The notes under the pieces are model-generated. The model saw only the letters and a list, made by a program, of their open reading frames with translations. It did no database searches and was not told the DNA's origin. From a virus, in IMG/VR virus record IMGVR_UViG_3300021400_000020, positions 32,001 to 96,000 of that record: DNA of 64,000 bases. The stretch is one strand, 5' to 3'. Positions within the stretch are counted from its first letter, which is position 1. The number at the start of each line of letters is the position of its first letter. The translations under genes and the position numbers were made by a program. Positions 1-64,000 of this stretch are shown here, in pieces.

Positions 1-1478
1 AACGATTGATGAAATTCGCTAAGGGTGGCAATTCCTCACTCATCTATCGTCCATTCCTCACCGACAAGCAACAAAAGGCAAGGATGCTCATCGCTACCGA
101 TGCAGCACGCAAGATGGCACTCGACATGCGCTTGATTGAGCCAACCATCTTCGAGGATGATCCGAACAACAAGGCATCACACTGCGCTCAGATGATAGCA
201 CACTATTACCACAAGTACGAGGAACAGAAAGGAACTCAGTTCGTGTTTTCCGACCTCTCCACTTGGCACTCCAACGACGAGTGGAATATCTACAACGAAA
301 TCCGTCACAAACTCGAAGTGGAGTATGGCATCCCACGCTCCGAAATCAAGTTCATCCAGGAATGCAAGGGTGAAGCGGCAAGAACGAAAGTCATTCAGCA
401 GATGAACGAGGGAAAGGTTCGCGTACTCTTCGGCTCCACGTCCATGCTCGGCACGGGTGTCAACGCTCAGCAACGGGCAGTGGCAGTACACCACCTCGAC
501 ACACCTTGGCGACCATCAGACCTCGAACAGCGAAACGGACGTGCTGTCCGCAAGGGAAACCTCGTGGCAAAACAGTTCGCTAACAATCAGGTGGACGTCA
601 TCATCTACGCCGTGGAACGCTCACTCGACTCCTACAAATTTAACCTCCTCCACCTCAAGCAGACCTTCATCCACCAGCTGAAGAGTGGCACACTCGCCAC
701 ACGAACCATCGACGAGGGCGCAATGGACGAGAAATCGGGAATGAACTTCTCGGAATACATGGCAATCCTCTCTGGCAACACCGACCTGTTGGACCGCGCA
801 AAGCTCGAACGCAAGGTGGCTGCACTCATGGCGGAGCGCAAGACCTACCAGCGCACCATGCACGAGGCTGCCGTGGAGCAAATCACCAAGCAGGAGAAAC
901 TCAACACCAACGAAGAGCGCATAGCATCCATGCAGCGAGACCTCGACATCGTGAATGCCATCCCTCCATGCAAGGAAGGTGAAACCATCCTCCGCATCGA
1001 CGGATGTAAGGAGACCGACGAGAAGTCAATGGGTGAGCGCATCATCAAGTACGTTGAGAAAGCCAACACCAACGGAGCCTACATCCCAATCGGTTCCTAC
1101 GGGCAGTTCCCTGTCGTAGTCAAGTCGGAAACCGTCACCAACTCAACAGGAGACACACACACCGTCACTCGTATGTTTGTTCGTGGCGAAACAACTTACT
1201 ACTGCACCAACAACGGAAACGTGCCTATATCTCCTATCTATGCAGCACGTCAGCCACAGCAGTCACTCACCAAGATTCCGGCACTCATTGCCAAACTGAC
1301 TGAGGAAAACGTTCAGCTGGCTCGATCCATCGAAGAACTCACTCCAATCATCAACAAGCCTTGGCATAAGGAAGACGAACTGAAGAAGCTGCGCAATGAA
1401 CTTGCACAACTCGACAAGAAAATCGCAAGCTCCCTCAATGCACAAGAGCGTGAGATGTCCACGGAGGAAGAGGACTAA
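1..1478 (+). CDS. SF2/SNF2-type helicase C-terminal domain protein; 3' part of a larger gene cut by the window edge (possible DarB-like methylase-helicase)
   Basis: ORF open to the window start (track 6..1478). Motifs VLFGSTSMLGTGVNAQ (helicase motif V-like) and QRNGRAVRKGN (motif VI QRxGRxxR). Coiled-coil C-terminus. Confidence 0.7.
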   Translation, partial: RLMKFAKGGNSSLIYRPFLTDKQQKARMLIATDAARKMALDMRLIEPTIFEDDPNNKASHCAQMIAHYYHKYEEQKGTQFVFSDLSTWHSNDEWNIYNEIRHKLEVEYGIPRSEIKFIQECKGEAARTKVIQQMNEGKVRVLFGSTSMLGTGVNAQQRAVAVHHLDTPWRPSDLEQRNGRAVRKGNLVAKQFANNQVDVIIYAVERSLDSYKFNLLHLKQTFIHQLKSGTLATRTIDEGAMDEKSGMNFSEYMAILSGNTDLLDRAKLERKVAALMAERKTYQRTMHEAAVEQITKQEKLNTNEERIASMQRDLDIVNAIPPCKEGETILRIDGCKETDEKSMGERIIKYVEKANTNGAYIPIGSYGQFPVVVKSETVTNSTGDTHTVTRMFVRGETTYYCTNNGNVPISPIYAARQPQQSLTKIPALIAKLTEENVQLARSIEELTPIINKPWHKEDELKKLRNELAQLDKKIASSLNAQEREMSTEEED

Positions 1479-1489
1479 ACTCAACCATC

Positions 1490-1522
1490 GGTTTGCGGAA
1501 TGACTCACACATTCCGCAAACC
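1490..1522 (+). terminator. Perfect 13-bp stem-loop just after the helicase stop (no T-run)
   Basis: GGTTTGCGGAATG actcaca CATTCCGCAAACC, 12 nt downstream of the stop at 1478. Confidence 0.45.
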
Positions 1523-1583
1523 TCCATCCAAAGATAACTAACTTAACAAGGGAGTAGCACCTGCCCTGAGTGGTGCGCTGAAT

Positions 1584-2036
1584 ATGAGTTGTTTTATTAT
1601 TGACAAGATTGAGTATGTGAAGGCAGCTGGACTTCTCTACGGCGTCACAGAACAAGACGAAGACATGCTTCACTCGCGTTTCCTGGCAAACATCCGAGAG
1701 AACTTCATGGATGCCTACAAGAAGAACGTGCAAAGCGTTAACGAACGCTACAACGAAAACACCAAACCCGAAGAAGAGGAATACGATGAGATGTTTGAAG
1801 TCTATCGGGTGTTGGGACATGAGATTGGTACCAACACGAACGCCACCATGAACATGGAACAGTTCCGATGGAGCCTGTATCACTTCTTTGGCTCGGTCCT
1901 CTACCAAATCGAGAACCAACAACTGCACATGGAAGTGTCCGCATACTTCTACCAGGTAATGACAAACCTCTTCTATAAAAAGATTCACCAATCTGGAACT
2001 TGGTGGGGTGAAGTCTCCGTTGATGCTAATGCCTAA
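1584..2036 (+). CDS. hypothetical protein (150 aa)
   Basis: ATG-initiated ORF in a co-oriented gene string. No recognisable motif. Confidence 0.7.
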   Translation: MSCFIIDKIEYVKAAGLLYGVTEQDEDMLHSRFLANIRENFMDAYKKNVQSVNERYNENTKPEEEEYDEMFEVYRVLGHEIGTNTNATMNMEQFRWSLYHFFGSVLYQIENQQLHMEVSAYFYQVMTNLFYKKIHQSGTWWGEVSVDANA

Positions 2037-2049
2037 TATATAATAAGGT

Positions 2050-2433
2050 GTGATAAGTGAAAAGCAAAAATTCAAAATCGCAATGGGAACAAAAAGAAAA
2101 CCAAACTATAGTGCAAAGATTGCCAACATGAACCGCGCTATGATTAACGAAATGTGGAACATCATAGGACAGCGGGCTAAGACCGATGACCGTTATAAAG
2201 CATCGAATCAATTTTGCGAGCGCACTTTCGAGAGCGAACATGAAGTTTGCGAGGTGTCGTTTGGCGGGCATGACTATGGTGTGACAGGCATTCGCATTGA
2301 AGAACATTGGAAATGGGGTAGAAGTGTTAGTATCACAGCGCATGATGGTTATGATTACTCAGGTCTTGATACTGAAAGTTTGTGCGTTTTGCTCTCTGCT
2401 TTGCGCCGCCAGCGTTGCAGAAAGGTAGCTTGA
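2050..2433 (+). CDS. hypothetical protein; start uncertain (GTG 2050 or ATG 2083)
   Basis: ORF follows a TAATATATAATAAGGT motif that recurs upstream of the next small ORF. Confidence 0.6.
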   Translation: MISEKQKFKIAMGTKRKPNYSAKIANMNRAMINEMWNIIGQRAKTDDRYKASNQFCERTFESEHEVCEVSFGGHDYGVTGIRIEEHWKWGRSVSITAHDGYDYSGLDTESLCVLLSALRRQRCRKVA

Positions 2434-2503
2434 CAATTCCGTTACTCCTTAACTCCGTAGATATAAAATCAAAATCAGTTGTAATATAATAAGGTATAAG
2501 ACT

Positions 2504-2683
2504 ATGGCAAAGAAAACAACGAAAGCAGAACTCAGACACGCCATCTTTAAATTCAAAGATGCGATCCGTGAAGAACTCGTCAACAACTATGCAAAGTACG
2601 GAGAGAACCCTCCGAACATCGAACTTTGGAAGAAGATGCACGACATCTGGAACGAAATGAACGAGTATTGCAAATCCATCTAA
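2504..2683 (+). CDS. small hypothetical protein (59 aa, below the ORF-track cutoff)
   Basis: Manual translation MAKKTTKAELRHAIFKFKDAIREEL...EYCKSI stop. Preceded by GTAATATAATAAGGTAT, like the previous gene. Followed by a 14-bp hairpin. Confidence 0.5.
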   Translation: MAKKTTKAELRHAIFKFKDAIREELVNNYAKYGENPPNIELWKKMHDIWNEMNEYCKSI

Positions 2684-2689
2684 TCTCAA

Positions 2690-2723
2690 AACCTGCTGCA
2701 CAACATATTTTGTGCGGCAGGTT
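2690..2723 (+). terminator. 14-bp stem-loop after the small ORF
   Basis: AACCTGCTGCACAA catatt TTGTGCGGCAGGTT (one G-U pair). Confidence 0.45.
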
Positions 2724-2803
2724 AATCCAAGAAACCCGTGTAACTTTGCATGGGATAGTCACTAACTAAAACAGCCCTCGACAACACGGTTAAGTCATGA
2801 ATC

Positions 2804-3490
2804 ATGAAAAAAGTATTCGATTCCATTAACCTTGACATTCCTGAAGTGGAATCCTTTATCGAAGAACAAGGTCTTTCGTTCGTATGTAATGACAAGATGC
2901 AGGTGGAAGCATCAGAAGAGGATTTTGAAACCCTCTTGGAACGTTTCCCTTTCATCGACTATGTGGAAGCAGAAGAAAAATCCTTGCAAGATATTGCAGA
3001 CGAGAATGACTTGTTAGTCGTTGAAACAACCAGCTCGCGCAATGGTTACCCATCGAATCTACGTAAGGCAATCACAGGATTCAGCGGCTTTGAAGAAGCA
3101 AAACGTATTGCAAGTGAGAACGGACTGACACTTGTCTGGCTTGATTTGCGTGAAGGTTGGAAACTCTGGCATCGTGGCGACACCGCCACTGAACCGATGA
3201 CCATCACCAGCAACGACTTCGGAGACGACTACAACTTTGAGGACAACAGCGAAGAAATCATGCAGTGTGCTTACGATGTGATAGCAGACTTAGCTAACCA
3301 AGGTGCATCGTTTGACGACATTCGTTCCTACATGGCGAAGGTGGAAAAGATAACAGATGCTATCAAGAAGGCAGACTACCGCCAAGTGGTTGTAACCTAT
3401 AAAGGTGAATACTACGACACCATCGAGGAGCACCCTATCTATTTCCACTTCGATTCCAAGTACACACAACTTGCCGCAATAGAATCATAG
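2804..3490 (+). CDS. hypothetical acidic protein (228 aa)
   Basis: Clean ATG ORF, strongly acidic composition, no recognised motif. Confidence 0.75.
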   Translation: MKKVFDSINLDIPEVESFIEEQGLSFVCNDKMQVEASEEDFETLLERFPFIDYVEAEEKSLQDIADENDLLVVETTSSRNGYPSNLRKAITGFSGFEEAKRIASENGLTLVWLDLREGWKLWHRGDTATEPMTITSNDFGDDYNFEDNSEEIMQCAYDVIADLANQGASFDDIRSYMAKVEKITDAIKKADYRQVVVTYKGEYYDTIEEHPIYFHFDSKYTQLAAIES

Positions 3491-3499
3491 CGAATCATA

Positions 3500-3527
3500 T
3501 TAACCCCATAAACCCCATTACCCCATG
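3500..3527 (+). repeat. AACCCCAT leader repeats running into the ATG at 3525
   Basis: TTAACCCCATAAACCCCATTACCCCATG. Confidence 0.8.
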
Positions 3528-3944
3528 AAAAAAATAATCACCCTGATAGCACTCTTGTGCATCACCATCACACTCTCCGCACAGAACAACAACCCTCGTC
3601 CAGACGACATCTATTCCCTTGCCAATGGTTATAACGAGAAAGTCCAAAAGGAAAAAATCAATCAGGAACGCATGGCGAAAGTAGAAGCCAACAAGAACGC
3701 CATCTTTGCAGCTGGCACAGCACTCAAGTCATCCGCCAACTGGCAATGGGTAGCTTTCGGCAGTGCAGCCGTCGGTGGAGCAACATTAGCCATCGGCTTC
3801 GACCAGAAAGAGGATGCACTGAAAATCGTCGGTTACACCTGCATGGGCTTCGCACTCGTCTCGCAAGTCGTTTCCATCACCAAGAAATACAAGGCAGGAA
3901 AACAACTCCAAATCGGTGCAGGAAAAATTACCTACACCTTCTAA
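3525..3944 (+). CDS. secreted or membrane protein with N-terminal signal peptide
   Basis: MKKIITLIALLCITITLSAQ signal-like N-terminus plus C-terminal hydrophobic segments. Start abutted by AACCCCAT repeats. Confidence 0.75.
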   Translation: MKKIITLIALLCITITLSAQNNNPRPDDIYSLANGYNEKVQKEKINQERMAKVEANKNAIFAAGTALKSSANWQWVAFGSAAVGGATLAIGFDQKEDALKIVGYTCMGFALVSQVVSITKKYKAGKQLQIGAGKITYTF

Positions 3945-4131
3945 ATGCCATCCGATATAATCGACTGAACCATCGCGCTCACCACGTTCCGACGAATGGT
4001 GAGCCACATCGGGTAGGGGATGCTCGACAGTCCTCTACCCACTCCTTCACCCATCTTGGGTGACGTGTTTCATGTTGTTGCACATTTTTAGTTGCGCACA
4101 TGATGTATTTAAAAGTTTGAAAATTTTTTGG

Positions 4132-4165
4132 AGTGGCTGCCCGTGAGGGTCGCCACTTTTTCTTT
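4132..4165 (+). terminator. Rho-independent terminator
   Basis: About 11-bp GC-rich stem (AGTGGCtGCCC / GGGTcGCCACT) with a GTGA tetraloop, followed by TTTTTCTTT. Confidence 0.75.
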
Positions 4166-4444
4166 CGAAAATTATGTTCTACAACATATTTCCCAAAATA
4201 ATTAGAAAATAATTTGGCAGTTCAAACCGAAAACCATACATTTGCACTGTCAAAACCAGAATTGCGGTACGAAATGGATGCCGCCCAACAGCGGCTATTT
4301 TTGTATCTGCCAACATTGTAATAAACCTATTATATCCTATAGGCAATAATGAGTCGGGTAGTGGTGACACCCCGAAAGTTTCCGCAGTTTTGGACTTTGA
4401 CAACTCTTATTGCCTATTTTTTATTTTGTCAAAACCAAAACTTT

Positions 4445-4891
4445 ATGAGTAAAAGAATCAAAGCCCTTACAAATCAGCAGCGTGACTATGCCAAGATGCT
4501 GAAGGAGTATTTCAGCTTCCATCTTCGAGGCATGGAAGTGAAGGAAGAAGGCGGCCAGGTACAGGCGCAAGTCATCTACAGCGATTACAAGCACATCGAC
4601 ACCGTTCGACACGAACTCGCACAGATGATGCCAGAAGTGGAATTCACAAAGCTTCGACGCGACTTTTCCGATTCGGCAAAGATGTGGGCGTTGCGAAGCA
4701 TCTTATGGGAAGACTGCCCTGTGCCTGTCATCTACGTGCAGCGTGGAGAAACGCTCGTCCAAACCACACTCCGAGACATCGCCATCAGCGAACTCCGACA
4801 ACTGGAACTCGAAGACGGCGACATCCAGTATCAGGATTACGAGACAAAGCATCTCGACAACGAACGACTCGAAGAAAACTCTTGGAATTAA
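4445..4891 (+). CDS. hypothetical protein (148 aa)
   Basis: ATG at 4445 (MSKRIKALTNQQRDY...) inside track ORF 4349..4891. Stop is immediately followed by an A-type hairpin. Confidence 0.7.
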   Translation: MSKRIKALTNQQRDYAKMLKEYFSFHLRGMEVKEEGGQVQAQVIYSDYKHIDTVRHELAQMMPEVEFTKLRRDFSDSAKMWALRSILWEDCPVPVIYVQRGETLVQTTLRDIAISELRQLELEDGDIQYQDYETKHLDNERLEENSWN

Positions 4892-4920
4892 CCACCGTGC
4901 CCGAAAGTTCTGCTTTCGGG
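4892..4920 (+). repeat. A-type hairpin (CCACCGTG CCCGAAAG ttctg CTTTCGGG)
   Basis: Starts 1 nt after the stop codon at 4891. Confidence 0.9.
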
Positions 4921-4922
4921 AT

Positions 4923-4959
4923 TCCCATTCATCAACCCCATCAACCCCATTTTCCCATG
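4923..4959 (+). repeat. AACCCCAT leader repeats running into the ATG at 4957
   Basis: TCCCATTCATCAACCCCATCAACCCCATTTTCCCATG. Confidence 0.8.
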
Positions 4960-5121
4960 ATTCTACTACTTATCATCGGCTCCCTCGTCTCAGCCATTAT
5001 CGACATCCTCTTGAAGAGACGTAACGGCTTCACGACCGAAGAGCAAGCCCTGCTCCAGTCGAACAGCATCAACGAGGACGAACTCCGAGAACTCCGCAAG
5101 AACCTCTCCAACTTCAGGTAA
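4957..5121 (+). CDS. small membrane protein (54 aa)
   Basis: MILLLIIGSLVSAIIDILL... starts right after AACCCCAT repeats. The longer track ORF 4684..5121 overlaps the previous gene. Confidence 0.55.
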   Translation: MILLLIIGSLVSAIIDILLKRRNGFTTEEQALLQSNSINEDELRELRKNLSNFR

Positions 5122-5125
5122 TCCA

Positions 5126-5191
5126 CCACCGTTCCCGAAAGTTCTGCTTTCGGGTATTGTCCTTCTCAGTACCCGAAAGTTCCGCTTTCGG
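5126..5191 (+). repeat. A + B hairpin pair
   Basis: CCACCGTTCCCGAAAGTTCTGCTTTCGGG, then CCTTCTCAGTACCCGAAAGTTCCGCTTTCGG. Confidence 0.9.
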
Positions 5192-5227
5192 TTCCCCATC
5201 AACCCCATTAACCCCATCAACCCCATG
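5192..5227 (+). repeat. Four CCCCAT units (C4 runs spaced 5 nt apart) running into the ATG at 5225
   Basis: TTCCCCATCAACCCCATTAACCCCATCAACCCCATG. Confidence 0.85.
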
Positions 5228-5521
5228 CTTACACTCAACGATATCCGCAAACTGCAAGGTCCAGACTCCGACATCGAATGGACTTGCACCTCCATCAGCG
5301 AGGAACTGTCAGAGACATGCAGGAACTTCTTCACCCTGCCCATCCTCCTCACACTCTTTTTCAAGTTCGAAGTAGAGTGGGAGGGACACCTGCTCGAAAT
5401 GCAGCAGAACGCATCCAACGTAAAGCTGCGACTCGACAACCGAACTGCCACCATCCCCGTCAACACCCGTGGCTACGTCACCTCCTCCGACTACGCTCAA
5501 GCATTTGCCTCCCTTGTCTAA
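5225..5521 (+). CDS. hypothetical protein (98 aa)
   Basis: ATG directly preceded by four CCCCAT units. Confidence 0.65.
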   Translation: MLTLNDIRKLQGPDSDIEWTCTSISEELSETCRNFFTLPILLTLFFKFEVEWEGHLLEMQQNASNVKLRLDNRTATIPVNTRGYVTSSDYAQAFASLV

Positions 5522-5553
5522 TTCCGTTGTTTCCCTGCAATCCTTTTTCTCTC

Positions 5554-5619
5554 GCCACCGTCCCCGAAAGTTTCGCTTTCGGTCTTTGATTTCTCAGTAC
5601 CCGAAAGTTTTGCTTTCGG
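5554..5619 (+). repeat. A + B hairpin pair in the convergent gap
   Basis: GCCACCGTCCCCGAAAGTTTCGCTTTCGG, then TTTCTCAGTACCCGAAAGTTTTGCTTTCGG. Confidence 0.9.
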
Positions 5620-5622
5620 CAC

Positions 5623-5668
5623 AAAAGCGAGGAAGTGACAACAACCGTTGCCACTTCCCTGCTTTTTC
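5623..5668. terminator. Bidirectional intrinsic terminator between convergent genes
   Basis: GGAAGTG/CACTTCC stem plus inner CAAC/GTTG stem. Flanked by AAAA on the 5' side and TTTTT on the 3' side. Confidence 0.65.
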
Positions 5669-5679
5669 GTGTTTGTCAA

Positions 5680-8600
5680 CTATCCTCTACCTCTGCGTTG
5701 CATGAACCTTTCAGCCTTCTTCATCCGCTGACGAACTCCATTGTCGCCATACATGTCCACGTGGGCATCAATGCCAGCTTCCAACTGTGCATGAAGGGCT
5801 TTGAGCATCGCGGTATTCGCGGCAATCAAAGACTGCATACCTTCCATGCTGTCACCACCATCGTCCACCGCTGCACCCGCATCGGTCGTTGTGCCAATCT
5901 CGTCAAGATTGCCATCCGCATAAGTGGCAACACCTCGTTGCTTCCTCCGCTTCGGATAGTTAGGAATGACACCCGTCTTACTGAGCACTTGAATGTTGTC
6001 CCAGATTTCAGGGTAGTTCAGAACCAGCTTCTGCGTCGTTGGTCCATCAATCACGGCTTCAGGCATCTTCTCTGAGAAGATACCATAATGCGCACCACCT
6101 CGGTAAATCTTCGTCTGTAGCTTGTCCTCGCGCTTAGCCATGTAAGTCTCACCATCTGCACCCAACACAGGATAACGACCTTCAGCATAGGTGAGGAAAC
6201 CTGCTTTCAACTGTCCCGAACTGGCTCCCGTGGCAGCGGCTACCTCGCTCTTGCTCTTATTGATAGCACCTAAAGCGAGTCCTAACAGCGAACTCAAAGC
6301 AAGACTGATGGCAGCACCGATGGCGAGACCCAGCCAGCCTTTCTTGGCAACTTCTTGCGATGTTCCTTTTATGCCACCAACGGCTGCTTCTGCCGTGCTC
6401 GTACTGCCTTCCACTTCCAGCTCGGCAATCTTCTTAGCACCGTAGTCCGCTAAGCTCTTTTGACGAAGGGCTTGTATCTGCGTTTGCTTCTGCGCTTCAA
6501 GTTGCACCTCCATCTGGTCCACCGTGCGCTTGGTGCTGACTTGTATCAGATACTGCTGAACCAAGTTCTTGGTCGTCGTCAACACGTCGGTCAACAACTG
6601 CTTGGCGGCATTCTGGCGGTCTTCCTTGCTACCAAATACACCCTCGCCGAAACTCTGGGCAAAACTGCTCATCTCATTGCTGTATTCCTGCAAGGTGTCG
6701 AAGTCTCGTGCTGCACGCTCCACCATCTTCTGCATATACTTCTCTTGCAAATCGGTCATGGCAGTGTAGCTGTCACTCAGAGCGATATTCTGCTCCTCCT
6801 GCAACTCCCTCACCGACATCTGCAAGCTGGCGCGACGTGCCTCTAACGACTGAATCTCGTTCTCGGCTGCCTTGCGCTCTTCGTCGGACATAGAACTGCT
6901 GCGACGGGCATAGTCCAACTCCTTGGCGGCAAGACGGGCAGTCGTCTCGGCTTCCTGAGCCTTCATGTTCTCGATGTGCTTGTCTGTCTCCTGCTGCAAG
7001 AGGGCGATATAGGCTTTCTTGGCTTCCATCTGAGCATAAATCACGTCTATCTCAGCATTGGCGGAAACCAACTCACCACCAAAGCCCCAACTGCTGGCAT
7101 AGTTCGCGGCAGTCTGCCCCGACTGGCTTCTGCGCTCTCGGTCTTCGGCTAACTCGCTCTGAGTCCTGCCACCAAGTCCCTCTTCCCTGCGACCTGTCCA
7201 AATCTTGTCAGCCACACGGGTGTACTCCTTGGCTGCCTTGCGCTCGGCATCGATGATGTCGTCGGAATACTGCTGGAGCTTCTGAAGAAAGGCGGTCAAC
7301 TCGGCATCGGCATTGTCTCCTAAGCCCTCAAACCACACGTGGTAGATATTATCCTCCTTGCGCATGGCTTCTTTCAGCTGCTCGATGGTCAGGGAATAGG
7401 CATCCCTCGCCCATGTCTGCAACTGCGCCAGACGCTTCTCGGCTAATGCCTTCGTGCGCTCCTCGGCTTCTTCGTTGATACCGAAGATAAAACCGATGGT
7501 GTCCATCGACCGACGAAACTCTTCACGCACCTTGCCGGTGAAGTCACCCTCAAGAAGTATCTTCTCGATGGCATCCTTGTGCTTGTGAATAATCTCCTGT
7601 ATCTTGGTAGCATCCTCCTGCATCTTACGGGTGGCTCCGTCATACTCACTGCGCACATCATACATGAACTTCTGAATCAGGCTCCAATTCGCCTTTCTCA
7701 ACTTCAGTTCATTGTTCCAGTGCTCCACAAACTGCTTGCTCTCCGTGGCGTTGAGCTGCTTCGTCCACTGCTTTCTCAACTTCATCCTGTCAGCCAACCA
7801 GACAAGTTCATTCTCGTTGTTCCTGCGCTCGGCTTCCTCCTCGGTAATGGATTCCTCGGCTAACCGCTGCTTGATAAGGGCTTCACGCTCCTGGTAGTAG
7901 GCATCCAACTGCGCGAGAGTGGCATCACGCTCGTCTTTTGCCTCACGCTTCCATTTGTCCTTGTCACGATCGCTATTCTTGTCACTCTTATAGTTGCCTT
8001 GAATTGTGTCGTGGCGACGGTCAAGCTCTGCCTTCACCTTGTCATACTCTTCCTTCACACTTCTCTGAGCATCCTCCATGCTCATACTGTCATCAAGCAC
8101 TCCCTTCTTCACGAGGTCGGCATAAATCTTGCTGAATTGCTGCCCCACTTTCAAGCCGTTCTCAACCACGCTGTCCAGATAATCAGCATAGTTCTTCAAG
8201 GTCTCGGTATCCATTTTGTCAAGGGTGGTACCATTCTTTCCCCATACATTCGGATGGGCAATGTCCTCCCACTGATTACGTACCTGTCCTTGCAGATAGC
8301 GGTTGTTGTTCTCCACACGCTGAAGCACCTGACCGCTCATCCGTGGACCTGCCTGATGAGCAAGGTTCTGATAGTCGGCTGAGAGTTCAACGAGACGCTG
8401 GGCTAACTGCTGACGTTCTTTCTTGTCGGTACTGCCATTGAACTGCTTCTGCAAGTTCTGAATCTCCTTGAGGGTGCTATTCAGCATCTTCAAGGTGTCT
8501 TGGTAGCTACGGGTGACAGCTTCGTCCATCTGAGCACCTGTACTCTCTGCAAGACGCACACGCTCACCACGCTCCTTCACAAGGTCGTTCCACAACTTCT

Positions 8601-11600
8601 TGATGTCGTCGAAATTATCATAGATGGCATCCTTGGCAGTCTTGTTCAGCTTCAAGCCACTCTGCGTAATGAGATATTCCATCATGTTACCTTGACGCAT
8701 GTTCTGAACGCCCCAGTTGTCCTGGCTGTTTTTCAACTCCGACTTAGGAAGGGCATCCACCAGTCGCTGCATCGTCCTACGAAGCGCACTCTCAATGACA
8801 CTCGTATTGCGGTCGCCTACTTCCTCGGTCAACTTGTCGCGCACGCCCGTCCAACGGTTTTCACGAGTCGTTCCATACTTCTCTTCCAACAGCTTTTCAG
8901 CGGCTTCCTGCTTCTTCAGCACGATAGTTTCACGAATCTTGCTGTTCAGGAGGTCACGGGCTTGCGTCTGGTTCTTTAATAGGTTCGTCTCGCTAAGTTG
9001 AAAACCGAGGTAGCTCTGCATCACGCCATTTAAGTCGTTAATCGTCTTCTTCAACTCTCGATGGCTATCTACATTCTGCTCATTGTTCTTGGTGAGCTGG
9101 GAAATACGATCCGAGAGTTGACGACTCTTTGCAATCATCTCGTCCTCCTCCTTGGCGGCGGCAGCGATGGCTTCGTTAAACTCCTTTGTGGCTTCTACTC
9201 CCTTGCGGATGTACTGAATCAACTTAATGATACCATCAAGCACAGCGAATACAATAAAGGTCTTGAGTGCCGACTTCAATCCTTCTATCGCCACCTTGAA
9301 TGTCTGTGCAGCTCCTTGGGCTGCAACCAGCCGCTGCCAGAACTGCTTGAGGGCTCTGCTACCATGTTCCAAGGCTTGACGAAACTTCGTGCCGATATTC
9401 AACTGAAGGGAAATCAACGTAAGAATAAGCGCCTTGATGGTGGATTGCCACGAGACGATACTCTGAGAACCTTTCTGCATCCACGAAAGGAAATTGCCCA
9501 AGCCCTTGATGATACCATTGAAGAAGTCATAGATAACACTGTTGGTAAACAGCTCATTGAAGGCATTTCTCAGTCGGGCAAGACTACCTGCGGCATTATC
9601 CTGCACCTTCGTGAACTCACGCGACATCACACTCACATTGCCCATACCGACGGTGGCACTCTCATAACCCTCACTGGCATACTGCAAGGCATCACCCAAG
9701 GCAGCGGTATTTGTCGCCAGAGAACTGAGCGTCATCGCCAGTCCTGCACTCTGTTTCATGCGTCCTGTACCCACGGCATTCATCACCTCCTGCACCTTAC
9801 CTGCCCTGTCTTCGGCATCCTCAATCTTTTCCAACACGGCAACCAAGGCTTCATAGCTCTTGCCCTCGTCAATCAGACTTTGCAGATAGGTAGGAGCCAG
9901 CTCTGCGGCTTTCGCCATCTCGAAGGTGTGGTTCATCACGCCACGAATCAAGTGTATCAAGGCGGTACTGCCCTGCTCTGCACTGATACCGACGGCATCC
10001 AAACGTCCTCCCAAGGCAATCAGTTGGGGCATGGTCATCTTGGCTGTAGCACCCACTGCGCCAAGTCTTCTCACGTACTCCATGATACCCTGATAGCTGG
10101 CGGCGGTATTGTTACCGAGGTTCAGAATGGAACTACCTGCGGCATCCAAGGCTTCGCCAACATCGTCACCATGTTTTTTCGTCTCACCCAGCACGTCATT
10201 CACCTTTGCCAGTCCTGCAATGGCTTCCGCTCCACCAATATCTTCACCAAGGGTGGCATTGATACGTTCACCCATCTCCACGAAACCCTTCATGCCTTCA
10301 AGCCCATGCTCGGTATAGATACCTAACTTACCTGCTTGCGTGGCAAACTCCATCAGGTCGTGGGTGGTGGTGCGGGTGTCGAGGTCCTGCAAGCTCTTCG
10401 ACAAGCGGCGCACCTCCTCAGTCGTCATGTTCGTTACCTTCTGCACATTCGTCATCTGGTCACTGAGTTCCATGATATGCCCGAACTGCTTGCGTACCTC
10501 GTTCATGATGGCATTGAAGCCCAGATAGACGGCGATATAGCTTTTGAGTCGGTTGATGGCGCCACGAATACCACTTTGATGATGTGTCCAAGTTTCTGTC
10601 AACTCCTTCATCTGCTTGTCAATGGCTTTCATCTGCGCCGCCTTCGCTATATACTCGTCCTGCGTCAGTTCTGTATTGTTGATTTCGAATTTCAGACGCT
10701 TATACGCCATCCTCAATTCGTCGATATTCTTCACACCCTTTGGGTTTTTAAGAATTTCATCAAACCGCTCGGCAGTCAAGGTGGCAGTCTCCTGCAACAT
10801 GTCGAGACGCTGTAACTCGCGCTCAACGGCAATGATTTTTTCTTGTCCGTCCTTGCTCGTCACGTCAAGCGTACTCTTATAGGCACGGAGTCCATTGCGT
10901 AAGCGGTCGAGGTCGGTCAACGTACCCTTGAAGCCATTGCCGCTGTTCACATTCTCCAAGTATTTCTTGGCTTCCAGCACACGGTCATTGGCTTGCTGCA
11001 AGTCGGCAGTCATCTTGCGGATAGTTTCATCAACCCTCGATAAACCTCCCTCATTGGTGGTCTCCAAGTTCTCCCTGTACTGCTGCAAGAGCTTGATATT
11101 CTCCTGAATCTTGGTGGTACTCTGCGACCCCGATGTGTAGTTCATCGCTTGCTGGGCTTTGTCTTCCAACGAGGTCTGCGCACGATGCTGGATGGTGTCG
11201 TTGATGGCTTCCAACTGGTTCTTCACCCGCTCAAGCACCCGCTCTTCCATGTTTCCGGCATCCACCATGCCCTGCAAGAAACGTTGCACATCCGACAACT
11301 GCTTGTCGGTGGCGTTGCCGATGTCGGCAAGGACATTTCCTCCACCTGTCTTCATCCAGTTACTGAACTTAACGCTGTTGATGCGCTTCTCATAAATCGC
11401 CCATTGCGATTGGGTCTTGGCAAGGGTCTGCTGCTCCTGCTTCAGCACCTCAATCACACGCAAATTCGTGGCAACACTGTTGTTGGAGGCGTTCTCGCTG
11501 GTTTGCCAGACAGATTGAAAACCTGCCTTCAGTTCGTTCAAGCGGTTCTTGATGAGCTGCATCACCTCCGACTTACGGGCAAACTCCTCGGCGGAAACGC

Positions 11601-12957
11601 CCGACTTCTGAACCTCGAAACTCAGACGCTCGTAGGCTTGCTCCAACTCCTTCACACTGCGCCAACTCCTTGGGTCGCCGACAATCTCACGGTAATGCTC
11701 GGCGGTCAGCGAAGCGGTCTTTTCCAGCACCGTCAGACGTTGGAACTCCTCTTCCACACGGGCAATCTCCTTCACACCATCGTCCGTGGTGGCATCGATG
11801 GTTTTGCGGTATTCGGTTAAGCCCGTCTTCAGCCGCTCAATGTCCTTCACACTGTTGGCAAAACCCGAACCACCCTCGGCAATACTGCTAATATGCCCTT
11901 TGGCTTCCAAAATGCGCTCGTTGGCTTGCTGCAAGTCGGCGGTCATCTTGCGGATGGTCTCGTCCACACGCATCAAGCTACTGGCGTCAGTCGTTGCCAG
12001 ACTCTCCCTGTACTGCTGCAAGAGTTTGATGCTCTCCTGCAACTGGGTACTGTTCAAACCTGTGGTTGGAGGAGCACCTGCGGCACTCAATGCCTGACGT
12101 GCGGCGGTAGCTTGCTCATAGCTCTGCATGATACCACCAGCCCGCTCGCTCAGCGAGGTCTGAGCACGCTGCTGAATGGTGTCGTTCACACTTTGCAAAC
12201 TGGCTTTGACCTTTTCAAGCACCTTGGCTTCCAGATTGCCTGCATCCACCATACCCTGCAAGAAACGCTGCATATCCGACAGCTGCTTGTCGGTGGCGGC
12301 ACTCAGGTCCTTCAAGAGGGTGTCACCACCTGCCTTCTTGAAATTCTCAAAGGTGATGGCGTTGATGCGTTGGGTAATCTTCGTCCACTCCTTGCTGTTC
12401 TTCGACAAGACGTCGCGCTGCTCGGTCAAGACACGCTTCAGACGCTCGTTTTCATCAAGACTACCCTTCGTATAGTTGCTGCTCTGCTTCCAAGCATCGG
12501 CAAATCCAGCCTTCAATTCCTTAATGCGCACCTCTAACTGGGAAATATGGTTGGCTAACCGACGGAAAGACTCCATGTCCTCGTCGGTCATCGTACTCTT
12601 GCCAAATTTGCGCATCTCGTTCCTCGCCTGACTTAATGCCGTGGTCAGGTCGCGCACCGACATGCCCGTCATATTCGTCAGACTCTCTTGCAGACGGTTT
12701 AGATTCTCACGGCTCTGCTTGATAAGGCGGTTCTGCGTCTTGAGTTGTTCCTCCGTTTGTTTCATCTGCACCTGTAAGTCCTTTCCCTTAGTTCCTGCCT
12801 TCTCTGCTTCGCTAAGGGACTCGTACTGCGCTTGGAGACTCTTCAGTTCTTCCTCCAACTTATGAGCGGTATCGGTCAGCAACTTAATCTGCTTGTTAGA
12901 TTCCTTCGTCGTAACATGCACCTGCACATTACTCACATAACTTGATATTCCTGGCAT
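5680..12957 (-). CDS. tail tape measure protein (2425 aa)
   Basis: Long coiled-coil N-terminal half. Core region ...FATQAGKLGI...GGAEAIAGLAKVNDVLGE...GSSILNLGNNTAASYQGIMEYVRRLGAVGATAKMTMPQLIALGGRLDAVGISAEQGSTAL... matches my recollection of the TP901-type TMP core. Hydrophobic segments are also present. Confidence 0.9.
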   Translation of the reverse strand: MPGISSYVSNVQVHVTTKESNKQIKLLTDTAHKLEEELKSLQAQYESLSEAEKAGTKGKDLQVQMKQTEEQLKTQNRLIKQSRENLNRLQESLTNMTGMSVRDLTTALSQARNEMRKFGKSTMTDEDMESFRRLANHISQLEVRIKELKAGFADAWKQSSNYTKGSLDENERLKRVLTEQRDVLSKNSKEWTKITQRINAITFENFKKAGGDTLLKDLSAATDKQLSDMQRFLQGMVDAGNLEAKVLEKVKASLQSVNDTIQQRAQTSLSERAGGIMQSYEQATAARQALSAAGAPPTTGLNSTQLQESIKLLQQYRESLATTDASSLMRVDETIRKMTADLQQANERILEAKGHISSIAEGGSGFANSVKDIERLKTGLTEYRKTIDATTDDGVKEIARVEEEFQRLTVLEKTASLTAEHYREIVGDPRSWRSVKELEQAYERLSFEVQKSGVSAEEFARKSEVMQLIKNRLNELKAGFQSVWQTSENASNNSVATNLRVIEVLKQEQQTLAKTQSQWAIYEKRINSVKFSNWMKTGGGNVLADIGNATDKQLSDVQRFLQGMVDAGNMEERVLERVKNQLEAINDTIQHRAQTSLEDKAQQAMNYTSGSQSTTKIQENIKLLQQYRENLETTNEGGLSRVDETIRKMTADLQQANDRVLEAKKYLENVNSGNGFKGTLTDLDRLRNGLRAYKSTLDVTSKDGQEKIIAVERELQRLDMLQETATLTAERFDEILKNPKGVKNIDELRMAYKRLKFEINNTELTQDEYIAKAAQMKAIDKQMKELTETWTHHQSGIRGAINRLKSYIAVYLGFNAIMNEVRKQFGHIMELSDQMTNVQKVTNMTTEEVRRLSKSLQDLDTRTTTHDLMEFATQAGKLGIYTEHGLEGMKGFVEMGERINATLGEDIGGAEAIAGLAKVNDVLGETKKHGDDVGEALDAAGSSILNLGNNTAASYQGIMEYVRRLGAVGATAKMTMPQLIALGGRLDAVGISAEQGSTALIHLIRGVMNHTFEMAKAAELAPTYLQSLIDEGKSYEALVAVLEKIEDAEDRAGKVQEVMNAVGTGRMKQSAGLAMTLSSLATNTAALGDALQYASEGYESATVGMGNVSVMSREFTKVQDNAAGSLARLRNAFNELFTNSVIYDFFNGIIKGLGNFLSWMQKGSQSIVSWQSTIKALILTLISLQLNIGTKFRQALEHGSRALKQFWQRLVAAQGAAQTFKVAIEGLKSALKTFIVFAVLDGIIKLIQYIRKGVEATKEFNEAIAAAAKEEDEMIAKSRQLSDRISQLTKNNEQNVDSHRELKKTINDLNGVMQSYLGFQLSETNLLKNQTQARDLLNSKIRETIVLKKQEAAEKLLEEKYGTTRENRWTGVRDKLTEEVGDRNTSVIESALRRTMQRLVDALPKSELKNSQDNWGVQNMRQGNMMEYLITQSGLKLNKTAKDAIYDNFDDIKKLWNDLVKERGERVRLAESTGAQMDEAVTRSYQDTLKMLNSTLKEIQNLQKQFNGSTDKKERQQLAQRLVELSADYQNLAHQAGPRMSGQVLQRVENNNRYLQGQVRNQWEDIAHPNVWGKNGTTLDKMDTETLKNYADYLDSVVENGLKVGQQFSKIYADLVKKGVLDDSMSMEDAQRSVKEEYDKVKAELDRRHDTIQGNYKSDKNSDRDKDKWKREAKDERDATLAQLDAYYQEREALIKQRLAEESITEEEAERRNNENELVWLADRMKLRKQWTKQLNATESKQFVEHWNNELKLRKANWSLIQKFMYDVRSEYDGATRKMQEDATKIQEIIHKHKDAIEKILLEGDFTGKVREEFRRSMDTIGFIFGINEEAEERTKALAEKRLAQLQTWARDAYSLTIEQLKEAMRKEDNIYHVWFEGLGDNADAELTAFLQKLQQYSDDIIDAERKAAKEYTRVADKIWTGRREEGLGGRTQSELAEDRERRSQSGQTAANYASSWGFGGELVSANAEIDVIYAQMEAKKAYIALLQQETDKHIENMKAQEAETTARLAAKELDYARRSSSMSDEERKAAENEIQSLEARRASLQMSVRELQEEQNIALSDSYTAMTDLQEKYMQKMVERAARDFDTLQEYSNEMSSFAQSFGEGVFGSKEDRQNAAKQLLTDVLTTTKNLVQQYLIQVSTKRTVDQMEVQLEAQKQTQIQALRQKSLADYGAKKIAELEVEGSTSTAEAAVGGIKGTSQEVAKKGWLGLAIGAAISLALSSLLGLALGAINKSKSEVAAATGASSGQLKAGFLTYAEGRYPVLGADGETYMAKREDKLQTKIYRGGAHYGIFSEKMPEAVIDGPTTQKLVLNYPEIWDNIQVLSKTGVIPNYPKRRKQRGVATYADGNLDEIGTTTDAGAAVDDGGDSMEGMQSLIAANTAMLKALHAQLEAGIDAHVDMYGDNGVRQRMKKAERFMQRRGRG
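10600..12540 (-). repeat. Diverged internal tandem duplication (about 0.93-0.98 kb unit, two copies) inside the tape measure gene
   Basis: Protein pairs LKAGFADAWKQSS/LKAGFQSVWQTSE, ATDKQLSDMQRFLQGMVDAGN/ATDKQLSDVQRFLQGMVDAGN and IKLLQQYRESL...RVDETIRKMTADLQQANERILEAK/IKLLQQYRENL...RVDETIRKMTADLQQANDRVLEAK. The nucleotide offset is 984 nt at one landmark and 933 nt at another. Coordinates are approximate. Confidence 0.8.
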
Positions 12958-12972
12958 GGCTATATATTGTTA

Positions 12973-13000
12973 TTTTCACTTTGCACTCTTCACTTTTCAC
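12973..13000 (-). repeat. 28-nt element, copy 1 (mRNA sense GTGAAAAGTGAAGAGTGCAAAGTGAAAA), upstream of the TMP start
   Basis: 27 of 28 nt identical to 16430..16457. Ends 15 nt before the ATG at 12957. Confidence 0.7.
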
Positions 13001-13017
13001 TTCTCACTTTTCCCTTC

Positions 13018-13545
13018 TCACGTCCAGTTCCTCGTCGTCTGACGCTTGTAGCCATTGCTACGGAGGAACTGTCCTTGTGTGGTGGCATTCGCCACACTCT
13101 GCATGATGACAACACTGCCCGTATAAGCATACTGCCGAGCAAGCCTATCCATCAGCATCCTGGCGTGAAGACGAATTTCACTCATCATAAACGGCTTCGC
13201 CATACGAGGCTTGCCGTCAGGACGAGGGATAGGTCTGAGCGGCTTACCCGTCGTCAGCTGGGGAATAGTCATGTATTTCATGCCCTTGCCAACCGCCATC
13301 TCCACATACTGAGCATAGTTCATGTAATAAAACTGAATCAGGGCTTCGTCACCATTCGCATTGTTGTGGATGTCGGCATGGATGCTGCGCTCCAAGTCAC
13401 CCGAAAACTTTTTGCCGTAGGGACTAATCTCTAAGTCCTGCATGTTCTGAAGAATCTGCTCCGTCGTTTCAAGGGCGAAATAATGAATGCGTTGCTGAAC
13501 CTTTTTGTTCATCAACGCAAATTCATCTATCACTTGCTTTGCCAT
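13018..13545 (-). CDS. hypothetical protein upstream of the TMP (175 aa from ATG 13545; the track TTG start is at 13581)
   Basis: ORF in the late (-) string. The position would fit a tail assembly chaperone, but no motif or slippery site was identified. Confidence 0.65.
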   Translation of the reverse strand: MAKQVIDEFALMNKKVQQRIHYFALETTEQILQNMQDLEISPYGKKFSGDLERSIHADIHNNANGDEALIQFYYMNYAQYVEMAVGKGMKYMTIPQLTTGKPLRPIPRPDGKPRMAKPFMMSEIRLHARMLMDRLARQYAYTGSVVIMQSVANATTQGQFLRSNGYKRQTTRNWT

Positions 13546-13619
13546 CGTAATTCCTTTTCTCGCAAAGTTAGTGATAGACAACCAAAATCATAAGGACAAA
13601 TTTCTTAGTCATCCCTGTC

Positions 13620-13649
13620 TTTCTCCGTATGCGAAAGTTCCGCTTTCGC
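13620..13649 (+). repeat. B-type element (TTTCTCCGTA + hairpin GCGAAAG/CTTTCGC)
   Basis: Read directly from the sequence. Confidence 0.8.
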
Positions 13650-13654
13650 CTTTC

Positions 13655-13681
13655 ATCCTCCCCCGAAAGTTCTGCTTTCGG
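13655..13681 (+). repeat. A-like hairpin lacking the CCACCGT flank
   Basis: CCGAAAG ttctg CTTTCGG. Confidence 0.7.
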
Positions 13682-13688
13682 TCCTTAG

Positions 13689-13718
13689 TTTCTCCGTATC
13701 TGAAAGCTCTGCTTTCAG
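13689..13718 (+). repeat. B-type element with covarying stem (CTGAAAG/CTTTCAG)
   Basis: TTTCTCCGTAT CTGAAAG ctctg CTTTCAG. Confidence 0.8.
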
Positions 13719-13866
13719 CCATCAAAGAAACAAGGTTTCCACGCTCTCGTGAAAACCTTGAACTTTTGAGTCTCAATTCACGCAAAAAAATTGAAACTCC
13801 ATCTTTAAATCATGGCAAAGATACGACTTTCATCGTTCCCCTCAAAATCTTTCCGTCAATTTCTGC

Positions 13867-13940
13867 ACCACCGTCCACGAAAGTTCCTGCCACCGTTCCC
13901 GAAAGTTCCTGCCACCGTTCCCGAAAGTTCCGCTTTCGGG
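13867..13940 (+). repeat. 22-nt tandem array of A-type 5' half-sites (three units); only the last unit completes the hairpin
   Basis: ACCACCGTCCACGAAAGTTCCT / GCCACCGTTCCCGAAAGTTCCT / GCCACCGTTCCCGAAAGTTCCGCTTTCGGG. Confidence 0.85.
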
Positions 13941-13982
13941 TAAAAAGAAAGTTCCGCTTTCGGTTTAGCTTTCAGCCCTTGC

Positions 13983-14012
13983 TTTCTCCGTACCCGAAAG
14001 TTCCGCTTTCGG
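13983..14012 (+). repeat. B-type element (TTTCTCCGTA + CCGAAAG/CTTTCGG hairpin)
   Basis: Read directly from the sequence. Confidence 0.8.
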
Positions 14013-14014
14013 CT

Positions 14015-14560
14015 TCAGTCCTCCTCTCCGAACAGCATCCCGTTCACATACTCATCCTCCACCACGCAGATATTGTACTGTTCCGGCAGATGAATCGTCA
14101 GATACACTGCCACCCATCCGTCATAAAACGGAGCTTGCGTCTTGTACTCTATATCACTAAAGTCCATCCTGCGAAGGAACTTCGGACAGCGTTGCTTATC
14201 ATGCTGCAACTTGTTCAGCCAGTTCAGGAAATTGCGCATGTGTTCCTTGGCTTCTTTCTTCGCATCCCTATTCGCGTGACCGTCACCTGCGTCCGTACTT
14301 CGCACACAGAAGTGGATGGTAAAACTCTGCTTGTCGTAGGCAAACTGCTCTATCTCGCCCTCCAGGTTACTCTCCATGATGACACACGGACTCATCCGCA
14401 CGTTCATTCCCTGCATAAAGTTCTGCAGGTCCCAGTAACTGTTGCAGAAATAAAACCTACGACGTTCGGAATTCTTGGCGAAGTTATGTTGCATCTTCTT
14501 ATAGATGCTACACCAGAACTCTACTAACTGAGGATAGTCACTGACTTCACTTAATTTCAT
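14015..14560 (-). CDS. hypothetical protein (181 aa from ATG 14560)
   Basis: Track ORF 14015..14590 starts at TTG inside a repeat. ATG at 14560 (MKLSEVSDYPQLVEF...) is more plausible. Confidence 0.7.
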   Translation of the reverse strand: MKLSEVSDYPQLVEFWCSIYKKMQHNFAKNSERRRFYFCNSYWDLQNFMQGMNVRMSPCVIMESNLEGEIEQFAYDKQSFTIHFCVRSTDAGDGHANRDAKKEAKEHMRNFLNWLNKLQHDKQRCPKFLRRMDFSDIEYKTQAPFYDGWVAVYLTIHLPEQYNICVVEDEYVNGMLFGEED

Positions 14561-14620
14561 GTTTTCGTTATTGTTTTCGTTATCGTTCAAGAAATCCCTT
14601 CAAATCCTTTAAATCCTTGA
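14561..14620 (+). repeat. C-family repeat, copy 1 (GTTTTCGTTATCGTT-CAAGAAATCCCTTCAAATCCTTTAAATCCTTGA)
   Basis: About 50-60 nt direct repeat of 14658..14734. Confidence 0.75.
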
Positions 14621-14657
14621 TTTTTATCTACGGAGTCTCGGAGTAAAGGAATTTCCT

Positions 14658-14734
14658 GTTTCCGTTTTCGTTATCGTTATCGTCCAAGAAATCCTTTCAA
14701 ATCCTTAAAATCCCTGACCTCTTTAAATCCCTGA
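14658..14734 (+). repeat. C-family repeat, copy 2, with an extra TTTAAATCCCTGA unit
   Basis: ...CGTTTTCGTTATCGTTATCGTCCAAGAAATCCTTTCAAATCCTTAAAATCCCTGACCTCTTTAAATCCCTGA. Confidence 0.75.
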
Positions 14735-15280
14735 TGGGGCTTTCACATGACAAAAAGCATGTAGCTTCCTCATGCTGCGCTCATACAAGTTCGTGTCACG
14801 CGAAAGCAAAAGCATCTCGCTACTCCTGCTTCGACTTTGATTAAGAGAACCAGTCAACAAGAGGTTCCCTTTTTCGTTTCCGATACACAGACAACGGAAA
14901 GCAATGTCCCTTTCGGCTATCGTGACAACGGAATAGCGGGCATGATGAGCGAGGTACTTCTCGATACGCTCACGGCTCTTGCGAGGCTGGACAATGATAT
15001 TCAGTTTCCGAATCAGCCAGTCACTCTTGCCATCATCCATGACAGCCATCCTACCGAGCAAGCTATGAAGCATGTCTAACGTACTGTCTTCTATGTGGAC
15101 CAAGGCAACGGTGACTTCCGAACCAGGCAACCACCACACCATCTGACCGAGGAATTCGGACAACTGGGTTTCACTGTTTGTAAAGAATACCTCGGTACCA
15201 CTCTTAGGCATATTGCCCCAAATCGCACTAATCTCGGTCTTGTAACAGCATGGCTCCACCTGCATCACATTCTCTGACAT
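14723..15280 (-). CDS. hypothetical protein (185 aa)
   Basis: ATG ORF in the late (-) string. Confidence 0.7.
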   Translation of the reverse strand: MSENVMQVEPCCYKTEISAIWGNMPKSGTEVFFTNSETQLSEFLGQMVWWLPGSEVTVALVHIEDSTLDMLHSLLGRMAVMDDGKSDWLIRKLNIIVQPRKSRERIEKYLAHHARYSVVTIAERDIAFRCLCIGNEKGNLLLTGSLNQSRSRSSEMLLLSRDTNLYERSMRKLHAFCHVKAPSGI

Positions 15281-15295
15281 CGGCTCCCTCCTTTC

Positions 15296-16417
15296 TTAAA
15301 ATCGTCTAACACCCTTCACGAAAGGAGCAAAGACACTGTTGCATGGGTTCTTAGGGTCGTAGTCATTGGAAGGAGGACAGTGCTTAGGGCATTGCTGCTG
15401 TCTGTTCAGACGCTTCTGCTCTTCTTCTGGCAACGCATTCCCGTCCTCGTCATACCACAAGCCGTCATCACCGAGGGTGGGAGGTGCTGGCACATAGAGA
15501 GGAGAGGTTTTCACGTAAGGGCGGAAAGAATCCTGATGTGCGACGATACACCTCTTGGCTAAGGCAAGCTGCATGTCTCCACGCTCCACACTGTCCTTGC
15601 GACCCTCGCCCGAAAGGGATTCAGCATAGCGCACCAACGCACGACGTAGGTAATTCTTTGCTTTCTTGCGCCAGATATAATGTTCCACCTGACTTGCTGC
15701 ATCCTCACCATCATTCCCATCCGACCCATTATCCCCATCATGCCACTCATGAACAAAAGCAGAAAACAACTCCTCACCGATGGCTGGTTCCAGATATACG
15801 CTCTGAGCCTCCTGAAGATTCGGGAACATCTCAATGAACTGCTTCCTGCCATCCTTCAGAGTCGTGTAGTTTCTGAGTTCATGGGCTGTCGTAAATAGCA
15901 AGTCAGCCTTATAGTAGAAGAACTCGCTTTCCTTCCATTCTGTCTGATACAACGGTTCTTTAGACTCCGCATCCAACTCTAAAAGGGTCAGCAAATTGTC
16001 CTCGCTTTGCCGCGCTTTACGCCAAGCATCACGCTCGAAGCGGTCCAAGGCTTTCTGCTCTGCCGATTCGTAGTAGTCTGCAGACATCTGATTAAAACCA
16101 CCTCCCTCATTGAAACTCAACGCATACACACCTGCATTGTCTGCCAACGTGTAGTAGAGGGCGATGCGCTGACACTGGCGGAGAATCCTGATATTCAAGT
16201 CTCTGTTATTGAATGTGGCGTTTGTCAAGCCTGTGTCCTGCAAGTTCTCCACAAGACTGTCATACTCGGTGGCGAGCTTATCCAACAAGGCATCACCCAA
16301 GAGGGGCGTGAGGCGGACATTCACTTCATTGTCGATGTCACTAATCAAGCGGTCGAGGTTCGTCCACTTACTCTGAGGATAGATAGCTTCTATCTCTTTG
16401 ATATTACAGAAAAACAT
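15296..16417 (-). CDS. hypothetical virion-module protein (373 aa) with an acidic low-complexity insert (DGDNGSDGNDGED)
   Basis: ATG ORF immediately downstream of the portal-like gene and preceded by the 28-nt GTGAAAAG element. Confidence 0.75.
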   Translation of the reverse strand: MFFCNIKEIEAIYPQSKWTNLDRLISDIDNEVNVRLTPLLGDALLDKLATEYDSLVENLQDTGLTNATFNNRDLNIRILRQCQRIALYYTLADNAGVYALSFNEGGGFNQMSADYYESAEQKALDRFERDAWRKARQSEDNLLTLLELDAESKEPLYQTEWKESEFFYYKADLLFTTAHELRNYTTLKDGRKQFIEMFPNLQEAQSVYLEPAIGEELFSAFVHEWHDGDNGSDGNDGEDAASQVEHYIWRKKAKNYLRRALVRYAESLSGEGRKDSVERGDMQLALAKRCIVAHQDSFRPYVKTSPLYVPAPPTLGDDGLWYDEDGNALPEEEQKRLNRQQQCPKHCPPSNDYDPKNPCNSVFAPFVKGVRRF

Positions 16418-16429
16418 ATTTCATTCTAT

Positions 16430-16457
16430 TTTTCACTTTTCACTCTTCACTTTTCAC
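16430..16457 (-). repeat. 28-nt element, copy 2 (mRNA sense GTGAAAAGTGAAGAGTGAAAAGTGAAAA)
   Basis: 27 of 28 nt identical to 12973..13000. Ends 12 nt before the ATG at 16417. Confidence 0.7.
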
Positions 16458-16460
16458 TTT

Positions 16461-18227
16461 TTATTTGCTCTCCGTTGATACAACCCCCGTCTTGCTGTTG
16501 TCCAGCGTCGTGAGGTTCTGCTGTTCTATCACCCATTTCAAGTGCTTGTCACAGTCATTGAAGGTGGAAATCATGTCCAAGAGCCATAGGTAACGACGCT
16601 GACTTGGACTCACCTGCTGCTCCTTCAGCAAATGCAACTCACGCTGGAACGTGCCTCCCTTACCAGAACTACCAGGACGTGAGCCGATCAGTTCGGGATG
16701 AACACCCATTGCAAAGAAGATGATACTGCTCACTTCCTCCAACTCGGCTTTTAAGTCCTTGGCGTTCTGAGGTTGTGGCACATCTACAATCTCAATCGAC
16801 TTCACGAGCGTCTTCTCATCTTGGCTCAGATAGGCATCCAATGCAACGGTCTTACCGTTATTGTCGCGCTTCTTCAGGAATTGGTTGATGTCGTTAATCA
16901 GACCCGTCTTGATAGCATCCTGCTCGTCCTCGTTCGTCGCTCCCATCTGGTCGTAGAGTTTCTGAAGGTAGTTGAGATTGATGTAGATGATTTTTCCCCA
17001 CATCGTAGAGTTGTTCCTCGCCGCTGCCTTGTCGAACATCATTGTATAGGCATAGTTATACACATAGCTCAGGAAGATACTCCACCACATAGGCTGTGGA
17101 TAGTAAGGGCGGAGTATGTTCGCACGTTTCAGAGGGATGCAGAACCATGCCGTGCGCTCATTCACCTTCTGACGTTGTTGACGCGATACCCACGAATTCA
17201 ATTCTTCAATGGCACTGTCGGAATTGATGACAGGGTAGGCGATGACCTCGCCAAATTGCAAGTCGGGAGTGCATTCCTTGCGCCAACGCTCGGCATAGAA
17301 GACATTCTCAATCTTCAAGTCCTTGCTCATCTCCTCGTAACGGGTGCAGACACAAGGCAGAAAACCGAGTTTCACAATCTTAGGATTCCACTTGCCGCTC
17401 TTACCTCGCGACAAGCCAATCGTAGGAAAGGCGATGTTCATGTGGGCATCGTCAGTACAATACTTCTCATAATGCTCACAGAGATTGTTGTTCTCAAGGA
17501 ACTCACGAAGCCATTGACTTGTGCTTTCCCATTTTTCATAGTCTTTGACAAGCTGATCGATTTCCTTGTCAAGGTACTCTTTGAGACGAGTATGCTTGCC
17601 ACCCTTACGCGGACCTTCCTCGCCACCGTTCCCGAAAATTTGGTTTTCGGGTAAAAGGTTACCGTTCCCGAAGGTTCTGCCTTCGGATTCCCCGTTCACC
17701 CCATCATCCTGCGACTCATCATCATCCAAGGCATCTCGTCGTGAAGATAACTCTATAAGTCTATTCAGAATCAGCGTACCAGCAAGAGGGTAGGGGATGC
17801 TCTCTTCCTTGACCGTCCCTCCAGCGTATCGTGCCCATACGTAAGTGGGTTTGGGACCATGCCCTTGCGTGAGGTTGATGATGTATTCCATAGCAGCAGC
17901 AGTGTAGGGGAGGGCTGCCACTAACTGCGCAATCCTGTTCGGCTGGTCGTTGGCACTGCCCCAGGCGATATACTTGCCTTTGACGGTCTTGCTATCCACA
18001 CTGATTGCCTGTATTTGCTTACCGTCGGGAATGAGGTTGCTGCCCGTACCAAGCATCGACTTGTTCGCCCATTCCGCGCAGCCACTCACCACCGAAGGGT
18101 CGTTATTCTTGCTGTTGCCAAACCCTGTCACCGTGATGGGAATATAACCACGTTTCTGCAAGCTCTGAATCTTGCTGAAGGCTTTATCAACGGTTTTTTT
18201 AAACTGATTCTTCTGATTCTTTGCCAT
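16461..18227 (-). CDS. portal-like protein (588 aa)
   Basis: Size and position fit a portal. C-terminal region ...YPQPMWWSIF...AMGVHPELIGSRPGSSGKGGTFQRELHLLKEQQVSPSQRRY... resembles portal stem/tunnel regions as I recall them. Not verified by search. Confidence 0.6.
   Translation of the reverse strand: MAKNQKNQFKKTVDKAFSKIQSLQKRGYIPITVTGFGNSKNNDPSVVSGCAEWANKSMLGTGSNLIPDGKQIQAISVDSKTVKGKYIAWGSANDQPNRIAQLVAALPYTAAAMEYIINLTQGHGPKPTYVWARYAGGTVKEESIPYPLAGTLILNRLIELSSRRDALDDDESQDDGVNGESEGRTFGNGNLLPENQIFGNGGEEGPRKGGKHTRLKEYLDKEIDQLVKDYEKWESTSQWLREFLENNNLCEHYEKYCTDDAHMNIAFPTIGLSRGKSGKWNPKIVKLGFLPCVCTRYEEMSKDLKIENVFYAERWRKECTPDLQFGEVIAYPVINSDSAIEELNSWVSRQQRQKVNERTAWFCIPLKRANILRPYYPQPMWWSIFLSYVYNYAYTMMFDKAAARNNSTMWGKIIYINLNYLQKLYDQMGATNEDEQDAIKTGLINDINQFLKKRDNNGKTVALDAYLSQDEKTLVKSIEIVDVPQPQNAKDLKAELEEVSSIIFFAMGVHPELIGSRPGSSGKGGTFQRELHLLKEQQVSPSQRRYLWLLDMISTFNDCDKHLKWVIEQQNLTTLDNSKTGVVSTESK
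17623..17651 (+). repeat. A-type hairpin inside the portal ORF (stem CCCGAAAA/TTTTCGGG, compensatory change)
   Basis: CCACCGTT CCCGAAAA tttgg TTTTCGGG. Translated in frame as ...NQIFGNGG... Confidence 0.85.
17659..17686 (+). repeat. A-type hairpin inside the portal ORF (stem CCGAAGG/CCTTCGG, compensatory change)
   Basis: TTACCGTTC CCGAAGG ttctg CCTTCGG. Translated in frame as ...EGRTFGNG... Confidence 0.85.
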
Positions 18228-18308
18228 GATGATTTGTTTTCGTTACTTAGGCAAAGTTAATATCTCCCCACCAAAATCAAGCGGACATTTTTCTCCCCCG
18301 CCCCTCCT

Positions 18309-18349
18309 GCCACCGTCCCTGCCACCGTCCCCGAAAGTTCCGCTTTCGG
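18309..18349 (+). repeat. A-type element with duplicated GCCACCGTCCC flank
   Basis: GCCACCGTCCCT GCCACCGTCCCCGAAAGTTCCGCTTTCGG. Confidence 0.8.
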
Positions 18350-18456
18350 TTTCCAGTTTCTCCGTATGCAGCGGTTTTGCCGCTGCCCCTTCCCCTGTTC
18401 CGCTTTCGGCTTTCAGTTTCTCCGTATGCAGCGGTTTTACCGCTGTCCCTTCCTCC
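18337..18456 (+). repeat. 60-nt direct repeat, two copies, each ending in a B-type element with stem GCAGCGG/CCGCTGC
   Basis: GTTCCGCTTTCGG(T/C)TT(C/T)CAGTTTCTCCGTATGCAGCGGTTTT(G/A)CCGCTG(C/T)CCCTTCC. Copies start at 18337 and 18397. Confidence 0.85.
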
Positions 18457-18550
18457 TGTTTCTATTTCTGCTTTCCCCTCCCCATCTTTTTTGTCCTTTC
18501 CTCTGTCATAGATTCCTCCTATCTTTGTTCAAAGCAAAGACACTTACTCC

Positions 18551-21500
18551 ATGAACCAGTTAGCTCTCTATATCGACTCCATCCCCGTCTGTCTGGATGA
18601 CGACCAATCAATCAAAATAGAATGGATTTCTCCTGTCTGGAACCCCGAATCTAACGGACTGTTTTCTTACAACTTCCTGCTGAGCTGCGAGGCAAACCGC
18701 GAACTCTTCGGCAATATAGATGAACTGCACGGACAGTCCATCTATGAACGACTGCACGAGAAGCCGTTCTCGCTATACGTCAAAGGACTGCCTTTCTGCA
18801 CGGGAAAGGTAGAGGTGGAAGCGGAGGTGGAGATAGAAGAGGGTCATATCCCCATCGCGCTCGTCTCCAACGGTCAGGAGCTGTCTAAACTCATAGATGG
18901 TATGAACTGCCAGGATGTACCAGTCAAGGACAAGATACCCGTGGGAACGGTGTTCGACCATCTGGAGTGCGCATTACAATACGAACTGGAAGGAGACTAC
19001 TCCGACACAAACGCATTCATACGATTCGTCACGCATGTCGAGGAAAGGAACGGACATACATATCCTATCACCTATTCGGAGATGGAAGAGGATTTCGACA
19101 TCGCCATCCCTGAAAACGTGTTTGCCATCAACCGACATTCCATGAGTGGACGGGAACAGGACTTCGAACACATGGTGTCGGACATCAACGTGTCGTTGCC
19201 ATACCCTGCCGCCAAGTTCTGCAACGTGCGAACCTGCATACAGCGAAGGGTCAAGGATGAAGAGTCGAACTCGTGGAAGTCTGTTCGACAATACGATGTG
19301 TTCGACCCCGTACTCGACGAGGAAAATGCTCTTCAGCCTACGGAAGAGGACATCGAGACAGCACGTAACTCCAGAATACCGCTCTACGGCACTTGCTTCT
19401 ATGTGCCTTATTTTTTCGACTGCCTCTTTCAGCATATCAACGTCTATGTCAAGTCGAACCGACTCACGGACATGGACGACTACAACCGACTGGCGTTCTT
19501 CACGACGCAGTGCAACTACGACAAAGGGACGGCTCGCGTGGTGTTTCGCTCTCAGGAGAGATTTGCAGACAGGTACGGACTCGAAATCAAGGAAGTGGCA
19601 AGCGCCATCCGAGAGACGCATTTACAGTACGTAGCAGTCGGCAATACGGTCTATGCCAACTCGAAGAACTTCCCGAATAAGGATGTGAAGGAGGTGATGG
19701 AATCCATACAGAACGCCTTCTGCGCACGATTCGACTATTCCAGCGATGAGCAAGCCATCGAAATGTACTACGTAAAAGACATCCTCGAAGATAACCAGCA
19801 GCACGACCTCAATATCGAGGTGAGCGAGGTGCACAAGGGCGAGAACCTGGTGCGTGGCTTCAGACTCAGGTACGGAGGTGACGACGGAGACACATCCTAC
19901 AACTACCAAGACTTCTTCAAGTCACAGCTACAGTCCTACAAGTACATATCGGCATCGGTTAACGACGACACATGCTACATTGATCCGACAACGGGCAACG
20001 CTTACCGAACCAAAATCAACGAGGAAGCAGAGGACGTGGATGAACTCTACCCTGTACTCGTCGAAGTGGGACAATACAACGCCGCAGAGGACGGAGACTG
20101 CACGGACAGCGACTACGTGGAGGAACTGACGATAGGCTTCGCGCCCGCCATCGTGAATGCAGTCGTATTCAGCGAGGACGACGACGAATCAAAGTCTTCT
20201 GGTAGGACTGCCAACAGGACTTCGAGCCAGGGGGAGAGGGAAGAGAGTCATAGCACAACGCGATATGCGGTGCTGATAGCAGAGGAAATAAACGGACTTG
20301 AGGAAAAGACAGTGCCTGTGAAATACCTCACCACCTATGGACCGAAGCGCACCATCGACGGCAGGGTTTTTTATGATACGATGACTTACCGCTGTAGCTA
20401 TACCTTCAAGGCTCGCTACTCCTACCGTGAGGCTTATCTGAAAAAACTGGATGAAGCCTACAGCGCACGCGACGGACGCTCCTACGACGCTAACGGAAAC
20501 AGAGAGCAGACATCGCAACGCACCATCAACAAATACACGACATTCTTCACGCCTTACGAGGATTCCCCTTTCCAGAACTATGACGCAGGATTCACGCTCG
20601 GCATCATGCGAGGACCTGGCAACGCGGGCGGCGTGGAAATCTTCGATACCAACTATGACGGTGAAGGAAACAGCAAATGGAATACCGTACCAAAGGACTA
20701 TGCCTTTCATATCGACACGCTCGACTACGAGGGCAGTGTTTTCGACTATAACGGTACGGAGGAATCCATCGGTGGCGAACTGGAAAACCGCTTCTCGCTC
20801 AAACTCAGGGCGGAGAAACAAACCCCTGCTGGCATCTACCATCAGCGTACCATGCACACCGTCGAAAGCCAAAGCGACGCAATCGACTTGCTCAACACGT
20901 ACTTCTCGGACGGGAATATCACGACACACACGGGCGTACACCAGACATTCTACAACGAAATGCTGCTGGCAGGATGGTCAATGTCGGAATACTCAGGACA
21001 ACGCACCTTCGCTACGCTACTGACAACAAGGGATAAGAAGAATCGCGAGAGACGACTGCTCATCACACCTATCATATCTTCTACCCTCGTACTCACACCA
21101 GCGGAATTGGAGGATTACGTGAACGAGCATATCCGCTATGCAGAGGATTTTCTCGCTGCCGACACACAAGGACTCATCATCCGCGTGGATGCAGACTTCA
21201 TCGATGCAGCCACATACATACAACTCGCCAATATCGCTTACGGCATTACTGACGTGTCGGAGGTGAGCGGACGAAGCAGGAGAGTGACGAACATCGCCAT
21301 CGCACAGAAGATAGAGTCCGACTACTACCCTGTCGAACCGACAATAGCAGCTTACCGTGGACTCATGGACAAGTTTTATTCGGCGTATTCCTACTGGATT
21401 CGACACCGAAATACGGCATTCATCACGGGACACATGGAAATAGCCGACCTTATCAACATCGATTTCAAGAAGAAATACAAAATAAACGACCTCGTGGGAC

Positions 21501-21580
21501 TCATCAACCGCATCCTCTTTTCCCTCGATAACAAAAAGGGACTCTCGGATGTGAATATCGAACTCTACTACATCTCTTAA
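18551..21580 (+). CDS. large hypothetical protein (1009 aa), possibly virion or tail-tip associated
   Basis: Long clean ORF with no catalytic motif recognised. The structural role is a guess based on size and neighbourhood. Confidence 0.8.
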   Translation: MNQLALYIDSIPVCLDDDQSIKIEWISPVWNPESNGLFSYNFLLSCEANRELFGNIDELHGQSIYERLHEKPFSLYVKGLPFCTGKVEVEAEVEIEEGHIPIALVSNGQELSKLIDGMNCQDVPVKDKIPVGTVFDHLECALQYELEGDYSDTNAFIRFVTHVEERNGHTYPITYSEMEEDFDIAIPENVFAINRHSMSGREQDFEHMVSDINVSLPYPAAKFCNVRTCIQRRVKDEESNSWKSVRQYDVFDPVLDEENALQPTEEDIETARNSRIPLYGTCFYVPYFFDCLFQHINVYVKSNRLTDMDDYNRLAFFTTQCNYDKGTARVVFRSQERFADRYGLEIKEVASAIRETHLQYVAVGNTVYANSKNFPNKDVKEVMESIQNAFCARFDYSSDEQAIEMYYVKDILEDNQQHDLNIEVSEVHKGENLVRGFRLRYGGDDGDTSYNYQDFFKSQLQSYKYISASVNDDTCYIDPTTGNAYRTKINEEAEDVDELYPVLVEVGQYNAAEDGDCTDSDYVEELTIGFAPAIVNAVVFSEDDDESKSSGRTANRTSSQGEREESHSTTRYAVLIAEEINGLEEKTVPVKYLTTYGPKRTIDGRVFYDTMTYRCSYTFKARYSYREAYLKKLDEAYSARDGRSYDANGNREQTSQRTINKYTTFFTPYEDSPFQNYDAGFTLGIMRGPGNAGGVEIFDTNYDGEGNSKWNTVPKDYAFHIDTLDYEGSVFDYNGTEESIGGELENRFSLKLRAEKQTPAGIYHQRTMHTVESQSDAIDLLNTYFSDGNITTHTGVHQTFYNEMLLAGWSMSEYSGQRTFATLLTTRDKKNRERRLLITPIISSTLVLTPAELEDYVNEHIRYAEDFLAADTQGLIIRVDADFIDAATYIQLANIAYGITDVSEVSGRSRRVTNIAIAQKIESDYYPVEPTIAAYRGLMDKFYSAYSYWIRHRNTAFITGHMEIADLINIDFKKKYKINDLVGLINRILFSLDNKKGLSDVNIELYYIS

Positions 21581-21585
21581 TTAAC

Positions 21586-22677
21586 ATGGCATCATTCGGA
21601 CCTCTCACTCAAGGCGAAGGACTGAACTTCGCACATTCTCCCATTATCGTGCAAGTGGTGGCGGGCACATTCCCTGCTACTGCATACCTCTGCAAGGTAA
21701 AGCTCAGAGTGGCTTGCACATTCCTGCTCTATGATGAAAACGGTGACTACACGGCGGTCACTTCTGAACATCCGTTCTCTGCCGAAGCTGCATCGGGACA
21801 GTCAATTCCGTTCGATATTTCGTCGGCAATACGCTCGGCACTGGCTCCGTTCATCCCAGATGCCAACGAGATATTGCAAAGCGGTGCGTCATTCACCTAC
21901 CCATTCATCAAATACCACCTCTACGCCAAGGATGAATACATGCTGAAAAACGTGCGCTACGACTCGCCCGAAGCCATCTTTGGAGGATACGTCAACGAAC
22001 AGCCTGCCGTCAACGGAATTGGCGTGGCTGGAGGATTGTCGGCATTCGAGCGGTACAAAACCGCTCACTTCCCTTCGGAATACCCAATCAGCTTTTCTGA
22101 CCTAACTCGCAAACCTGCCAACGGAGAGGTGTATGCTGTGGGCGACATCATTACTCATGCCTATTTCGATACGCAACTCAAACGGGTGGTAGCAACAAAC
22201 GCGACCATCATCCAAGGGATGAACACGTACTTCGACGGAATGCGACGGGTATTCGGAGAGACAAACGCTGATAGACGACTCTTCGCCTTCGTGAATGCCT
22301 TCGGAGTGGTAGAGACGGTTTCTGCACTGTCAAAGGAAAGTCTTGAATGGGAATCGGAAAGTGAAGAAACAAACCTCTCACAAACCCCATCGTTTCATCC
22401 TGCTCCTGTTCGAACCATGATACAGGCGGAAGGCACGGAGTTCTACGGATGCTCGTCTGGACCTCAGACAAGGGAATGGATTGCATGGTGGGCAACGGAA
22501 TTTCTCTCGGCGAAGCACTTCTGGATGATGATGGAAGGACTATGGGTTCCTTGCACCATCAAACCAACCGATGAGAAAGTCACCATCTACGATAAGAAAA
22601 CTCAGAATCTTCAGTCGGTGGACTTCGACGTGACTCCTGCCCTGAACGGATCATCCATCACATCATTCGTCCTTTGA
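21586..22677 (+). CDS. hypothetical protein (363 aa)
   Basis: ATG 5 nt after the previous stop, so probably co-transcribed with the 1009 aa gene. Confidence 0.8.
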   Translation: MASFGPLTQGEGLNFAHSPIIVQVVAGTFPATAYLCKVKLRVACTFLLYDENGDYTAVTSEHPFSAEAASGQSIPFDISSAIRSALAPFIPDANEILQSGASFTYPFIKYHLYAKDEYMLKNVRYDSPEAIFGGYVNEQPAVNGIGVAGGLSAFERYKTAHFPSEYPISFSDLTRKPANGEVYAVGDIITHAYFDTQLKRVVATNATIIQGMNTYFDGMRRVFGETNADRRLFAFVNAFGVVETVSALSKESLEWESESEETNLSQTPSFHPAPVRTMIQAEGTEFYGCSSGPQTREWIAWWATEFLSAKHFWMMMEGLWVPCTIKPTDEKVTIYDKKTQNLQSVDFDVTPALNGSSITSFVL

Positions 22678-23319
22678 CTCTTCTCGCGTATAGGCACTCT
22701 TCAGAATACGAGCACGTAAGGCTTTATTCTCCTTCTGCATCTCCTCGATTTTCTCCTCCAGCTTGCTAATCTGAACACGCAACAAGCCTATCGTGATATT
22801 TGTTTCTCCCTGCTTCTGGTAGTCCAAACTCTTATAGATGTCTTTCACGGGGGAATTCTTGTCTATCAGATACTTACTCGGATTCAAAGAGAAAGCATCG
22901 CACAAACGTAAGAATTCTCCTACCCATATATTCGAAGGCTTGTCGTCCTTCGGCGGAAACCACTGGTCGAAAGTGACTTGATTCGTTCCAAGCACTTTCC
23001 TTAGCTTGATTTTACTTGACACACCTGGACGGGAAAGCAAGTCACTCAGCAACGTCTGGATGTCAAAGGTGATGTCCGTCCACTTCCCTTTAAACACCTT
23101 GTAGTCGTTCTCTCCCTCACCATCGGGCGTGATAAATGCACTCGTCCCAATCCAGTAGCGGTTGCAGTAGTAGATAAGTGTGGAAAGACGTACTCGCTTC
23201 CTACGCTTCATCTTCTGCAACTCGTCACTGTCTTCCTCTATCAACTTTCGAACCTCCAAAAGATTCTTACTCGTCAGCAAGGGAAAGAGCTGAAGCAGTT
23301 TCTGATTGAACTTATACAT
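22663..23319 (-). CDS. putative DNA-binding regulator with C-terminal coiled coil (218 aa from ATG 23319)
   Basis: Sits divergent from the early operon. Central segment ...VLGTNQVTFDQWF...VGEFLRLCDAFSLNPSKYL... is HTH-like. C-terminal heptads LRVQISKLEEKIEEMQKENKALRARI. The functional call is weak. Confidence 0.55.
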   Translation of the reverse strand: MYKFNQKLLQLFPLLTSKNLLEVRKLIEEDSDELQKMKRRKRVRLSTLIYYCNRYWIGTSAFITPDGEGENDYKVFKGKWTDITFDIQTLLSDLLSRPGVSSKIKLRKVLGTNQVTFDQWFPPKDDKPSNIWVGEFLRLCDAFSLNPSKYLIDKNSPVKDIYKSLDYQKQGETNITIGLLRVQISKLEEKIEEMQKENKALRARILKSAYTREESKDE

Positions 23320-23337
23320 GTGTGTTTTATTTTTGTG

Positions 23338-23368
23338 CAAATATAATAAAAATTTTATCCTACACAAA
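23338..23368 (-). promoter_or_regulatory. Bacteroidota-type promoter (TTTG-N19-TATATTTG) for the regulator-like gene
   Basis: Minus-strand reading TTTG tgtaggataaaatttttat TATATTTG. The -7 box ends 16 nt before the ATG at 23319. Confidence 0.55.
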
Positions 23369-23439
23369 AATTATTTTGAGGTAAAAATTTATTTGTGTGA
23401 AAATATTTTAGGCAATTCGTAATTTTTTGCATAAAAATT

Positions 23440-23470
23440 TTTGTTGATAAAAATTTATCTGCTATATTTG
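23440..23470 (+). promoter_or_regulatory. Bacteroidota-type promoter (TTTG-N19-TATATTTG) for the early (+) operon
   Basis: TTTG ttgataaaaatttatctgc TATATTTG. Same -7 octamer and spacing as the divergent partner. Confidence 0.55.
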
Positions 23471-23543
23471 CAAGCGAATTTTAAAGAGATAAAATTTTTT
23501 ACAAATCCATTTTCGCACCCTCTGCGAATCTACTTTCCAAAAA

Positions 23544-23611
23544 CCACCGTTCCCGAAAGTTCTGCTTTCGGGTTCAGAAAAAACCACCGTTCCCGAAAGT
23601 TCTGCTTTCGG
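23544..23611 (+). repeat. Two A-type hairpins in tandem (40-nt period)
   Basis: AAACCACCGTTCCCGAAAGTTCTGCTTTCGG occurs twice (23544-23572 and 23584-23611). Confidence 0.9.
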
Positions 23612-23632
23612 TCATCAGAAAGAAAGAAATCT

Positions 23633-25303
23633 ATGAGCTCCTGTCCTTACCTATTATATATAGACCTCTTCTGTGGGGCTGGTGGAACGTCCACTGGCGT
23701 TGAACATGCAACCATCAACGGCTCTAAATGCGCCAAGGTGATTGCTTGTGTCAACCATGATGCCAATGCCATCCTCTCGCACCAGGCTAACCATCCCGAC
23801 GCCCTGCACTTCATGGAGGATATTCGCACACTGGAACTCACTCCGCTCATCGAGCACCTGCACAAGATGAAGAGCCTATACCCTGACGCACGCGTCGTAC
23901 TGTGGGCATCGCTGGAATGCACGAACTTCTCGAAGGCAAAGGGAGGACAGCCAAGGGATGCGGACAGCCGCACACTCGCTGAACACCTGTTCCGCTATAT
24001 CAAAACCATCAAACCCAACTATATCCAAATAGAGAATGTGGAGGAATTCATGTCGTGGGGAAAACTCGACGAGAACGGACACCCACTATCTCGGTTCAAC
24101 GGCGCGGATTATGTCCGATGGGTGAAGCAGGTGAACGCCTATGGCTATGAATTCGATTACCGCATCCTCAATGCCGCTGACTTTGGCGCATACACTTCAA
24201 GGAAAAGGTTCTTCGGACTCTTCGCACAAATCGGACTACCCATCGCTTTCCCTATACCTACATACGCCAAGGATGGCGACTCTGGCATGTTCCTCACCTA
24301 CAAGAAATGGAAAGCCGTCCGCGATGTGCTCGACCTCCAAGAGGAAGGGACAAGCATATTTCAACGTAAGAAGCCGCTCTGCGAGAAAACACTTCAGCGC
24401 ATCTATGCAGGACTGGTGAAGTTCGTGGCAGGTGGAAAGGACAAGCACGACGCTTGGATTCTCAAGTACAATTCCATGAACCAGTCCGCACAGCATAACG
24501 CACCCTCCATCGACGAGCCTTGTCCCACCGTGGCGGTACAGAACCGCCTCGGATTGGTCAAACTGAATTTTCTCAGTAAGCAGTTTTCAGGTGAACCGAT
24601 GAGCAAGAATCAAAGCATCGAACAGCCAGCGGGCACAGTCACGTGCGTGGATCATCACGCTCTGGTATCTGCACGTTTCATCTCTGAGTATTATGGTGGT
24701 AACGAGCATAATCATTCTCTCAACGTACCAGCTTCTACCATCACCACAAAGGACCGACACGCTTTCGTGACTGCCTATTTCGGAAATGGCTACAACAGCT
24801 CTATCGATGAACCCAACCCTACCATCACCACCAAGGAGCGACACGCCCTCGTAAGTATCGACATGGATGCTCCCATGCCAGACGTGCCTTTCGACAAGCT
24901 AAGATTAGCGTCATCTCAGTACCTAATGAATCCGTATTCGTTCCAAAGCGATGGAGGAAGCATCGAAAAGCCTTGTTTCACACTCATTGCACGGATGGAC
25001 AAGATGCCTCCTTACCTGGTCAGCACGGAACAAGGCGACCTCGCCATCGAAATCTATGAGCACGACTCACCCATGACTCGACAAATCAAGGAATTCATGG
25101 CAATGTACGGCATCATCGACATCAAAATGCGAATGCTCACAGTAATGGAACTGAAACGCATCATGGGATTCCCTTCCGACTACATCCTCATTGGTACTCA
25201 GGCGGAACAAAAGAAATTCATTGGCAACGCGGTAGAGGTGGGCATGGCACAGAAGCTGTGTGAAGCACTCTGCACGAAACTACTCAACGAGAAATGGCTG
25301 TAG
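23633..25303 (+). CDS. DNA (cytosine-5) methyltransferase-like protein (556 aa)
   Basis: Motif I DLFCGAGG, motif IV-like SLECTNFS, ENV motif IQIENVEEF, RKRFFGLF, and motif X IGNAVEV. Start moved to ATG 23633 because the upstream part of the track ORF translates hairpin repeats. Confidence 0.75.
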   Translation: MSSCPYLLYIDLFCGAGGTSTGVEHATINGSKCAKVIACVNHDANAILSHQANHPDALHFMEDIRTLELTPLIEHLHKMKSLYPDARVVLWASLECTNFSKAKGGQPRDADSRTLAEHLFRYIKTIKPNYIQIENVEEFMSWGKLDENGHPLSRFNGADYVRWVKQVNAYGYEFDYRILNAADFGAYTSRKRFFGLFAQIGLPIAFPIPTYAKDGDSGMFLTYKKWKAVRDVLDLQEEGTSIFQRKKPLCEKTLQRIYAGLVKFVAGGKDKHDAWILKYNSMNQSAQHNAPSIDEPCPTVAVQNRLGLVKLNFLSKQFSGEPMSKNQSIEQPAGTVTCVDHHALVSARFISEYYGGNEHNHSLNVPASTITTKDRHAFVTAYFGNGYNSSIDEPNPTITTKERHALVSIDMDAPMPDVPFDKLRLASSQYLMNPYSFQSDGGSIEKPCFTLIARMDKMPPYLVSTEQGDLAIEIYEHDSPMTRQIKEFMAMYGIIDIKMRMLTVMELKRIMGFPSDYILIGTQAEQKKFIGNAVEVGMAQKLCEALCTKLLNEKWL

Positions 25304-25512
25304 CATCAAAGAAAACAAAGAAACAACAGACGGGCGTCTGCTGCATGGACTGCAAACACGCCATCTGTATGAGGCGAGTCAAAGAAAACCCTATTATAGC
25401 GGAATGCAAAATCACCAAAGAAAGGTTTGTGGCACGATACAAAAAATGCTGTAACGAATACGAACCAAGAATCGGAGCACTCCGACTTTCTCAATGGGTC
25501 GATGCCACTTAA
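25294..25512 (+). CDS. small Cys-rich (zinc-binding?) protein (72 aa)
   Basis: Start overlaps the methyltransferase stop (ATGGCTGTAG). Cysteine pairs CCMDC...C...C...CC. Confidence 0.6.
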   Translation: MAVASKKTKKQQTGVCCMDCKHAICMRRVKENPIIAECKITKERFVARYKKCCNEYEPRIGALRLSQWVDAT

Positions 25513-25521
25513 CCCCTCCAG

Positions 25522-25661
25522 CCACCGTCCCCCGAAATTTTGTTTCGGGTTTCAAAAGCCACCGTTCTCAAAAGTTTCGCTTTCAGGTTCCCCTCTCCAC
25601 CGTCCCCGAAAGTTCTGCTTTCAGTCCTTCGTTTCTCCGTACCTCTCGGCTCAGCCGAGAG
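25522..25661 (+). repeat. Composite cassette: three A-type hairpins plus one B-type hairpin (stem CTCTCGG/CCGAGAG)
   Basis: A at 25522-25549, 25558-25587 (degenerate) and 25597-25624. B at 25632-25661. Confidence 0.85.
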
Positions 25662-25673
25662 CCCACTCATAAA

Positions 25674-25706
25674 AACCATTAACCCCATAAACCCCAAAAA
25701 CAAATG
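25674..25706 (+). repeat. AACCCCAT-type leader repeats running into the ATG at 25704
   Basis: AACCATTAACCCCATAAACCCCAAAAACAAATG. Confidence 0.7.
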
Positions 25707-26225
25707 GCAAACACTTACCTCAAAGAACCCTACGTTCACCCCAAAATCGAGCTGAACGAATCAGACTACAAGCGAATCCTCAGTCTGGCACGAGCAAACG
25801 CCAAGCAGATTGAGAAACGAGCGCGAGAACTATACGAGCAATACGGCGTGTTCGAAGTCCGCATCCGTGCAGAAGTCAGAAAAACAAACATCGGTTGCGA
25901 TGACCTGAAACACTCTTACGAACTGGACTGCAAGCCATCCTCTCTCTATATCTATGCCCCATCGATGGATGACAACACCGACAAGCCACTCGTCTTGCTG
26001 TCTGAGGAAGAGAGAAGAAGAATTTCAGTCTTTGCTACTAATTACGTGAGAAGCTTGTTCGATACTTGCTTTGGCGAAAACCTTGCCAGCATCAATAAGG
26101 CACATTCATACGAGCGTTCGGCTCGACGCACATGGAAAATCACCTTCCTCTTCACCATCTTAGGATGGCTCGTAGCATTCGCATTCTTCGTTTTCTTATT
26201 TCAAGTTTACTTTCATGGGAACTAA
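25704..26225 (+). CDS. hypothetical protein with C-terminal transmembrane segment (173 aa)
   Basis: C-terminus WKITFLFTILGWLVAFAFFVFLF. Confidence 0.7.
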   Translation: MANTYLKEPYVHPKIELNESDYKRILSLARANAKQIEKRARELYEQYGVFEVRIRAEVRKTNIGCDDLKHSYELDCKPSSLYIYAPSMDDNTDKPLVLLSEEERRRISVFATNYVRSLFDTCFGENLASINKAHSYERSARRTWKITFLFTILGWLVAFAFFVFLFQVYFHGN

Positions 26226-26556
26226 TACTTTCGCACCTGTCTGCATGGCAGAAGAATATTGGGCAAACACTTACTTTTCCATCGCCCGACATACAGGTGA
26301 AGTTAAAATCGGCTCACATGAGTACATCATCGTGAACAAGGAAGGAAAGGACATCTACGAATGCTCCATCGAAGCGGAAAAGGCTGGGCGTGAAAAAGCC
26401 ATCGAACCAGGCGAACCCGCCGACCTCTGCCGCAAGGACTTCGTAAAATTCTACCGCGCCCTGGGACGTGAGAAATTCCTGAACGTACTCAAGGAACACC
26501 AACATGCCTCCGACAAGGAACTCATCCAAATCTACCAAAAACTCACCAAGAAATGA
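26215..26556 (+). CDS. hypothetical protein (113 aa; alternative start at 26245)
   Basis: 11-nt overlap with the previous gene. Confidence 0.6.
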   Translation: MGTNTFAPVCMAEEYWANTYFSIARHTGEVKIGSHEYIIVNKEGKDIYECSIEAEKAGREKAIEPGEPADLCRKDFVKFYRALGREKFLNVLKEHQHASDKELIQIYQKLTKK

Positions 26557-26560
26557 CATC

Positions 26561-26962
26561 ATGAGCCGGAAACAAACGCCTTACTTCACACCCTACAACC
26601 TAAGCATCGGCGACTGGGTGATGATAAACAAGCAAAAAGAAAAAGTAAGATTCATCGACGATTACGGCAACGTAGGATTATCCGACGAGAAACCTTGTCT
26701 GATAAGCGAACTGCGCCCCATTCCACTCACCTCCGAAATCCTCATGAAGAACGGATTCAAGCACACAGGTATTGGCTTTATCATCGCTGACATCAACTTT
26801 GCCAATATCGAAGGTGGTGGACAACTGATTTGGGATGGTGGACGCATAGAGACCTTCGTCCATTTCAGCAAACACGAATTTGCTGTATGCCAATGTAAAT
26901 ACGTACACTTGCTCCAGCACTTCCTACAAGTAATCGGCATAGAAAAAGACATCGAACTTTAA
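26561..26962 (+). CDS. hypothetical protein (133 aa), paralog of the next gene
   Basis: ATG 26561 (MSRKQTPYF...). C-terminus CKYVHLLQHFLQVIGIEKDIEL compares with the neighbour's VCYVHELQHALNLFGLSKELEL. Confidence 0.65.
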   Translation: MSRKQTPYFTPYNLSIGDWVMINKQKEKVRFIDDYGNVGLSDEKPCLISELRPIPLTSEILMKNGFKHTGIGFIIADINFANIEGGGQLIWDGGRIETFVHFSKHEFAVCQCKYVHLLQHFLQVIGIEKDIEL

Positions 26963-26972
26963 TATCTTAATC

Positions 26973-27362
26973 ATGGAAATAACAGGCTTGACTATAGGTG
27001 ATAAGCTGCTGCTGAATGGACACCCTCACACCATTCAAGGACTGCAAATGAAGGATGGCAACTGGCTGTTCTTCTCGAAGGAACTGCAAACATGGTGCTC
27101 TGTTATGGATGCCTTCCCCATCTTCATCACACAGACATTCTTGGCTAAGAACTTCGACGAGAAAAACGGAGGATTCAAGTACGGCATATTCGAGGATTAC
27201 TTCGACCTCTCCATCGAGGAATACAACGACGGCACTTACTCCATCGAATACCACATCACGGAAATGTCACTGCCTGATACCGTCATCTCCAACGTCTGTT
27301 ATGTCCACGAACTCCAGCACGCCCTCAACCTCTTCGGACTCTCCAAGGAACTGGAACTTTAA
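26973..27362 (+). CDS. hypothetical protein (129 aa), paralog of the previous gene
   Basis: Shared N-terminal xIGDxxxxN and C-terminal YVHxLQHxLxxxGxxKxxEL pattern. Confidence 0.7.
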   Translation: MEITGLTIGDKLLLNGHPHTIQGLQMKDGNWLFFSKELQTWCSVMDAFPIFITQTFLAKNFDEKNGGFKYGIFEDYFDLSIEEYNDGTYSIEYHITEMSLPDTVISNVCYVHELQHALNLFGLSKELEL

Positions 27363-27364
27363 AA

Positions 27365-27480
27365 GCCACCGTTCCTGCCACCGTTCCCAAAAGTTTCGCT
27401 TTCGGGTTCCCCTCTCCACCGTCCCTGAAACTTCTGCTTTCAGTCCTTCGTTTCTCCGTACCTCTCGGCTCAGCCGAGAG
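27365..27480 (+). repeat. Composite cassette (A, A, B), about 90 percent identical to 25558-25661
   Basis: A at 27365-27406 (duplicated flank) and 27416-27443 (stem CTGAAA/TTTCAG). B at 27451-27480. Confidence 0.85.
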
Positions 27481-27490
27481 CTTTCTCACC

Positions 27491-27523
27491 AAACCCATTA
27501 ACCCCATCAACCAAAAAACTATG
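27491..27523 (+). repeat. AACCCCAT-type leader running into the ATG at 27521
   Basis: AAACCCATTAACCCCATCAACCAAAAAACTATG. Confidence 0.7.
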
Positions 27524-27796
27524 ACACCTGCAACCATCATTCTCACAGTCTTCCTGATACTGGCGGTTTTTGTTGCTGCACAGCTCGACGACAAACTTCT
27601 CAAGGAACGCCACGTCACTAAGGGACTACTCGAACAACTGGGACAAGCCAAGGCTCAGACGAAAGACCTTGAAAAACGTCTTCAAGAAGCCAACACAACC
27701 ATTCAGAAGCTCAATCACAAGCTCGAAGCTTGTGGAATCGATTACGACAGACTCCTGACCGACTACCACCGTTTGGAAAACGAAAATCTAAAATGA
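27521..27796 (+). CDS. small membrane-anchored coiled-coil protein (91 aa)
   Basis: N-terminal hydrophobic helix ATIILTVFLILAVFVAA, then heptad-rich sequence. Confidence 0.65.
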   Translation: MTPATIILTVFLILAVFVAAQLDDKLLKERHVTKGLLEQLGQAKAQTKDLEKRLQEANTTIQKLNHKLEACGIDYDRLLTDYHRLENENLK

Positions 27797-27797
27797 T

Positions 27798-28046
27798 ATG
27801 GCAAGAATCTCCAGAGTTATCAAACTAAAACTGGGACCAGACACGCACATCATCAAGAAGAATGCTGCCGACAAACAAGGTACTCAGGCTTGCCAGCAAT
27901 GCTCTTTGCGAAGCCTCTGCTTCGAAATCGGAAAGACAGAGCGAAAACGACTCTGCGACGCTATCCTCATAGAAGTTTATGACTCACCATCAGACTTCTC
28001 TCCCTACGGCGGACACTTCGAAGTCTCCAGCCATAACCCAGTCTAA
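27798..28046 (+). CDS. hypothetical protein (82 aa)
   Basis: ATG 1 nt after the previous stop. Confidence 0.6.
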   Translation: MARISRVIKLKLGPDTHIIKKNAADKQGTQACQQCSLRSLCFEIGKTERKRLCDAILIEVYDSPSDFSPYGGHFEVSSHNPV

Positions 28047-28066
28047 ATCCCTTTTCTCCATCCCCA

Positions 28067-28094
28067 CCACCGTCCCCGAAAGTTCCGCTTTCGG
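28067..28094 (+). repeat. A-type hairpin
   Basis: CCACCGTCCCCGAAAGTTCCGCTTTCGG. Confidence 0.85.
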
Positions 28095-28113
28095 TCAAAA
28101 CAACCCATCAACA

Positions 28114-28755
28114 ATGAATAACGAAAAAGCCCTGCTCTACCTCTTTGTCTCAGCCGACGAACACCGACCTTCCATCACGGCACCATTCCTTCAGCATGGC
28201 AAGGTATGTGCCACAGACGGACGTAATCTCATCCGCATCAATGCAGCACTATGCGAAAATACATATCCCGAAACCGTCAACGACCGCACACCTCCTAATA
28301 CGGAAACAGTGATTCCTGCACCCACACGCAACGAAAAACTGACACAGAAAATGCTATCGGACGCATTTGCAAAAGCACCGGAAAAAGAAAAAGACCGTAC
28401 CTGCCCTGAATGCGGAGGGAACGGAGAGGTATATTGGCATTACCACGATAGGGACGGTAAACATTATACTCATTGGTACGGTTGTCCCGTGTGCGAAGGA
28501 ACAGGAGACATTTCCGGCTACAAACCAATCACATGTCAGTTCACTATCAACGGCTGTTATCTGGCTTACGGACACATCAAACTCCTGTCAAACGTTATGA
28601 AATACCTTGAAGTGGACACACTGATACTTCGACACGCGGAAATGCTCGAACACAGAGTCACACCCATGCTATTGGGCGTTGAAGACAAAGACATTGAAAT
28701 AGTCATAATGCCCCTATGCCCTGGTGAAGACATCGAAGAAATCACCATTCTCTAA
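28114..28755 (+). CDS. hypothetical protein with a DnaJ-type double CxxCxGxG zinc finger (213 aa)
   Basis: CPECGGNGE...CPVCEGTG. N-terminal ...HGKVCATDGRNLIRI resembles the ATDGHRL motif of sliding clamps (weak). Confidence 0.65.
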   Translation: MNNEKALLYLFVSADEHRPSITAPFLQHGKVCATDGRNLIRINAALCENTYPETVNDRTPPNTETVIPAPTRNEKLTQKMLSDAFAKAPEKEKDRTCPECGGNGEVYWHYHDRDGKHYTHWYGCPVCEGTGDISGYKPITCQFTINGCYLAYGHIKLLSNVMKYLEVDTLILRHAEMLEHRVTPMLLGVEDKDIEIVIMPLCPGEDIEEITIL

Positions 28756-28759
28756 CCCA

Positions 28760-28824
28760 CCACCGTTCCTGAAAGTTCTGCTTTCAGTCTTTCGTTTCTC
28801 CGTACCTCTCGGCTCAGCCGAGAG
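28760..28824 (+). repeat. A + B cassette
   Basis: CCACCGTTCCTGAAAGTTCTGCTTTCAG then TTTCTCCGTACCTCTCGGCTCAGCCGAGAG. Confidence 0.85.
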
Positions 28825-28834
28825 CCTTCTCACC

Positions 28835-28867
28835 AACCCCATTAACCCCATCCCCCCCCCCATCATG
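28835..28867 (+). repeat. AACCCCAT leader containing a C10 homopolymer (28852-28861), 3 nt before the ATG at 28865
   Basis: AACCCCATTAACCCCATCCCCCCCCCCATCATG. Confidence 0.8.
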
Positions 28868-29287
28868 GAAATAGCAATCATCATCGCATTCGCTGTCGTC
28901 TTACTCCAAGCCATCGTTATCTTCGGACTTGGAAAGCGATACACCCAAGCAATCAAGCAAATCAAAGAGATGGAACTTGACCTTCAAGACCATATCACTG
29001 GCAGCGACAAGGACGCACGAACCATCACCGCCCTCAGACGTACCATCAATGAAATAAAGACATTCCCTAACGATTATCCTCCTATGGAGTGGACTCAAAA
29101 GGACGAATCTATATGTAATTCCATCCTCTCCGATTTGGATCAAGAACTTAAACAGGCAATAATAAAAGGGTACGACGCTGTTTGTAAAGAGAAATTGGAC
29201 TGGCTTCAGTCCATCAGAGAAAGGATTAGACTCCAAATGAATCTCTACACAGACATAAAGAATTCCCAAACCTCCAATCATCCGTAG
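28865..29287 (+). CDS. membrane-anchored hypothetical protein (140 aa)
   Basis: MEIAIIIAFAVVLLQAIVIFGLG N-terminal transmembrane segment. The upstream part of the track ORF translates repeats. Confidence 0.65.
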   Translation: MEIAIIIAFAVVLLQAIVIFGLGKRYTQAIKQIKEMELDLQDHITGSDKDARTITALRRTINEIKTFPNDYPPMEWTQKDESICNSILSDLDQELKQAIIKGYDAVCKEKLDWLQSIRERIRLQMNLYTDIKNSQTSNHP

Positions 29288-29305
29288 AAAAAACTCAATA
29301 GAACC

Positions 29306-29875
29306 ATGAAGAAAGCTTATTTCAGCAAGAGGTACGGACTTCGGCAAGCCGTTTTGAAAAGACGAAAGACCAAGACTCGGCGCATCATCAAAGGCGACTT
29401 CGAGAACGTGACCGCGTACCATGCAAATGGAGTTTGGCACTTTATCGCAGACACAAAGGATGGCGACTCAATCGAATTGAAACCAGCCTTTCAAATTGGC
29501 GAAGTGGTTGCCGTGGCGCAAAGCTATGCGAGTGCTATCAATCCTCTTGATTGGGCAAATAGATTGATATACAAAGACACACCTGGCTGGAACAATGCTT
29601 TATACACCCGTCCCGACCTCATGCCCCATTGCATCCGCATCACCGACATCAAATGTGAGCGCTTGCAGGACATCAGCGACGAGGATTGCATCAAGGAAGG
29701 ATTGCTTGTAGGCGAAACAGACCCAAAGATGTATGGTTTCAAGGTTGGGAAGCACGTTAATAGTTATATGTCTCCTCGCGAAGCCTACGCTGTCCTCATC
29801 GACCGCATCTGTGGCAAAGGCACATGGAACCGCAACCCTTGGGTATTCGCTTACGGTTTTGAACTCATAGAATAA
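29306..29875 (+). CDS. possible ASCH/PUA-like domain protein (189 aa)
   Basis: N-terminal ...AVLKRRKTKTRRII resembles the GxKTxxxR signature of ASCH domains. Weak call. Confidence 0.6.
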   Translation: MKKAYFSKRYGLRQAVLKRRKTKTRRIIKGDFENVTAYHANGVWHFIADTKDGDSIELKPAFQIGEVVAVAQSYASAINPLDWANRLIYKDTPGWNNALYTRPDLMPHCIRITDIKCERLQDISDEDCIKEGLLVGETDPKMYGFKVGKHVNSYMSPREAYAVLIDRICGKGTWNRNPWVFAYGFELIE

Positions 29876-29901
29876 TTCACCCCATTATCCCCGTCAACCC
29901 A

Positions 29902-30324
29902 ATGGAAAGAAGACTACTCCCTGTCTATTACGGATGGGCAAAACTTAACAAGATAGCCAAGCGTGAGGCTTTGACGGTCGTCTTTCTTAATGACTTCACA
30001 TCGCCACGCACCAACAAGGACGGCTACGATGGTGTGACACGATACATCGACGTGTGCGCCATGAGATACCAGACGGATGCAGAACGGGAGGATGCAAAGC
30101 TCTGCAACCGCATCTACACCGTCTATAGCATCTTCATGGATGACAAGCACATCCGTGGAAGTTTGGCAGCCGCCCTCCATGCCAACTTCATGGCTGACAA
30201 GAACAACGTCAGCGAGAAGGACAGAAAGGAAATCATGGAGAAGCTGAAGACTCACTACATAGCAACCCATCGAGGCTACAGAGAGCCAAGAGGCTACCAA
30301 CTAAGTATTGAATTTGAAGATTAA
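29902..30324 (+). CDS. hypothetical protein (140 aa)
   Basis: ATG preceded by degenerate CCCCAT units. Confidence 0.7.
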   Translation: MERRLLPVYYGWAKLNKIAKREALTVVFLNDFTSPRTNKDGYDGVTRYIDVCAMRYQTDAEREDAKLCNRIYTVYSIFMDDKHIRGSLAAALHANFMADKNNVSEKDRKEIMEKLKTHYIATHRGYREPRGYQLSIEFED

Positions 30325-30336
30325 AAAGATTTGACT

Positions 30337-30921
30337 ATGAAACTATACGAAGGAACTGCCCCATGCCCAGGATGCGGGCGAACGGGTGAAGAGGTGGCAC
30401 GTAGTAGTAAAGATTCGCTGTGCCATGACTGCATGAACGCATTGGAAATAGGCAAAGCTATCGTCAAGGAAAGGAACCTTGACCGTAACAATTACATAAT
30501 GGATGACCTCAGAATAGGACTATTAACGTGGTACACCATTCCTATTAGAAAAATTGAAAATGCTTTGACCGACTTACTCTCTACATTCTCTCAGTTCGAC
30601 AGCAAGCATGTAGTAACGAAAGACGGTTTTGATGGGAGCATTCTGGCAGGAAGGCTTGAAGCAGCTACAGCAAGAGATAGGTTTGTTTTGCCTGATATAA
30701 CTTTTGACGCTGCAAAACGGTTGTGTGAGTCTCTAAGAGAGGCTTGTTTGCAATTGAAGAATGACCGTGATAATTACAAAAATGAGCTCGACAAAAAACT
30801 GAACGAGGAACGTAATCGCATCTATAATGATGGTGTAGCACACGGTCGTAACCTTCTGATGCAATTAAATAGTGGCGAAATCGGTGTCAACGACTTCGAG
30901 AAGCCTGTCAAGAAATTCTGA
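30337..30921 (+). CDS. hypothetical protein with N-terminal zinc ribbon (CPGC...CHDC)
   Basis: ATG at 30337 (the track TTG start is at 30331). Confidence 0.7.
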   Translation: MKLYEGTAPCPGCGRTGEEVARSSKDSLCHDCMNALEIGKAIVKERNLDRNNYIMDDLRIGLLTWYTIPIRKIENALTDLLSTFSQFDSKHVVTKDGFDGSILAGRLEAATARDRFVLPDITFDAAKRLCESLREACLQLKNDRDNYKNELDKKLNEERNRIYNDGVAHGRNLLMQLNSGEIGVNDFEKPVKKF

Positions 30922-30956
30922 ATTGCAAACTAAACAATGATTAAACAGATGTAATC

Positions 30957-31169
30957 ATGAACAAACGAATAGCAAGAAAGGTGCTGAACAGAGACAGTTT
31001 TCATTGGCAATGGTACAGGAGAGGTCCACTCATATCTCTTGCACCCATCCACTCTGAGCTGTACTTCAGAGCCTGCAAAAGACTCCACGAAAAGCCATAC
31101 TACGACAGAACGTGGTTGGCAAAAATCCAAAGATGGAGAAAAGAATCAAAGGTAACCATCAGACGTTAA
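30957..31169 (+). CDS. small basic hypothetical protein (70 aa)
   Basis: ATG ORF at the start of the AT-rich island. Confidence 0.5.
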   Translation: MNKRIARKVLNRDSFHWQWYRRGPLISLAPIHSELYFRACKRLHEKPYYDRTWLAKIQRWRKESKVTIRR

Positions 31170-31211
31170 CCTCCTAAATTAAACAAAACAAAAACTTATT
31201 CAAGAACTGAA

Positions 31212-31217
31212 AGGAGG
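31212..31217 (+). promoter_or_regulatory. Canonical Shine-Dalgarno AGGAGG, 6 nt before the ATG at 31224
   Basis: gaaAGGAGGtaaagaATG. I saw no comparable SD at other genes in the window. Confidence 0.6.
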
Positions 31218-31223
31218 TAAAGA

Positions 31224-31484
31224 ATGAAAAAGATTATAATATTTGTACTTGCTGCCTTTATGATGGTGGCATGCGACTATAGAACAGAAGCTGAAATAGA
31301 AGAGGCAAAGCGTTTAAAAGGTTGTAACATTATTGTTATTGATAGTTGTGAGTATCTTAAAAATGATATGGCTAATGGTAATCAAGGATTCGGACATTTC
31401 GCCCACAAAGGCAACTGCCGTTTTTGCAAAGAACGCAGACAAAAAGAATTAGAATGGTTGATAATCAAATTAAAAGAAAAATAA
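31224..31484 (+). CDS. putative lipoprotein (86 aa)
   Basis: MKKIIIFVLAAFMMVAC lipobox-like signal. AT-rich codon usage. Confidence 0.7.
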   Translation: MKKIIIFVLAAFMMVACDYRTEAEIEEAKRLKGCNIIVIDSCEYLKNDMANGNQGFGHFAHKGNCRFCKERRQKELEWLIIKLKEK

Positions 31485-31487
31485 GTT

Positions 31488-31694
31488 ATGCACATCTTTC
31501 ATAATCATTTTAAGTATAATGATAGTTGGATGTGGTGTGATTGGGTAAGACATCAGCCTTTATTCGGAATGCCACACCTTCACATTGCATGCACAAGATT
31601 TGACATGTATTTCATTTTTGAAATTATATGGGGAAAACTTCATTGGTATTGGACTACTGGGAATGTAAAATATAAAGCACGAAAAGAACACTAA
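31488..31694 (+). CDS. hypothetical protein (68 aa), Trp/His-rich
   Basis: ATG 3 nt after the previous stop. AT-rich island. Confidence 0.5.
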   Translation: MHIFHNHFKYNDSWMWCDWVRHQPLFGMPHLHIACTRFDMYFIFEIIWGKLHWYWTTGNVKYKARKEH

Positions 31695-31700
31695 TCAATC

Positions 31701-31856
31701 ATGAAACTAAAAGACGAAAACTCCCTTATTGATAAAATTGAATTTGCGGTTGCAGATTATTGCAGTGATTGTAATGATAACGACTTTAATATTATCTTGT
31801 CTGTATCAGCTTCAGATGGGTGGGTTAAAGTAAAAATAGAAAAAGAAAACAACTAA
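31701..31856 (+). CDS. small hypothetical protein (51 aa, below the track cutoff)
   Basis: Manual translation MKLKDENSLIDKIEFAVADYCSDCNDNDFNIILSVSASDGWVKVKIEKENN stop. Confidence 0.4.
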   Translation: MKLKDENSLIDKIEFAVADYCSDCNDNDFNIILSVSASDGWVKVKIEKENN

Positions 31857-31957
31857 CGATTATGAGAACAATAAAATTCAGAGGCAAAGATGTGACGATT
31901 ATAAAACTATCAAAACATAATCTCATTTAATTATAGAAAAAACGAAAAAATGGAACT

Positions 31958-32419
31958 ATGAACGAATTTCCAATGACTTACGATGATGCACTGGCCGTGA
32001 TTACGGCTTGTTGCAATGGTGCCAGAAACAAGCATCTGAAAGGAGCATTGCAAGTAGCACAGCGTGCCCTCCGCACCGAGATTGGACGGGGCCGAAGGTT
32101 CGACACAGACCTGGAAAGTGCTGAGAGCGACTACGTGAGAGACATTGCCTACGGGCAAGGCTTGGAAGGTGAGAGTGCTGACGATTTCTTCGGAGATGTA
32201 AAGGCCGACGGCTACGACTTGATGGAGGCTTTCCATGATGGAGCAGAATGGCAGCACGACCACAACGTCAGAAATGACAGATGGAAGGACTTCGACCATG
32301 TGAAGGGAATCCTGCGTTTGGTTCTGGAGAGCCACATGCACGGTGGTGAGTCTGACGAGGTGCTGGCAGAATTGGATCAGCAAGTACGCGATGCGTGGAT
32401 AGTGAATACTACGAATTAA
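31958..32419 (+). CDS. hypothetical acidic protein (153 aa)
   Basis: ATG ORF. GC content returns to the phage average. Confidence 0.7.
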   Translation: MNEFPMTYDDALAVITACCNGARNKHLKGALQVAQRALRTEIGRGRRFDTDLESAESDYVRDIAYGQGLEGESADDFFGDVKADGYDLMEAFHDGAEWQHDHNVRNDRWKDFDHVKGILRLVLESHMHGGESDEVLAELDQQVRDAWIVNTTN

Positions 32420-32486
32420 ACGAGTTTCACGGATGGCACGAAAATCCTTTCCGTAGGATATAAAAAAAACAAAGCATTGAATTTGA

Positions 32487-32515
32487 TTAACCCCATTAAA
32501 CCCATAAACCCCATG
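32487..32515 (+). repeat. AACCCCAT leader running into the ATG at 32513
   Basis: TTAACCCCATTAAACCCATAAACCCCATG. Confidence 0.75.
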
Positions 32516-32938
32516 AGCCAACCCATAATCGACAGGAACCAGCGTCGATACGAAATCGCAAAGGAAATGCTGCCTACCATCATGCGAACAGCATCCGCAA
32601 TATTAGCCTGTGGACACGAACTCGGACCCGAAGCAGAAGGAAAGACGCTTGCAGAATACTGTGCCGAATCCGCATGTGCGTATGCGGATGCACTTATCGC
32701 AGAACTAAAGAAGTCAACGGAAAACTTGACGCCAGTCGTAACGGACACCAAAGAAGTTGCCATTGGACAGGTCATAGAATTCGATGGCGTAAAACTGATA
32801 TGTGTAGAATTGCCAGAGGGAGTACATGAGTGTACGGGATGCGCATTCTATAACTCAGGCAGCTGCAGATACAAAGGTCCATGTAGTTTCACAACCCGCA
32901 CCGATGGCAAGGAAGTGATATTCATTCACAAAACTTAG
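32513..32938 (+). CDS. hypothetical protein (141 aa)
   Basis: ATG 32513 directly after the leader repeats (MSQPIIDRNQ...). C-terminal Cys cluster CTGCAFYNSGSCRYKGPC. Confidence 0.65.
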   Translation: MSQPIIDRNQRRYEIAKEMLPTIMRTASAILACGHELGPEAEGKTLAEYCAESACAYADALIAELKKSTENLTPVVTDTKEVAIGQVIEFDGVKLICVELPEGVHECTGCAFYNSGSCRYKGPCSFTTRTDGKEVIFIHKT

Positions 32939-32950
32939 AACTAATCAATC

Positions 32951-33433
32951 ATGAAACGAGCAGGAGAAAGCCAGTTGCAGCGCATCATCCGCAAGACTGG
33001 ACGCAAACCGATTCAATGCAAGTGCAAGCAATGCCAGCAGCAGTGCCACACACCGTGCCTGGCAACCCCACAGGACATCCTGAAACTGATTAAGGCTGGC
33101 TATGCCGACCGTTTGGCATGGACTGACTGGTATGCTGGAATGCTCATCGGAGTCACCGACCACATCATCGGAATGGTACAAGCAACAACCGTAGGAGATT
33201 GGTGTACCTTCTTCCATGACGGACTCTGTGAGCTGCACGACAAGGGACTGAAGCCAACAGAAGGACGCTTGTCGCATCATTCCATGAAGATAGACAACTG
33301 GACACCGAAAAAGTCCATCTCTTGGAATGTGGCGAAGGAATGGGAAGACGCTGACAACACTCCCGTACTGGAAGAAATCATCAAAGAATTAAAAAAAACA
33401 AAGCACCATGATGAAAAAGAAAACCGACACTAA
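32951..33433 (+). CDS. Cys-cluster protein, possibly YkgJ/UPF0153-like zinc/iron-binding (160 aa)
   Basis: CKCKQCQQQCHTPC and WCTFFHDGLCELHDKGLKPTEGR resemble the CxxCxxCC family. Weak call. Confidence 0.6.
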   Translation: MKRAGESQLQRIIRKTGRKPIQCKCKQCQQQCHTPCLATPQDILKLIKAGYADRLAWTDWYAGMLIGVTDHIIGMVQATTVGDWCTFFHDGLCELHDKGLKPTEGRLSHHSMKIDNWTPKKSISWNVAKEWEDADNTPVLEEIIKELKKTKHHDEKENRH

Positions 33434-33842
33434 GAACGACAAACTGTTTGTGACCGACGTGGTGTCCCTCTTCAAGCAGCTCAAGCACCAAGAAGAGTAT
33501 AACATCATCTCTAACATCCGAGAGAAGTTCCAGCACCTGATACTGGTGGATGGTATCAACGGAGTCAAAGAAGAGTGCCAGAAAGTCATCGACGAAGTAA
33601 CCAACGGACAGCCCATCAAGGGTCACATCAGTTATTTCGCTGAGTATTCCGAAGAGAACTGCCAGAATATCGAGATAGTCAGATACGCACACGGAGGTGG
33701 TCAGAATATTGCCAAGCGTACCAACGGAGGTGTGGTGATAGCAACACTTGTCATCGTCAAAATCAAAGGCGAGTATTCACGCATCATGGGATTCACTTGG
33801 TATCATCCAGAACAATTCGACCCCTTCGCCCATCTAATCTAA
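33408..33842 (+). CDS. hypothetical protein (144 aa)
   Basis: ATGATG start overlapping the previous gene by 26 nt. Confidence 0.65.
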   Translation: MMKKKTDTKNDKLFVTDVVSLFKQLKHQEEYNIISNIREKFQHLILVDGINGVKEECQKVIDEVTNGQPIKGHISYFAEYSEENCQNIEIVRYAHGGGQNIAKRTNGGVVIATLVIVKIKGEYSRIMGFTWYHPEQFDPFAHLI

Positions 33843-33855
33843 TCCAAGAACTCCG

Positions 33856-34077
33856 ATGATATATATCTATAGAACTCTTTGGGCGATATTCTATATCCCC
33901 ATCTTCCTGATGGAATGCGTGGCATTCGTAATAGGCTGTCTTTCTTACCCATTTATTGCTTTTGTTTACTATGTCAAGCATGGCTCAACCATAGGTCTGA
34001 AATGGGCAGGTGACACAATAGCATTTTGGATCGAGAAAAAATATCAGAACCTAAGAACATACATCGAAACATTATGA
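33856..34077 (+). CDS. small membrane protein (73 aa)
   Basis: Two hydrophobic helices. Stop overlaps the next start (ATGA). Confidence 0.6.
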   Translation: MIYIYRTLWAIFYIPIFLMECVAFVIGCLSYPFIAFVYYVKHGSTIGLKWAGDTIAFWIEKKYQNLRTYIETL

Positions 34078-34961
34078 AAATCCTATCAAAAACCAAAGGC
34101 AATGCAGAAGAGTACGGACGATGGAGCGTAAACCCCTACATCGGCTGCTCAAACGGTTGCACATATTGCTACTTGAAGTCGGGACCATCAGGCAAATACC
34201 TCGGACAGAACAAACCCGTACTGAAGAAGGGAATCATTGATGACGAACATGCCTTCTATCTCGCTATGGCGGAAATCCTCGAAAACCGCAAACAAATCCA
34301 TAAGGATGGTGGTGTGTTTATGAGTTTTGTGACTGACCCTATGCTTGAAGAATGTCAGCGTTTGTCCTATCGCATAGCAGCAGAATGTGTGAAATATGAA
34401 ATACCTGTCACATTCCTAACGAAACGCCTTGCCTATTATCTTGACTCAGCAATCGAAGAATATCAAAACCTCTGGAAACTCGATAATACGCTTGTCGCTT
34501 ATGGCTTCACGTTGACAGGACACGACGAGCTGGAACCCAATGCACACGACAATCGCGCAAGGATAGCTACGATGCGTGCATTGCGCCGTGCTACATACTT
34601 TCACGTTTGGGCGTCAATAGAACCCATCATCGACTTCCCATCCTCCTTCCGTATGATCCAGCAAGCACTCGATGCAGGGTGTGAGCATTTCAAAATTGGT
34701 TTGATGACCAAGAACACAAAAGTATGTCGTGACAAGTACGACGTATCAGAATGCCTTTCCTTTATTCAGGACGTGATGGTAGCGACAAAAGACAAAGCAA
34801 CGGTCTATTGGAAGCAATCAGTCCGTGACTTCATCGGAGGTACACCAACCCATCGCCGTTTCTCCGACAAAGAACTACACAAAATTCTCGACGACTACCC
34901 TCACGCCGTCAGCAAGAACTGGAGCATCTTCACACAAAGTAACCTCCATACAGAGGATTGA
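34074..34961 (+). CDS. radical SAM protein (SplB/DNA-photolyase-like family by N-terminal motif)
   Basis: NPYIGCSNGCTYCY is a CX3CX2C motif in the NPYxGCxxxCxYC context I associate with COG1533-type radical SAM enzymes. Confidence 0.7.
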   Translation: MKILSKTKGNAEEYGRWSVNPYIGCSNGCTYCYLKSGPSGKYLGQNKPVLKKGIIDDEHAFYLAMAEILENRKQIHKDGGVFMSFVTDPMLEECQRLSYRIAAECVKYEIPVTFLTKRLAYYLDSAIEEYQNLWKLDNTLVAYGFTLTGHDELEPNAHDNRARIATMRALRRATYFHVWASIEPIIDFPSSFRMIQQALDAGCEHFKIGLMTKNTKVCRDKYDVSECLSFIQDVMVATKDKATVYWKQSVRDFIGGTPTHRRFSDKELHKILDDYPHAVSKNWSIFTQSNLHTED

Positions 34962-35077
34962 AAAAGAAATAATTTTATAAAGAGCCATACGGGGGCTGTG
35001 CGTGACAGTCCGCTAACAGTATAATCTGCCAGACACAGGTGCAACTCCTGTAGCCCTCGTTTAATATCAAAAAAACT

Positions 35078-35368
35078 ATGAACGAAAAGATTTATGCAGT
35101 ACCTAACCCAATGTGGTTATCGGACACTTTTGTGTTTCGCAAGCATGAAGACAAGAAACTTGGTACAGTTTACATAAAGCTGAACCACGAAAACAAAATA
35201 GAGGAAGTCGGCATTAATATTGAAGATAGGATGCACAACACACCTCTGGAAAGTATTCTGACAGAGAAGAGTTGTCAAGAGGCTAACGAACTTCAGAAAA
35301 CAATCCTCAATAGTATCGGTGATGAGTATTGGTATGGAGTTCTGAATCGTAAAAGGAGATTCTCTTGA
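35078..35368 (+). CDS. hypothetical protein (96 aa)
   Basis: ATG ORF. Confidence 0.6.
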   Translation: MNEKIYAVPNPMWLSDTFVFRKHEDKKLGTVYIKLNHENKIEEVGINIEDRMHNTPLESILTEKSCQEANELQKTILNSIGDEYWYGVLNRKRRFS

Positions 35369-35416
35369 TAAAGATAACATCAAACATCCGAACAATCAAC
35401 CAACGAATAGAGGACT

Positions 35417-35845
35417 ATGACAGAGAAAGAACGAAAGGCAAGAATAATGAATGGAGCCAGTAATTATATGACTGGAAGGGCGATGGCACTCTCCTTTAAA
35501 CCGCTTTCATTACAAGATGTGAAGGATGCTTATATAAGCGGAGCTTACGACATGGAACAACTGATCGACTCATCGATGTGGTGGAAGATTGCAGACGACG
35601 AACTACCCAAGATAAACAGAGAAGTGATAGTTCTTACGTCTGACGGGACATTAGCATACGCTCATCGTCCACAAGAATCATTTAAGGGGAGGACTATTGC
35701 TTCAGGCATAGATGAAATAATCACCCCTACACGATACGGAAGAGGACAATGGAATATCCCCAACGTCCTATTCTGGCTCGACATCGAAATTCCTGACATC
35801 AAAGACTACTTGGAGAGAACAAAACAATCCTTCCAAATCCTTTAA
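35417..35845 (+). CDS. hypothetical protein (142 aa), possibly DUF551-like
   Basis: WWKIADDELPKINREVIVLTSDG resembles the DUF551 pattern. Weak call. Confidence 0.6.
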   Translation: MTEKERKARIMNGASNYMTGRAMALSFKPLSLQDVKDAYISGAYDMEQLIDSSMWWKIADDELPKINREVIVLTSDGTLAYAHRPQESFKGRTIASGIDEIITPTRYGRGQWNIPNVLFWLDIEIPDIKDYLERTKQSFQIL

Positions 35846-35880
35846 ATCCCTGATAAAATTAAATCCCAGATTAAGACAAT
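35828..35880 (+). repeat. C-family repeat (TCCTTCCAAATCCTTTAAATCCCTGATAAAATTAAATCCCAGATTAAGACAAT)
   Basis: Near-identical copy at 36972..37026. Confidence 0.85.
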
Positions 35881-35993
35881 AGCAGCATTGGAACAGTGCG
35901 CAACTTCTGCGAAGCTAACCATACAGACACGCTCATTATAACAGGCGAAGGAGACAAGGTGCTTTTCGAAGCAATACTAAAAGACAAGGAATC

Positions 35994-36236
35994 ATGACTA
36001 AAAGACAAAGAAATAATTTGAACAGATTGCGAGAATTGGTTGCTGATTTTCAGCCATACATTCCTTATGTGCATGATAGCACTGTTATAGAGATATTCAA
36101 TTATATTGGGACTGTGCTGTATGGCGTTCTTGTAGATTGTCCTGAAAATGAAGAGTTAGAGTATAATCTTGAACAAATAGAAAAATCTCTACAAGAGTTT
36201 GAGAAATTATTAAAACATGAAAAAAGCATTGGATAA
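35994..36236 (+). CDS. hypothetical protein (80 aa)
   Basis: ATG ORF. Confidence 0.55.
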   Translation: MTKRQRNNLNRLRELVADFQPYIPYVHDSTVIEIFNYIGTVLYGVLVDCPENEELEYNLEQIEKSLQEFEKLLKHEKSIG

Positions 36237-36324
36237 ATGGTATGAGTGTTTTCGACTCTGTTTTAAAAAGTGATAAGGGCTTTGAGTGGAAATTAAACAA
36301 TTTAAACTATAGATAGAACGTGTT

Positions 36325-36903
36325 ATGGATTTAATAAAATGTAAATGTATAAGAACTGCAAGGGTAAATGGATTAACATTTGTTCCTGATGAAGTTTACT
36401 ACCTCGAAGAGCAGGTATTTACTAAGGAATATAAACCTGCCATACATCCTCAGCCTGCTCGTGGTTATCTCATCCGCTACAAACGCTATAAGGTCGCATT
36501 ACCAACAGAGGAACCACTGTTAGAAGACGATGATGATTTGTACCGTATGGTAAATGTACGAATAGCATATTTCTACGACCGCTCTTACTGCGAGCACCAC
36601 GATTGGAAAGATGAACGAGGATGTGATACAGAATGCTTTGAGGACCATTTCGTTACCATTAGGCCCACTCAAGATAGCGTTGTGCCTAAGTTTAAGAGCA
36701 AACTCTATACAAAACCATTGACAAGAAAGTTAAATAACATTCCTATGGAATTTGTAAAAGAGGACATCACAGGTTATATGAGACGAAACTGGCAGGAGCA
36801 GATGTATGCAAAGTTCGGCGGCATGAGTCCTGAAGACTGGGATTTCGATACCTTCATGCAAAGAATTGGTGAATACACGATGAATACGAAACAAAATAAA
36901 TAA
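36325..36903 (+). CDS. hypothetical protein (192 aa)
   Basis: ATG ORF. Confidence 0.7.
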   Translation: MDLIKCKCIRTARVNGLTFVPDEVYYLEEQVFTKEYKPAIHPQPARGYLIRYKRYKVALPTEEPLLEDDDDLYRMVNVRIAYFYDRSYCEHHDWKDERGCDTECFEDHFVTIRPTQDSVVPKFKSKLYTKPLTRKLNNIPMEFVKEDITGYMRRNWQEQMYAKFGGMSPEDWDFDTFMQRIGEYTMNTKQNK

Positions 36904-36971
36904 CCTCTACGGAGGAAAGGAGTTGTTTTTAGTGAGGAATTTTTACTTTTTACTTTTTCATTCAAAATCAT

Positions 36972-37026
36972 TCCTTCCAAATCCTTTAAATCCCTGATAA
37001 AATTATAAATCCCAGATTAAGACAAT
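36972..37026 (+). repeat. C-family repeat whose last bases supply the ATG of the next gene
   Basis: ...AAATCCCAGATTAAGACAATG. The other copy reads GACAATA at the same place. Confidence 0.85.
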
Positions 37027-37477
37027 GGCACGAATCCACCGCAATGGCAACATGCTTATCAGACTTGATAGCATCGTAGCAGTATCATCCGACATGGACA
37101 AACCTAAAGAATTGGCGATTTTCACCAACTCACCAGGAATATTCAAAATCCATTTTGAAAAAGACGAGGAAGTAACCAAATACATCGACGACCTGCAAGC
37201 AAGAATCGAGAAGGAACTTCCCGATTCTATAACCATGAGCAAAAAAGAGAAGACCAACAAAGACTTAACAAGTAAAATAATCCGCTCTACTTTCATCCGA
37301 GGAGAGGAGGACGGCAAGAAGGACATGCTGGACGCTGCCTGTGACTACCTCGAAAGCATCGAGATAGACGTGTATTTCAACGCGAACAAAGAGAAGCCAG
37401 ACTTCGACTATGAGCGATTCGTCAATGACTTCCGCACCTCCCTCACCAAAAAACTCCTGTCTCCAAACACTCTTTAA
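37025..37477 (+). CDS. hypothetical protein (150 aa)
   Basis: ATG ORF. Confidence 0.7.
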   Translation: MARIHRNGNMLIRLDSIVAVSSDMDKPKELAIFTNSPGIFKIHFEKDEEVTKYIDDLQARIEKELPDSITMSKKEKTNKDLTSKIIRSTFIRGEEDGKKDMLDAACDYLESIEIDVYFNANKEKPDFDYERFVNDFRTSLTKKLLSPNTL

Positions 37478-37480
37478 AGA

Positions 37481-37717
37481 ATGACCTACCAGGAATACAT
37501 ACAGCGACATATCATTGCAGCTGATTACAAAGAGCAGAATAACCAATGCGAAGCCGTTCCCATGATTTCAAAAGAGAATGCAGAGAAGGCTTGTGAGTTG
37601 GCAGTGTGCAACTTCGCTCAGGACCTACTACCGCTCTGCGAGTCCGCAAGAAAAGAACTATTGAAAAAAGTAATCATCGATTTCAAAACAAAATATGGCA
37701 ACAGAGAAATGCTTTGA
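37481..37717 (+). CDS. hypothetical protein (78 aa)
   Basis: ATG 3 nt after the previous stop. Confidence 0.6.
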   Translation: MTYQEYIQRHIIAADYKEQNNQCEAVPMISKENAEKACELAVCNFAQDLLPLCESARKELLKKVIIDFKTKYGNREML

Positions 37718-37952
37718 CTTAGACAGCATCCGCCGAAGCTGTCCGCACGGTTCCAGCGTTAACTTTCCAGTCGGCACCGTCATGCACGTCAAAATCGGCG
37801 ACATGAACTGCATCAAATGCCCCTGCTTTGGAGGAGCCGACGAATCAAATCCAAGCAACCAAAAGGAGATGGCAATCATCTGTCACTACCCACACTTCAG
37901 TCAACCAATGAAAACATTTCAACAAAATGAATCGAGTCCACCAAAAACATAA
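37695..37952 (+). CDS. small Cys-containing hypothetical protein (85 aa)
   Basis: Overlaps the previous gene by 23 nt. CPHG...CIKCPC. Confidence 0.5.
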   Translation: MATEKCFDLDSIRRSCPHGSSVNFPVGTVMHVKIGDMNCIKCPCFGGADESNPSNQKEMAIICHYPHFSQPMKTFQQNESSPPKT

Positions 37953-38090
37953 TAGCCGATGAATCATCAACCTCCTTTCATCAAAAAAGGGAATAAATTG
38001 GGAAATATTTAAAATTGCAAATCAACCGATGTAGCATAACGAATGCGAGGCTCATCCCCTGATGGTGGTTCCAACCCACCCATCGGTTTT

Positions 38091-38159
38091 TCAGTTTTTC
38101 CGAACCAAGTTCCGCTTTCGGTCCTCCCTCTCCACCGTTCCCCGAAATTTTGTTTCGGG
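38091..38159 (+). repeat. B-like plus A-type hairpins
   Basis: ...CCGAACCAAGTTCCGCTTTCGG then CCACCGTTCCCCGAAATTTTGTTTCGGG (stem CCCGAAA/TTTCGGG). Confidence 0.8.
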
Positions 38160-38163
38160 TTTC

Positions 38164-38191
38164 ATCAACCCCATAAACCCATCAACAAATG
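38164..38191 (+). repeat. AACCCCAT leader running into the ATG at 38189
   Basis: ATCAACCCCATAAACCCATCAACAAATG. Confidence 0.7.
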
Positions 38192-38779
38192 TCCTCACCA
38201 AACACCCAAACAACCCAAGACACCCTCATTTCCCGCCCCACATTCAAATACAATATCGGGGATATACTCAAAATAAACAACATTAGTAGTTTTGTTTCTT
38301 CTGACCTAAACAAAGAGTACAACGACAACCTGCAGGTTATTTTCCGATTCTATGATGGAAACAACAATAACGTCTATATAGTGGAATGCGAAGACGGCTT
38401 TGCTTTCACACTCTGTGAGCAAGAAGCAGACTTGGTTAAACATTCCACAGTCCCGAACACACCACCTGACAACAAACCAGTGAATAGCCGTCAACTCGAC
38501 GAGGAAACCTACCAGGCACTGAGACGTTTGGGTGTGCTCGACACATCTGTCCGTTCCTACAACCGAGGCAAAAGCGACTATTCGCGCCACATCATCCAAC
38601 CGTGGAGCATCTGGCAAGAATACAACTTGAACCCGTGGGATGCCGACATCGTGAAGCGCATCCTCCGTACCAAACAAGGGGACAGCCGACGACTCGACTA
38701 CGAGAAAATCATCCACATCTGCGAAGAACGCATCCGACAAATAGAATGCGAAGCAGAGAATCCACAGCATAAGCATTGA
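38189..38779 (+). CDS. DUF3310-like protein (196 aa)
   Basis: C-terminal ...DYSRHIIQPWSIWQEYNLNPWDADIVKRILRTK... matches my recollection of the DUF3310 core. Confidence 0.65.
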   Translation: MSSPNTQTTQDTLISRPTFKYNIGDILKINNISSFVSSDLNKEYNDNLQVIFRFYDGNNNNVYIVECEDGFAFTLCEQEADLVKHSTVPNTPPDNKPVNSRQLDEETYQALRRLGVLDTSVRSYNRGKSDYSRHIIQPWSIWQEYNLNPWDADIVKRILRTKQGDSRRLDYEKIIHICEERIRQIECEAENPQHKH

Positions 38780-38792
38780 TGAATCCATCGGC

Positions 38793-38822
38793 TTTCTCCG
38801 TACCTCTCGGTTCTGCCGAGAG
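38793..38822 (+). repeat. B-type element (stem CTCTCGG/CCGAGAG, loop ttctg) followed by an orphan CAACCCCAT unit
   Basis: TTTCTCCGTACCTCTCGGTTCTGCCGAGAG. Confidence 0.85.
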
Positions 38823-39088
38823 CCTACTCATCAACCCCATAAGAAAGCATTATAGATTTCTTCATAATTCAGTTCGGACTTGTCTGCGAAGATAGGAACG
38901 AACGCCTCGCATAACCCTTGCCATTGAGCAAACAACATATCTCTCAGGCTTACCACAGCCCGCAGAGGGGATAATGGTACTAAACAGGATTCCCCTCCAT
39001 TTCAGAAATCCCTTCAAACCCTAAAAATCACAGACACATACGTCCCCGTGGTGTTTGGCAGCTGGGAAGGGGTAGCAGCCTCGGACTA

Positions 39089-39097
39089 CCCCCCCCC
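39089..39097 (+). repeat. C9 homopolymer, 22 nt upstream of the ATG at 39119
   Basis: ggactaCCCCCCCCCagtttt. Confidence 0.8.
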
Positions 39098-39118
39098 AGT
39101 TTTAATACACAACTTCAC

Positions 39119-39370
39119 ATGGTAATCATCGACGGAAGAAAAATATATGAACAACCTGCGTGCTGCGGACAATGCCCGTTCCTCTTCGACTACTCCACAC
39201 ACATGACCCCAGCCAAAGGACCATTGCCCTGCACACTCTTCAACGAAATGCACAGATACATGACCACCCCTCCACGCCGCTGCCAAAAACTCTTTAAGAA
39301 GGCATTCGAGTATTTCAACGACAGCGGCATCGACCTCTCCATCGTCAAAAACCAAAACAAAGAACAATGA
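39119..39370 (+). CDS. small Cys-rich hypothetical protein (83 aa)
   Basis: ATG ORF. CCGQCP...C. Confidence 0.6.
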   Translation: MVIIDGRKIYEQPACCGQCPFLFDYSTHMTPAKGPLPCTLFNEMHRYMTTPPRRCQKLFKKAFEYFNDSGIDLSIVKNQNKEQ

Positions 39371-39753
39371 AACTCTATATCTCCACACCCATCAACGCAC
39401 GTTCGGAAGCTACCTTCCAAGAGAAGTACGAGACAGCTCGGAAACGTGTGGAAGAAATCAAGGAACAACTGCCATCCATCTACCAGGAATGCTACGACAT
39501 CGTTTCCTCCTTCGACCTGAACCCACTCGGAACCTACACCGAAGCGGAAGCAATGGGAAGATGTATCCAAGCCGTCATGGAGTCCGACGCCATCCTGCTC
39601 GACGATGGTTGGGTGACATCCCAAGGATGCTGTCTTGAATTCCGCACAGCGGAAATCTACAACAAAATCATCTATTCCACCAGCCCCAACAACCCCATCA
39701 ATCCCATGAACCCCATCCTCCCAGATGGATTTCACAACAAATCTTATGTTTAA
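39367..39753 (+). CDS. DUF4406 / nucleoside 2-deoxyribosyltransferase-like protein (128 aa)
   Basis: MKLYISTPIN...SDAILLDDGWVTSQGCCLEFRTAEIY matches the DUF4406 pattern as I recall it. ATGA overlap with the previous gene. Confidence 0.6.
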   Translation: MKLYISTPINARSEATFQEKYETARKRVEEIKEQLPSIYQECYDIVSSFDLNPLGTYTEAEAMGRCIQAVMESDAILLDDGWVTSQGCCLEFRTAEIYNKIIYSTSPNNPINPMNPILPDGFHNKSYV

Positions 39754-39770
39754 TTGACCCCATCCACTAC

Positions 39771-39806
39771 AAAAAAAACGGTCCTTGCCTCACGACAAGA
39801 AACCGT
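39771..39806 (-). terminator. Intrinsic terminator for the (-) lysis operon in the convergent gap
   Basis: Minus-strand reading ACGGTttCTTG tcgtgagg CAAGgACCGT followed by T8. Confidence 0.55.
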
Positions 39807-39838
39807 CCAACGTAATTCAAAAACTAACTAACTTTTAA

Positions 39839-40387
39839 CTAAAATAATCTATAGTACACGCCTACCCCAACAAACGGCTCGGCGTTTTTGTTCTTCATTC
39901 CAAGACCAACACCACCCATCACACCAACACCCCAACGCGGATATTTCTTGATAGTAATTGTCTGTGTGTTGGTAATGATCGTCGTTCGCATCCTCAGTTC
40001 AATGGAGTCCAGCTTTGCATGATAGCCACTGACCCAAGCCCTATATAGACTATCCTCATAGATTGTCTGCTCAATCGGTATCTCCACCTGAACACTGTCC
40101 ATCATCTTATTGGCGTCAATAAGATGGTCGTCTTTCTCAGTAAGTGTCGGTTCTGCCGACACCTTCAGATACCCCACTTCGGTCCTTACCTGCATACTGT
40201 CCGTCGGTACGGGCTCGCGCACCCTCACGGTGTCATGCACCGTCACCGTGTCACTCACCGTCACCGTGTCCCTCGTCTCCTTGAACACAACACTCGGCTC
40301 ATAACAACTGCGCACACAAATCACAGCCAGCACAATCACAGCCAGCACCCCAATCGCACAGAGCTGCATCTTTGCTATATCCTTCAT
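39839..40387 (-). CDS. membrane-anchored lysis-cassette protein (182 aa), spanin-like candidate
   Basis: N-terminal transmembrane segment LCAIGVLAVIVLAVICV. Gly-rich beta-like C-terminus ending YYRLF. Lies directly downstream of the endolysin. Confidence 0.65.
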   Translation of the reverse strand: MKDIAKMQLCAIGVLAVIVLAVICVRSCYEPSVVFKETRDTVTVSDTVTVHDTVRVREPVPTDSMQVRTEVGYLKVSAEPTLTEKDDHLIDANKMMDSVQVEIPIEQTIYEDSLYRAWVSGYHAKLDSIELRMRTTIITNTQTITIKKYPRWGVGVMGGVGLGMKNKNAEPFVGVGVYYRLF

Positions 40388-40403
40388 AACATCTTGCTTT
40401 TAG

Positions 40404-40453
40404 TTACCGTTCCCGAAAGTTCTGCTTTCGGGTAAAAGAAAGTTCCGTTTTCG
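40404..40453 (+). repeat. A-type hairpin plus half-site (TAAAAGAAAGTTCCGTTTTCG)
   Basis: TTACCGTTCCCGAAAGTTCTGCTTTCGG, in (+) polarity although the flanking genes are on (-). Confidence 0.85.
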
Positions 40454-40458
40454 TTCTA

Positions 40459-40938
40459 TCAAACCGACAAACGCCGATAAATCGTTTTGCCTTCTTTGTT
40501 TCTGAACGCTTCAAGAACTTCATTCCTCTTTGCCGTTCTACCGTCTTGGTAGCTTACATGTATCCAGTCATAGTCGTATTCGTTGATAATCTGCTTGACA
40601 CCTATCTCTCCGTTCTTCATCATCTTCACAAGCAGGTCAAACAGAGCCTTGTTATCGGCTCTTGAATCGCTCTGGCTTCGAATGTCGGCGGCATTACCGT
40701 AGAGATGGTCACTGGTAGAAGCTCCACCAACAACCTTGTTCAACCTCGGACAACGATACCCACAGGTGACGACAATACTTCTATTATACTTGTTACGTAG
40801 TGGCTGGAGAACTTTCCTGCATAACGTCGCAAGTTTATTCTTGACAACAACACTGGGCGTATTGTCGATACCTAACCTTTGCGCTGTAGCTGATTTTATC
40901 AGCTCCTCAAGCGTGAAATTATCACTCAGTTTCATCAT
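40459..40938 (-). CDS. endolysin, peptidase M15 (VanY/L-alanyl-D-glutamate peptidase-like)
   Basis: FTLEELIKS..., SDHLYGNAADI (HxxxxxxD zinc motif) and DWIHVSY (distal His). Confidence 0.8.
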   Translation of the reverse strand: MMKLSDNFTLEELIKSATAQRLGIDNTPSVVVKNKLATLCRKVLQPLRNKYNRSIVVTCGYRCPRLNKVVGGASTSDHLYGNAADIRSQSDSRADNKALFDLLVKMMKNGEIGVKQIINEYDYDWIHVSYQDGRTAKRNEVLEAFRNKEGKTIYRRLSV

Positions 40939-41398
40939 GCTCCTTGTTTTCTTTGTTTTCCAATACTGAAAGCACCCTGTCTTTAAGGTCCTGGTTCTTT
41001 GCTATCTCTCTAAGTATGCGGATGAAATCCTCTTGCGCCTTCTTCTCCTTAACATTCGATGGCTCTACAATACTCTTCACCTCCACAAAGGAAATGTAGA
41101 ACGTACCGAGAAGCGTAAACAAGGGAACCATAGGAATATCATAGCGATACTCATGCCAAAGAAAGAATATCAGCCCGATTTGGACAGCATCCACAAAGGT
41201 CAATGCGATAAGCATGTTGTAATACTTGTTCAGCTTGTCGATGGTTCTGCGATATGCCTCGCTCGTCCTCATTTCACCTCGCTTCTTTGCCTTACGAACG
41301 CCGCTCCATAAATCAGCACCAATCAGTCCGAAGACGATGACATAGAACAACACCACCAGACAACCAACTATAATCAATGTTACTTCTCTTCCTTCCAT
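40922..41398 (-). CDS. holin-like membrane protein (158 aa)
   Basis: Three or more hydrophobic helices. Overlaps the endolysin start by 17 nt. Confidence 0.65.
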   Translation of the reverse strand: MEGREVTLIIVGCLVVLFYVIVFGLIGADLWSGVRKAKKRGEMRTSEAYRRTIDKLNKYYNMLIALTFVDAVQIGLIFFLWHEYRYDIPMVPLFTLLGTFYISFVEVKSIVEPSNVKEKKAQEDFIRILREIAKNQDLKDRVLSVLENKENKEHDETE

Positions 41399-41419
41399 TT
41401 TTTTTCTACATAATAATGA

Positions 41420-41689
41420 TTAAAGTACCATCAGAATGAATGCCTGGACAATAGCACCAATTCCGCTCCATTTCACATAGTTCTTCAAATCCTCTCGTTC
41501 CAATACACCGCTTTTCTTTTCCTGAGCCAACTCACGATATACGGCAAGCATACAAGCAAGTCCGCTAATCAAGAGACCCAAGACAAAAAAGACAATAGCA
41601 CCCACCTTGTTCCTGTCAACTGCCTTCAAACTATCAAGCCATTTCATATTACATTGTTTTTTAGTGTTACCAAATATTACCCCACTCAT
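41420..41689 (-). CDS. small two-TM membrane protein (start at 41689 or 41647)
   Basis: VGAIVFFVLGLLISGLACMLAV and GIGAIVQAFILMVL. Confidence 0.6.
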   Translation of the reverse strand: MSGVIFGNTKKQCNMKWLDSLKAVDRNKVGAIVFFVLGLLISGLACMLAVYRELAQEKKSGVLEREDLKNYVKWSGIGAIVQAFILMVL

Positions 41690-41828
41690 CCTCTTTCTCC
41701 GTATGTGAAGGCTCTGCCTTTACCTGTGGAGTTGCACAACCCTCGTGATAGGAATAGAACTGCGCATAGTCTGCATCTAATTCAGTTTCACGAGTTATCA
41801 TTGCTGGTTTTAAATATTCCTTTTTCAT
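41667..41828 (-). CDS. possible small protein (53 aa) coupled by ATGA overlap to the upstream gene
   Basis: MKKEYLKPAMITRETELD... taken from the internal ATG of track ORF 41667..42044. Confidence 0.35.
   Translation of the reverse strand: MKKEYLKPAMITRETELDADYAQFYSYHEGCATPQVKAEPSHTEKEDEWGNIW
41694..41723 (+). repeat. B-like element (TTTCTCCGTAT + GTGAAGGC/GCCTTTAC)
   Basis: Read directly from the sequence. Confidence 0.6.
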
Positions 41829-42082
41829 TGCTCTGTCAATAATTGAATAATTCCTTGTCCTACTACGGAGCACAAGAAAGTTAATATCATTGTCCACCAA
41901 CTGTGGTCTTTCTTGTACTCGACACGAAAGTAAACCACGTAAAAGATACTCATAATCACTCCCGAATGTGCGGCATTGTACCAGTTGCACGAACTCAATC
42001 CTACCACCAAACCCGCCAACATCCATGCCCAGCGAGTTTTCCACTTGAAAATTCTGCCGATAAATTTAATAATTTCTTTCAT
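41825..42082 (-). CDS. small membrane protein (85 aa)
   Basis: Hydrophobic helices WAWMLAGLVVGL and WWTMILTFLCSVV. Confidence 0.6.
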   Translation of the reverse strand: MKEIIKFIGRIFKWKTRWAWMLAGLVVGLSSCNWYNAAHSGVIMSIFYVVYFRVEYKKDHSWWTMILTFLCSVVGQGIIQLLTEQ

Positions 42083-42144
42083 ATTCCTTCTTGTTATTTG
42101 GGGTTAATACTAAAATATTGATAAAAAGTCTCAATTTCCAAAAC

Positions 42145-43239
42145 CTATTCCACCGCTTTCGCGTACCTTGGAATCGAAGCGAGGTGCCATAAGCACTGAG
42201 TAAGCGATTCGATACACAGATACACAACGCCCTCGTCAAGATAATACAAGCCTTCCACCAGCTCCATGTTTATACTGAAAGGAATAGGATTTTCCAATGT
42301 GCCTTCATCAGCACCACCCTTCACAACTTGGGTGAACAACGATGTGGCAACTCTTGGATTCCAGTTGTCTTGTGCCGTATGTGTCTGCACCACCTTCCAG
42401 AGCGCATCATCATAGTAGTAACGCTCATCTTTCTTCAGCTCCTTACCAAGCATCGACTCCCAAGATGGAAAGAGTTCAATACACTCCAAAGCGGCATCAT
42501 CATCTCGCTCCACCACCGTTGGCAACACCATCTTCTTTAAAGCAGCGACTACATCCTTGGCGGTTGGCTCCTTCTTCACGTAGGTAAATATCTCGTCACC
42601 GAAGGAAAGCGGTTCAGGATAGCCGTCTTGATAGTCGTATTCATGGACAGCCGCGTAAGTCTCCAAGCCTTCAATCGACAACTGATGACTGTTAGTCATG
42701 TCGTAGCACTCAGCGGCATACACCTCCAAGTCCTTCAGCATCGACCTCGCACTCGCAATCGGCACGTTGAACAAATGACAATTCCCAAAGGAGAGATTGG
42801 TGGTTCTCTTGCCTTTCTCTTCTTCTGCGTCAAGCCTCGAAAGAATACTGGTACGTGTGGTTTTGTCTATCCAGCAGTTCTTGTCCTCATAGCGGAAGAC
42901 ATTGACATCCTCCGACGATCCGTAAGCCGAGTTAAGTGCGAACAACAACTTCTTAGATGCCTCAAACAGCTCATCGTCTTCTACATGCACATTGAAAGTA
43001 TGGACAAGCGCATTACTGACACCTTCAAGCTCCTGAACACTACACAGCCTTCCCGACCCAATGATGGCATCGGCAACCTCCGTGATGGTAGGCACTTCCT
43101 CTGACTTGAACTGCACACTGTCTGCTTCCCATTCTCCATCATCAGACGGGGCGACATTATAGTTCAAAGTAATATAAATCACTTGTGGACCTACACTCGT
43201 CACCATCTGACTTGGCTTCTCTGTAAATTTCTGTTTCAT
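42145..43239 (-). CDS. hypothetical protein downstream of the DGR RT (364 aa from ATG 43239)
   Basis: Track ORF 42145..43272 would overlap the RT stop. ATG 43239 (MKQKFTEKP...) avoids the overlap. Confidence 0.75.
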   Translation of the reverse strand: MKQKFTEKPSQMVTSVGPQVIYITLNYNVAPSDDGEWEADSVQFKSEEVPTITEVADAIIGSGRLCSVQELEGVSNALVHTFNVHVEDDELFEASKKLLFALNSAYGSSEDVNVFRYEDKNCWIDKTTRTSILSRLDAEEEKGKRTTNLSFGNCHLFNVPIASARSMLKDLEVYAAECYDMTNSHQLSIEGLETYAAVHEYDYQDGYPEPLSFGDEIFTYVKKEPTAKDVVAALKKMVLPTVVERDDDAALECIELFPSWESMLGKELKKDERYYYDDALWKVVQTHTAQDNWNPRVATSLFTQVVKGGADEGTLENPIPFSINMELVEGLYYLDEGVVYLCIESLTQCLWHLASIPRYAKAVE

Positions 43240-43249
43240 TTTTTTGATT

Positions 43250-44743
43250 TTATAAATTAAGTTTGAATACATTCTTCATGTGGATACTCTCATAGTGACC
43301 CTGCACATAGAAATACGTCCAAAAGATTTCACCCATCAACGCAATCATCTCCTTCCGATAATGATAGGTTCGCTTCCTCCGACAAAATCCAAGATAGGAA
43401 TTCACGACCTGCTCAATACGCTTGCAGTCCAGATACGTCAAATCCTTCTTTGCCTCCATCAGACGACGGAACCCGATAGCACGCTCCTTGAATCGAGCCA
43501 GCGTCCTGTTCGAAAGATACAGTCTGCAAGGCTTGATATAAGTACCGACAAACAACACGCCATGACTCACTGGCTGCAAGTATCTCTCTTCGTGCATCTC
43601 CAGCTGAAGATGGGTCTTGAGGAACTTTTCCATCTTCACAATCGCACCCTTCAGGAAATCGAGGTCGTCACACTGACAGACGAAATCATCCACGAACCGC
43701 TCGTAGGAGAACGAATGGTGACGGAAAAGGAAAAGCACATACATGTCGAAATACGACATCAAGAAGTTGGCAAACAACTGAGTCGTGAGATTACCGATAG
43801 GCTCACCCTTGGTTTTCTCACAACCAAACAAGGACTTGTTAGGCGATAACCGCTCCCAAAGATGCACGGGCGAATTCAGCACACAATTCTCTTCTGGACG
43901 ATGCAACACAACTGTCTTCGTGGTATGGATAAGCACGTCCCAGAACATCTCTGGCATACGCTGCATACCAAGACGAACAAGGACATCGGGAGAAACCGAC
44001 TCGAAGCCCTTGCGCTCCATGCGCTTCCTCCATCGGTTGATGAACCTCTCCATGAAGTACCACAAAACCAACTTGTCTATACTCATGAAGAAGCCTACAA
44101 TATCACCCTTGAATAGCCATGCCTTACGATGATAATGCCCAGTGATACGCTCCATGCCTTCAGCACAATGTGCAACACATTTGTCTGTACCGAAACCCTT
44201 ACGGCAATTGAAACTGACATTGCCCTGCGACACAAAACGCTCCTCAAACAACGGCTCTAACCGTAAGCAAATCCAATGGTGAACAATCCTGTCACGAAAG
44301 CTGGCGGCAAACACCTCCCTCGGTTTGGGATAGAGAACCATAAAGCAGGTGGATGTGCCTGGTTGATATGTCTTGCTCCACAACTCGTATGCCAAGGCGG
44401 GAATATCCTCTATGGCTTTAGACATGTACTCGATGGCTTGCTTGGAACGGAACTTGCCGTGCATACAGTCTTTGTACGCCGCCCAAACAGAGTCAAGAAA
44501 GGCTTGCGGCACGGAGCTATAATCGTGGAACGCTGTGACCGCCCTGACAACATACGAATTATACTTGTTGTTGTTGTTCACATTACCATTCTGGAAATTC
44601 ACGTTGTACGAATTCGTGGTATTGTTCTCGGACGCGGACCAGAAGTTACTGTCTTTTTGCGATTCTGCATCTTCGTAGCTAACACATCTTGAGAATGTGT
44701 TAGCGAATCGCCCGTTCAACGGATTATAGGATGCTCTAACCAT
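43250..44743 (-). CDS. DGR reverse transcriptase; the true start is uncertain because the 5' ~215 nt of this ORF contains the TR
   Basis: WAAYKDCMHGKFRSKQAIEY (N-terminal DGR-RT-like), FKGDIVGFFMSID (motif A), GEPIGNLTTQLFANFLMSYFD (the IGNLTSQ signature typical of DGR RTs) and YERFVDDFV (YxDD). Confidence 0.9.
   Translation of the reverse strand: MVRASYNPLNGRFANTFSRCVSYEDAESQKDSNFWSASENNTTNSYNVNFQNGNVNNNNKYNSYVVRAVTAFHDYSSVPQAFLDSVWAAYKDCMHGKFRSKQAIEYMSKAIEDIPALAYELWSKTYQPGTSTCFMVLYPKPREVFAASFRDRIVHHWICLRLEPLFEERFVSQGNVSFNCRKGFGTDKCVAHCAEGMERITGHYHRKAWLFKGDIVGFFMSIDKLVLWYFMERFINRWRKRMERKGFESVSPDVLVRLGMQRMPEMFWDVLIHTTKTVVLHRPEENCVLNSPVHLWERLSPNKSLFGCEKTKGEPIGNLTTQLFANFLMSYFDMYVLFLFRHHSFSYERFVDDFVCQCDDLDFLKGAIVKMEKFLKTHLQLEMHEERYLQPVSHGVLFVGTYIKPCRLYLSNRTLARFKERAIGFRRLMEAKKDLTYLDCKRIEQVVNSYLGFCRRKRTYHYRKEMIALMGEIFWTYFYVQGHYESIHMKNVFKLNL
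44528..44652 (-). repeat. DGR template repeat (TR), 125 nt
   Basis: 114 of 125 nt identical to the VR. Asn (AAC)-rich in the coding frame: ENNTTNSYNVNFQNGNVNNNNKYNSYVV. Confidence 0.9.
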
Positions 44744-44749
44744 AATTGC

Positions 44750-45178
44750 TTATGAATTACCCTGACCACTGGTATAATCTCGCAACGCTATTGCTTGCGC
44801 GACGATGCCCCGTGTCAGCTGCCTTATCTTGTTCTCTGTGTCCTTACTGATATGATTCATCTTGTGCAAAATCTTGATGTCGTCCTGAACATCTTCAACG
44901 AAGATATGGACCATATCAAGATACTCTATCCTCATGGCGGAGTCACGAGTCGCATGTGCCAATCCTACACATTTCTTCGCCTCGCTCACAGTCAGCAAGA
45001 TACTGTCTATGTAGCGAGTGAACTTCCTCGGAACTCGTTCATAAAGACATACCACGAAATACTTCAAGTTCGCAATGTCACGATAAATCGGCATCTGACG
45101 AAGTGTCCTGTGCTGACGCTTCTTCTGCTCACTGTCTTGTATCGTTGCTTGTGGAATGACTACACCATTTGTGCTCAT
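44750..45178 (-). CDS. avd: DGR accessory variability determinant (Avd-like four-helix-bundle protein)
   Basis: 142 aa and basic, lying between the VR and TR. ...IYRDIANLKYFVVCLYERVPRKFTRY...SEAKKCVGLA... fits the Avd / four-helix-bundle family pattern. Confidence 0.7.
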   Translation of the reverse strand: MSTNGVVIPQATIQDSEQKKRQHRTLRQMPIYRDIANLKYFVVCLYERVPRKFTRYIDSILLTVSEAKKCVGLAHATRDSAMRIEYLDMVHIFVEDVQDDIKILHKMNHISKDTENKIRQLTRGIVAQAIALRDYTSGQGNS

Positions 45179-45247
45179 ATCATTGTTGTTAAATCATTTG
45201 TGTATCCTTGGGCGACGGCTTGAATGCCGTCGCTATAAGTAAAAAGT

Positions 45248-45263
45248 GACACGCTAAAGCGTG
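45248..45263 (-). promoter_or_regulatory. GC-rich hairpin (6-bp stem, 4-nt loop) 4 nt 3' of the VR, overlapping the target stop codon
   Basis: Coding-strand ACACGC TTTA GCGTGT. Its position matches the hairpin/cruciform that supports homing in characterised DGRs. Confidence 0.55.
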
Positions 45264-48200
45264 TAGGTGAACGCTGTGACCGCCCTGACAACATACGAAT
45301 TATACTTGAGGTTGCTGCCCACACTACCATTCTGGAAACCCACGTTGTACGAATACGCGGTATTGTACTCGGACGCGGACCAGAAGTTACTGTTACCCCA
45401 CCAAGTAAATATTGAAGAGGTCTCTCCTGCATCCTCCAATCTTTTCAGAATGTTCGCCATCAGTGGATAATCAACATCTTGAACTCCTTCTTGGGCTTCA
45501 TTCGCGTATTGCGCACTAATAGTACCACCACTTACCTTATTACGGGAAGCATGGTACATACCGTAAATCTTGTTGACCATACCACAGGCAGGAAGCATCC
45601 AATTTTCTCGCGCATAGCGAGCGTCCAATACTTCACCTTCTTTAACAGCTGGTTCATACAACTTGCATGCGTATGCAGCAGGATAGAACAACTGATAGAA
45701 TCTTGTCGAGTTTGTTGTACCTAACGCGTTTTGCAAATAGCTCAAAGCCACCATCATATCTGCAAGCTCTGTTCTATTATTAGGGCGAGAGTTTGACGAA
45801 GATCGTTCTTTTGCCCACCGCATCAACCCGTATTGCGATGGTGTTAGCAAACTCCATGACGAAGTGTCGAATGTCCCAGTAGTTGATACTGCCTTGCACA
45901 TATACAAAGCACTACTATAGCGAACGACATTTCCACTCGCGTAAGTATTTTCAGTATTATAAGCAGGTGGCGTTTCTGGTAAATCATAATTTCCCCAGAC
46001 ATAACGAATCCAACCTGAAAGGATTTCGTTTGCTCGATCAACCATAGCCGCGGACTTTACTGCAGTAGAGAAGTCACCCGAACCACTACCAGTCGTTGCA
46101 AAAGAATGAAGAGTTACATTTCTACTATGTTCTCGGATTGCAGCTTGAATATCAGAGTTAAAGCCATTAGCATCAGTTGATGGATAAATACCCCACGGTA
46201 ATGAAGCAGTGTTGTTGATAGTACCATCAGAACTTTTTAGGTTGGCATTCTCTTTCGCAACAACATCGATAGTTCGTGTTGAACCAGCACCACCACTACC
46301 AGAAACCCGAACAACAAAGCCAACAACCGTTTTATCGTATCGGTACTCATCATCAAACGTACCGTCCGCAAAGGCGAAGTCGCCTCTTTGTGGCTTGCGG
46401 TTGAAGAAACCAATATTCCAATAAGCACTAATCGTAGTGTCATTCAGCAGCTCAGCAGTCACCTTCAGACGATAGCGGGTCGTGTCTCCAGAAGCAGCCA
46501 AACGAATGACATTGGCAATACCTGCAACATCGTCAACAAACTGCATATAGGAAGAGGCATCAAGGTCTTCCACCTCATTTCCACCGCTATCTGTCTTGAC
46601 AAATCGCCACTGCAACACAGGCTTTCCATCCACAAACTTCAGATTGTTTCCTGCATCGGTAGCAACACCAAACTGAGTCTGACCTAAAGCAGTAAAATAC
46701 TTCTGACCTGTGATAGACAAACGCTCAATCAGCACAGGCACATAATCGATATACAAATCATTCGACTCGCTCCGAATATTGCCATACTTGCCAAACAGAT
46801 ACGTCAAGTCAGACAACGAGAGATTGGCAGCCGTGTGCATCGTAATCCTACCCGTCAAAGTACAAGACTCTAACGACGTAATCCACATCAGGAAGTCACG
46901 ACGTACCGACTCCCAGAGAATATTGGTCAAGGTCAGCACCTCCAACGGAGCATTCTCTTCATGGCATTGCTCTACCAACGCACGTCCCAGACTACCTACA
47001 CCGCGCAAAATCAAAGTTCTCAACTCATACGTGTGTATGACTCTGAGCGTCGTGAGGTTAGGCAAGTTGTTCAGTGTCAGATTAACCAAGCGACTGCCCA
47101 GCTCCACACTCGTCATCAGCAAACTGGATGGTAACTGAATGCCGACGATACCACCCGAAACATTGCCGTTGCCGTCATCAATGCCGTCGCAGCCCATCGT
47201 ATTGACACTACGCAAGCGAATGCAGTTCGACAAGTTCAACGTGCCACCAATCCCTGCACTACCCTCCAAGTCAAGATGCTCTATCAACGGACAGTTAAGC
47301 ACAATCTCAGACGGCTTGAAAGCAGGGTTCGACGGACTCGACGGATTGGAAACGAACTCAGTCAAATGCTGAGCGGTTAGCGTGAATCGGGAAGCGGAAC
47401 TGATATGAAGGTCGCCCACATTACCAAAGGAACGATAGTAATTGGCAGCGTAAAGGGCAATAGCGGTATCGACACCATCAACAGGAGAACCACCCGTCAT
47501 GTCAAAGACAACAGGAACACCTGGCTTGCATCTCTGACGCATGGAGATATTCGTCTGTCCAATACGACCGCATGGATAGATATACTGATGCGGAACCAAA
47601 CCATTGAACACAATAAGATCTCCACCGTTCAAACCAAATACGTTCTCAAGGTCTGAAAAACCGACATTTCCAGACGACAGGCTGAAATCACCCCATTCGG
47701 CATAACTCGCCAGCAATACCAACCTGCGCTTCATGTACTGCACCTCCGCTTCTAATTGGTCACCCATCGACTGCGTGATAGGGTCAACACCTCGCTCGGA
47801 AATGAAATGGACGGAAGCAGGGTATTCATAGCGAATACGGGCAGCCTCGTTATAGGCAACGGCAGGAATGTATTGCTGAATCTTGAAGAAGTATTTCCAC
47901 ATGCAACCCCACGGCGTAGTCTTCTGATTGTTGCTCAATGGCAAATCATCCGACACACTAACAAGCCCGCTCATGGTGGTAAAGATACGCTGGAACATAC
48001 TGCGCAACTCGCCATTGCCCTCATACAACTCTTCTGTCAAATTGAAAAGCACATTGGCATTACCACGATAGAGACTTTCAGTCGAGCCTTCAGCGCAAGG
48101 ATGCAGACGGTCGATATAGTACGGCTTGGTCTGGAAACCGCTATTATCAGTTTTGAAAATAGTATCTTGGTCGTCCTGATGCAACTCCCACTTCCACGTC

Positions 48201-51200
48201 CACGTACTCTTGTCAGCAGAAGCATCACCATACGGAACAAGGCAATAGTAAGTATTCTTCGAACAGTTATCAGAACCGCAAATCATCCAGTTCGTGAAGC
48301 AATAATGGAACTTCAGACTATCTACATTGATGATATTGCCAATCTTACTACGAGCATCTTCAACAACAGCTGCAATAAAACCTGCATTCATCGCCTCGAA
48401 ATTACCAGGATGACTGACATAGGCATTGCGATAGATACTACCAACAGCGGTCAAGTCACATTCCTCCACAACTTCATTGGTTTCATCCCAACCATAATCA
48501 ACCCACTTGCCTTCAAAGAAGTCATAGCGCATCAACTTGTAAGAACCTGCGCCTTCTGTCCACCAATAAAGGTAGTTGACATCATTGGCAGCTGCACTCG
48601 CCTCGAACTGCGTCTTCGTACCAGAAAAATATTTGATACGAGGGTTGTGCTTATAAAGGAAATTGACAAACTGCTTGATGTGGTTCAGAATCGTAGAAGA
48701 AGGTACTTCTACCTCATTACCATCAATCGTGATTGTCTGAGCGACGAACTTGTCAAGGTCAAGACTGGTATAGCCATTATAGATAAAGCCAGCAGCTTCT
48801 CCATCTTCTATCTCGTAACTGATTCTGTCACTCTGCCAAGGCACACGGAAATCGGTCAAAGGAAGGTCGTTATCGGCTCCTTCCAACATCACGAAATTAG
48901 GATGCTTCTTCTTGTTGAATCCCCAAGTACCGTCGTCCATCTTGCCAGGACCGAAAGTACAAGGTCCTTGATAAACAGCGGTGTCACCTTCTTGCAAGAA
49001 ATACAAGAACACATTCTGACACTTCGCCACACGTGCGCCAGCGGTCTGCACCTGCATCACATTCCTTCCGACGATGGCTTGATGCAAATCGTTGTAGAGG
49101 TTACAAGCACCCATCAGGTGACTCTGCATCGAGGATGCATAGTTGATTTTTGCGACGAGCTTTTGAGCGTATGGCACACCGTTCATCAACTTATACTGAG
49201 GACCACGATACATACCATTGCCATCAACCCAGCCGTCAGGGACAAAGGCATAGCCATTCCTTGCAGTAGATGGCGTGAAGTCACTGTAGTCTGGATGAAT
49301 CTTCGTAATTTCCACCCAGATACCATGCGGACAAAGCTCAGCGGTCTGCTCCAGCGTCACAGTCTCTGCGTCAAGCCCGTTCTTCGAAAGTTCCTTATCG
49401 TAAGCCTTCGCCACGTCCTTCAACTTGCTTTGCAGATTCCAATAGTAGTAAGTCTTGGCTGTGGAACCCTGACCTGTCTGCTCAACCGAAGCGGTTTCCC
49501 TACAAAGACTTCCGCTATAGTCTAACAACTCGTTACCATTGTCGTCGTATTGATGGATTTCCCACCAACCCGTTTTGGTAGCAGTGTCACCCTTTCGTAT
49601 CTGACCACCAGCACAGTGCCATATCAGACAGTTCTTCTTCCTCTCCTGACACTTGGTAAGACTAATCAAGCCTGTATTGCCAAGAAGGTCGTTCTCATCT
49701 CGCACACTGACCTTCTGAGCCGCCGTAGGCATCGTACTTCGATAGTTCTGCAAGATGTCGGCTGAATCAAGGGCTTGGTTCTTATACACACGCAAAGCAA
49801 AGATGTCAATATCAGCACCAGCCTGACCTATCACAATGGATGAACCACGACTATACCATGTGCCGGCAGTGTCCTTGTCAAAAATGAACTCACGATTGAT
49901 ACAACCATTGATAAAAACACGACACAAGGCAAGCGTACTGGCATTATTGTCGGTCGATGCTCGCAAAGCGGAAACGATATTGATAACGACATGAGTGCGC
50001 TCACCTTCCTGCCAAGAGAAATTCTGCTCCAGCTCGGTACGGTTCGATGAAGTCCAGACACTACCCTCCAATGGGCGCATCTTCAAACCGATAAAGCCGT
50101 CACCGTATCCTTCGCACGCCTGAAAAACAGGGTCGTCCTCATTAGTGACATTCCGAACCTTGAAATCCAACTCCAACGTGACATTGGCAGCGGCATTGTT
50201 GGCGAAAGGACTCAACCAGTCATAGTTAATAGTCAGTAACTGACCAGCAAGCACACGAAGGACACGCTGATTATCTTCATCCTGAACCCAAGCGTCGTTG
50301 ATAGCTCCGAAATTTGACCATGTGGATGGAACAAGGACATTGCCAACGGCATTCACAATGGAAAGTGGCGTACCCTCGGCATTACTTCGAGTCGAAGGAT
50401 TCAAATAGAAGTCTGCACCATTCGTAGGAGCGAAGTTCTCCTTGTTGTCAACAGTTATCACTTCACCGCTGGCGAAAGTATAAGTCGTTCCTCGGTCAAT
50501 GATATAGGCATAGAAATAGGCATAAAGGGTTAAGTCGGTGCTCTCAATACCCACACTACCATTCAAGTGATAAGGAGTACCAGGAGTTGCCAAGACTTCC
50601 ATATTCAGATAGTCCTGAGTCTGCGAATTGTTGCGGATGGCGAAACTGACAGCGATGGAATCCCTACCAGGCGCATAGACAGCGTAGGAACAAATCTCGG
50701 TCTGCACGTAGTTCTCCGTCGTCTTGATGAGATTCTGGATGAGCAAGCGAGGAGTGTCCGTCACATTACTGGTCACAACCATCAACTGATTGATGACATG
50801 ATCCGTAGAGTTCACGTCTTCTTGCGTACCGTCGGAATAGGTCAGCCATGCCTCAATCGTGATGATACCACCCGACAAGAAACCATAATATTGGGAAGCA
50901 TCAGCAACGGTGTCTGTGTCCTTCCAAGTGGAAAGATAATTGGTATATTCATTCGCACCAATGGAAAAGACATGCTCGTACTCACGGGTTCCGCCTGTAA
51001 TCCTGACATGTAACTTTCTCGCTACACTTCCCTTGAGGTGATAATTGAGAGGAATCACAGTCGGATTCGTCAGAGGCGCATTGTAGTCACCTGCAAATTC
51101 CAAACCCACCTCAGTATAGGTGACGGATGAGAAGGTGACATAACCCTGTGTGTTCATGGTTTGCATGTTGCCAGTCATATCCTCATAGTCAAAAGCAGCA

Positions 51201-51694
51201 CGCAACTGCACGACAACAGTTTCATCTTGCTTCAGATACGGTCCGATATTAACAGGATAATAGGAACTTGGATGCTCGTCATACTCCAACGAAGGAACAT
51301 CTAAAACAGCCTTGTCCTCACCATTGACCCTGACCGTCAAACGTCCATTGGCACCGTAGTTACGAGGAACGACTCCATCCATGTAGGCACCAGTGAACCT
51401 GACTCCAATCCAACAGTCCTTGGAGCTGACAACAATCGGGAGAGTAGGGTCTTGCTCCACCATCAAGTAAGCCTTGTATTCAGCACCTGACAAGTCAATG
51501 GTCAGACGAACCGTTCCTTCCGGATCTGGAGTCTGTGGCGTATTTCCATTCAAGGAAATGCCCATGACACTGTTCTGATTCTGCCTAACAGCACGGACCA
51601 ACCTAACAAACTCTTGAGCTGTTAGCTTACCCTCTGGGTCGTCAGGATGATTGTCGATTTTCGACAACAAGTCTGAAATATCTTCTTTCGCCAT
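45254..51694 (-). CDS. giant DGR target protein (2146 aa): putative tail fiber / receptor-binding protein with LRR-like region and C-terminal C-type-lectin/DUF1566-like variable domain
   Basis: Contains the VR at its 3' end. C-terminus ...WMLPACGMV...FWSASEYNTAYSYNVGFQNGSVGSNLKYNSYVVRAVTAF fits the DUF1566/CLec DGR target pattern. LRR-like LNLSNC..LTLNNLPNLTTLRV..LTLTNI. Confidence 0.9.
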   Translation of the reverse strand: MAKEDISDLLSKIDNHPDDPEGKLTAQEFVRLVRAVRQNQNSVMGISLNGNTPQTPDPEGTVRLTIDLSGAEYKAYLMVEQDPTLPIVVSSKDCWIGVRFTGAYMDGVVPRNYGANGRLTVRVNGEDKAVLDVPSLEYDEHPSSYYPVNIGPYLKQDETVVVQLRAAFDYEDMTGNMQTMNTQGYVTFSSVTYTEVGLEFAGDYNAPLTNPTVIPLNYHLKGSVARKLHVRITGGTREYEHVFSIGANEYTNYLSTWKDTDTVADASQYYGFLSGGIITIEAWLTYSDGTQEDVNSTDHVINQLMVVTSNVTDTPRLLIQNLIKTTENYVQTEICSYAVYAPGRDSIAVSFAIRNNSQTQDYLNMEVLATPGTPYHLNGSVGIESTDLTLYAYFYAYIIDRGTTYTFASGEVITVDNKENFAPTNGADFYLNPSTRSNAEGTPLSIVNAVGNVLVPSTWSNFGAINDAWVQDEDNQRVLRVLAGQLLTINYDWLSPFANNAAANVTLELDFKVRNVTNEDDPVFQACEGYGDGFIGLKMRPLEGSVWTSSNRTELEQNFSWQEGERTHVVINIVSALRASTDNNASTLALCRVFINGCINREFIFDKDTAGTWYSRGSSIVIGQAGADIDIFALRVYKNQALDSADILQNYRSTMPTAAQKVSVRDENDLLGNTGLISLTKCQERKKNCLIWHCAGGQIRKGDTATKTGWWEIHQYDDNGNELLDYSGSLCRETASVEQTGQGSTAKTYYYWNLQSKLKDVAKAYDKELSKNGLDAETVTLEQTAELCPHGIWVEITKIHPDYSDFTPSTARNGYAFVPDGWVDGNGMYRGPQYKLMNGVPYAQKLVAKINYASSMQSHLMGACNLYNDLHQAIVGRNVMQVQTAGARVAKCQNVFLYFLQEGDTAVYQGPCTFGPGKMDDGTWGFNKKKHPNFVMLEGADNDLPLTDFRVPWQSDRISYEIEDGEAAGFIYNGYTSLDLDKFVAQTITIDGNEVEVPSSTILNHIKQFVNFLYKHNPRIKYFSGTKTQFEASAAANDVNYLYWWTEGAGSYKLMRYDFFEGKWVDYGWDETNEVVEECDLTAVGSIYRNAYVSHPGNFEAMNAGFIAAVVEDARSKIGNIINVDSLKFHYCFTNWMICGSDNCSKNTYYCLVPYGDASADKSTWTWKWELHQDDQDTIFKTDNSGFQTKPYYIDRLHPCAEGSTESLYRGNANVLFNLTEELYEGNGELRSMFQRIFTTMSGLVSVSDDLPLSNNQKTTPWGCMWKYFFKIQQYIPAVAYNEAARIRYEYPASVHFISERGVDPITQSMGDQLEAEVQYMKRRLVLLASYAEWGDFSLSSGNVGFSDLENVFGLNGGDLIVFNGLVPHQYIYPCGRIGQTNISMRQRCKPGVPVVFDMTGGSPVDGVDTAIALYAANYYRSFGNVGDLHISSASRFTLTAQHLTEFVSNPSSPSNPAFKPSEIVLNCPLIEHLDLEGSAGIGGTLNLSNCIRLRSVNTMGCDGIDDGNGNVSGGIVGIQLPSSLLMTSVELGSRLVNLTLNNLPNLTTLRVIHTYELRTLILRGVGSLGRALVEQCHEENAPLEVLTLTNILWESVRRDFLMWITSLESCTLTGRITMHTAANLSLSDLTYLFGKYGNIRSESNDLYIDYVPVLIERLSITGQKYFTALGQTQFGVATDAGNNLKFVDGKPVLQWRFVKTDSGGNEVEDLDASSYMQFVDDVAGIANVIRLAASGDTTRYRLKVTAELLNDTTISAYWNIGFFNRKPQRGDFAFADGTFDDEYRYDKTVVGFVVRVSGSGGAGSTRTIDVVAKENANLKSSDGTINNTASLPWGIYPSTDANGFNSDIQAAIREHSRNVTLHSFATTGSGSGDFSTAVKSAAMVDRANEILSGWIRYVWGNYDLPETPPAYNTENTYASGNVVRYSSALYMCKAVSTTGTFDTSSWSLLTPSQYGLMRWAKERSSSNSRPNNRTELADMMVALSYLQNALGTTNSTRFYQLFYPAAYACKLYEPAVKEGEVLDARYARENWMLPACGMVNKIYGMYHASRNKVSGGTISAQYANEAQEGVQDVDYPLMANILKRLEDAGETSSIFTWWGNSNFWSASEYNTAYSYNVGFQNGSVGSNLKYNSYVVRAVTAFTYTL
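45268..45392 (-). repeat. DGR variable repeat (VR), 125 nt
   Basis: Eleven differences from the TR, all where the TR coding strand has A. Eight codons are changed (N>Y, T>A, N>Y, N>G, N>S, N>G, N>S, N>L). Confidence 0.9.
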
Positions 51695-51712
51695 AATTGT
51701 GTATTTTTGAAA

Positions 51713-52153
51713 TTAAAATGTAAACGGAAAAGTATAAGGGAACCCGACGCTTCCCGTTTCTCCACGAGATGCAATCAAAGTCGAACCTAAGTAAATCCTC
51801 TGCAAGACACCGACATTATTCGTAACAGCATACCAGCTCGCAGGGTTTTTCTCGGTCAACGCAGAGAACTCGGATTCTGTCAAACGAATAACGCCACCAC
51901 CCGAAGGGGACGAAGAGGAAGAAACCTCCTCCACCCACTCGCCACCAAGCCAACGATAAGTCTTCTGCTCGGCAACGACATAACAGGTACAGCCCTCCGT
52001 CAGTCGCTCAATAGGGATATTGTCTCGGTCAGCCAGTGTGGAGACTTCCTTGGAACCACCCTTGCCATAGAGACTGCTATGTGTCGGAAACCTGTCCTCT
52101 GTCGTAAACGGCGCAATCATCGCCGCTACATTTGTTCCTGGAATATTTGCCAT
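51713..52153 (-). CDS. putative tail-fiber-associated protein (146 aa)
   Basis: N-terminal IAPFTTEDRFPTHSSLYGKGGSKEVSTLADRDNIPIERL resembles an N-terminal motif common in phage fiber proteins. From recollection only. Confidence 0.65.
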   Translation of the reverse strand: MANIPGTNVAAMIAPFTTEDRFPTHSSLYGKGGSKEVSTLADRDNIPIERLTEGCTCYVVAEQKTYRWLGGEWVEEVSSSSSPSGGGVIRLTESEFSALTEKNPASWYAVTNNVGVLQRIYLGSTLIASRGETGSVGFPYTFPFTF

Positions 52154-52154
52154 A

Positions 52155-53114
52155 CTACTTCACTTGTAATGAAATTGAACTTCCTGTCTGAATATTACGC
52201 AAACGGTAAATGGTGTAGTTGGTCTGATTACCTGAACTATTGGTGACATCCATCGTACTCACCTCCCAGTCTGAGTTGGAGAATCCTCCTACACGAAAAT
52301 CCGGCAAGGAAGCAGGAGCTTTACTCGTAGGGATGATATAATAGATATACTTACCACCCGAACAGTTCATGCTTACTTCACCCATCGTATAACTATCTGC
52401 CCAAGCCTTCTGAAACGAGAGTATGTCGCTATTCGACAACGATGTCTTGGTACTCGTGCCATAATACTTCCTGAGCTTAAACAACACGGACACACTCTTG
52501 CTGAAGGACTTGCCCTTATACACTGCAACCAGCGTATAGGTCCTGTCACTGTTGACTGCCATATAGGTGAGCCTGCGCGTATTCGAAGGAGTTATATCAA
52601 CACCATTGATTTTCTGAGAATCGATTTCCTCAAAGGCGTAAGTCCAAGTCAATGTGATGTTCTGCGAAGAACCCAGTTCGTAAGTACCACCACCCGTAAA
52701 AGTCTTGATAGAGAACGGAAACAGGGCATCATACAACTCCTGTAATTGATCATCAACGGTGGGCTTCCACGAAACAAGCGCCTCAATCTGAGCAAGCAAA
52801 GCGGGGTCTATATCTGCAGACTCACCACCGCCGCCACTACTACCACCTCCTCCAGTGCCAATCTTTTTCTTTGCAGCAGCCCAACCAGCAGCAGCTTCAT
52901 GGGCAGCATCAACGGCGGACTGGGCATTAGCAACCGCCGCGTCAAGATATGCCACAATCATGCGAAATGGAACACTGACAAGTATCTGACGCTCTTCATC
53001 AACAGCAGGAAGCGACTTGATATGCTCAAGAGACGTCGCCTCTTCAAGGGAGTTGACATCACGCGCCTGCGTGAGAAGACGCTGAATCAGTTCCAAAAAT
53101 TCTGCATTAGTCAT
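52155..53114 (-). CDS. hypothetical virion protein (319 aa) with Gly/Ser linker
   Basis: Ala-rich helix, then GTGGGGSSGGGGES, then a beta-rich C-terminus. Confidence 0.75.
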   Translation of the reverse strand: MTNAEFLELIQRLLTQARDVNSLEEATSLEHIKSLPAVDEERQILVSVPFRMIVAYLDAAVANAQSAVDAAHEAAAGWAAAKKKIGTGGGGSSGGGGESADIDPALLAQIEALVSWKPTVDDQLQELYDALFPFSIKTFTGGGTYELGSSQNITLTWTYAFEEIDSQKINGVDITPSNTRRLTYMAVNSDRTYTLVAVYKGKSFSKSVSVLFKLRKYYGTSTKTSLSNSDILSFQKAWADSYTMGEVSMNCSGGKYIYYIIPTSKAPASLPDFRVGGFSNSDWEVSTMDVTNSSGNQTNYTIYRLRNIQTGSSISLQVK

Positions 53115-53126
53115 AATCGGTCTTTT

Positions 53127-56100
53127 TTATTGCGTGATGTTAGCCACCAAATTCAATCCTACACTTTGCGAACCGACGGCAAAAGCCGATAGGTTCTGGT
53201 CGGCGTCGCCATTTATTGTCAGGTCTATTCCTTTATAAGCGGTAACTGCATAAGCCTTGTCAGCGTCAACCATGCAAGCGTAATAGCCAAGTTCATCGGT
53301 ATCGCACTGAAATTCATCTTCTCCATTGTCAAAGGTAATCCGTGCTCCAGCAACTGCACTGTTCGACCTGTCAATCAGTCTTCCATAGACATAGATAACA
53401 GTATCACTACGAGAAGCAGAACGCTCAATCTCCCAATAGATACACTCCTTGCCGTTGAACTCTCCAAGACAGCATTGAAGAATGGCTATCTGGGACGTGC
53501 CAACAGAAGTGTAATCAATGCGACTGTATTGTGGAGAGACTGCGATAGGGTCTGTGTCTTCAACCTCATGGCTTGTATTACCAAACGAAACACCTCGACT
53601 CCTAACCTCGACCAAGAATCGGCTCTTTATATTCAACGCATACAGTAAATTGTTAGAGATATATGGGAAAAGATAGAACTTCTTTCCTATACACTGCCGT
53701 AAATCCTCACTCGTCATACCAGGAAACTCAACCAAATCCCTATCATTAAGGGCACTACACTCAATATGAACTACCCCATCAGAATCAGAATACAAGGAAG
53801 GAAGATATAACGTGTGAGAGGTGGAAGCTGTGAATTCAATGATACTGCCCCAGCGCAAAGGATTCAAAAACCAAACCTCACCTTCTGAAAGAACCTTCCT
53901 TTGTATCAAGTTGTTCAGTACGCCTGCAATCGTGCAGTTATTCATCTCGGCATTGCCTTCCTCATCTACCTTGAAATTGCCGTTGATAGTCGTATAGCCC
54001 TCAAGACGGATATTGTCAGCCTTAATCAACACACCTCCCTTGATAAAGTTGTTGCCGTATTCATCCTCGACGCGCTGACCTTTTGAATCCAGCTCATACT
54101 GAATATATGTGCTAATTTGAGAAGCAATCGTAAACTGACCATTCTTAATATAACCAGTAAACGTCGAAGCAAAGCCTTCCGTAGTCACAAAACCGCTCGT
54201 CAATGATTCTACATCAGATTCTGTTACATAATGATTCGAATTCAAATGATCACGAATAGAACTTAACAAAGAATCGGAATTGACATAGTGGTTCGAAACA
54301 TACTGGAGAATGTAGTTTTGAGTGAGAGATAGTAGAGAATTTCGCGTCATTGGAGTACCAGCAATACTATAAAGATGCAATGTGCCACCACTCACACGCA
54401 ACGTGATACCCTGCGCATAATCAAAATTCAACTCGATACTATCTTCAGCAAAACCGTCAGTTCCTATATACTCGAAGGACTGCGTAATATCTTTCCAGGA
54501 CTGAGCAGAATCGGTGGATTCCTTGGATTTGACTCGAACCTTTGCGTTTTCTGAGACAGATTCAAAAACACCTTTGAACCTAAAAGTAATGGCTTCACCA
54601 TCATATTCTTTAGCTGTTGGAAGTAAACCAAACTTCAACTCGATATATTCTGGATATACGGTCTCCTTAATACACAGGCAAGGCAAACCGCCAAAGATTT
54701 CTTCGTAGATATAACCTTCGGTCTCTTCTCCGTCGGCAGACCCATTGCCATTGTAATAATCAAAACTTCTATAGAGATTCGAGAATATCTTGTTGCCTGA
54801 CAGGGAAGAAACACGCATCTGAATAGCGTCAGCCGTTTGCCTGATTTCAGACGTGCTACTCTCCACGACTTCAAGAAGAGTGCCGACCGACGTTATCTTT
54901 TCGAGATAGAAAACCGTACCATCACAACGAATAGTGAAACTCCTACTATAGTCAAGCATGACAGGCACCACAACCTCGGTCAAGCCCTCCGTATCAGGGA
55001 ATACAAACAAAGGGTCATCCTGCAACTCGGAATAGAGCTGGGCAACACCCGAAGACTTGTGATAGGTAACACGAAGATGAATCTGCTCACCGTCAAGCTG
55101 ACTCGCACTCGGCAAGAGAGTGAAGCGGACATTGATACCAACCTGGTCGTCGTCAATCATCAAGACAGACTTGCCTTGGAAAGTGGTCTCTTGAATCAAC
55201 CAAGTGTCATGCTCAGGATAATCCGCTTCAAACGTATAACCTCCAACGAAAGGAGCAACAGGCGTAAGGAATATTTCCTTGGCAAGCTCCTTCTCAATCG
55301 TACTGCTGACCGTCGAGACGATACTATTGCTGAGCAACTCAATCGCCGCCGTATTGCTGGCAACATCGTTGCCAAGTTGTTGCAGACTCTCCACCTGAAG
55401 GGCAATCTCGTGGGCTGTCTGTGAGATGGAAGACTGGTATTCGCTGATAATATTGGTAGTATCATCGGACAAGGAACAGTCACGCAAGAAGACACCAGCA
55501 TACTCTATGCGGATGAAAAGTTGCGTAAAGCCCTGATGCGAACTGCTATTCTCGTAGGACCAACTGCTCTTGAAGCGAAGGGTGTTATACTTCGTGCTGT
55601 CTGCCACAAGAGACTGGACATAGAGAGTTCTCGTCGTACCATCATGGAACTTCTCACCAACAATAATCTTCGGAAGGACGGTTGCAGAGTTGAAGTTAGT
55701 AATGACAGTGCTACACTTATACGTCAATCTGAAGACAATAGGACGACTCGCGTGCTCAATCGGTTCAATCACATCAGGAACGACAGCCCTCGATATGCCA
55801 TCATCGCCACTTAATGCCTGAATATCGATAACGGTTCTACCACCATCTGTGGCAGCGGTAACATGACTACTCGATGTGTCCTCCTTGGAATCATCGTACT
55901 TGTGGCAATGGTAAAGCCCCTCAGAGAACAACGGGTCAAGTATATAATCGTTGGCATCCGTCGCGTTGATGTCTCGCGTACTGCTGACAGTGCTCGTAAT
56001 GCCGTCTGCTGTTTGCTCTACGGCTGACAACCTACCATTGAATCCGTTGACAGTCGAAGAAATACTATTGACAGTCTGCTTGATTTCTGAACGTGCAGAC

Positions 56101-59100
56101 TGAGCAAACGCAATGGCATTCGCACTGACACAGAAGTCGGTCAGATAAACCTGTGCAGCACTACCACTTGTCGCACCCTGGACACCAATATAAAGGTTCT
56201 CCCTTCCACATAGGAAAGTGGTACGCAAATAGACATAGGTCGTTGATTGGGAAAGTTCAAAACGCGCTATCTCAGTCGTGGTTTCAGCCGTATTGCCAAC
56301 GGCATCACCATTGCCTTTATGAAGAACAAGCAACGCACTGGCAGAAAGACATCTGACACCAATACGAATATAAGTCGGAAAATTGGTAATATCCGCACCG
56401 ACACTACTGTAGTCCATCTTCGGCTTGATACCACGCAACGAACCATTATCAGCATGGATATTGATGATATACTTGTTACCCGACGCTATCGATTGCACAT
56501 GGTTGCCTGAATCCTCTGTGTCGGACAACCACTTGGAATAGCCGTAGTCGCCACCCTCACCATACTCAAACAAAGGGTCAACAACATAGTCGTTGGCTTC
56601 CTTGGCAGATATGTTTCGGGTTTCTTCAACCGTACTGGTAATGGAATCGCTCAACTGCTGAATGGAGGAGGACTGATTTTGTAAACTACTATCAACATGA
56701 GATTTCCACCCAGAGTAAGTTTGCAAGAAAGAGGAAAAAGCTATCAAATTTCCATTAGCATCAAAAGCACTCACAATCCCTTGAATAGACTGAGCGGTTT
56801 GCTCCAACTGGGAAGAGAAACGGTTAATCAGAGCTTCATTCAAGTTCAGACTAACAACAAAACCAAAAATCCTAACGGCACGTCCGTTGGTGTAAATAGA
56901 GAAGTCACCCTGTCCGTCCCAGTTGAAAGAGGTGGCAACCTTGTTGTATTTGCCATCTGCCTTGATGCTCAGAGAGGTATCAACAGAACCCAGCACCAAC
57001 CGAACGGATGTGTCCGTGCTATTGCCAACAGGCTCCGCCATCGCATAGAACGAGACAGCAACCGTCTGAGGAATAATCTGCTGGTTCTCATCTCGCTCAA
57101 AAGTCGGCAAATTACGCATGTCAGCATTGAACTGAACAATACCGCGACTGTGCTCGTAGTCACCACAAATCTCAACGTACTTTCGACCGTTAGACTCACC
57201 CATACGGGTGTAATAAGCCGTACCACCATCACTAAGAATATTAGTGCTATCACCAATGAGATAGGCATTTCCATCGCTCTCATCGATACGGAAGAACTGA
57301 CCGCCAGCATAAATATTCCACTTGTCCCAACCATCAGCGAAAGCATTGTTGGAAATGAAGCCTTCGTCGGCTATCAAGTCCTCACGCAAGGCACTCACAG
57401 AGCTGCGGACAACACCATCCAACACCTGAAACAAAGTGCCTAAGTCCTGATACTCGTTATTGATTTTAACGATGAACTTACCCTTCAACCAGGCATTGTC
57501 GGAATAAAGTCCATAACCGTTAGGCTGCTCCAAACCGTTCCAAAAAGCATCATCGATACCATCCAAGCAACCCAAGCGACAACGAAGATTGCCACCACCT
57601 GCTTTGGAATTGCAGCCGTCCATAACGTCGATGCGAGGAACACCGTCCTCGGTAGCACTGATATAGATATAGTTCTGACGCTTCACATATTGAGTGTTAC
57701 CCATCAGCACACACTCATCATTCACCTGCGGTACAGAACCAGCATCCAGCATGGAGGTCTCGCCTGTCACGGGGTCAGTGTATTCAATCGGAGCACCAAA
57801 CTCGCTACAAGGCACAAGAATGTCATAGGCGGAAGAAAACTCAACCAAGACTTGTTGTTCCTGCTCATCTAACACGGGCTGCCACTCGTCGTCAAGGAGA
57901 TATAAAGGGCTTGGGGTTTCAGCATTGTCACTATTGGTGAAAGCGGAAGTGTCGGGATATGCCACTTCCACCCAATAGTATTGCATGGCATCCACATCTG
58001 GAAGGTCAGCGTCATCATCGTCCGTACCCATATTATACCTGCCATTATTCCAACGCTGGCAACGCATTAGGTCGTGACGCACAAAGTTATTGGTATCTTC
58101 AAATGTAATTTTGTAGTATTCTACATTGTTCGCAAGTACACGCTGCACTGCCTTGACCTTTCCTTGAGCTGCACTGACAATCAATATACCACCCACGGAA
58201 CGAATCTTCTGAATAACCAGCTCAAAGATATACATGATTCTGCGCACGGTAAGCGTGTCGAGTTCCATGTTCCAGCCAGTGTGTTCATCAAACCAAATCT
58301 TCGCACCATGACCGTTGAAACCACTCTGGAAAGATGCACCTACCTTCGTTTCTGGATCTGCACTGACCAATTCAGAAAAGACACCGTTCACAATCGTAGT
58401 GAGCTTGCGAACAAACAAATTGTCCAACTCCCCGCCCCATTCGTCATTGTTGCCCTTGACAAATCGACCTCCCACACCTTGAACACCACCTTCAAAACCA
58501 AGTTGAGAGCCAAGGAAAAGGGAACCAAGAATTTCAGCTACCGCACTTGCGTTAATGCCTAACTTCTCGGTAATCCTGACATTGGCATGGGTTTCAACAC
58601 CCGTATGACTCTCGTCGCCTGAATGGGATTCAACACCTCTATGCGTCTCTGCAGACTCATGAAACTCCTGACCCTTGAAAGTGGCAGTTCCCGTCTTGAA
58701 GACGACATTGCCGGAATGGGACTCGTCGTTCTGAAAATATACCTGACCTTCATGTACTTCCGTCCCACCATGCTCCTCCGCATCATGGAACGTAGCCAGC
58801 CCACTCACGTCAATGCCTGACTGAAAACTAATCTTTCCTGCCGCCGTGTCATTATGGACCTTACTCAAATACAAGTCATCAAGCTCTTCCAGCTTCTTCT
58901 TGATATACAATTTGATGTAGCCAGCCGTCGCTAACTGACTGTCATTCATGCCTGCATCATCCTCCAAGCCGCGAGCCATCGTCAACAAGGTAGATAACTC
59001 AACACCATCAAAAACGAACTTCTTGCCATTGCCAATCGTCAAGCCACCTAAAGCCATCAGCATACCACCAACAGACAAGGAACCGACAATCTCAAGCATC

Positions 59101-59630
59101 TTGACAGGATAATTGAAGACAAGGTTGCCTTCGACATCCAAGGAGAAATACTCGTTGCTCGCCTCTCGCTCTCCCCTATCCGTACCTAACAATCCAGAAT
59201 CATAGGAAATGACACGCTCACCCTCCGAAGGAGCAGACACCTGACCAATACGGACGTACCAGAAATCGGCATCCTCGACAGCCGATTCATCCGCCAACTC
59301 CCCTTGCTCGTTCAGGATACGACCATAGACATCGTACAGGTTGGGAGAATAAATCACCAAAGCCGTTCTGCCTACCTTCGTCAGACGGGCATAGATATAC
59401 AGCATCTTATTGGCATGGGCTGACGAGAAGGCAGTGGGATAGGCATAGAGAAGCCAACGGTCGTAACTGCCGTCTGCAGAGAAGCCAATGGGCGTTCCTG
59501 TATAAACAAGAATTTTTGTACCTTGCTGCAAGGAAACACTCACCTTCTCGGAGTCTCCCAGGGCATTCTCTGAGAAACTCAAAGCAAAAGGCGCAATGTA
59601 GTAAGTGTTGTTATTCTGAGTGCGAATCAT
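53127..59630 (-). CDS. giant tail/host-specificity-like protein (2167 aa) with repeated modules and a CarboxypepD_reg-like C-terminus
   Basis: Four or more repeats of an (S/E)xIxQTAxxI...STV motif followed by beta-rich units (for example ANDYVVDPLF and ANDYILDPLF, 642 nt apart). C-terminus YGRLIDRSNSAVAGARITFDNG...TDELGYY. Confidence 0.85.
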   Translation of the reverse strand: MIRTQNNNTYYIAPFALSFSENALGDSEKVSVSLQQGTKILVYTGTPIGFSADGSYDRWLLYAYPTAFSSAHANKMLYIYARLTKVGRTALVIYSPNLYDVYGRILNEQGELADESAVEDADFWYVRIGQVSAPSEGERVISYDSGLLGTDRGEREASNEYFSLDVEGNLVFNYPVKMLEIVGSLSVGGMLMALGGLTIGNGKKFVFDGVELSTLLTMARGLEDDAGMNDSQLATAGYIKLYIKKKLEELDDLYLSKVHNDTAAGKISFQSGIDVSGLATFHDAEEHGGTEVHEGQVYFQNDESHSGNVVFKTGTATFKGQEFHESAETHRGVESHSGDESHTGVETHANVRITEKLGINASAVAEILGSLFLGSQLGFEGGVQGVGGRFVKGNNDEWGGELDNLFVRKLTTIVNGVFSELVSADPETKVGASFQSGFNGHGAKIWFDEHTGWNMELDTLTVRRIMYIFELVIQKIRSVGGILIVSAAQGKVKAVQRVLANNVEYYKITFEDTNNFVRHDLMRCQRWNNGRYNMGTDDDDADLPDVDAMQYYWVEVAYPDTSAFTNSDNAETPSPLYLLDDEWQPVLDEQEQQVLVEFSSAYDILVPCSEFGAPIEYTDPVTGETSMLDAGSVPQVNDECVLMGNTQYVKRQNYIYISATEDGVPRIDVMDGCNSKAGGGNLRCRLGCLDGIDDAFWNGLEQPNGYGLYSDNAWLKGKFIVKINNEYQDLGTLFQVLDGVVRSSVSALREDLIADEGFISNNAFADGWDKWNIYAGGQFFRIDESDGNAYLIGDSTNILSDGGTAYYTRMGESNGRKYVEICGDYEHSRGIVQFNADMRNLPTFERDENQQIIPQTVAVSFYAMAEPVGNSTDTSVRLVLGSVDTSLSIKADGKYNKVATSFNWDGQGDFSIYTNGRAVRIFGFVVSLNLNEALINRFSSQLEQTAQSIQGIVSAFDANGNLIAFSSFLQTYSGWKSHVDSSLQNQSSSIQQLSDSITSTVEETRNISAKEANDYVVDPLFEYGEGGDYGYSKWLSDTEDSGNHVQSIASGNKYIINIHADNGSLRGIKPKMDYSSVGADITNFPTYIRIGVRCLSASALLVLHKGNGDAVGNTAETTTEIARFELSQSTTYVYLRTTFLCGRENLYIGVQGATSGSAAQVYLTDFCVSANAIAFAQSARSEIKQTVNSISSTVNGFNGRLSAVEQTADGITSTVSSTRDINATDANDYILDPLFSEGLYHCHKYDDSKEDTSSSHVTAATDGGRTVIDIQALSGDDGISRAVVPDVIEPIEHASRPIVFRLTYKCSTVITNFNSATVLPKIIVGEKFHDGTTRTLYVQSLVADSTKYNTLRFKSSWSYENSSSHQGFTQLFIRIEYAGVFLRDCSLSDDTTNIISEYQSSISQTAHEIALQVESLQQLGNDVASNTAAIELLSNSIVSTVSSTIEKELAKEIFLTPVAPFVGGYTFEADYPEHDTWLIQETTFQGKSVLMIDDDQVGINVRFTLLPSASQLDGEQIHLRVTYHKSSGVAQLYSELQDDPLFVFPDTEGLTEVVVPVMLDYSRSFTIRCDGTVFYLEKITSVGTLLEVVESSTSEIRQTADAIQMRVSSLSGNKIFSNLYRSFDYYNGNGSADGEETEGYIYEEIFGGLPCLCIKETVYPEYIELKFGLLPTAKEYDGEAITFRFKGVFESVSENAKVRVKSKESTDSAQSWKDITQSFEYIGTDGFAEDSIELNFDYAQGITLRVSGGTLHLYSIAGTPMTRNSLLSLTQNYILQYVSNHYVNSDSLLSSIRDHLNSNHYVTESDVESLTSGFVTTEGFASTFTGYIKNGQFTIASQISTYIQYELDSKGQRVEDEYGNNFIKGGVLIKADNIRLEGYTTINGNFKVDEEGNAEMNNCTIAGVLNNLIQRKVLSEGEVWFLNPLRWGSIIEFTASTSHTLYLPSLYSDSDGVVHIECSALNDRDLVEFPGMTSEDLRQCIGKKFYLFPYISNNLLYALNIKSRFLVEVRSRGVSFGNTSHEVEDTDPIAVSPQYSRIDYTSVGTSQIAILQCCLGEFNGKECIYWEIERSASRSDTVIYVYGRLIDRSNSAVAGARITFDNGEDEFQCDTDELGYYACMVDADKAYAVTAYKGIDLTINGDADQNLSAFAVGSQSVGLNLVANITQ

Positions 59631-59708
59631 AACGCGAATGGACGCTTTAAAAACATTTCAAAATTAAACAAACCACACCGACGACAAAAGGACATTATTG
59701 GTAATGAC

Positions 59709-59748
59709 AAAAAATGAGGGCACTAACCCATTGCGGATTAGCACCCTC
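59709..59748 (-). terminator. Intrinsic terminator after the 194 aa gene
   Basis: Minus-strand reading GAGGGTGCTAA tccgcaatggg TTAGTGCCCTC (2-nt internal mismatch) followed by ATTTTTTG. Confidence 0.55.
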
Positions 59749-59774
59749 GGCAGAGTGATTGGGTGGGGGAAATG

Positions 59775-60359
59775 CTACTGAGCGCTTGCGGAAGCGAGCC
59801 AATCGTCGAGCGAGCCTGTTGCTGGACCAGCCCAAGTCATGGCAGGGTACTTCATCTTGGCACAAGTACAAGTGACTGTGTGTCCGTGCTCGTCGTCTGG
59901 GTTCGCACCAGTGTCGCCCTCAAGCTGGAACTGTGCACTCGCATACTGGCTGAAAAGCACATAGCACTCGTTGCCGTTACCAGTCGGAATCAAAACACCG
60001 AAGTCGGTGGCGTTCATGGCACGTGCGAGGCGAGAGAACTTCTTCATGCCCTTGCTGACGATGAAACGACCAACGTTGGTGAAGCCGCCGCCATCTGGAG
60101 TGTTCGTCCAGGTGACCTGACCACTGTTAGGCTTGATGTCAACACCGACAAGCTTGCCTTGAAGATTGGCAAAACTACTTGCTGTATAAGCAGCATTATC
60201 AGTGTCAACCTCTGGATAGACGTACTTCTTCTCTGTCGAATCGTAGAGTTGACTCTTCTTGAAGAGATAGATGCGTTCTGCGGTTCCAGAGAAATTCTCC
60301 TCGCACTCGGCATCCTGATTCAGCACGTCGATAAAGTCACAAATATTAGATGCTGGCAT
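59775..60359 (-). CDS. abundant-looking virion protein (194 aa): head decoration or tail tube candidate
   Basis: Lies immediately downstream of the capsid gene and is followed by a terminator. No specific motif. Confidence 0.75.
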   Translation of the reverse strand: MPASNICDFIDVLNQDAECEENFSGTAERIYLFKKSQLYDSTEKKYVYPEVDTDNAAYTASSFANLQGKLVGVDIKPNSGQVTWTNTPDGGGFTNVGRFIVSKGMKKFSRLARAMNATDFGVLIPTGNGNECYVLFSQYASAQFQLEGDTGANPDDEHGHTVTCTCAKMKYPAMTWAGPATGSLDDWLASASAQ

Positions 60360-60491
60360 AATGAATATGGGTTTTAAGTGAGTTTCGAATTAATATGACT
60401 TGTAAGAATGGACTTTGGCACGACATCCGCTTTAGGGCTTAAAACAAACGCCAAAGCCAAAGCCAGTCTTCATGTTCGTAACGCCATGCGT

Positions 60492-61754
60492 TTAGGAGCG
60501 GATGTAATAAGCCTTCTGTGCGGTTACAGTCTCATCGTTCGTCAGAACGTAACCACCATTGCCGTCCGACTCATACCAACCGTTAGTCTTAGGGTTCGCA
60601 CCTGCTTCAGCAAGGGCTTCGGAACCTACAGGAGTATAAGTGTAGGTCGTCTCACCTCCACCGCCTCCGTCACCAGAGTCTCCGTCATCAGAGGAAGCGG
60701 AAATCGTAACTGCGTAGGCGCTCACGTCTTCATCCTCAAATGGAGTTGGCGTCAACGTACCTGTAGTGATGGCGAACGCACGGGAAAGCACGTCAAGCAC
60801 ACGAGTACCACAAGCCACCTGGATCTGATAACGAATCACATTCGCATCATTGTAGCTCTGAGCCAAGTCGATAAAAGCACTGTTGGCTTCACCATTGGAA
60901 GTCAGGTCTGCACCATACTCGAAGTTGTCAGGCTCTGTGAAAATGAGAACGTCACCTTCACCCATGATGTCGAGCGGTACAAACTGAACATTCTTCAAGC
61001 CGACAAAGCGGAACTCAGGGTTATAGACGGTCTCCTTCTGGAGTGACTGGTACTTGAGAAGATAGCCTTCGCAAATCAGACGATGGGTCTCTACAGTACA
61101 GTAGCAAAGCAGAAGAGGAAGACGACGAAGACGAGGGTCGAGCTGGTTGTAGGCAGTCACCACATTGTCGAAGTTGGCAATCTTGTCAGCCACAGTAGTA
61201 GCTGCTGCGATTGGCGACATGGCAATGAGGTTCTTGTTGGCAACACTGATGGTACCATCGGCGATGTCGTCAGTGATGTGCTTCAACCAACCATCGTAGG
61301 CATCCCAAGTGGTAGTCTTGGCAGTGTCACGCTTGGAAAAGAACAAAGCACAGTAGATATCTTCACCAAAAGTAGTGGCAACCTGACGAAGGTTGAACTC
61401 AATGTGCGGAGCATTCAGAGGACCACCAGAGCTGACACCTGCCATCGAAAGCGGCTCCTTCTCTCGGTAGTTCTGAACATTGTCGGGAACAAAGTTGAAC
61501 ACAGGAGCAACCTTCAGCTCGCGTGGCACAACCTTTCCAATCGTACTCGAAAGCTGCTTCTCCTGAACGTAGCTGGTGGCAGTACCACGCTTGCGCTTGA
61601 AGAGGTACTTGGTATTCGCATTCTCGATGTCGGTATGCACAACAGCGTGCATCTCTGCGAAGACGGCATGATTGACAATCGCTATGTCCTCCTTGAGGTC
61701 GCGCTCAATCTGGTTCTTCACATTCTGAACCAAAGTTAAATCGATTGCTGGCAT
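60492..61754 (-). CDS. major capsid protein candidate (420 aa, HK97-fold expected) with Gly/Asp-rich C-terminal extension
   Basis: Lies directly downstream of the protease-scaffold gene and has a fitting size. The DDGDSGDGGGGGE linker plus an extra C-terminal domain suggest a decoration-like appendage. Confidence 0.65.
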   Translation of the reverse strand: MPAIDLTLVQNVKNQIERDLKEDIAIVNHAVFAEMHAVVHTDIENANTKYLFKRKRGTATSYVQEKQLSSTIGKVVPRELKVAPVFNFVPDNVQNYREKEPLSMAGVSSGGPLNAPHIEFNLRQVATTFGEDIYCALFFSKRDTAKTTTWDAYDGWLKHITDDIADGTISVANKNLIAMSPIAAATTVADKIANFDNVVTAYNQLDPRLRRLPLLLCYCTVETHRLICEGYLLKYQSLQKETVYNPEFRFVGLKNVQFVPLDIMGEGDVLIFTEPDNFEYGADLTSNGEANSAFIDLAQSYNDANVIRYQIQVACGTRVLDVLSRAFAITTGTLTPTPFEDEDVSAYAVTISASSDDGDSGDGGGGGETTYTYTPVGSEALAEAGANPKTNGWYESDGNGGYVLTNDETVTAQKAYYIRS

Positions 61755-61789
61755 AAATTCGTTGGTTTTAAAAGGTTAATCTATTTGGG

Positions 61790-63358
61790 TTACACAGTCT
61801 TCAGAGAGTGCATACGTGCAGCACGAGCCTGGCGCTTCTCTTCTGCCGTCATGCCCTCCTTATAGATGGAATGGGCAGAGAGGTCGGTATGCGAAACAGC
61901 TGGACCACCATCACCTGCGGATGGAACAGGAACCTGGGGAGCACGCTTGGACACATCGTCCAACTCCTGCTGCTTGGCTGCAAGGTCTTGCTGCAACCGC
62001 TGAACCTGAGCTTTAGACGCATCAAGCTGAGAACGAAGAGCGTCAAGTTCTGTGTCCTTGGCGGAAAGCGCGTCCTGATGGGAAGCTGACAACTCCTGCA
62101 CCTTGGCATCCATCTCCTGCTGATGAGTGGATTTCAAAAGGTCCATCTCCTGCTGATGAGCGGAAACAGCGGAAGCAAGGTCGGTAGCCGACTTGTCACG
62201 CTCTTCCTGAACAAGCAGATTCAACTTGGTAATCTCATCCTGCTTGGCAGCAAGCGTCAACTTGGTGGTCTCGGCTTCAGCCAAAGACTTGTCGATACAC
62301 TCCGCGTAAGACTCGTTAAGATAGACTCCGTTCGTGGAATCGCTCTCCAACGCTTCCAAACCGAGTGCCTTCTGAATGTTTTCGTAATTCTTCATATTTA
62401 TTGAGGATTGTGAGGAGGACACCCTCCTCTGGTTACTATTGCTTCGAGAAAAGGATGCGGATGAGGAAACTGACATCAACTCATCAACACACCCTCGAAT
62501 GGTATTCTGACCATCCACTAAACTTCCGACAACATCTTTAACAACATAGACATCACCACTAAGCTGCTCTTCCTGAACGGAAGGACGACATGAACGTACC
62601 AACGACATGAACTCGTCGTCGCACTTGTCCAAATCCTTCTGAAGTGTCTCAAAATTGCCGTCTTTAACATCACGAATCAGCTTGTTCTTCAGACTGCTCT
62701 TGGAAGCGTATAACTCTACAAATTCCTCCTGAGTGATACTGTTCACATCACCATGACGCTGAATATAAAAAGCTGCAAAGACACCGATACTGCCTACCTT
62801 GTCGTTCGGATTCACAAAATAAATCTTGTCACACTGCGATGCTAAAGCATAACCAGCAGAACAACAGGAACCATCTATCAAAGCATAAACCTTCTGACCC
62901 TTAGAATGAGCATAATCGATCGCTATGCGAAAATCATACAAGGAATCAAAACTGCCACCCAACGTATTGATGATAAACAAATGACCACGACACTGACGGA
63001 AGTCGGCAATCTTCATCAACTGGTCACGCAAGTCCATGCTTCCGTAGGAACAGCCATCACCACCACGAGTGATAGGACCAGAGACCCGCAGAACATCTAT
63101 GACAGCATCCTCTTCCTCGAAATCTTTTTCGCTCCAATAACGACTACTGGTCAGATAAAGCTTCGACTGAAAATCATGGTGATGAGAAGAAAGCAAATAA
63201 CCAGGCTTCTTCTGACTCTTATAAACAGCTAAATCCACACGAGACGATACACCAAACTCGACGTCTTTGCGATAACCTCGCAAGGCATCTTGTTCCATCG
63301 CCCAAAACTTAGTTGTCAGTATTTCGTGTAAAAGCATGTCCGTGATAATTTTTCGCAA
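61790..63358 (-). CDS. prohead protease (S49/ClpP-like) fused to a coiled-coil scaffold domain; start at TTG 63358 or ATG 63337
   Basis: ...LIDGSCCSAGYALASQCDKIYFVNPNDKVGSIGVFAAF (SppA/S49-like Ser motif). C-terminal 200 aa are heptad-rich (QQEMDLLKSTHQQEMDAKVQEL...QRLQQDLAAKQQEL). Confidence 0.8.
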   Translation of the reverse strand: MRKIITDMLLHEILTTKFWAMEQDALRGYRKDVEFGVSSRVDLAVYKSQKKPGYLLSSHHHDFQSKLYLTSSRYWSEKDFEEEDAVIDVLRVSGPITRGGDGCSYGSMDLRDQLMKIADFRQCRGHLFIINTLGGSFDSLYDFRIAIDYAHSKGQKVYALIDGSCCSAGYALASQCDKIYFVNPNDKVGSIGVFAAFYIQRHGDVNSITQEEFVELYASKSSLKNKLIRDVKDGNFETLQKDLDKCDDEFMSLVRSCRPSVQEEQLSGDVYVVKDVVGSLVDGQNTIRGCVDELMSVSSSASFSRSNSNQRRVSSSQSSINMKNYENIQKALGLEALESDSTNGVYLNESYAECIDKSLAEAETTKLTLAAKQDEITKLNLLVQEERDKSATDLASAVSAHQQEMDLLKSTHQQEMDAKVQELSASHQDALSAKDTELDALRSQLDASKAQVQRLQQDLAAKQQELDDVSKRAPQVPVPSAGDGGPAVSHTDLSAHSIYKEGMTAEEKRQARAARMHSLKTV

Positions 63359-63392
63359 AGGTATCTACCCAAAGAAAAACTATCACGGACAT
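63336..63392 (-). promoter_or_regulatory. 12-bp perfect inverted repeat bracketing the protease start region
   Basis: ATGTCCGTGATA (63336-63347) and TATCACGGACAT (63381-63392). In the mRNA the 3' arm contains the ATG at 63337. Confidence 0.45.
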
Positions 63393-63484
63393 TTCCACAA
63401 CACACATAAAATCACGAATTTATGTGCAACACTCCCCTACCCCATCAATCACATTCACCCCATAAGACCCATCAAAAAACCAAA

Positions 63485-63946
63485 CTACAAACTCTCGTCA
63501 AACACACGCTGGGCTCCACAAGTATTCTGTATCACAAGCCGACAGGAATACACCTTGCCATCCTCCGTGAAGGAGAAATGGTAACTGTCACAAGTCGCAC
63601 GAACCCAGAACACGACACTGGAGAAATAGGTAGCCTCCAAATGAAACCAACCATCTTCCAAAACCTTCAATATATCAAGCACTTCACGCTCATTCTTCTT
63701 AGAAGAATCCCAACTAATCTCAACCGTCTTCACACGATGACCCTGCAACGTCTTGTCGGTAACATGAATCCTACCACTACCCTCGTCGAAAGGTATCTCT
63801 ATAGGACTGGCATTGCCAGATAAACCAAACTCATTACTACCCAAGTAGAATTTCTCTTTCTGAAACGGCAACTGAAATGTCACATCATCATCACGAAAAG
63901 CACGAAGACGAATCAAGTCACCAAACTCTAAACAATCGTCAAACAT
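63485..63946 (-). CDS. hypothetical protein (153 aa) upstream of the protease gene
   Basis: ATG ORF in the late (-) string. Confidence 0.7.
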   Translation of the reverse strand: MFDDCLEFGDLIRLRAFRDDDVTFQLPFQKEKFYLGSNEFGLSGNASPIEIPFDEGSGRIHVTDKTLQGHRVKTVEISWDSSKKNEREVLDILKVLEDGWFHLEATYFSSVVFWVRATCDSYHFSFTEDGKVYSCRLVIQNTCGAQRVFDESL

Positions 63947-64000
63947 AAGACACTGTATTTTTAATGGGGAACTGTATAAATTTTACATATAATGTAATAT

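Follow-up and report, generated by a model that had tools for sequence, protein, structure and literature searches.

Tandem copies of a G-free nine-base unit, AACCCCATN, abut the start codon in nine genes of a sheep-rumen phage whose likely hosts are Prevotellaceae/Bacteroidales. The arrays, of general unit form (A/T)AACCC(C)AT and period 9, look like an undescribed, host-type translation start signal of bacteria that lack Shine-Dalgarno sequences, since such repeats also lie between genes in operons of the likely hosts. We rate as even the chance that they serve some of the phage plus-strand genes as translation-initiation regions (intercistronic leaders) and are built from a repeat of the host lineage.

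In the window, i.e. the whole stretch of 64,000 nucleotides analysed, AACCCCAT occurs 18 times on the plus strand and never on the minus strand, whereas shuffled controls have 1.6 on average and 6 at most; CCCCAT was found 39 times on the plus strand versus 4 on the minus strand. Tandem Repeats Finder returned period-9 arrays at 3502-3526, 4930-4950, 5194-5226, 25668-25701, 27490-27512, 32486-32514 and 39684-39717. Nine arrays, each with 2-4 units of nine bases, have their 3′ end inside the ATG of a plus-strand gene or 0-13 nt ahead of it; these start-proximal arrays represent 9 of the 11 present in the window, which contains one orphan unit besides. The minus strand of the window has no arrays, and the frequencies by gene are 9 among 41 plus-strand genes versus 0 among 21 minus-strand genes (hypergeometric P ∼0.017, own arithmetic). 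The original prediction that tandem 9-mers run into plus-strand starts, that minus-strand starts lack the motif and that orphan copies exist was thus confirmed, the orphan copies being present at 38828-38842, 39684-39722 and 63433-63480. Its coordinates were correct to 1-2 nt; the true ATGs lie at 4957, 28865 and 32513. The ATG was also said to be the last unit of each array; this holds at 3525, 4957, 5225 and 32513 (the CAT of the final unit plus a G), but at 25704, 27521, 28865, 29902 and 38189 the ATG lies 1-13 nt past the last recognisable unit, the tail between them being an A-rich decay or, at 28852-28861, a C10 run. The ORFs opened by the array-adjacent ATGs encode 54-196 aa and are consistent with a self-trained gene map (each ATG was checked), gene starts and operon structure being predicted.

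All these arrays are on the plus strand. The one at 3500-3527 (TTAACCCCAT AAACCCCAT TACCCCATG) occupies the entire 34-nt gap behind gene 2804-3490, and the ATG (3525) of the following gene, which encodes a 139-aa signal-peptide protein, comes from the last unit of the array. That at 4922-4959 (TTCCCAT TCATCAACCCCAT CAACCCCAT TTTCCCATG) lies directly 3′ of a hairpin (4900-4920) and is fused to ATG 4957 of a gene for a 54-aa membrane peptide, while the four-unit array at 5192-5227 (C4N5 four times over) has two hairpins on its 5′ side (5134-5154 and 5172-5192) and is fused to ATG 5225 of a 98-aa ORF. Three arrays close a cassette of the order hairpin A, hairpin B, array: 25668-25706, which decays into AAAAACAA (ATG 25704, 173 aa); 27486-27523 (AAACCCAT TAACCCCAT CAACC AAAAAACT; ATG 27521, a 91-aa membrane protein); and 28831-28867, where AACCCCAT TAACCCCAT is followed by the C10 run and CATCATG (ATG 28865, a 140-aa membrane protein). 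A public gene call for this last gene starts upstream, at GTG 28724. A degenerate array at 29876-29904 (TTCACCCCAT TATCCCCGT CAACCCAATG) spans the 26-nt gap ahead of ATG 29902 (140 aa). The array at 32487-32515 (TTAACCCCAT TAAACCCAT AAACCCCATG), in a segment with 99.3% identity to another rumen phage contig (L148), is fused to ATG 32513 (141 aa), and that at 38164-38191 (ATCAACCCCAT AAACCCAT CAACAAATG; ATG 38189, 196 aa) lies directly 3′ of the hairpin at 38141-38159. Also on the plus strand, the orphan single unit CATCAACCCCATAAG (38828-38842) is placed 3′ of a hairpin B copy and followed by ∼280 nt without an ORF; the array at 39684-39722 falls within the 3′ end of gene 39367-39753, the last of the plus-strand block, with no plus-strand gene downstream; and a degenerate array at 63433-63480 lies between two minus-strand genes, reversed relative to both, adjoining the stop end (63485) of gene 63485-63946. 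These two arrays and the orphan unit precede no gene, which counts against the leader reading.

All seven longer intergenic regions have the array at the ATG end and hairpins at the stop-codon end, an array placement with a chance probability of ∼1e-5 (own arithmetic from gap lengths). Hairpin module A (CCACCGT.CC plus CCCGAAAGTTCTGCTTTCGGG; 4900-4920, plus strand) has at least 16 copies in the window, in a single absolute orientation and with no U-run, others being, for example, at 5134-5154, 23552-23572, 25531-25549 and 38141-38159. Module B (TTTCTCCGTAC plus CTCTCGGCTCAGCCGAGAG; 25643-25661, plus strand) recurs at 27462-27480, 28806-28824 and 38804-38822, some other copies having the common 5′ flank and different stems, and it always lies immediately 5′ of an array. 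The stems fold strongly (z between -2.7 and -7.5 in four cassettes of the five, but -0.97 at 38090-38210), and the centroid fold predicted for the five cassettes has the hairpins paired and the array and AUG unpaired; the fold energy of the leaders differs little (-3.2 kcal/mol with arrays versus -4.7 kcal/mol in others), a point against the leader reading. The hairpins do not resemble intrinsic terminators, as C-rich sequence and no T-run follows the stems. The 16-kb plus-strand block is headed by a single strong host-type promoter (TAnnTTTG at 23463), TAnnTTTG boxes lie away from the arrays (e.g. at 18520, 23463 and, on the minus strand, 63363), and the Bacteroidota sigma-A promoter (TTTG at -33, TAnnTTTG at -7) is absent from the G-free arrays. 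Given this single strong promoter and hairpins without U-runs, the arrays would be internal to polycistronic RNA. As had been predicted, they are not Shine-Dalgarno sequences either: the array genes have no purine-rich, GGAGG-like site 4-13 nt upstream, and G makes up just 4.4% of positions -40 to -1, versus 13.9% for other plus-strand genes, with G depleted upstream of starts in every gene class of the window. The C content of the arrays is 41%, with C at -1 to -4 when fused to ATG; C at -3/-4 is evidently no obstacle in these hosts. Replication-origin iterons, whose 17-22 bp repeats cluster at one or two places beside a replication gene, were considered and rejected, the repeats here having a 9-nt unit and twelve dispersed sites, every one at a gene boundary.

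Host genomes were searched with the pattern CCCAT-H-AA-H taken three times (CCCATHAAHCCCATHAAHCCCAT), for which ∼1-2 chance matches are expected (estimate). At least >115 bacterial loci match, and ∼89 (∼77%) of the matches listed are from Bacteroidota, mostly rumen Prevotella/Bacteroidales MAGs, often with several contigs per MAG. Of 85 arrays in hosts, 34 lie within 60 nt of the start of a gene in the same orientation and 5 are reversed; 25 of the 34 forward arrays lie within -2 to +20 nt of the start and 7 are fused as CCCATG. Unit number, 2-4 in the window arrays, reaches 10 in hosts, where arrays take up the entire space between cistrons in housekeeping operons, with fusion to start codons. 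Two trp operons of Prevotellaceae have them from stop to start at the E-G, D-C, C-F and F-A junctions, several being fused to ATG; the starts of these ORFs are correct, since they match the TrpE/G/D/C/F/A profiles from residue 1-4. That the same four junctions carry arrays in both operons, at a protein identity of 57-74%, argues for selection. The G-D junction is array-free in both, and at the D-C junction both have four units of near-identical sequence. Likewise, L250 and L158 retain the array though the flanking sequence has visibly diverged. The repeat family is shared with the host lineage and is no phage-specific element. The earlier suggestion of sites for a phage regulator is not supported by this result, 9-mer arrays being widespread in Bacteroidales/Prevotellaceae housekeeping operons; with arrays fused to starts in host trp operons, a phage-encoded regulator is unnecessary. 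The translation-initiation role suggested alongside it is the best-supported reading, the arrays lying where ribosomes must initiate, while its class-specificity is unproven.

As leaders, the arrays might work as follows. The host bacteria would initiate without Shine-Dalgarno pairing, and the array would offer the ribosome 20-45 nt of RNA made of C, A and U only, presumably unable to form base pairs with either the stable hairpins next to it or a G-poor message; the AUG would stay in unpaired RNA beside those hairpins. Since it has no G, an array contains no AUG, GUG or UUG, and the first G met by the ribosome would be that of the genuine AUG (...CCCCAUG). Ribosomes might arrive de novo or by sliding from the upstream stop codon, and slippage would add and remove units. 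We infer that the site of action is the RNA, where the array would serve initiation or coupling, and that copying a host signal benefits the phage. A G-free, unstructured RNA alone fails to explain the CCCAT core and 9-nt period, whose conservation across species and unrelated phages implies a specific partner; the CCCAU core might be read by the ribosome itself, by protein bS1 or by some other factor. We offer, as a tentative extension, that the CCCAU 9-mers may be a dedicated Prevotellaceae/Bacteroidales ribosome-recruitment or re-initiation signal, read by a specific component and copied by phages. If so, they would do the work of a Shine-Dalgarno sequence at junctions between cistrons, with bS1, a different ribosome-associated protein or a segment of rRNA as candidate readers, and rumen phages would have taken over a host signal for the translation of their own genes.

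Conservation beyond composition is also what a binding site predicts. The arrays might be operators for a sequence-specific host trans-acting RNA-binding (or ssDNA-binding) protein, whose protomers on successive CCCAU units would cover the start codon and repress or activate translation, much as TRAP or T4 RegA does, with a subset of phage genes joining the circuit. The core and period are indeed kept between species at 57-74% protein identity and in unrelated phages, the arrays overlap the AUG, and the same idea has been put forward for TAACTGA repeats (PMC4679880). No candidate for the binding protein emerged, however, unit number varies from 2 to 10, and the downstream genes are unrelated (trp and, by N-terminal sequence, glyA-like, kdsB-like and rluD-like housekeeping genes in hosts; ORFans in phages), with no obvious regulon logic, so that we consider operators unlikely. 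It is extremely improbable that the arrays are phage-specific promoters (of leaderless transcripts) or iterated sites for a phage transcription regulator of one temporal class. Their confinement to plus-strand genes in the window would fit, and the hairpins ahead of each array could end the upstream transcript, but those hairpins have no U-runs, host trp operons have arrays between genes inside the operon, the large proteins yielded no RNA polymerase, and arrays without G cannot carry TTTG/TAnnTTTG boxes.

A strand-specific element acting in DNA replication or structure (G-rich tracts on the lagging-strand template, priming sites, G4/i-motif or a recombination signal), confined to gaps because coding sequence excludes it, would fit what phage contigs show. 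Array strand is uniform in three of them (11/11, 7/7 and 13/13) and is the globally C-rich strand irrespective of how the genes run. Reversal relative to the genes affects about nine arrays of IMGVR_UViG_3300028048_000193, most of those in the contig, so that the mRNA would carry AUGGG repeats; both points speak against the leader reading. The predicted plus-strand restriction stands for this window, while an early-class signal is unproven, as arrays in other contigs track DNA strand and not gene class. GC skew on the array strand is negative in 53 of 70 host loci, a result confounded by C-ending codon usage. Two start-proximal arrays, 5192-5227 and 28835-28867, fit the G4 rule (four runs of at least three G, loops of 1-7 nt, one strand), as does 39688-39722, which is not start-proximal. 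The predicted G4N5G4N5G4N5G4 complement exists literally at 5192-5227, the only perfect case, and arguably at 28835-28861; the other seven start-proximal arrays have 2-3 runs, too few for a G4, and as a general feature of the arrays a DNA G-quadruplex switch is not supported. The complements of those two arrays qualify as G4/i-motif tracts; nothing links function to the DNA structure. Host arrays, moreover, track gene direction (34 to 5), fuse to start codons and are conserved at matching operon junctions, and the CCCAT/ATGGG asymmetry outside arrays is about that expected from base skew (estimate); a DNA-level role is accordingly quite unlikely. Neutral or selfish slippage-prone filler that spreads, its forward orientation merely tolerated because the reverse would create upstream AUGs, appears decidedly unlikely. 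An 8-nt, unit-sized indel distinguishes the closely related MAGs L195 and L267, some arrays lie between convergent genes, inside ORF 3′ ends or as inverted pairs, and comparable repeats elsewhere have no established function; against this, arrays persist at identical junctions, with near-identical D-C sequence, across the diverged trp operons, and the unit is the same at independent loci and in different species and phages, where random slippage would yield random units.

Initiation in Bacteroidota (Flavobacterium, Bacteroides, Prevotella) is known to proceed independently of Shine-Dalgarno sequences, with A-rich unstructured leaders, AUG accessibility being the presumed determinant. The arrays resemble these leaders in having no purine-rich Shine-Dalgarno sequence and, in the window, in the depletion of G upstream of starts, but are repetitive and C-rich rather than A-rich. 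TRAP binds (G/U)AG repeats that overlap the trpG/trpP start regions of Bacillus, and T4 RegA has operators on early mRNAs. Those sites are likewise iterated short RNA motifs over a start codon, and many of the clearest host arrays, being in trp operons, recall TRAP; the arrays differ in their 9-nt period, their motif and their presence beyond trp, and no sign of regulation was seen. The contiguous heptamer repeats of Nostoc PCC 7120 and cyanobacterial STRR lie near or overlap start codons, and a regulatory or translational role with a putative binding partner has been proposed for them (bioRxiv 10.1101/2022.06.06.494920). They too are tandem short units ∼100 nt or less from starts, some overlapping them; their units and organisms are different, both orientations are reported, and the effects measured concern promoter and regulator access rather than translation (bioRxiv 10.1101/2022.06.06.494920). 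The closest precedent is provided by the start-proximal TAACTGA heptamer direct repeats of marine Beggiatoaceae, found also in cyanobacteria and a few Bacteroidetes (MacGregor 2015, PMC4679880), for which post-transcriptional action was proposed. Like the arrays, these are short tandem direct copies (2-6 or more), mainly intergenic and forward to the downstream gene, that end a few nt from the start, some overlapping the end of the upstream ORF; a Shine-Dalgarno sequence is likewise lacking, and the genes that follow have no function in common (PMC4679880). The arrays differ in belonging to rumen Bacteroidales; they are shown here to occur also in the phages of that lineage and to be conserved at orthologous operon junctions. 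In the window and in hosts the arrays are start-proximal tandem direct repeats (units of 5-11 nt, at least two head-to-tail copies), mostly intergenic, forward and ending near the start codon; with a G-free 9-nt unit, (A/T)AACCC(C)AT, built on a CCCAT core instead of the 7-nt TAACTGA, they constitute a different repeat family of the same kind.

Counts in the window bore out the presence of tandem 9-nt repeats with a G-free CCCAT core (arrays) at the starts of plus-strand genes. The octamer AACCCCAT occurs 18 times on the plus strand and 0 times on the minus strand (mean 1.6, maximum 6, in dinucleotide-preserving shuffles), and CCCCAT 39 and 4 times, respectively. Period-9 arrays were found by Tandem Repeats Finder where the original prediction had cited them, and the minus strand held no array. 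When the sites were read individually, the ATGs at 3525, 4957, 5225 and 32513 were seen to consist of the CAT of the final array unit plus a G; those at 25704, 27521, 28865, 29902 and 38189 lie 1–13 nt past the last recognisable unit, the repeat decaying in between to an A-rich tail or a C10 run (28852–28861). The ORFs opened by these nine ATGs (54–196 aa) are consistent with a self-trained gene map, all gene starts and operons considered here being predictions. Three orphan sites on the plus strand were also confirmed: a single unit at 38828–38842, an array within the 3′-terminal part of gene 39367–39753, and a degenerate array at 63433–63480, flanked by two minus-strand genes. Arrays precede 9 of 41 plus-strand genes and 0 of 21 minus-strand genes (P ∼ 0.017 by our own arithmetic), so that the proposed class specificity holds as a description and not otherwise. 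Positions −40 to −1 of the array genes are 41% C, 33% A and 4.4% G, against 13.9% G in the other plus-strand genes and 19% in minus-strand genes. Pfam and PHROGs gave essentially no annotation for the downstream proteins, four of which have N-terminal signal or transmembrane segments. The C10 run, 4 nt before ATG 28865, and a C9 run (39091–39099) are candidates for slippage-length variation. The public gene call for gene 28724–29287 begins at GTG 28724, inside a hairpin cassette, and the array-adjacent ATG 28865, 141 nt downstream, looks like a better start; arrays thus flag a systematic gene-calling hazard.

The gaps before the array genes have a fixed order, in which the stop codon is followed by one or two strong hairpins, the array and the ATG. 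In all seven of the longer gaps the array lies at the ATG end, for which our own arithmetic from gap lengths gives a chance probability of ∼1 × 10–5. Two hairpin modules were distinguished, neither with a U-run: module A, CCACCGT(T/C)CC plus CCGAAAGTTCYGCTTTCGG, present at least 16 times in the window, and module B, TTTCTCCGTA plus a stem whose sequence varies among copies while pairing is kept. RNA folding of five cassettes predicted paired hairpins, with z-scores of −2.7 to −7.5 in four and a non-significant −0.97 in the fifth (38090–38210); array and AUG were unpaired in the centroid structure of all five. Bacteroidota-type promoter boxes (TAnnTTTG) occur in the window, and since the 16-kb plus-strand block has just one strong box at its head (23463), the arrays are most likely internal to a polycistronic RNA.

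The hairpins resemble REP modules, being intergenic, with conserved 5′ flanks (CCACCGTTCC..., TTTCTCCGTA...) and stems that vary yet stay paired. Their sites, at least 16 in the window, include 4900–4920, 13663–14012, 18331–18475, 23552–23611 and 40412–40432. All copies have a single absolute orientation, also between minus-strand genes and upstream of a promoter in the divergent region 18228–18550; REP/IS200-like mobility was considered for them and set aside. Neither of two long stretches, 3945–4348 and 38843–39118, contains a plausible ORF; in the first, a hairpin accompanies a pair of TAnnTTTG boxes. No structured RNA was returned when the window, these stretches included, was scanned for tRNAs and against Rfam.

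The phage genome, a 97-kb contig of a sheep-rumen metagenome, is siphovirus-like and encodes a tape-measure protein of 2425 aa, giant proteins resembling tail fibres, a head protease, a DNA methylase and a diversity-generating retroelement (43250–45393). The latter comprises a minus-strand reverse transcriptase (43250–44743), a small minus-strand ORF (44750–45178) and a template/variable repeat pair (44528–44652 versus 45269–45393; 125 nt, 91% identical), the variable copy sitting at the 3′ end of the minus-strand gene 45254–51694 (2146 aa). A crAss-like virion RNA polymerase was considered for the three proteins of >2000 aa and rejected, these being tape-measure and tail-fibre-like proteins without a DFDxD motif; as to crAss-like promoters, the phi14:2 paper reports no early-promoter motif. 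From promoter boxes and provenance, which point to it, we infer that the host is a Bacteroidales. Among the cultured phages of INPHARED, no relative was detected by megablast of 25–40 kb, nor any match by tblastn with the 420-aa ORF 60492–61754 (minus strand), assumed to be a head protein. Protein-based locus searches of IMG/VR with 1009-aa and 258-aa proteins found no relatives, and exact-protein look-up returned no phage besides this one. One IMG/VR relative (L007) is 92% identical across 38825–49831. An otherwise different rumen phage, IMGVR_UViG_3300031994_000200 (L148), shares 1.3 kb at 99.3% identity with positions 31401–32713, a segment that includes the array at 32487–32515; the identity of these sequences indicates a recent mosaic exchange.

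Arrays were also found outside this phage. From the same metagenome comes an unrelated viral contig of 14.8 kb (L003), with 53 CCCAT on one strand and two on the other; its longest arrays have nine units, and four of its arrays end 1–17 nt upstream of an ATG. In bacteria, scanned with the pattern CCCATHAAHCCCATHAAHCCCAT using one genome per species and with matches seen as 8-kb loci, at least 115 loci were recovered, against ∼1–2 chance matches by our own estimate. Some 89 among the 115 matches listed were Bacteroidota, mostly rumen or gut Prevotella, Prevotellaceae, Bacteroidaceae and Bacteroidales MAGs; the matches listed also included the isolate Hallella multisaccharivorax DSM 17128 (locus L171) and several MAGs hit on 2–4 contigs each. 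A looser pattern, CCCAT-N4 × 4, proved too unspecific in IMG/VR, returning mostly coding Gly/Met-rich repeats on the opposite strand. Orientation was then analysed, with a simple ORF filter, for 85 arrays that are poor in G, have three or more units and come from Bacteroidales loci among the matches listed. A co-oriented, coding-like ORF started within 60 nt downstream in 34 of the 85, in 25 of these at −2 to +20 nt, while a reverse-direction start was seen for only 5; seven arrays were fused to the start as CCCATG. Upstream, a co-oriented gene typically ended 0–30 nt away. The arrays provide a simple sequence marker tying uncultured rumen phages to Bacteroidales hosts. Seven host loci (L193, L224, L198, L235, L239, L243 and L265) contain inverted array pairs, (ATGGG....)n–loop–(CCCAT....)n, that would form long hairpins; between L193 and L224 the downstream gene differs, whereas the 3′ end of the gene upstream is retained together with the pair.

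The strongest evidence for selection on the arrays in hosts, and for their function in the forward, transcript-sense orientation, came from the trp operons of two Prevotellaceae MAGs (L195 and L170), whose ORFs match the NCBIfam profiles for TrpE, TrpG, TrpD, TrpC, TrpF and TrpA. In both, arrays span the distance from stop codon to next start codon at the E-G, D-C, C-F and F-A junctions, several being fused to the ATG, and the G-D junction has none. The profile alignments of TrpG, TrpD, TrpC and TrpF start at residues 1–4, so the array-adjacent starts are correct. Protein identity between the two operons is 57–74%, a divergence at which unconstrained intergenic DNA would be unrecognisable; the D-C junction nevertheless carries nearly the same 32-nt, four-unit array in both. 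A unit-sized (8-nt) indel separates closely related MAGs, and the array persists in a more diverged pair (L250/L158), so that slippage generates variation on a conserved theme. Deeply diverged Prevotellaceae keep the element at identical positions in an operon, and it recurs in their phages.

Of the readings considered, the best supported, which we give about an even chance, has the arrays as translation-initiation regions of the downstream genes, that is, a host-type, Shine-Dalgarno-independent intercistronic leader copied by the phage and read constitutively, which agrees in kind with the initiation signal originally proposed. RNA composed solely of C, A and U lacks the G that C or U could pair with, and therefore remains single-stranded beside the hairpins. 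It is also free of the G-containing start codons AUG, GUG and UUG, the first G met being that of the true AUG. Ribosomes would either bind there de novo or arrive by sliding on from the stop codon upstream. Since a passive landing pad leaves the CCCAU core and the 9-nt period unexplained, some reader is implied, which could be the ribosome, bS1 or another protein. That this reader is regulatory rather than constitutive seems unlikely. The binding sites for a phage regulator put forward in the original prediction are improbable because host operons carry the same arrays. Start-codon choice without Shine-Dalgarno pairing is still only partly understood in Bacteroidota, and a discrete, easily recognised cis element lying against the start codon, or including it, opens that question to direct tests. 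Resemblance to the initiator-tRNA anticodon arm (CAUAACCC), complementarity to 16S helix 44 (AUGGGAG), Rho rut sites and primase sites were also considered as readings of the arrays and set aside.

A strand-specific explanation at the DNA level, which we regard as quite improbable, is favoured by the strand-lock of the arrays: in three phage contigs all lie on one strand, the globally C-rich one (11/11 in the window, 7/7 in L003 and 13/13 in IMGVR_UViG_3300028048_000193). In the window, GC skew is negative (C>G on the plus strand) in plus-strand and minus-strand gene blocks alike. The exception is 30–38 kb, which may be acquired DNA given its lower GC and lack of skew. Negative skew on the array strand was likewise found in 53 of 70 host loci among the matches listed, a figure confounded by codon usage. 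In IMGVR_UViG_3300028048_000193 (L129, L029 and L151), some nine arrays are reversed with respect to the genes; each starts precisely at the stop codon upstream, reading TAATGGG or TGATGGG there, and is followed by a 20–40 nt AT-rich leader. In three cases there, short array-encoded ORFs end at or overlap the next ATG. As to specific DNA-level functions, the suggested G-quadruplex switch cannot be a general one, since its pattern rule fits only two of the nine start-proximal arrays, and Chi-like sites were rejected, CCCAT showing no skew outside the arrays beyond that predicted by base composition.

Other short repeats lie near minus-strand starts in the window. In gene sense, (GTGAAAA)n is found just upstream of starts 12957 (the tape-measure gene; repeat at 12973–13021) and 16417 (repeat at 16430–16461), and (AAGGATTT)n and (AACGAAAAC)n precede start 14560, within 14561–14722. 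The genes bearing (GTGAAAA)n have long leaders, and near-matches of this type of repeat number 7 against 0.73 expected. In host loci L250, L259, L158 and L192, (GAAARTT)n adjoins CCCAT arrays.

No description of the CCCAT repeat turned up in literature searches, whether by motif string or for Prevotella repeats. Among known systems, the TAACTGA heptamer repeat of marine Beggiatoaceae comes nearest. Its 169 sets lie mostly in forward orientation and end ∼1 nt short of start codons that lack Shine-Dalgarno sequences, and cyanobacteria and a few Bacteroidetes have the repeat too; its function is unknown, although a post-transcriptional factor has been proposed to bind it (PMC4679880). The CCCAT arrays share its defining layout but differ in unit and lineage. 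They also resemble the heptamer repeats that in Nostoc lie close to start codons or overlap them (bioRxiv 10.1101/2022.06.06.494920). To this still unexplained kind of element, the CCCAT repeat adds its presence in the phages of the lineage and its conservation at orthologous operon junctions.

Follow-up and report, generated by a model that had tools for sequence, protein, structure and literature searches.

A family of strand-bound tagged hairpin repeats, probably REP-like, common to a phage, a conjugative element and chromosomes of gut Bacteroidales

We analyzed 64,000 nucleotides (hereafter the window; positions 32,001 to 96,000 of IMG/VR record IMGVR_UViG_3300021400_000020) of a phage genome of about 97 kb, which also bears plasmid-type genes. 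Two classes of short hairpin repeat lie among the genes (Table 1). Class A has the tag CCACCGTYC followed by an 8-bp stem with a 5-nt loop, YTYYG, and class B has the tag TTTCTCCGTAY followed by a 7-bp stem of variable sequence, also with a 5-nt loop; the order CCGT-NN-stem is common to both. For the explanation favored below, the tags are taken as (G)CCACCGTYC and TTTCTCCGTAY, respectively. The base after CGT is T in 11 of 19 class A copies, C in 6 to 7 and G in 1, and class B has CGTA. Stems start with C-G pairs, and the bases 3' of the stem are variable. The original prediction dealt with class A; the sister class B, the same-strand copies past the right end of the window and the position of copies 17623 and 17660, which are not intergenic, go beyond it.

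Table 1. Class A and class B repeats in the window (window coordinates)
Class	Position	Strand	Remarks
A	4892..4920	+	tag CCACCGTG, 8-bp stem, 5-nt loop; 1 nt past stop of ORF 4445-4891; 3' end of strain-variable cassette 4204-4956
A	5126..5154	+	5 nt past stop of small ORF 4957-5121
B	5162..5191	+	CTTCTCAGTA, then CCGAAAG/CTTTCGG
A	5555..5583	+	between convergent genes 5225-5521 (+) and 5680-12957 (-)
B	5590..5619	+	
B	13620..13649	+	stem GCGAAAG/CTTTCGC; antisense, in 5' leader of minus-strand operon
A	13654..13682	+	tag degenerate
B	13689..13718	+	stem CTGAAAG/CTTTCAG
A array	13868..13940	+	two tandem 22-nt partial units (tag, 5' arm, loop), then full copy 13912-13940
A, 3' fragment	13947-13963		after full copy 13912-13940
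B	13983..14012	+	2 nt from stop codon of minus-strand gene 14015-14590
A	17623..17651	+	stem CCCGAAAA/TTTTCGGG; in frame within 588-aa minus-strand ORF
A	17660..17686	+	tag TTACCGT, stem CCGAAGG/CCTTCGG; in frame within 588-aa minus-strand ORF
A	18310..18350	+	12-nt partial tag, then full copy 18322-18350; divergent intergenic region
B	18357..18386	+	stem GCAGCGG/CCGCTGC; unit 1 of 60-nt tandem
B	18417..18446	+	unit 2 of 60-nt tandem; one G-T pair
A	23544..23572	+	5' leader; Bacteroidota-type promoter match 23440-23470 upstream, C5-methylase gene downstream
A	23584..23612	+	second copy in C5-methylase 5' leader
A	25522..25550	+	register-shifted stem CCCGAAA/TTTCGGG
A	25559..25587	+	degenerate, stem mismatched
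A	25597..25625	+	A part of A-B composite
B	25632..25661	+	stem CTCTCGG/CCGAGAG; then CAACCCCAT-type leader and ATG
A	27366..27406	+	12-nt partial tag, then copy 27378-27406; 4 nt past stop of 26973-27362
A	27416..27444	+	CTGAAAC/CTTTCAG; A part of A-B composite
B	27451..27480	+	
A	28067..28095	+	
A	28760..28788	+	CTGAAAG/CTTTCAG; A part of A-B composite
B	28795..28824	+	
A	38132..38160	+	register-shifted stem
B	38793..38822	+	directly past stop of 38189-38779
B	40133..40162	+	stem GTGTCGG/CCGACAC; within predicted minus-strand ORF 39839-40387
A	40404..40432	+	tag TTACCGT; between two minus-strand genes; kept in sister strain (L003/L072)
A, 3' fragment	40439-40451		after copy 40404..40432
B	41694..41723	+	stem GTGAAGG/CCTTTAC, one G-T pair; boundary between minus-strand genes

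Sixteen matches to CCCGAAAGnnnnnCTTTCGGG at no more than two mismatches were found in the window, all on the plus strand, against 0.02 expected, and CCACCGTYCC gave 25 matches at no more than one mismatch, 23 of them on the plus strand (4.6 expected). As the original prediction had proposed, both strands of the window were scanned with a covariance model, which we built from 19 class A copies and ran with filters off. It returned 25 matches at E<0.03, all on the plus strand and all between 4.9 and 40.4 kb, with the best E-values reaching 4e-13; the minus strand gave only weak echoes of the same palindromes at identical coordinates. This agrees with the predicted number of about 25 copies, and a copy is present at every position at which one had been placed. 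The CCACCGT flank, said to accompany every full copy, is found on most of them; the tag is degenerate at 13654 and reads TTACCGT at 17660 and 40404. Class B adds 13 full copies in the window, again all on the plus strand. Past the right end of the window, 5 further A and 6 further B copies follow with strand unchanged, and the phage holds about 45 co-oriented copies. In a sister strain, contig L001 likewise confines its 6 A and 5 B copies to a single strand. Although minus-strand transcription covers about half of the region, no inverted copy of either class was found on scanning both strands of the window, which bears out the predicted single-strand polarity independent of gene direction.

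Pairing of the stem is maintained across copies, as the prediction of stem-conserving double changes had it. In class A, 89.5% of cells are paired and double changes occur in five of the eight pairs, with a covariation score reached by none of 500 shuffles; all four variant stems originally quoted are present. In class B, 100% of cells are paired and six of the seven pairs show double changes. One copy has a sister-strain ortholog in which an indel is compensated (CCTCGAAA/TTTCGAGG vs CCCGAAAG/TTTTCGGG). These results support selection on the hairpin structure. Chance or low-complexity palindromes, a reading with nothing but the shortness of the motif in its favor, are ruled out by the excess of matches, the covariance-model E-values and the shuffles, and the probability we leave to them is practically nil.

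Each unit is 29-30 nt long with a 7-8 bp stem and a 5-nt loop, within the general size and shape of REP-like elements (stem-loops of 20-40 nt). The stem is a perfect palindrome and folds equally on either strand (RNA -12.6/-11.8 and DNA -8.7/-8.9 kcal/mol for the hairpin on the two strands), and asymmetry is confined to the tag and the loop, which are pyrimidine-rich, as is the plus strand. None of 4227 Rfam covariance models matched the window at the gathering threshold, nor was there a match at E<=1 over 25480-25720.

Most copies are extragenic and lie directly 3' of ORFs of either orientation, a placement general to REP-like elements. In the plus-strand gene block, they start 1-34 nt past stop codons, and the order A, B, C-rich leader, ATG recurs. 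Most copies stand alone, and neighboring ones are separated by 8-17 nt, which is not the arrangement of a CRISPR array with unique spacers of about 30 nt. At least eight copies are antisense to local genes, and two class A copies lie in a 5' leader, downstream of a promoter match and ahead of the first gene. The 588-aa minus-strand ORF reads in frame through the copies at 17623 and 17660, whose polarity is as elsewhere. Since these two lie in frame within a coding gene with the same polarity, copies appear to arrive by insertion. No copy occurs across 22 kb of tightly packed structural genes. A ParA gene adjoins one copy cluster, and in L126 four copies surround a Toprim-domain gene. The claim that the hairpins have no T-run and are not classical terminators proved essentially right: they lack the U-tract of intrinsic terminators, a terminator scan accepts a single copy, at 28769, and overall terminator-like sites show no excess (16 found, 20 expected).

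Comparison of phage strains shows that copies bound accessory-gene cassettes that are gained or lost. In L104 and L275, the insertion point of a strain-specific cassette, which brings its own A copy, coincides exactly with the 3' end of the class B hairpin 5162..5191; a unit specific to the window (4204-4956) combines a promoter match with an ORF and an A hairpin. The 60-nt class B tandem has two units in the window and three in L129, and tandem units across strains comprise one or two A copies and one to four B copies. The repeats are thus seams for accessory-gene swapping between phage strains.

The exact 26-mer of tag and hairpin occurs at at least 113 metagenome loci, most of which represent one conjugative element that carries TraG and TraM and is very common in Bacteroidales. 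Tagged copies also occur in Prevotella and Bacteroidaceae genomes, between ubiE, aroE and purM, between an OMP gene and nadC, between ruvB and coaD, and after a PcfRGLX-like lyase; these host loci carry further stems, e.g. CCCGACGG/CCGTCGGG. Several chromosomal loci lie within the same MAGs, and seeded loci totaling about 100 kb contain about 19 additional copies, per-genome host copy number being an extrapolation from 8-kb loci picked for holding a copy. Being common to host chromosomes, the conjugative element and the phage, the class A tag and hairpin are not phage-specific. Of the roles originally considered, the best fits are a small non-autonomous mobile repeat and DNA-level polarity; a phage-specific packaging, replication or protein signal is not supported. 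For class B, the phage lineage is the sole source found, none of the host loci examined having a copy; this portion of the family may have arisen in the phage and serve a separate function.

This distribution bears on the idea of a phage-specific RNA element of early transcripts, that is, a processing, antitermination or stabilizer site for a phage RNA-binding protein, comparable to boxA-boxB or Cas6 sites. The start of plus-block copies just past stop codons, their regular unit ending in a leader and ATG, the strong covariation and the confinement of class B, as found, to the phage lineage would all suit such an element. It does not explain, however, class A copies amid bacterial housekeeping genes and in the conjugative element, antisense copies, two copies in frame within an ORF and two in a 5' leader, nor the lack of inverted copies in a region half transcribed from the minus strand, and we regard it as rather unlikely.

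In the phage, the conjugative element and the chromosomes, the direction of the repeat follows the DNA strand, as given by GC skew, and not the genes. Copies are co-oriented in all 12 loci with at least two of them, and both directions relative to genes occur. The tag strand is C-rich in 28/29 loci, within co-oriented and opposite genes alike. Tagged copies lie on the C-rich strand in 35 of 38 cases, as against 31 of 75 for untagged look-alike hairpins, and the tag is on that strand in 15/15 independent locus clusters, 12 of them non-phage. In the 97-kb source genome, 82 kb show negative GC skew and carry the tag on the C-rich strand, regardless of gene direction. With no sign change in 82 kb, the phage therefore supplies no internal test, and replication direction is deduced here from GC skew alone.

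If the repeats were plain intrinsic terminators or bidirectional host-type 3' hairpins, their polarity would be a by-product of strand composition. The pyrimidine-rich tag and loop do resemble the plus strand, copies sit directly past the stop codon of the upstream gene in both orientations, and the unit of promoter match, ORF and A hairpin is moron-like. But composition can neither preserve an exact tag of 11 nt in phage, conjugative element and chromosomes alike nor purge inverted copies, and hairpins that have the same stem but no tag are free of strand bias. With the U-tract absent, one copy passing the terminator scan and two copies placed past a promoter match but before the first gene, this reading is quite improbable. 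The strict one-strand polarity, which runs parallel to the uniform skew for at least 82 kb, could alternatively mark a functional DNA signal of the phage replicon, such as lagging-strand priming (ssi-type), Chi- or KOPS-like polar, packaging or partition sites, and the neighboring ParA and Toprim-domain genes would fit. Such a signal is unlikely in view of the copies scattered over unrelated host-chromosome loci and the tandem copy number that varies freely among strains. Chi, KOPS and like polar motifs are not known to be hairpins. Moreover, because 22 kb of packed structural genes have no copy, copy spacing is set by intergenic room and not by replication need.

Taken together, we consider it probable (about 0.6) that these are phage-borne REP-like tagged palindromic repeats of gut Bacteroidales, with a polarity set by an ssDNA-based, replication-linked process and an RNA hairpin 3' of genes. 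Since the stem folds equally on both strands and only the tag and loop are asymmetric, the polarity would require a sequence-specific factor that reads the strand. It would see one strand as ssDNA, in a replication-linked manner, and so might leave all copies of each replicon co-oriented, with the tag on the C-rich strand regardless of genes. One option would be strand-specific spread, as in IS200/IS605 and REP-RAYT, and another strand-specific cleavage that purges copies in the exposed orientation, as in Ssn/NTS. A more definite proposal, that gut Bacteroidales harbor an undescribed ssDNA-acting nuclease or transposase which reads the CCGT tag and hairpin on one strand and forces fork-relative orientation, is tentative and stands well below even odds.

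Searches of the window, the source-genome flanks and the surroundings of host copies turned up no gene for a transposase, HUH, GIY-YIG or integrase protein, so this polarity-setting factor is hypothetical. The association of REP-like repeats with a RAYT or Y1 transposase was not seen among the 61 window ORFs or in the flanks, and neither a Pfam match to GIY-YIG nor an ORF with a GIY..YIG motif occurs in the window and 270 loci. The reverse transcriptase present is a DGR RT with a TR/VR pair.

REPs stabilize upstream mRNA. The stem here would yield a stable RNA hairpin for whichever direction of transcription, and copies would most plausibly act as 3'-end or intercistronic mRNA stabilizers and insulators, not as classical terminators. 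A role as 3' stabilizer is plausible; it cannot account for polarity, since the palindromic stem folds equally on both strands. The phage copy load may reflect colonization by the element during phage replication. Alternatively, host-type marks in a "safe" orientation might let the phage pass a host ssDNA-restriction or HGT-control of the Ssn/NTS kind.

REP-type repeats are old and widespread, and their mode of spread and function are still debated. Here, one tagged-hairpin family is common to phage, conjugative element and host chromosomes of gut Bacteroidales, and its strand-bound orientation points to an ssDNA, replication-coupled factor that is open to direct search. For uncultured phages, the orientation of the repeats could indicate which way replication runs, and the match between phage and host repeats gives a signal of host linkage.

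Several known systems can be compared. REP/BIME-RAYT and IS200/IS605 are likewise hairpin-based and act at the ssDNA level, and IS200/IS605 insertions are reportedly oriented relative to the replication fork; in contrast, no Y1/HUH gene was found here, and enterobacterial REPs occur in both orientations and as inverted pairs. In PeSL cassettes of T4-type phages and in morons, intergenic stem-loops bound small accessory genes shuffled between related phages. One unit here is built in the same way, but PeSL and moron elements are phage-specific and co-oriented with transcription, whereas this repeat is common to host DNA and indifferent to gene direction. A UG27 RT ncRNA array, with structured units of about 135-167 nt beside a UG27 RT and two accessory ORFs (bioRxiv 10.64898/2026.09.22.753630), was ruled out, as units here are 30 nt and dispersed and the RT is of DGR type.

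The repeat fails the published definitions of both CGTC-REP and SRM. The CGTC-tagged REP superfamily (Di Nocera et al. 2013, PMC3733652), reported also in Bacteroidetes, has an unpaired CGTC tag at one end (TGTC or CCTC allowed), 8-9 bp stems whose first two pairs are A-T, 4-5 nt loops and a 3-nt CCA tail, and forms mostly head-to-head dimers. Our repeats share the short unpaired CGT(C)-containing tag directly 5' of a stem of about 8 bp, the 4-5 nt loop (5 nt here), and the dispersal mostly directly downstream of ORFs, with some copies intragenic and no dedicated transposase nearby. They differ in a longer conserved tag (about 10 nt) whose fourth CGTC base is mostly T in class A, in 7-8 bp stems starting with C-G and not near-invariant A-T, and in having strict co-orientation with neither CCA tail nor head-to-head dimers. 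In Neisseria, the GIY-YIG ssDNA nuclease SsnA acts with NTS and Ssn-related motifs (Chenal et al. 2025, PMC11893778), by definition with a small cognate GIY-YIG (cd10448) gene flanked by repeats; that paper describes no replication-strand polarity for NTS and does not mention Bacteroidales. The SRM motif HGTCWYN(0-2)YYVSBRHN(0-5)WNVSBRGN(0-2)RNCYNB (PMC11893778) has no match on either strand of the window, and unlike in the NTS system, no GIY-YIG ORF lies in the window or the loci. Nevertheless, both are oriented tag-plus-hairpin repeats in many copies, and NTS are recognized only as ssDNA and on one strand only (PMC11893778). NTS/SsnA is relevant because such single-strand reading of ssDNA is the kind of factor that the polarity here requires.

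Searching the window with the class A hairpin core CCCGAAAGnnnnnCTTTCGGG, we obtained 16 matches at up to two mismatches, all 16 on the + strand, against 0.02 expected. The flank CCACCGTYCC lay on + at 23 of 25 occurrences. In an alignment of 19 class A copies (tag CCACCGTYC, then an 8-bp stem with a 5-nt loop), 89.5% of the stem cells were paired and five of the eight pairs had changed on both sides. The covariation score was reached by none of 500 shuffles, and the signal was lost when the partner was slid as a control. A covariance model built from this alignment and run on both strands (filters off, E<0.03) returned 25 matches in the window, all on + and confined to 4.9-40.4 kb; minus-strand matches were no more than faint echoes of these palindromes. 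The original prediction of a hairpin repeat with compensatory stem changes and a single strand polarity was borne out, every position at which it had placed a copy carrying one, while its interpretation found support in part only. Partial units (tag and 5' arm) stand before full copies in both phage and hosts.

A listing of perfect hairpins in the window first revealed class B, in which the tag TTTCTCCGTAY precedes a 7-bp stem and a 5-nt loop. All 13 full copies in the window were on + and 100% paired, with double changes in six of seven pairs; their stem sequences vary (CCGAAAG, GCGAAAG, CTGAAAG, GCAGCGG, CTCTCGG, GTGTCGG and GTGAAGG). As a guide to the folding strand, G-U versus A-C mismatches gave opposite answers in the two classes, 4:1 for minus in class A and 2:0 for plus in class B. 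The two classes have in common their loop types and the layout CCGT-NN-stem, and A-B composites are frequent, followed in the plus-strand block by a C-rich leader of CAACCCCAT repeats and then ATG. Class B was seen in the phage lineage only. In many plus-strand genes a C-rich leader (CAACCCCAT / CATTAACCCCAT repeats) immediately precedes the ATG, without a Shine-Dalgarno sequence. Further, a purine-rich repeat, AAGTGAAAAGTGAAGAGTGAAAAGTG, lies 5' of the tape-measure gene and of a 373-aa ORF, both on the minus strand.

The gene content of the window is phage-like (tape-measure, head protease-capsid, C5 methylase, DarB-like helicase and reverse transcriptase, RT) and includes two giant ORFs. The phage host is a member of Bacteroidota, because the capsid protease is distant kin of those in Flavobacterium, Porphyromonas and Cellulophaga phages, the Bacteroidota promoter consensus TTTG-N17-21-TAnnTTTG has five matches in the window at sensible places (1.07 expected), and start codons are without Shine-Dalgarno sequences. 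Two promoter matches form a divergent pair at 23.4 kb and another falls within the repeat cluster at 13.6-14.0 kb. The window corresponds approximately to positions 10167-74166 of a 97,040-bp metagenome scaffold (ena:ERZ28612966 scaffold_390). Its flanks (L270 7478-8877 and L274 1-9895) encode, on the left, PcfJ, ArdC (ArdcN + MPTase-PolyVal) and the remainder of a 1602-aa methylase-helicase and, on the right, ParA and an HU-like (HU-HIG) protein. These genes are plasmid-type, and the phage may persist in plasmid form (a phage-plasmid). The right flank carries five further class A and six further class B copies, all on the window's + strand; the sister-strain contig L001 represents this flank, although at first the repeats seemed its sole overlap with the window.

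Megablast with 20 kb gave no match to known phages, and the 1009-aa protein found no relatives in IMG/VR. In phages with a 59-68% identical RT, the 10 kb around the RT contained no class A copy, an absence of little weight, since that region is copy-poor in the window too. No tRNA or tmRNA was found. Directly 3' of the DarB-like helicase stop lies a perfect stem-loop (1490-1522; 13-bp stem, 7-nt loop), and between convergent genes a conventional hairpin with a T-rich tail (~5640-5675). A complete diversity-generating retroelement (DGR) occupies 43250-45411; its TR and VR are 125 nt each, all 12 differences fall at TR adenines, and it targets the C-terminal end of a 2146-aa protein. Just 3' of VR is a hairpin (45212-45233; 8-bp stem, 6-nt loop), and related loci have similar hairpins of 9-10 bp in the same place.

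Coordinates of features in the window and in the human-gut contig L126
Feature	Position	Strand	Remark
Promoter-consensus match	4213-4244	+	
Promoter-consensus match	13816-13846	-	
Promoter-consensus match	23338-23368	-	
Promoter-consensus match	23440-23470	+	
Promoter-consensus match	59659-59688	-	
C-rich leader	3491-3524		upstream of plus-strand gene
C-rich leader	4921-4956		upstream of plus-strand gene
C-rich leader	5192-5224		upstream of plus-strand gene
C-rich leader	25662-25703		upstream of plus-strand gene
C-rich leader	27481-27520		upstream of plus-strand gene
C-rich leader	28825-28860		upstream of plus-strand gene
C-rich leader	38161-38188		upstream of plus-strand gene
Purine-rich repeat AAGTGAAAAGTGAAGAGTGAAAAGTG	12958-13010	-	pyrimidine-rich when read on +
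Purine-rich repeat AAGTGAAAAGTGAAGAGTGAAAAGTG	16418-16460	-	pyrimidine-rich when read on +
RT	43250-44743	-	
TR	about 44528-44652		
avd-like ORF	44750-45178	-	
VR	45269-45393		3' end of ORF 45254-51694 (-)
Class A copy in L126	303-328		
Class A copy in L126	2534-2559		
Class A copy in L126	5031-5056		
Class A copy in L126	5858-5883		

Outside the phage, the 26-mer ACCGTYCCCGAAAGTTYYGCTTTCGG occurred at no fewer than 113 loci in metagenome contigs. Among the matches listed, many were on contigs of 0.2-0.5 Mb, and the majority represented one conjugative element with TraG and TraM, in which the repeat sits between tra genes in antisense direction. When one genome per species was scanned, the bare hairpin gave 113 matches, 38 of them with the tag GCCAC(C/A/T)GTTC; the tagged matches were essentially all from Bacteroidales (Prevotella, Bacteroidaceae, Phocaeicola, Parabacteroides and Leyella). 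Host copies stand among ordinary genes (ubiE / aroE / purM-like; OMP gene / nadC; ruvB / coaD), with a further one 3' of a PcfRGLX-like lyase, and adjoining host copies have different stems, e.g. CCCGACGG/CCGTCGGG and CCGAAGT/ACTTCGG. Just two records contained the 34-nt element, one from an uncultured phage and the other from Phocaeicola. In the 6.3-kb contig L126, all four class A copies are antisense to a gene run with a Toprim-domain (primase-like) protein. The class A element is not phage-specific, and we put the probability of a REP-like family common to phage and hosts at about 80%.

Wherever a locus had two or more copies they were co-oriented (12/12). Their direction relative to flanking genes was the same at some loci and opposite at others, and in either direction the copy stood directly 3' of the upstream gene's stop codon. 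A function as RNA 3' hairpins is a putative role that we propose only tentatively. The tag strand was the C-rich strand at 28 of 29 loci, the underlying skew being -0.01 to -0.12 inside co-oriented genes and -0.03 to -0.19 inside opposite ones. Tagged hairpins followed the C-rich strand in 35 of 38 cases, compared with 31 of 75 for untagged hairpins with the same stem. After similar loci were collapsed, 15 of 15 clusters agreed, 12 of them from outside the phage lineage. On the phage + strand, GC skew is negative across 82 kb, in gene blocks of either strand. A block at 30000-37500 has lower G+C (0.39-0.43), no negative skew and no hairpin copy; it may be a recent acquisition.

Being a perfect palindrome, the stem folds equally on the two strands (-12.6 / -11.8 kcal/mol as RNA, -8.7 / -8.9 kcal/mol as DNA); direction can reside only in the tag and loop. 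Setting a direction that tracks the DNA strand in replicons of three kinds would take a sequence-specific factor that acts, in time with replication, on DNA in single-stranded form. On these grounds we lean towards a single-stranded-DNA, replication-linked origin of the polarity.

Other readings were set aside. That these are not classical terminators, as originally predicted, held: one copy alone passes a terminator scan, terminators are not enriched in the window, and two copies follow a promoter match but precede the operon's first gene. Sigma-70 promoters were not enriched. No Rfam family matched at the gathering threshold over the window, nor at E<=1 over 25480-25720. A CRISPR array or CRISPR-like mini-array was rejected because the spacing is just 8-17 nt, too short. 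UG27 ncRNA arrays have units of ~150 nt each, and the RT in the window is that of a DGR; integron attC sites differ in size, and there is no integrase. Literature searches with the literal repeat sequence gave unrelated primer matches only, and those for REPs in Bacteroides or Prevotella nothing specific.

Several features are signs that the repeats move and turn over. A 588-aa minus-strand ORF runs in frame through the copies at 17623 and 17660, their translation falling in an acidic, glycine-rich stretch (...GESEGRTFGNGNLLPENQIFGNGGEEG...); some host copies lie inside ORFs as well. Comparing the window with sister strains at 89-98% identity, we found a cassette with a 147-aa gene and its own class A copy, whose insertion point coincides exactly with the 3' end of a class B hairpin (5191). 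The block 4204-4956, comprising a promoter match, an ORF and a class A hairpin, is window-specific. Tandem units vary across strains from one to two for class A and from one to four for class B.

The closest comparison is with the CGTC-tagged REPs defined by Di Nocera et al., which have an unpaired CGTC tag, 4-5 nt loops, stems of 8-9 bp with A-T pairs first and a CCA tail, form mostly head-to-head dimers, have no dedicated transposase and are known from five phyla including Bacteroidetes (PMC3733652). Chenal et al. showed that NTS, which represents this group in Neisseria, is bound and cleaved solely in single-stranded form, and solely on the strand with the tag, by SsnA, a 94-aa GIY-YIG nuclease whose gene the repeats usually flank (PMC11893778). 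Like these families, our repeats have a CGT-containing tag directly 5' of a stem of ~8 bp with a 5-nt loop, and, like CGTC-tagged REPs, no nearby transposase. Unlike CGTC-tagged REPs, their stem opens with C-G pairs, and they have neither a CCA tail nor inverted dimers; unlike NTS, they give 0 matches to the published Ssn-related motif (SRM). No GIY-YIG or HUH genes were found in the window, in the scaffold flanks or beside host copies. The architecture is held in common but four defining features fail, so the repeats work like the CGTC-tagged REP/NTS families yet fall outside their published definitions. The excerpts of PMC3733652 and PMC11893778 contain no report of replication-strand polarity. 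Taken together, the repeats represent a new variant within the REP-like tagged palindromic repeats. It occurs in a Bacteroidales phage that carries plasmid-type genes, in a conjugative element and in host chromosomes, and its polarity tracks GC skew.

Follow-up and report, generated by a model that had tools for sequence, protein, structure and literature searches.

A hairpin repeat cassette translated in frame within the portal gene of a phage

The locus considered here raises a simple question: how does a gene of a phage structural module come to hold two hairpins of a repeat family in frame, and are these hairpins tolerated there as part of a protein loop, or do they act as a regulatory structure? 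The window analyzed is a stretch of 64,000 nucleotides from the genome of a gut phage (IMG/VR record IMGVR_UViG_3300021400_000020, positions 32,001 to 96,000). An earlier note, made from the letters of this DNA, had placed two family hairpins in frame within the minus-strand open reading frame (ORF) 16461..18227, and both the sequence and its translation bear this out. The ORF reads ...GESEGRTFGNGNLLPENQIFGNGGEEG... and stays open across both hairpin units. The features at the locus are the following:

16461..18227, minus strand: portal protein gene, a single ORF of 588 amino acids that contains the repeat cassette
17619..17654, plus strand: hairpin unit 1, with tag CCACCGTT at 17623-17630, stem 17631-17638 paired with 17644-17651, and loop TTTGG at 17639-17643
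17655..17693, plus strand: hairpin unit 2, with tag GTTACCGTT at 17658-17666, stem 17668-17674 paired with 17680-17686, and loop TTCTG at 17675-17679
17687..17722, plus strand: nonamer part of the cassette, TCCCCGTTC, ACCCCATCA and TCC..CATCA, its extent on this side being approximate

On the plus strand, the first hairpin reads CCACCGTT-CCCGAAAA-TTTGG-TTTTCGGG, with the tag starting at 17623 and the stem and loop spanning 17631-17651. TAAAAGGTTA lies between the two hairpins, and CCGTT-CCCGAAGG-TTCTG-CCTTCGG(A) then occupies 17662-17687. The unit starts are 36 nt apart, that is 12 codons, and the gap between the units is 8-10 nt, depending on the choice of unit start. In minus-strand translation, unit 1 gives LLPENQIFGNGG (residues ~191-203), unit 2 gives GESEGRTFGNGN (residues ~179-190), and the nonamers give DDESQDDGVNG (residues ~169-179). 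Minimum-free-energy folds predict both hairpins, and their covariance model scores, 25.8 bits for unit 1 and 38.9 bits for unit 2, both fall inside the range of the family.

The gene had been called portal-like, and structure prediction together with fold search identifies its product as a phage portal protein. The AlphaFold2 model (mean pLDDT 79.5, pTM 0.73) shows the wing, stem, clip and crown architecture of portals. Its top 50 Foldseek matches in the PDB are all phage portals (probability 0.98-1.00), and its BFVD matches are annotated as PBSX- or HK97-family portals. The assignment comes from these structural comparisons alone, since sequence-based searches of the protein against Pfam and PHROGs, and with a profile against PDB sequences, were without a match. 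The surroundings are those of a head, neck and tail module, with a DUF6712 protein, small proteins and a 2425-aa tape-measure protein encoded downstream on the same strand. Megablast against GenBank phages finds no match to a known phage genome, and tblastn finds a single weak match (27% identity).

The two hairpins belong to a family that is abundant in this genome. When up to one mismatch is allowed, 16 sites match the motif CCGTTCCCGAA, and every one of them is on the plus strand. When perfect 7-bp stems enclosing 5-nt loops are sought without bias, 30 are found, compared with ~4 in shuffles; 26 of the 30 form one family, all in plus orientation. A covariance model run with filters off returns 34 plus-strand matches in the window. 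In their alignment, 88% of the stem cells are paired and 53 double-sided changes are counted, against 12.1 +/- 2.7 in shuffles, none of 500 shuffles reaching the observed number. Each unit is made up of a single-stranded tag (CCACCGTY or TCTCCGTA), a 7-8 bp stem and a 5-nt loop, YTYNG, and a cassette contains two units followed by about three CCCCAT nonamers. Within the tag, CGT hardly varies (90% or more for G10 and for T11), but the fourth position can be T, A or C; about one quarter of the copies have CGTC proper. In the loop, T22 is invariant and G25 nearly so (90% or more). The stem generally has 7 bp, with foot pairs that are mostly C-G and an eighth pair in only 10 of the 34 copies. Orientation is uniform, for the 34 copies of the window as for all copies over 82 kb of the 97-kb contig, and arrays are head-to-tail only. 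At the gathering score, Rfam 15 has no match anywhere in the window, and no tRNAs were found. The peptide signature that the earlier note had recognized (ESRTFGNGG) is indeed present, in the form ES(R/G)TFG(N/D)GG, in short minus-frame translations of 11 intergenic copies.

The family also extends beyond this genome, to other Bacteroidales phages, several gut phages being among its carriers, and to Bacteroidales chromosomes, and there too the tag and the loop are conserved while the stems covary. At five chromosomal loci in Bacteroidales MAGs, the element is intergenic and comes after housekeeping genes. In all 10 loci examined (10/10), it is carried by the C-rich strand, whatever the direction of the genes.

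How much of the portal gene derives from the repeat? A repeat-derived segment of ~64 nt had been proposed. The origin holds, the extent does not: alignment to the intergenic module shows that a whole cassette of ~100 nt was captured. Positions ~17619-17722 match two hairpin units plus the CCCCAT nonamers and encode roughly residues 169-203. The nonamers at 17687..17722 are the same NCCCCATNN repeat that comes after the hairpins upstream of plus-strand genes, and in relatives this part reads TCCCCATTC ACCCCATCA TCCCCATCA. Two intergenic copies serve as references:

5122..5227, plus strand: intergenic reference cassette, two hairpin units and then four CCCCAT nonamers that continue into the ATG of the following plus-strand gene; over its full length, the portal insert matches this cassette best
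40400..40438, plus strand: intergenic hairpin unit that shares both the 36-nt unit and its flanks with the portal units, GTTACCGTTCCCGAAAGTTCTGCTTTCGGGTAAAAG

In its strain L073 version, the portal insert aligns with 5126-5219 over 93 nt at 78% identity (E = 9e-16), and the nonamer tail of the insert alone aligns with 5192-5219 (E = 5e-4). The flanks of unit 2, GTTACCGTT and GGGTAAAAG, each have one other site in the window, and both of these are at the intergenic copy 40403-40438. No donor copy with the loop TTTGG was found. The portal cassette shares the plus orientation of all other copies and hence is antisense to the portal mRNA. Within the gene, the lengths of the cassette units are all multiples of three (36, 36, 9, 9, 9), and, on a reading of the consensus, all six frames of the family units are free of stop codons. 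Intragenic periods are 36 and 51 nt; those of intergenic arrays are mostly 37-38 nt, and only 2 of 17 intergenic spacings are divisible by three.

The place of the insert in the protein is informative. In the AlphaFold2 model, residues 181-208 have pLDDT values below 50 and lie between helices 146-174 and 211-246. Across 106 homologues, the conserved residues E159 and E222 are separated by 19 to 88 aa (median 53), compared with 62 aa in the query. As modelled, the insertion point is a length-variable disordered linker at the tip of a two-helix portal arm. This agrees with one of the two options given in the earlier note, a tolerated loop insertion, as the model and the homologue lengths both describe a disordered, indel-rich loop. 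FGNG or GNGG is found in the linker of none of 105 homologues, and family hairpins are found within 10 kb on either side at none of 54 related IMG/VR portal loci, which supports the proposal that the segment is repeat-derived and not ancestral. We also considered whether the linkers of homologues might be decayed repeat copies. This was rejected, given these 54 loci and the contig of homologue P0017 (L007), which is devoid of the hairpin family and whose EGRTIHF uses different codons. No portal relative between 49% and 96% identity was found in the databases; hence, neither the linker as it was before the insertion nor the insertion event can be seen directly.

At the portal insert, differences are found even between strains of 96-100% identity, and these differences bear on the claim that the hairpins are maintained inside the coding sequence. 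This claim had been drawn from paired stem substitutions, which are real: in unit 1 the innermost, loop-adjoining pair has changed from G-C to A-T, and in unit 2 the adjacent pair has changed from A-T to G-C. Moreover, the portal units of the window keep every family-invariant position and perfect 7-bp stems, with 3-4 core positions off consensus. Since the paired changes in unit 1 are both non-synonymous (S to N, T to I), coding constraint does not explain them. Maintenance by selection within the gene is nevertheless not supported by the strains. Strain L072 lacks exactly one 36-nt unit. It keeps unit 2 only, fused to the tag of unit 1, and the remaining stem is degraded, with one G.T pair and one G.A mismatch. 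In strains L071 and L073, unit 1 is of the consensus type, CCCAAAAG-TTCTG-CTTTCGGG, translated as PESRTFGNGG. Their hairpin 1 carries 6 differences within 19 nt, when ~0.35 are expected per 19 nt from the whole gene (33/1767), and its loop and stem have changed together, as a patch. On the plus strand, unit 1 has an A.C mismatch in 3 of 4 relatives, and the nonamer part shows a 6-nt indel among strains. Two strain substitutions fall inside the stems, at 17634 and 17685; in the mRNA sense, each of them leaves a G.U pair, which would fit an RNA hairpin that is kept. Single, uncompensated changes predominate among close relatives, in numbers too few for a test of compensation. In view of the unit loss, the degraded hairpin and the patch-wise change of hairpin 1, the compensatory changes are more readily accounted for by turnover of the repeats than by selection on the structure. 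Thus, compensatory stem changes in captured copies need not imply selection for structure at the site where they are found.

We therefore regard as probable a tolerated in-frame capture of a REP-like intergenic cassette in the portal loop, a case of selfish DNA within a gene comparable to rickettsial palindromic elements (RPEs) and to intragenic REPs. A copy of the phage's intergenic repeat cassette would have been captured inside the portal gene, either by recombination or template switching with an intergenic copy or by single-strand-specific insertion as for REPs. The cassette would then simply be translated, adding ~35 residues rich in Gly, Asp, Asn and Glu. The gene would survive the insert because the cassette has no stop in six frames, because its lengths are multiples of three and because the linker was already length-variable and disordered. 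Afterwards, the insert would evolve like a repeat and not like portal sequence, with unit loss by direct-repeat recombination, patch-wise replacement of hairpins and small slippage indels. It would be neutral for the portal, and a separate function of the hairpins inside the gene would not have to be assumed. The strain snapshots (unit loss, patch replacement, stem decay) suggest more generally that repeat cassettes can create and remodel disordered protein loops.

An alternative that we judge unlikely is that the portal hairpins are working copies of a strand-specific cis element, acting as single-stranded DNA in replication or packaging, or as RNA. They would be kept because they are needed along the genome, and the loop would merely accommodate them (dual use). 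Such an element would account for the conserved tag and loop and the covarying stems across the family, other phages and bacteria, as well as for an orientation that never changes over 82 kb and tracks strand composition at the 10 loci. The perfect stems with compensated pairs in the window, and the pairing kept as G.U at 17634 and 17685, also fit. However, the single, degraded unit of L072 and the A.C mismatch of unit 1 argue against it. Copies are absent from 5.7-13.6 kb, from 28.8-38.1 kb and beyond 41.7 kb, which leaves no regular spacing that would demand a copy at 17.6 kb, and other copies lie just ~650 nt from the portal units, at 18.3 kb. The RNA folding energy of the portal region is unremarkable (z = -0.46, not significant); the DNA fold of the region gives z = -2.99. 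Finally, a scan of 12-30 kb for the terminator pattern, a G+C-rich hairpin followed by a T run, retains only two family members. Neither is a portal unit. After the portal units come GTAAAAGG and ATTCCCCG, and the intrinsic terminator reading, which the scan does not support, was rejected for these units.

It is more improbable still that the insert is kept for an effect on the protein. It could provide a flexible Gly/Asn/acidic loop that replaces or partly mimics an ancestral linker motif, or repeat-driven variability of an exposed loop, for instance for escape from host sensors of portal proteins. The hypervariability of the linker across the family and the non-synonymous patches by which strains differ in the loop go in this direction. 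So does a T[IV]x[FWYM]xxA motif found in the linker of 43 of 106 homologues, two of which read E[SG]RTIHF and resemble the repeat-encoded E[SG]RTFG. Yet the E[SG]RT likeness is limited to 2 of 105 homologues, and P0017, for which the DNA was read, has the Arg codon CGC versus AGA on a contig without the hairpin family. Furthermore, the same repeats are found in unrelated ORFs, which argues against a portal-specific role. Indeed, at least four other minus-strand ORFs of the genome contain in-frame repeat units, among them the following:

40131..40169, plus strand: in-frame family member of the TTTCTCAGTA tag type, inside the minus-strand ORF 39839..40387, translated as KVSAEPTLTEKDD
41692..41730, plus strand: in-frame family member near the 3' end of the putative minus-strand ORF 41667..42044, translated as VKAEPSHTEKEDE
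15708..15748, plus strand: in-frame nonamer repeats in the neighboring minus-strand gene 15296..16417 (DUF6712), translated as HDGDNGSDGNDGED and matching the tail of the portal cassette

Just outside the window, a 287-aa protein contains a tandem array of five 17-aa units, and a hairpin unit encodes each of them; a relative has four. L001 was considered as a different phage sharing only the repeats, by horizontal spread, and this was rejected because its gene order matches that of the same genome just beyond the window. For annotation, these cases call for caution, since what looks like a stretch of "protein" can be a regulatory or selfish cassette translated in antisense.

Artefact or coincidence is scarcely credible, whether as a chimeric assembly, as a pair of genes divided at the repeats (both raised by the earlier note itself) or as a chance resemblance. 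Repeats can in principle cause misassembly, but nothing else was found in favor. Three independent assemblies agree on every base of the gene, and its 90%-identity cluster holds 14 sequences from many samples. Its homologues (n = 241) are all continuous ORFs giving a single polypeptide, one fold is predicted for the whole protein, and the 16 sites of the family motif compare with 0.81 expected.

Beyond the preferred reading of a tolerated capture, a broader proposal is possible, and we put it forward tentatively. The portal insert may be one trace of a hairpin element, not described so far, that Bacteroidales share with their phages and that is polar with respect to the replication strand, with an invariant tag GCCACCGTT, a freely covarying stem and a TTYYG loop. 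This element might be recognized as single-stranded DNA, and its spread or the conversion of its copies might be confined to a single replication strand. In this way, elements of the host type would colonize phage genomes, with new disordered segments in phage structural proteins as a by-product (portal, neck protein, 287-aa protein with 4-5 tandem units). Single-strand, transposition-like recognition would explain both the hairpin-plus-tag architecture and an orientation tied to strand composition. The C-rich-strand bias at the 10 loci points to an unrecognized strand-specific DNA process in an important gut clade. The GC skew of this phage, for its part, suggests that the genome is replicated in one direction.

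Several known systems can be compared with this family. The promoter-early stem-loops (PeSLs) of T4-type phages are mobile regulatory cassettes that are intergenic, flank small genes and promote recombination; they follow gene orientation and include a promoter. The phage family resembles them in its repeated intergenic stem-loop cassettes. It differs by its uniform orientation and by a cassette that is translated in a structural gene; to our knowledge, translated inserts in structural genes have not been reported for PeSLs. In Rickettsia, palindromic elements, which Ogata and colleagues are said to have described in 2000, reportedly lie in frame in protein-coding genes, where they are tolerated and thought to be surface-exposed. 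A palindromic repeat in frame in a coding gene is what is found in the portal. In contrast, RPE-1 is much longer (~100-150 bp), its host is an intracellular bacterium, and no uniform strand orientation or link to phages is known for these elements.

In the earlier note, repeats that colonize an essential structural gene without breaking its frame had been described as rare; as a kind of event this is not upheld, and the present genome has at least four more ORFs of this sort. Indeed, intragenic REPs of the GTAG- and CGTC-tagged types, often in dimers or groups, encode 20-30 aa in frame, which are thought to belong to flexible loops or linkers (Di Nocera et al., 2013, PMC3733652), and REPs in frame are likewise known inside tnpA-REP genes (Quentin et al., 2018, PMC6006769). 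In-frame REPs located in peripheral loops are also on record (PMC3733652; PMC6006769). RPE-4 and RPE-6 are of the CGTC type (PMC3733652). In IS200/IS605 and REP/TnpA-REP systems, a hairpin and an adjacent guide are recognized in single-stranded DNA and one replication strand is targeted (PMC6006769). The resemblance to the phage family is mechanistic only. No member of the Y1/HUH transposase Pfam family was found among the 59 ORFs of the window, nor among the called genes of L062 and L064, and junctions of cleavage or insertion were not identified either.

With REPs, the phage family shares an unpaired tag at the foot of the hairpin, a stem of ~8 bp, a 5-nt loop and a mostly intergenic location near gene ends. 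It is close to CGTC-type REPs in several respects: no dedicated transposase is known for that type, the 5-nt loop fits the 4-5 nt loop of REPs, and the family occurs in bacterial chromosomes (the five Bacteroidales MAG loci), with some units intragenic in this phage. However, the tag, CCACCGTY or its variant, is neither GTAG nor strictly CGTC, and the 5' GT[AG]G tetranucleotide of GTAG REPs is absent from the foot of the hairpin. The stem feet are G/C, whereas CGTC REPs have A/T at the first and second positions of an 8-9 bp stem. CCA stands 5' of the tag, on the same side, whereas the CCA tail of REPs is at the untagged end. Phage copies are head-to-tail in one orientation, without the inverted pairs of REPINs and BIMEs, whereas head-to-head dimers predominate among REPs. 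Finally, the carrier here is a phage, and a whole cassette with its nonamers was captured. We found no report in the literature of such an insert in a phage portal; the in-frame capture of palindromic repeats, known from bacteria, is met here in an essential structural gene of a phage.

The minus-strand ORF 16461..18227 (588 aa) remains open across two hairpin units and reads ...GESEGRTFGNGNLLPENQIFGNGGEEG... over them. The sequence at 17623-17687 and this translation confirm the earlier note on both counts.

From 17623, plus strand: hairpin unit 1, with tag, stem and loop, CCACCGTT-CCCGAAAA-TTTGG-TTTTCGGG
36 nt after unit 1 (the pair spans 17623-17687), plus strand: hairpin unit 2, (GTTA)CCGTT-CCCGAAGG-TTCTG-CCTTCGG

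Both units belong to a family that is abundant in the window. The 11-mer CCGTTCCCGAA, with at most one mismatch, has 16 sites, on the plus strand only (0.81 expected). A scan presupposing only a perfect 7-bp stem and a 5-nt loop gave 30 hairpins versus about 4 after shuffling; 26 of the 30 form one family, all in plus orientation. Its members have a common single-stranded 5' tag (CCACCGTY or TTTCTCCGTA) and a YTYNG loop, and their stems vary (CCGAAAG, CTGAAAG, CTCTCGG, GCAGCGG, GTGTCGG, and others). With filters off, a covariance model picked up 34 copies in the window, all of them on the plus strand, and no minus-strand copy independent of these; it scores the portal units at 25.8 and 38.9 bits, inside the family range. 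When the 34 are aligned, pairing holds in 88% of the stem cells and double-sided stem changes amount to 53 cells, against 12.1 +/- 2.7 after shuffling (0 of 500 shuffles as high), all slid controls being far below the observed value. As had been claimed, each portal unit has a pair that is compensated with respect to the consensus, and the peptide signature ES(R/G)TFG(N/D)GG recurs where 11 intergenic copies are translated in short minus frames.

Beyond unit 2, the plus strand runs on as ATTCCCCGTTCACCCCATCATCC..., which is the NCCCCATNN nonamer repeat; ahead of many plus-strand genes, this repeat comes after hairpins. Close strains have TCCCCATTC ACCCCATCA TCCCCATCA in this part. In the close strain L073, the insert can be aligned over its entire length to the intergenic module 5126-5219 (78% identity over 93 nt, E = 9e-16), the insert tail by itself matches 5192-5219 (E = 5e-4), and the flanks GGGTAAAAG and GTTACCGTT have two sites each in the window, in the portal gene and in the intergenic copy 40403-40438. 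Because of this alignment, the tail match and the shared flanks, the repeat-derived span covers about 17619-17722 (residues ~169-203), that is, three nonamers, each giving x-x-Gly, and two 36-nt hairpin units.

Many plus-strand genes also have 2-4 copies of the nonamer AACCCCATN immediately before their ATG, with the array running into it. There are 39 CCCCAT sites on the plus strand vs. 4 on the minus strand, and the array complement reads as GGGG-N5 repeats, a G-quadruplex-type motif.

3499-3527, 4931-4959, 5194-5227, 25678-25700, 32484-32515 and others, plus strand: AACCCCATN nonamer arrays

Boxes of the Bacteroides promoter type can be seen, e.g., TTTG...TAtaTTTG at 23441-23471. At 23441-23633, this promoter is followed by two hairpin units within the C5 methylase 5' leader; since they lie within this leader, after the promoter, these hairpins cannot be efficient terminators.

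The portal gene is base-for-base identical on a 97-kb ENA scaffold and in two Logan assemblies from other runs, and many samples contributed to the 14 members of its 90%-identity cluster, which rules out an assembly artefact. The alternative of two genes split at the repeats fails, as 241 of 241 homologues are single polypeptides covering both halves. The ORF has no match in Pfam, in PHROGs or in a profile search of PDB sequences. A Foldseek search of the PDB with its AlphaFold2 model (built on 106 sequences; pLDDT 79.5, pTM 0.73) gave phage portal proteins at each of the first 50 ranks, and its BFVD matches carry PBSX- or HK97-type portal annotation; the product is thus identified, through predicted structure and fold search, as a portal. 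The surrounding genome is that of a tailed phage of ~97 kb, with genes for a 2425-aa tape-measure protein, a protease/capsid, a C5 methylase, a DarB-like protein and a diversity-generating-retroelement-type reverse transcriptase. The tape-measure gene has two ~150-nt internal repeat pairs within 10967-12298 (10967/11900 and 11167/12151; 75-78% identity). Parts of a diversity-generating retroelement occupy 43250-45393, one repeat copy (45269-45393) being at the 3' end of a 2146-aa gene (45254..51694).

43250..44743, minus strand: reverse transcriptase gene
44528-44652 and 45269-45393: 125-nt repeat pair, 91% identity

Outside the window, the source contig (L062 1-3079; L064 6869-8268) encodes PcfJ-like, ArdC-like, ParA-like and HU-like proteins, a set reminiscent of plasmid-like maintenance (phage-plasmid).

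The proposal of a tolerated loop insertion is well supported. In the model, pLDDT falls below 50 at residues 181-196 and 198-208, between the long helices 146-174 and 211-246. This linker is the sole indel-rich stretch of the family alignment: from conserved E159 to E222, homologues have 19-88 residues (median 53) and the query 62. Minus the insert, the linker would have ~27-31 aa, inside the range of short-linker homologues. By secondary-structure order, the helical arm with the insert would belong to the N-terminal (wing) part, and precede a putative clip-like conserved IEIVDVPQP segment and a Gly-rich tunnel-loop segment.

FGNG or GNGG is found in the linkers of 0 of 105 homologues, and family hairpins near 0 of 54 IMG/VR portal loci (31-45% identity; 10 kb either side), in agreement with the view that the segment is repeat-derived, not ancestral portal sequence. 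Beyond the 96-100% cluster, the next most similar portal has just 49% identity, so that the insertion event cannot be bracketed. Two homologues, P0009 and P0017 (contig L007, 7552-9351), have E[SG]RTIHF in their linkers where this portal has the repeat-encoded E[SG]RTFG, and a T[IV]x[FWYM]xxA motif occurs in the linker of 43 of 106 homologues. The P0017 Arg codon is CGC vs. AGA in the repeat-encoded peptide, and no family hairpins were found on the P0017 contig. The likeness may be a coincidence, or microhomology that seeded capture. In that other phage, IS607/IS605-type TnpB (OrfB) genes (L007 1874-3843 and 9401-10525) flank the portal homologue.

Selective maintenance of the hairpins inside the gene, also proposed earlier, is unsupported by a comparison covering all 14 members of the cluster together with the four DNA sequences of L006, L071, L072 and L073. 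In one strain, a deletion between the two CCGTTCCCGAA direct repeats has removed exactly 36 nt, and the single hairpin left there contains a G.T pair and a G.A mismatch. Hairpin 1 of the window, AAAA-TTTGG-TTTT (PENQIFGNGG), corresponds in two strains to a consensus-type version, AAAG-TTCTG-CTTT (PESRTFGNGG). This patch differs at 6 of its 19 nt, whereas 33 of 1767 nt differ over the entire gene (~0.35 expected per 19 nt), and the "compensated" pair changes jointly with two loop bases; it looks like a single conversion-like event, not two selected point mutations. On the plus strand, an A.C mismatch is present at 17634 in three of four relatives and at 17685 in two; both changes are synonymous and are G.U in the mRNA sense, a pattern that keeps an RNA-level reading alive. 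The nonamer part has a 6-nt indel among strains, and in intergenic copies of close relatives stem changes are likewise mostly single and uncompensated. The strain changes in the portal insert are repeat turnover and do not demonstrate selection for structure there. Elsewhere (13859-13940), a 22-nt half-unit GCCACCGTYCMCGAAAGTTCCT, with the tag and 5' stem arm and without the 3' arm, occurs three times before a complete hairpin, suggesting slippage or template switching within arrays.

By our own reading, the consensus unit is stop-free in all six frames. In genes, the unit period is 36 nt (portal) or 51 nt (a 287-aa protein); that of intergenic arrays is mostly 37-38 nt, only 2 of 17 spacings being multiples of three. 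ORFs bear only frame-neutral copies, as expected from selection on captured copies. The other in-frame copies are as follows.

ORF 39839..40387, minus strand: in-frame unit, peptide KVSAEPTLTEKDD
ORF 41667..42044, minus strand: in-frame unit, peptide VKAEPSHTEKEDE
DUF6712 gene adjoining the portal, minus strand: in-frame nonamers, peptide HDGDNGSDGNDGED
L064 1843-2090, beyond the right window end, minus strand in window terms: 287-aa protein with five C-terminal tandem 17-aa units, DDDGSGRTAAY(R/G)ETDEV

In the 287-aa protein, one 51-nt hairpin unit encodes each 17-aa repeat, and the relative L001 (6197-6395) has four repeats vs. five. All genes with in-frame units are on the minus strand, at sites too few for statistical significance.

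Over 81.7 kb of the source contig, all hairpin copies have one orientation regardless of flanking gene direction. The exact repeat pattern occurs at five chromosomal loci of Bacteroidales MAGs (Prevotella, Candidatus Aphodosoma, Bacteroidaceae), as tandem arrays with varying stems, next to housekeeping genes, namely those for a TonB-dependent receptor, DsbD, EPSP synthase, UbiE, an AIR synthase-related protein and rhamnogalacturonan lyase. A looser pattern is found on more IMG/VR viral contigs (13, 8 and 2 copies), in a single orientation per contig, with private stem sequences and a common GCCACCGTT tag and TTYYG loop. Across this superfamily (the window and L066-L070, L075, L079, L082-L084, L086, L090 and L091), the tag is invariant and the stems covary freely. 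The tag-to-hairpin sense is on the C-rich strand in 10 of 10 loci, whatever the gene direction. GC skew is negative almost throughout the window, in plus-strand genes (-0.046; -0.256 at third codon positions) and minus-strand genes (-0.129; -0.088), which suggests a genome-wide strand asymmetry, e.g., unidirectional replication. Thus, orientation tracks strand composition, not transcription, and would suggest a process tied to replication or single-stranded DNA. Such a process has been described for IS200/IS605 and proposed for REPs (PMC6006769). No nuclease gene for the hairpin element was found among the window ORFs.

The element matches no Rfam family, and does not match a simple terminator pattern. 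It resembles REPs in its unpaired tag and short hairpin, its mainly intergenic location and its in-frame intragenic dimers, above all the CGTC-tagged REPs, which include rickettsial RPE-4 and RPE-6 and have no known transposase (PMC3733652). However, it lacks a GTAG or strict CGTC tag, A/T foot pairs, a CCA tail at the far end and head-to-head dimers. Because several REP-defining features are thus missing, it is REP-like and is not filed as a member. In-frame REPs in peripheral loops have been reported within tnpA-REP genes (PMC6006769). We consider it fairly likely that the portal insert is a tolerated in-frame capture of the phage's own repeat cassette. The rarity claimed for it does not hold in kind: it is a phage example of a phenomenon already known in bacteria (PMC3733652; PMC6006769), but unusual in that a whole cassette was captured and is translated antisense, from a family that is strictly strand-polar and common to the phage and its host clade.
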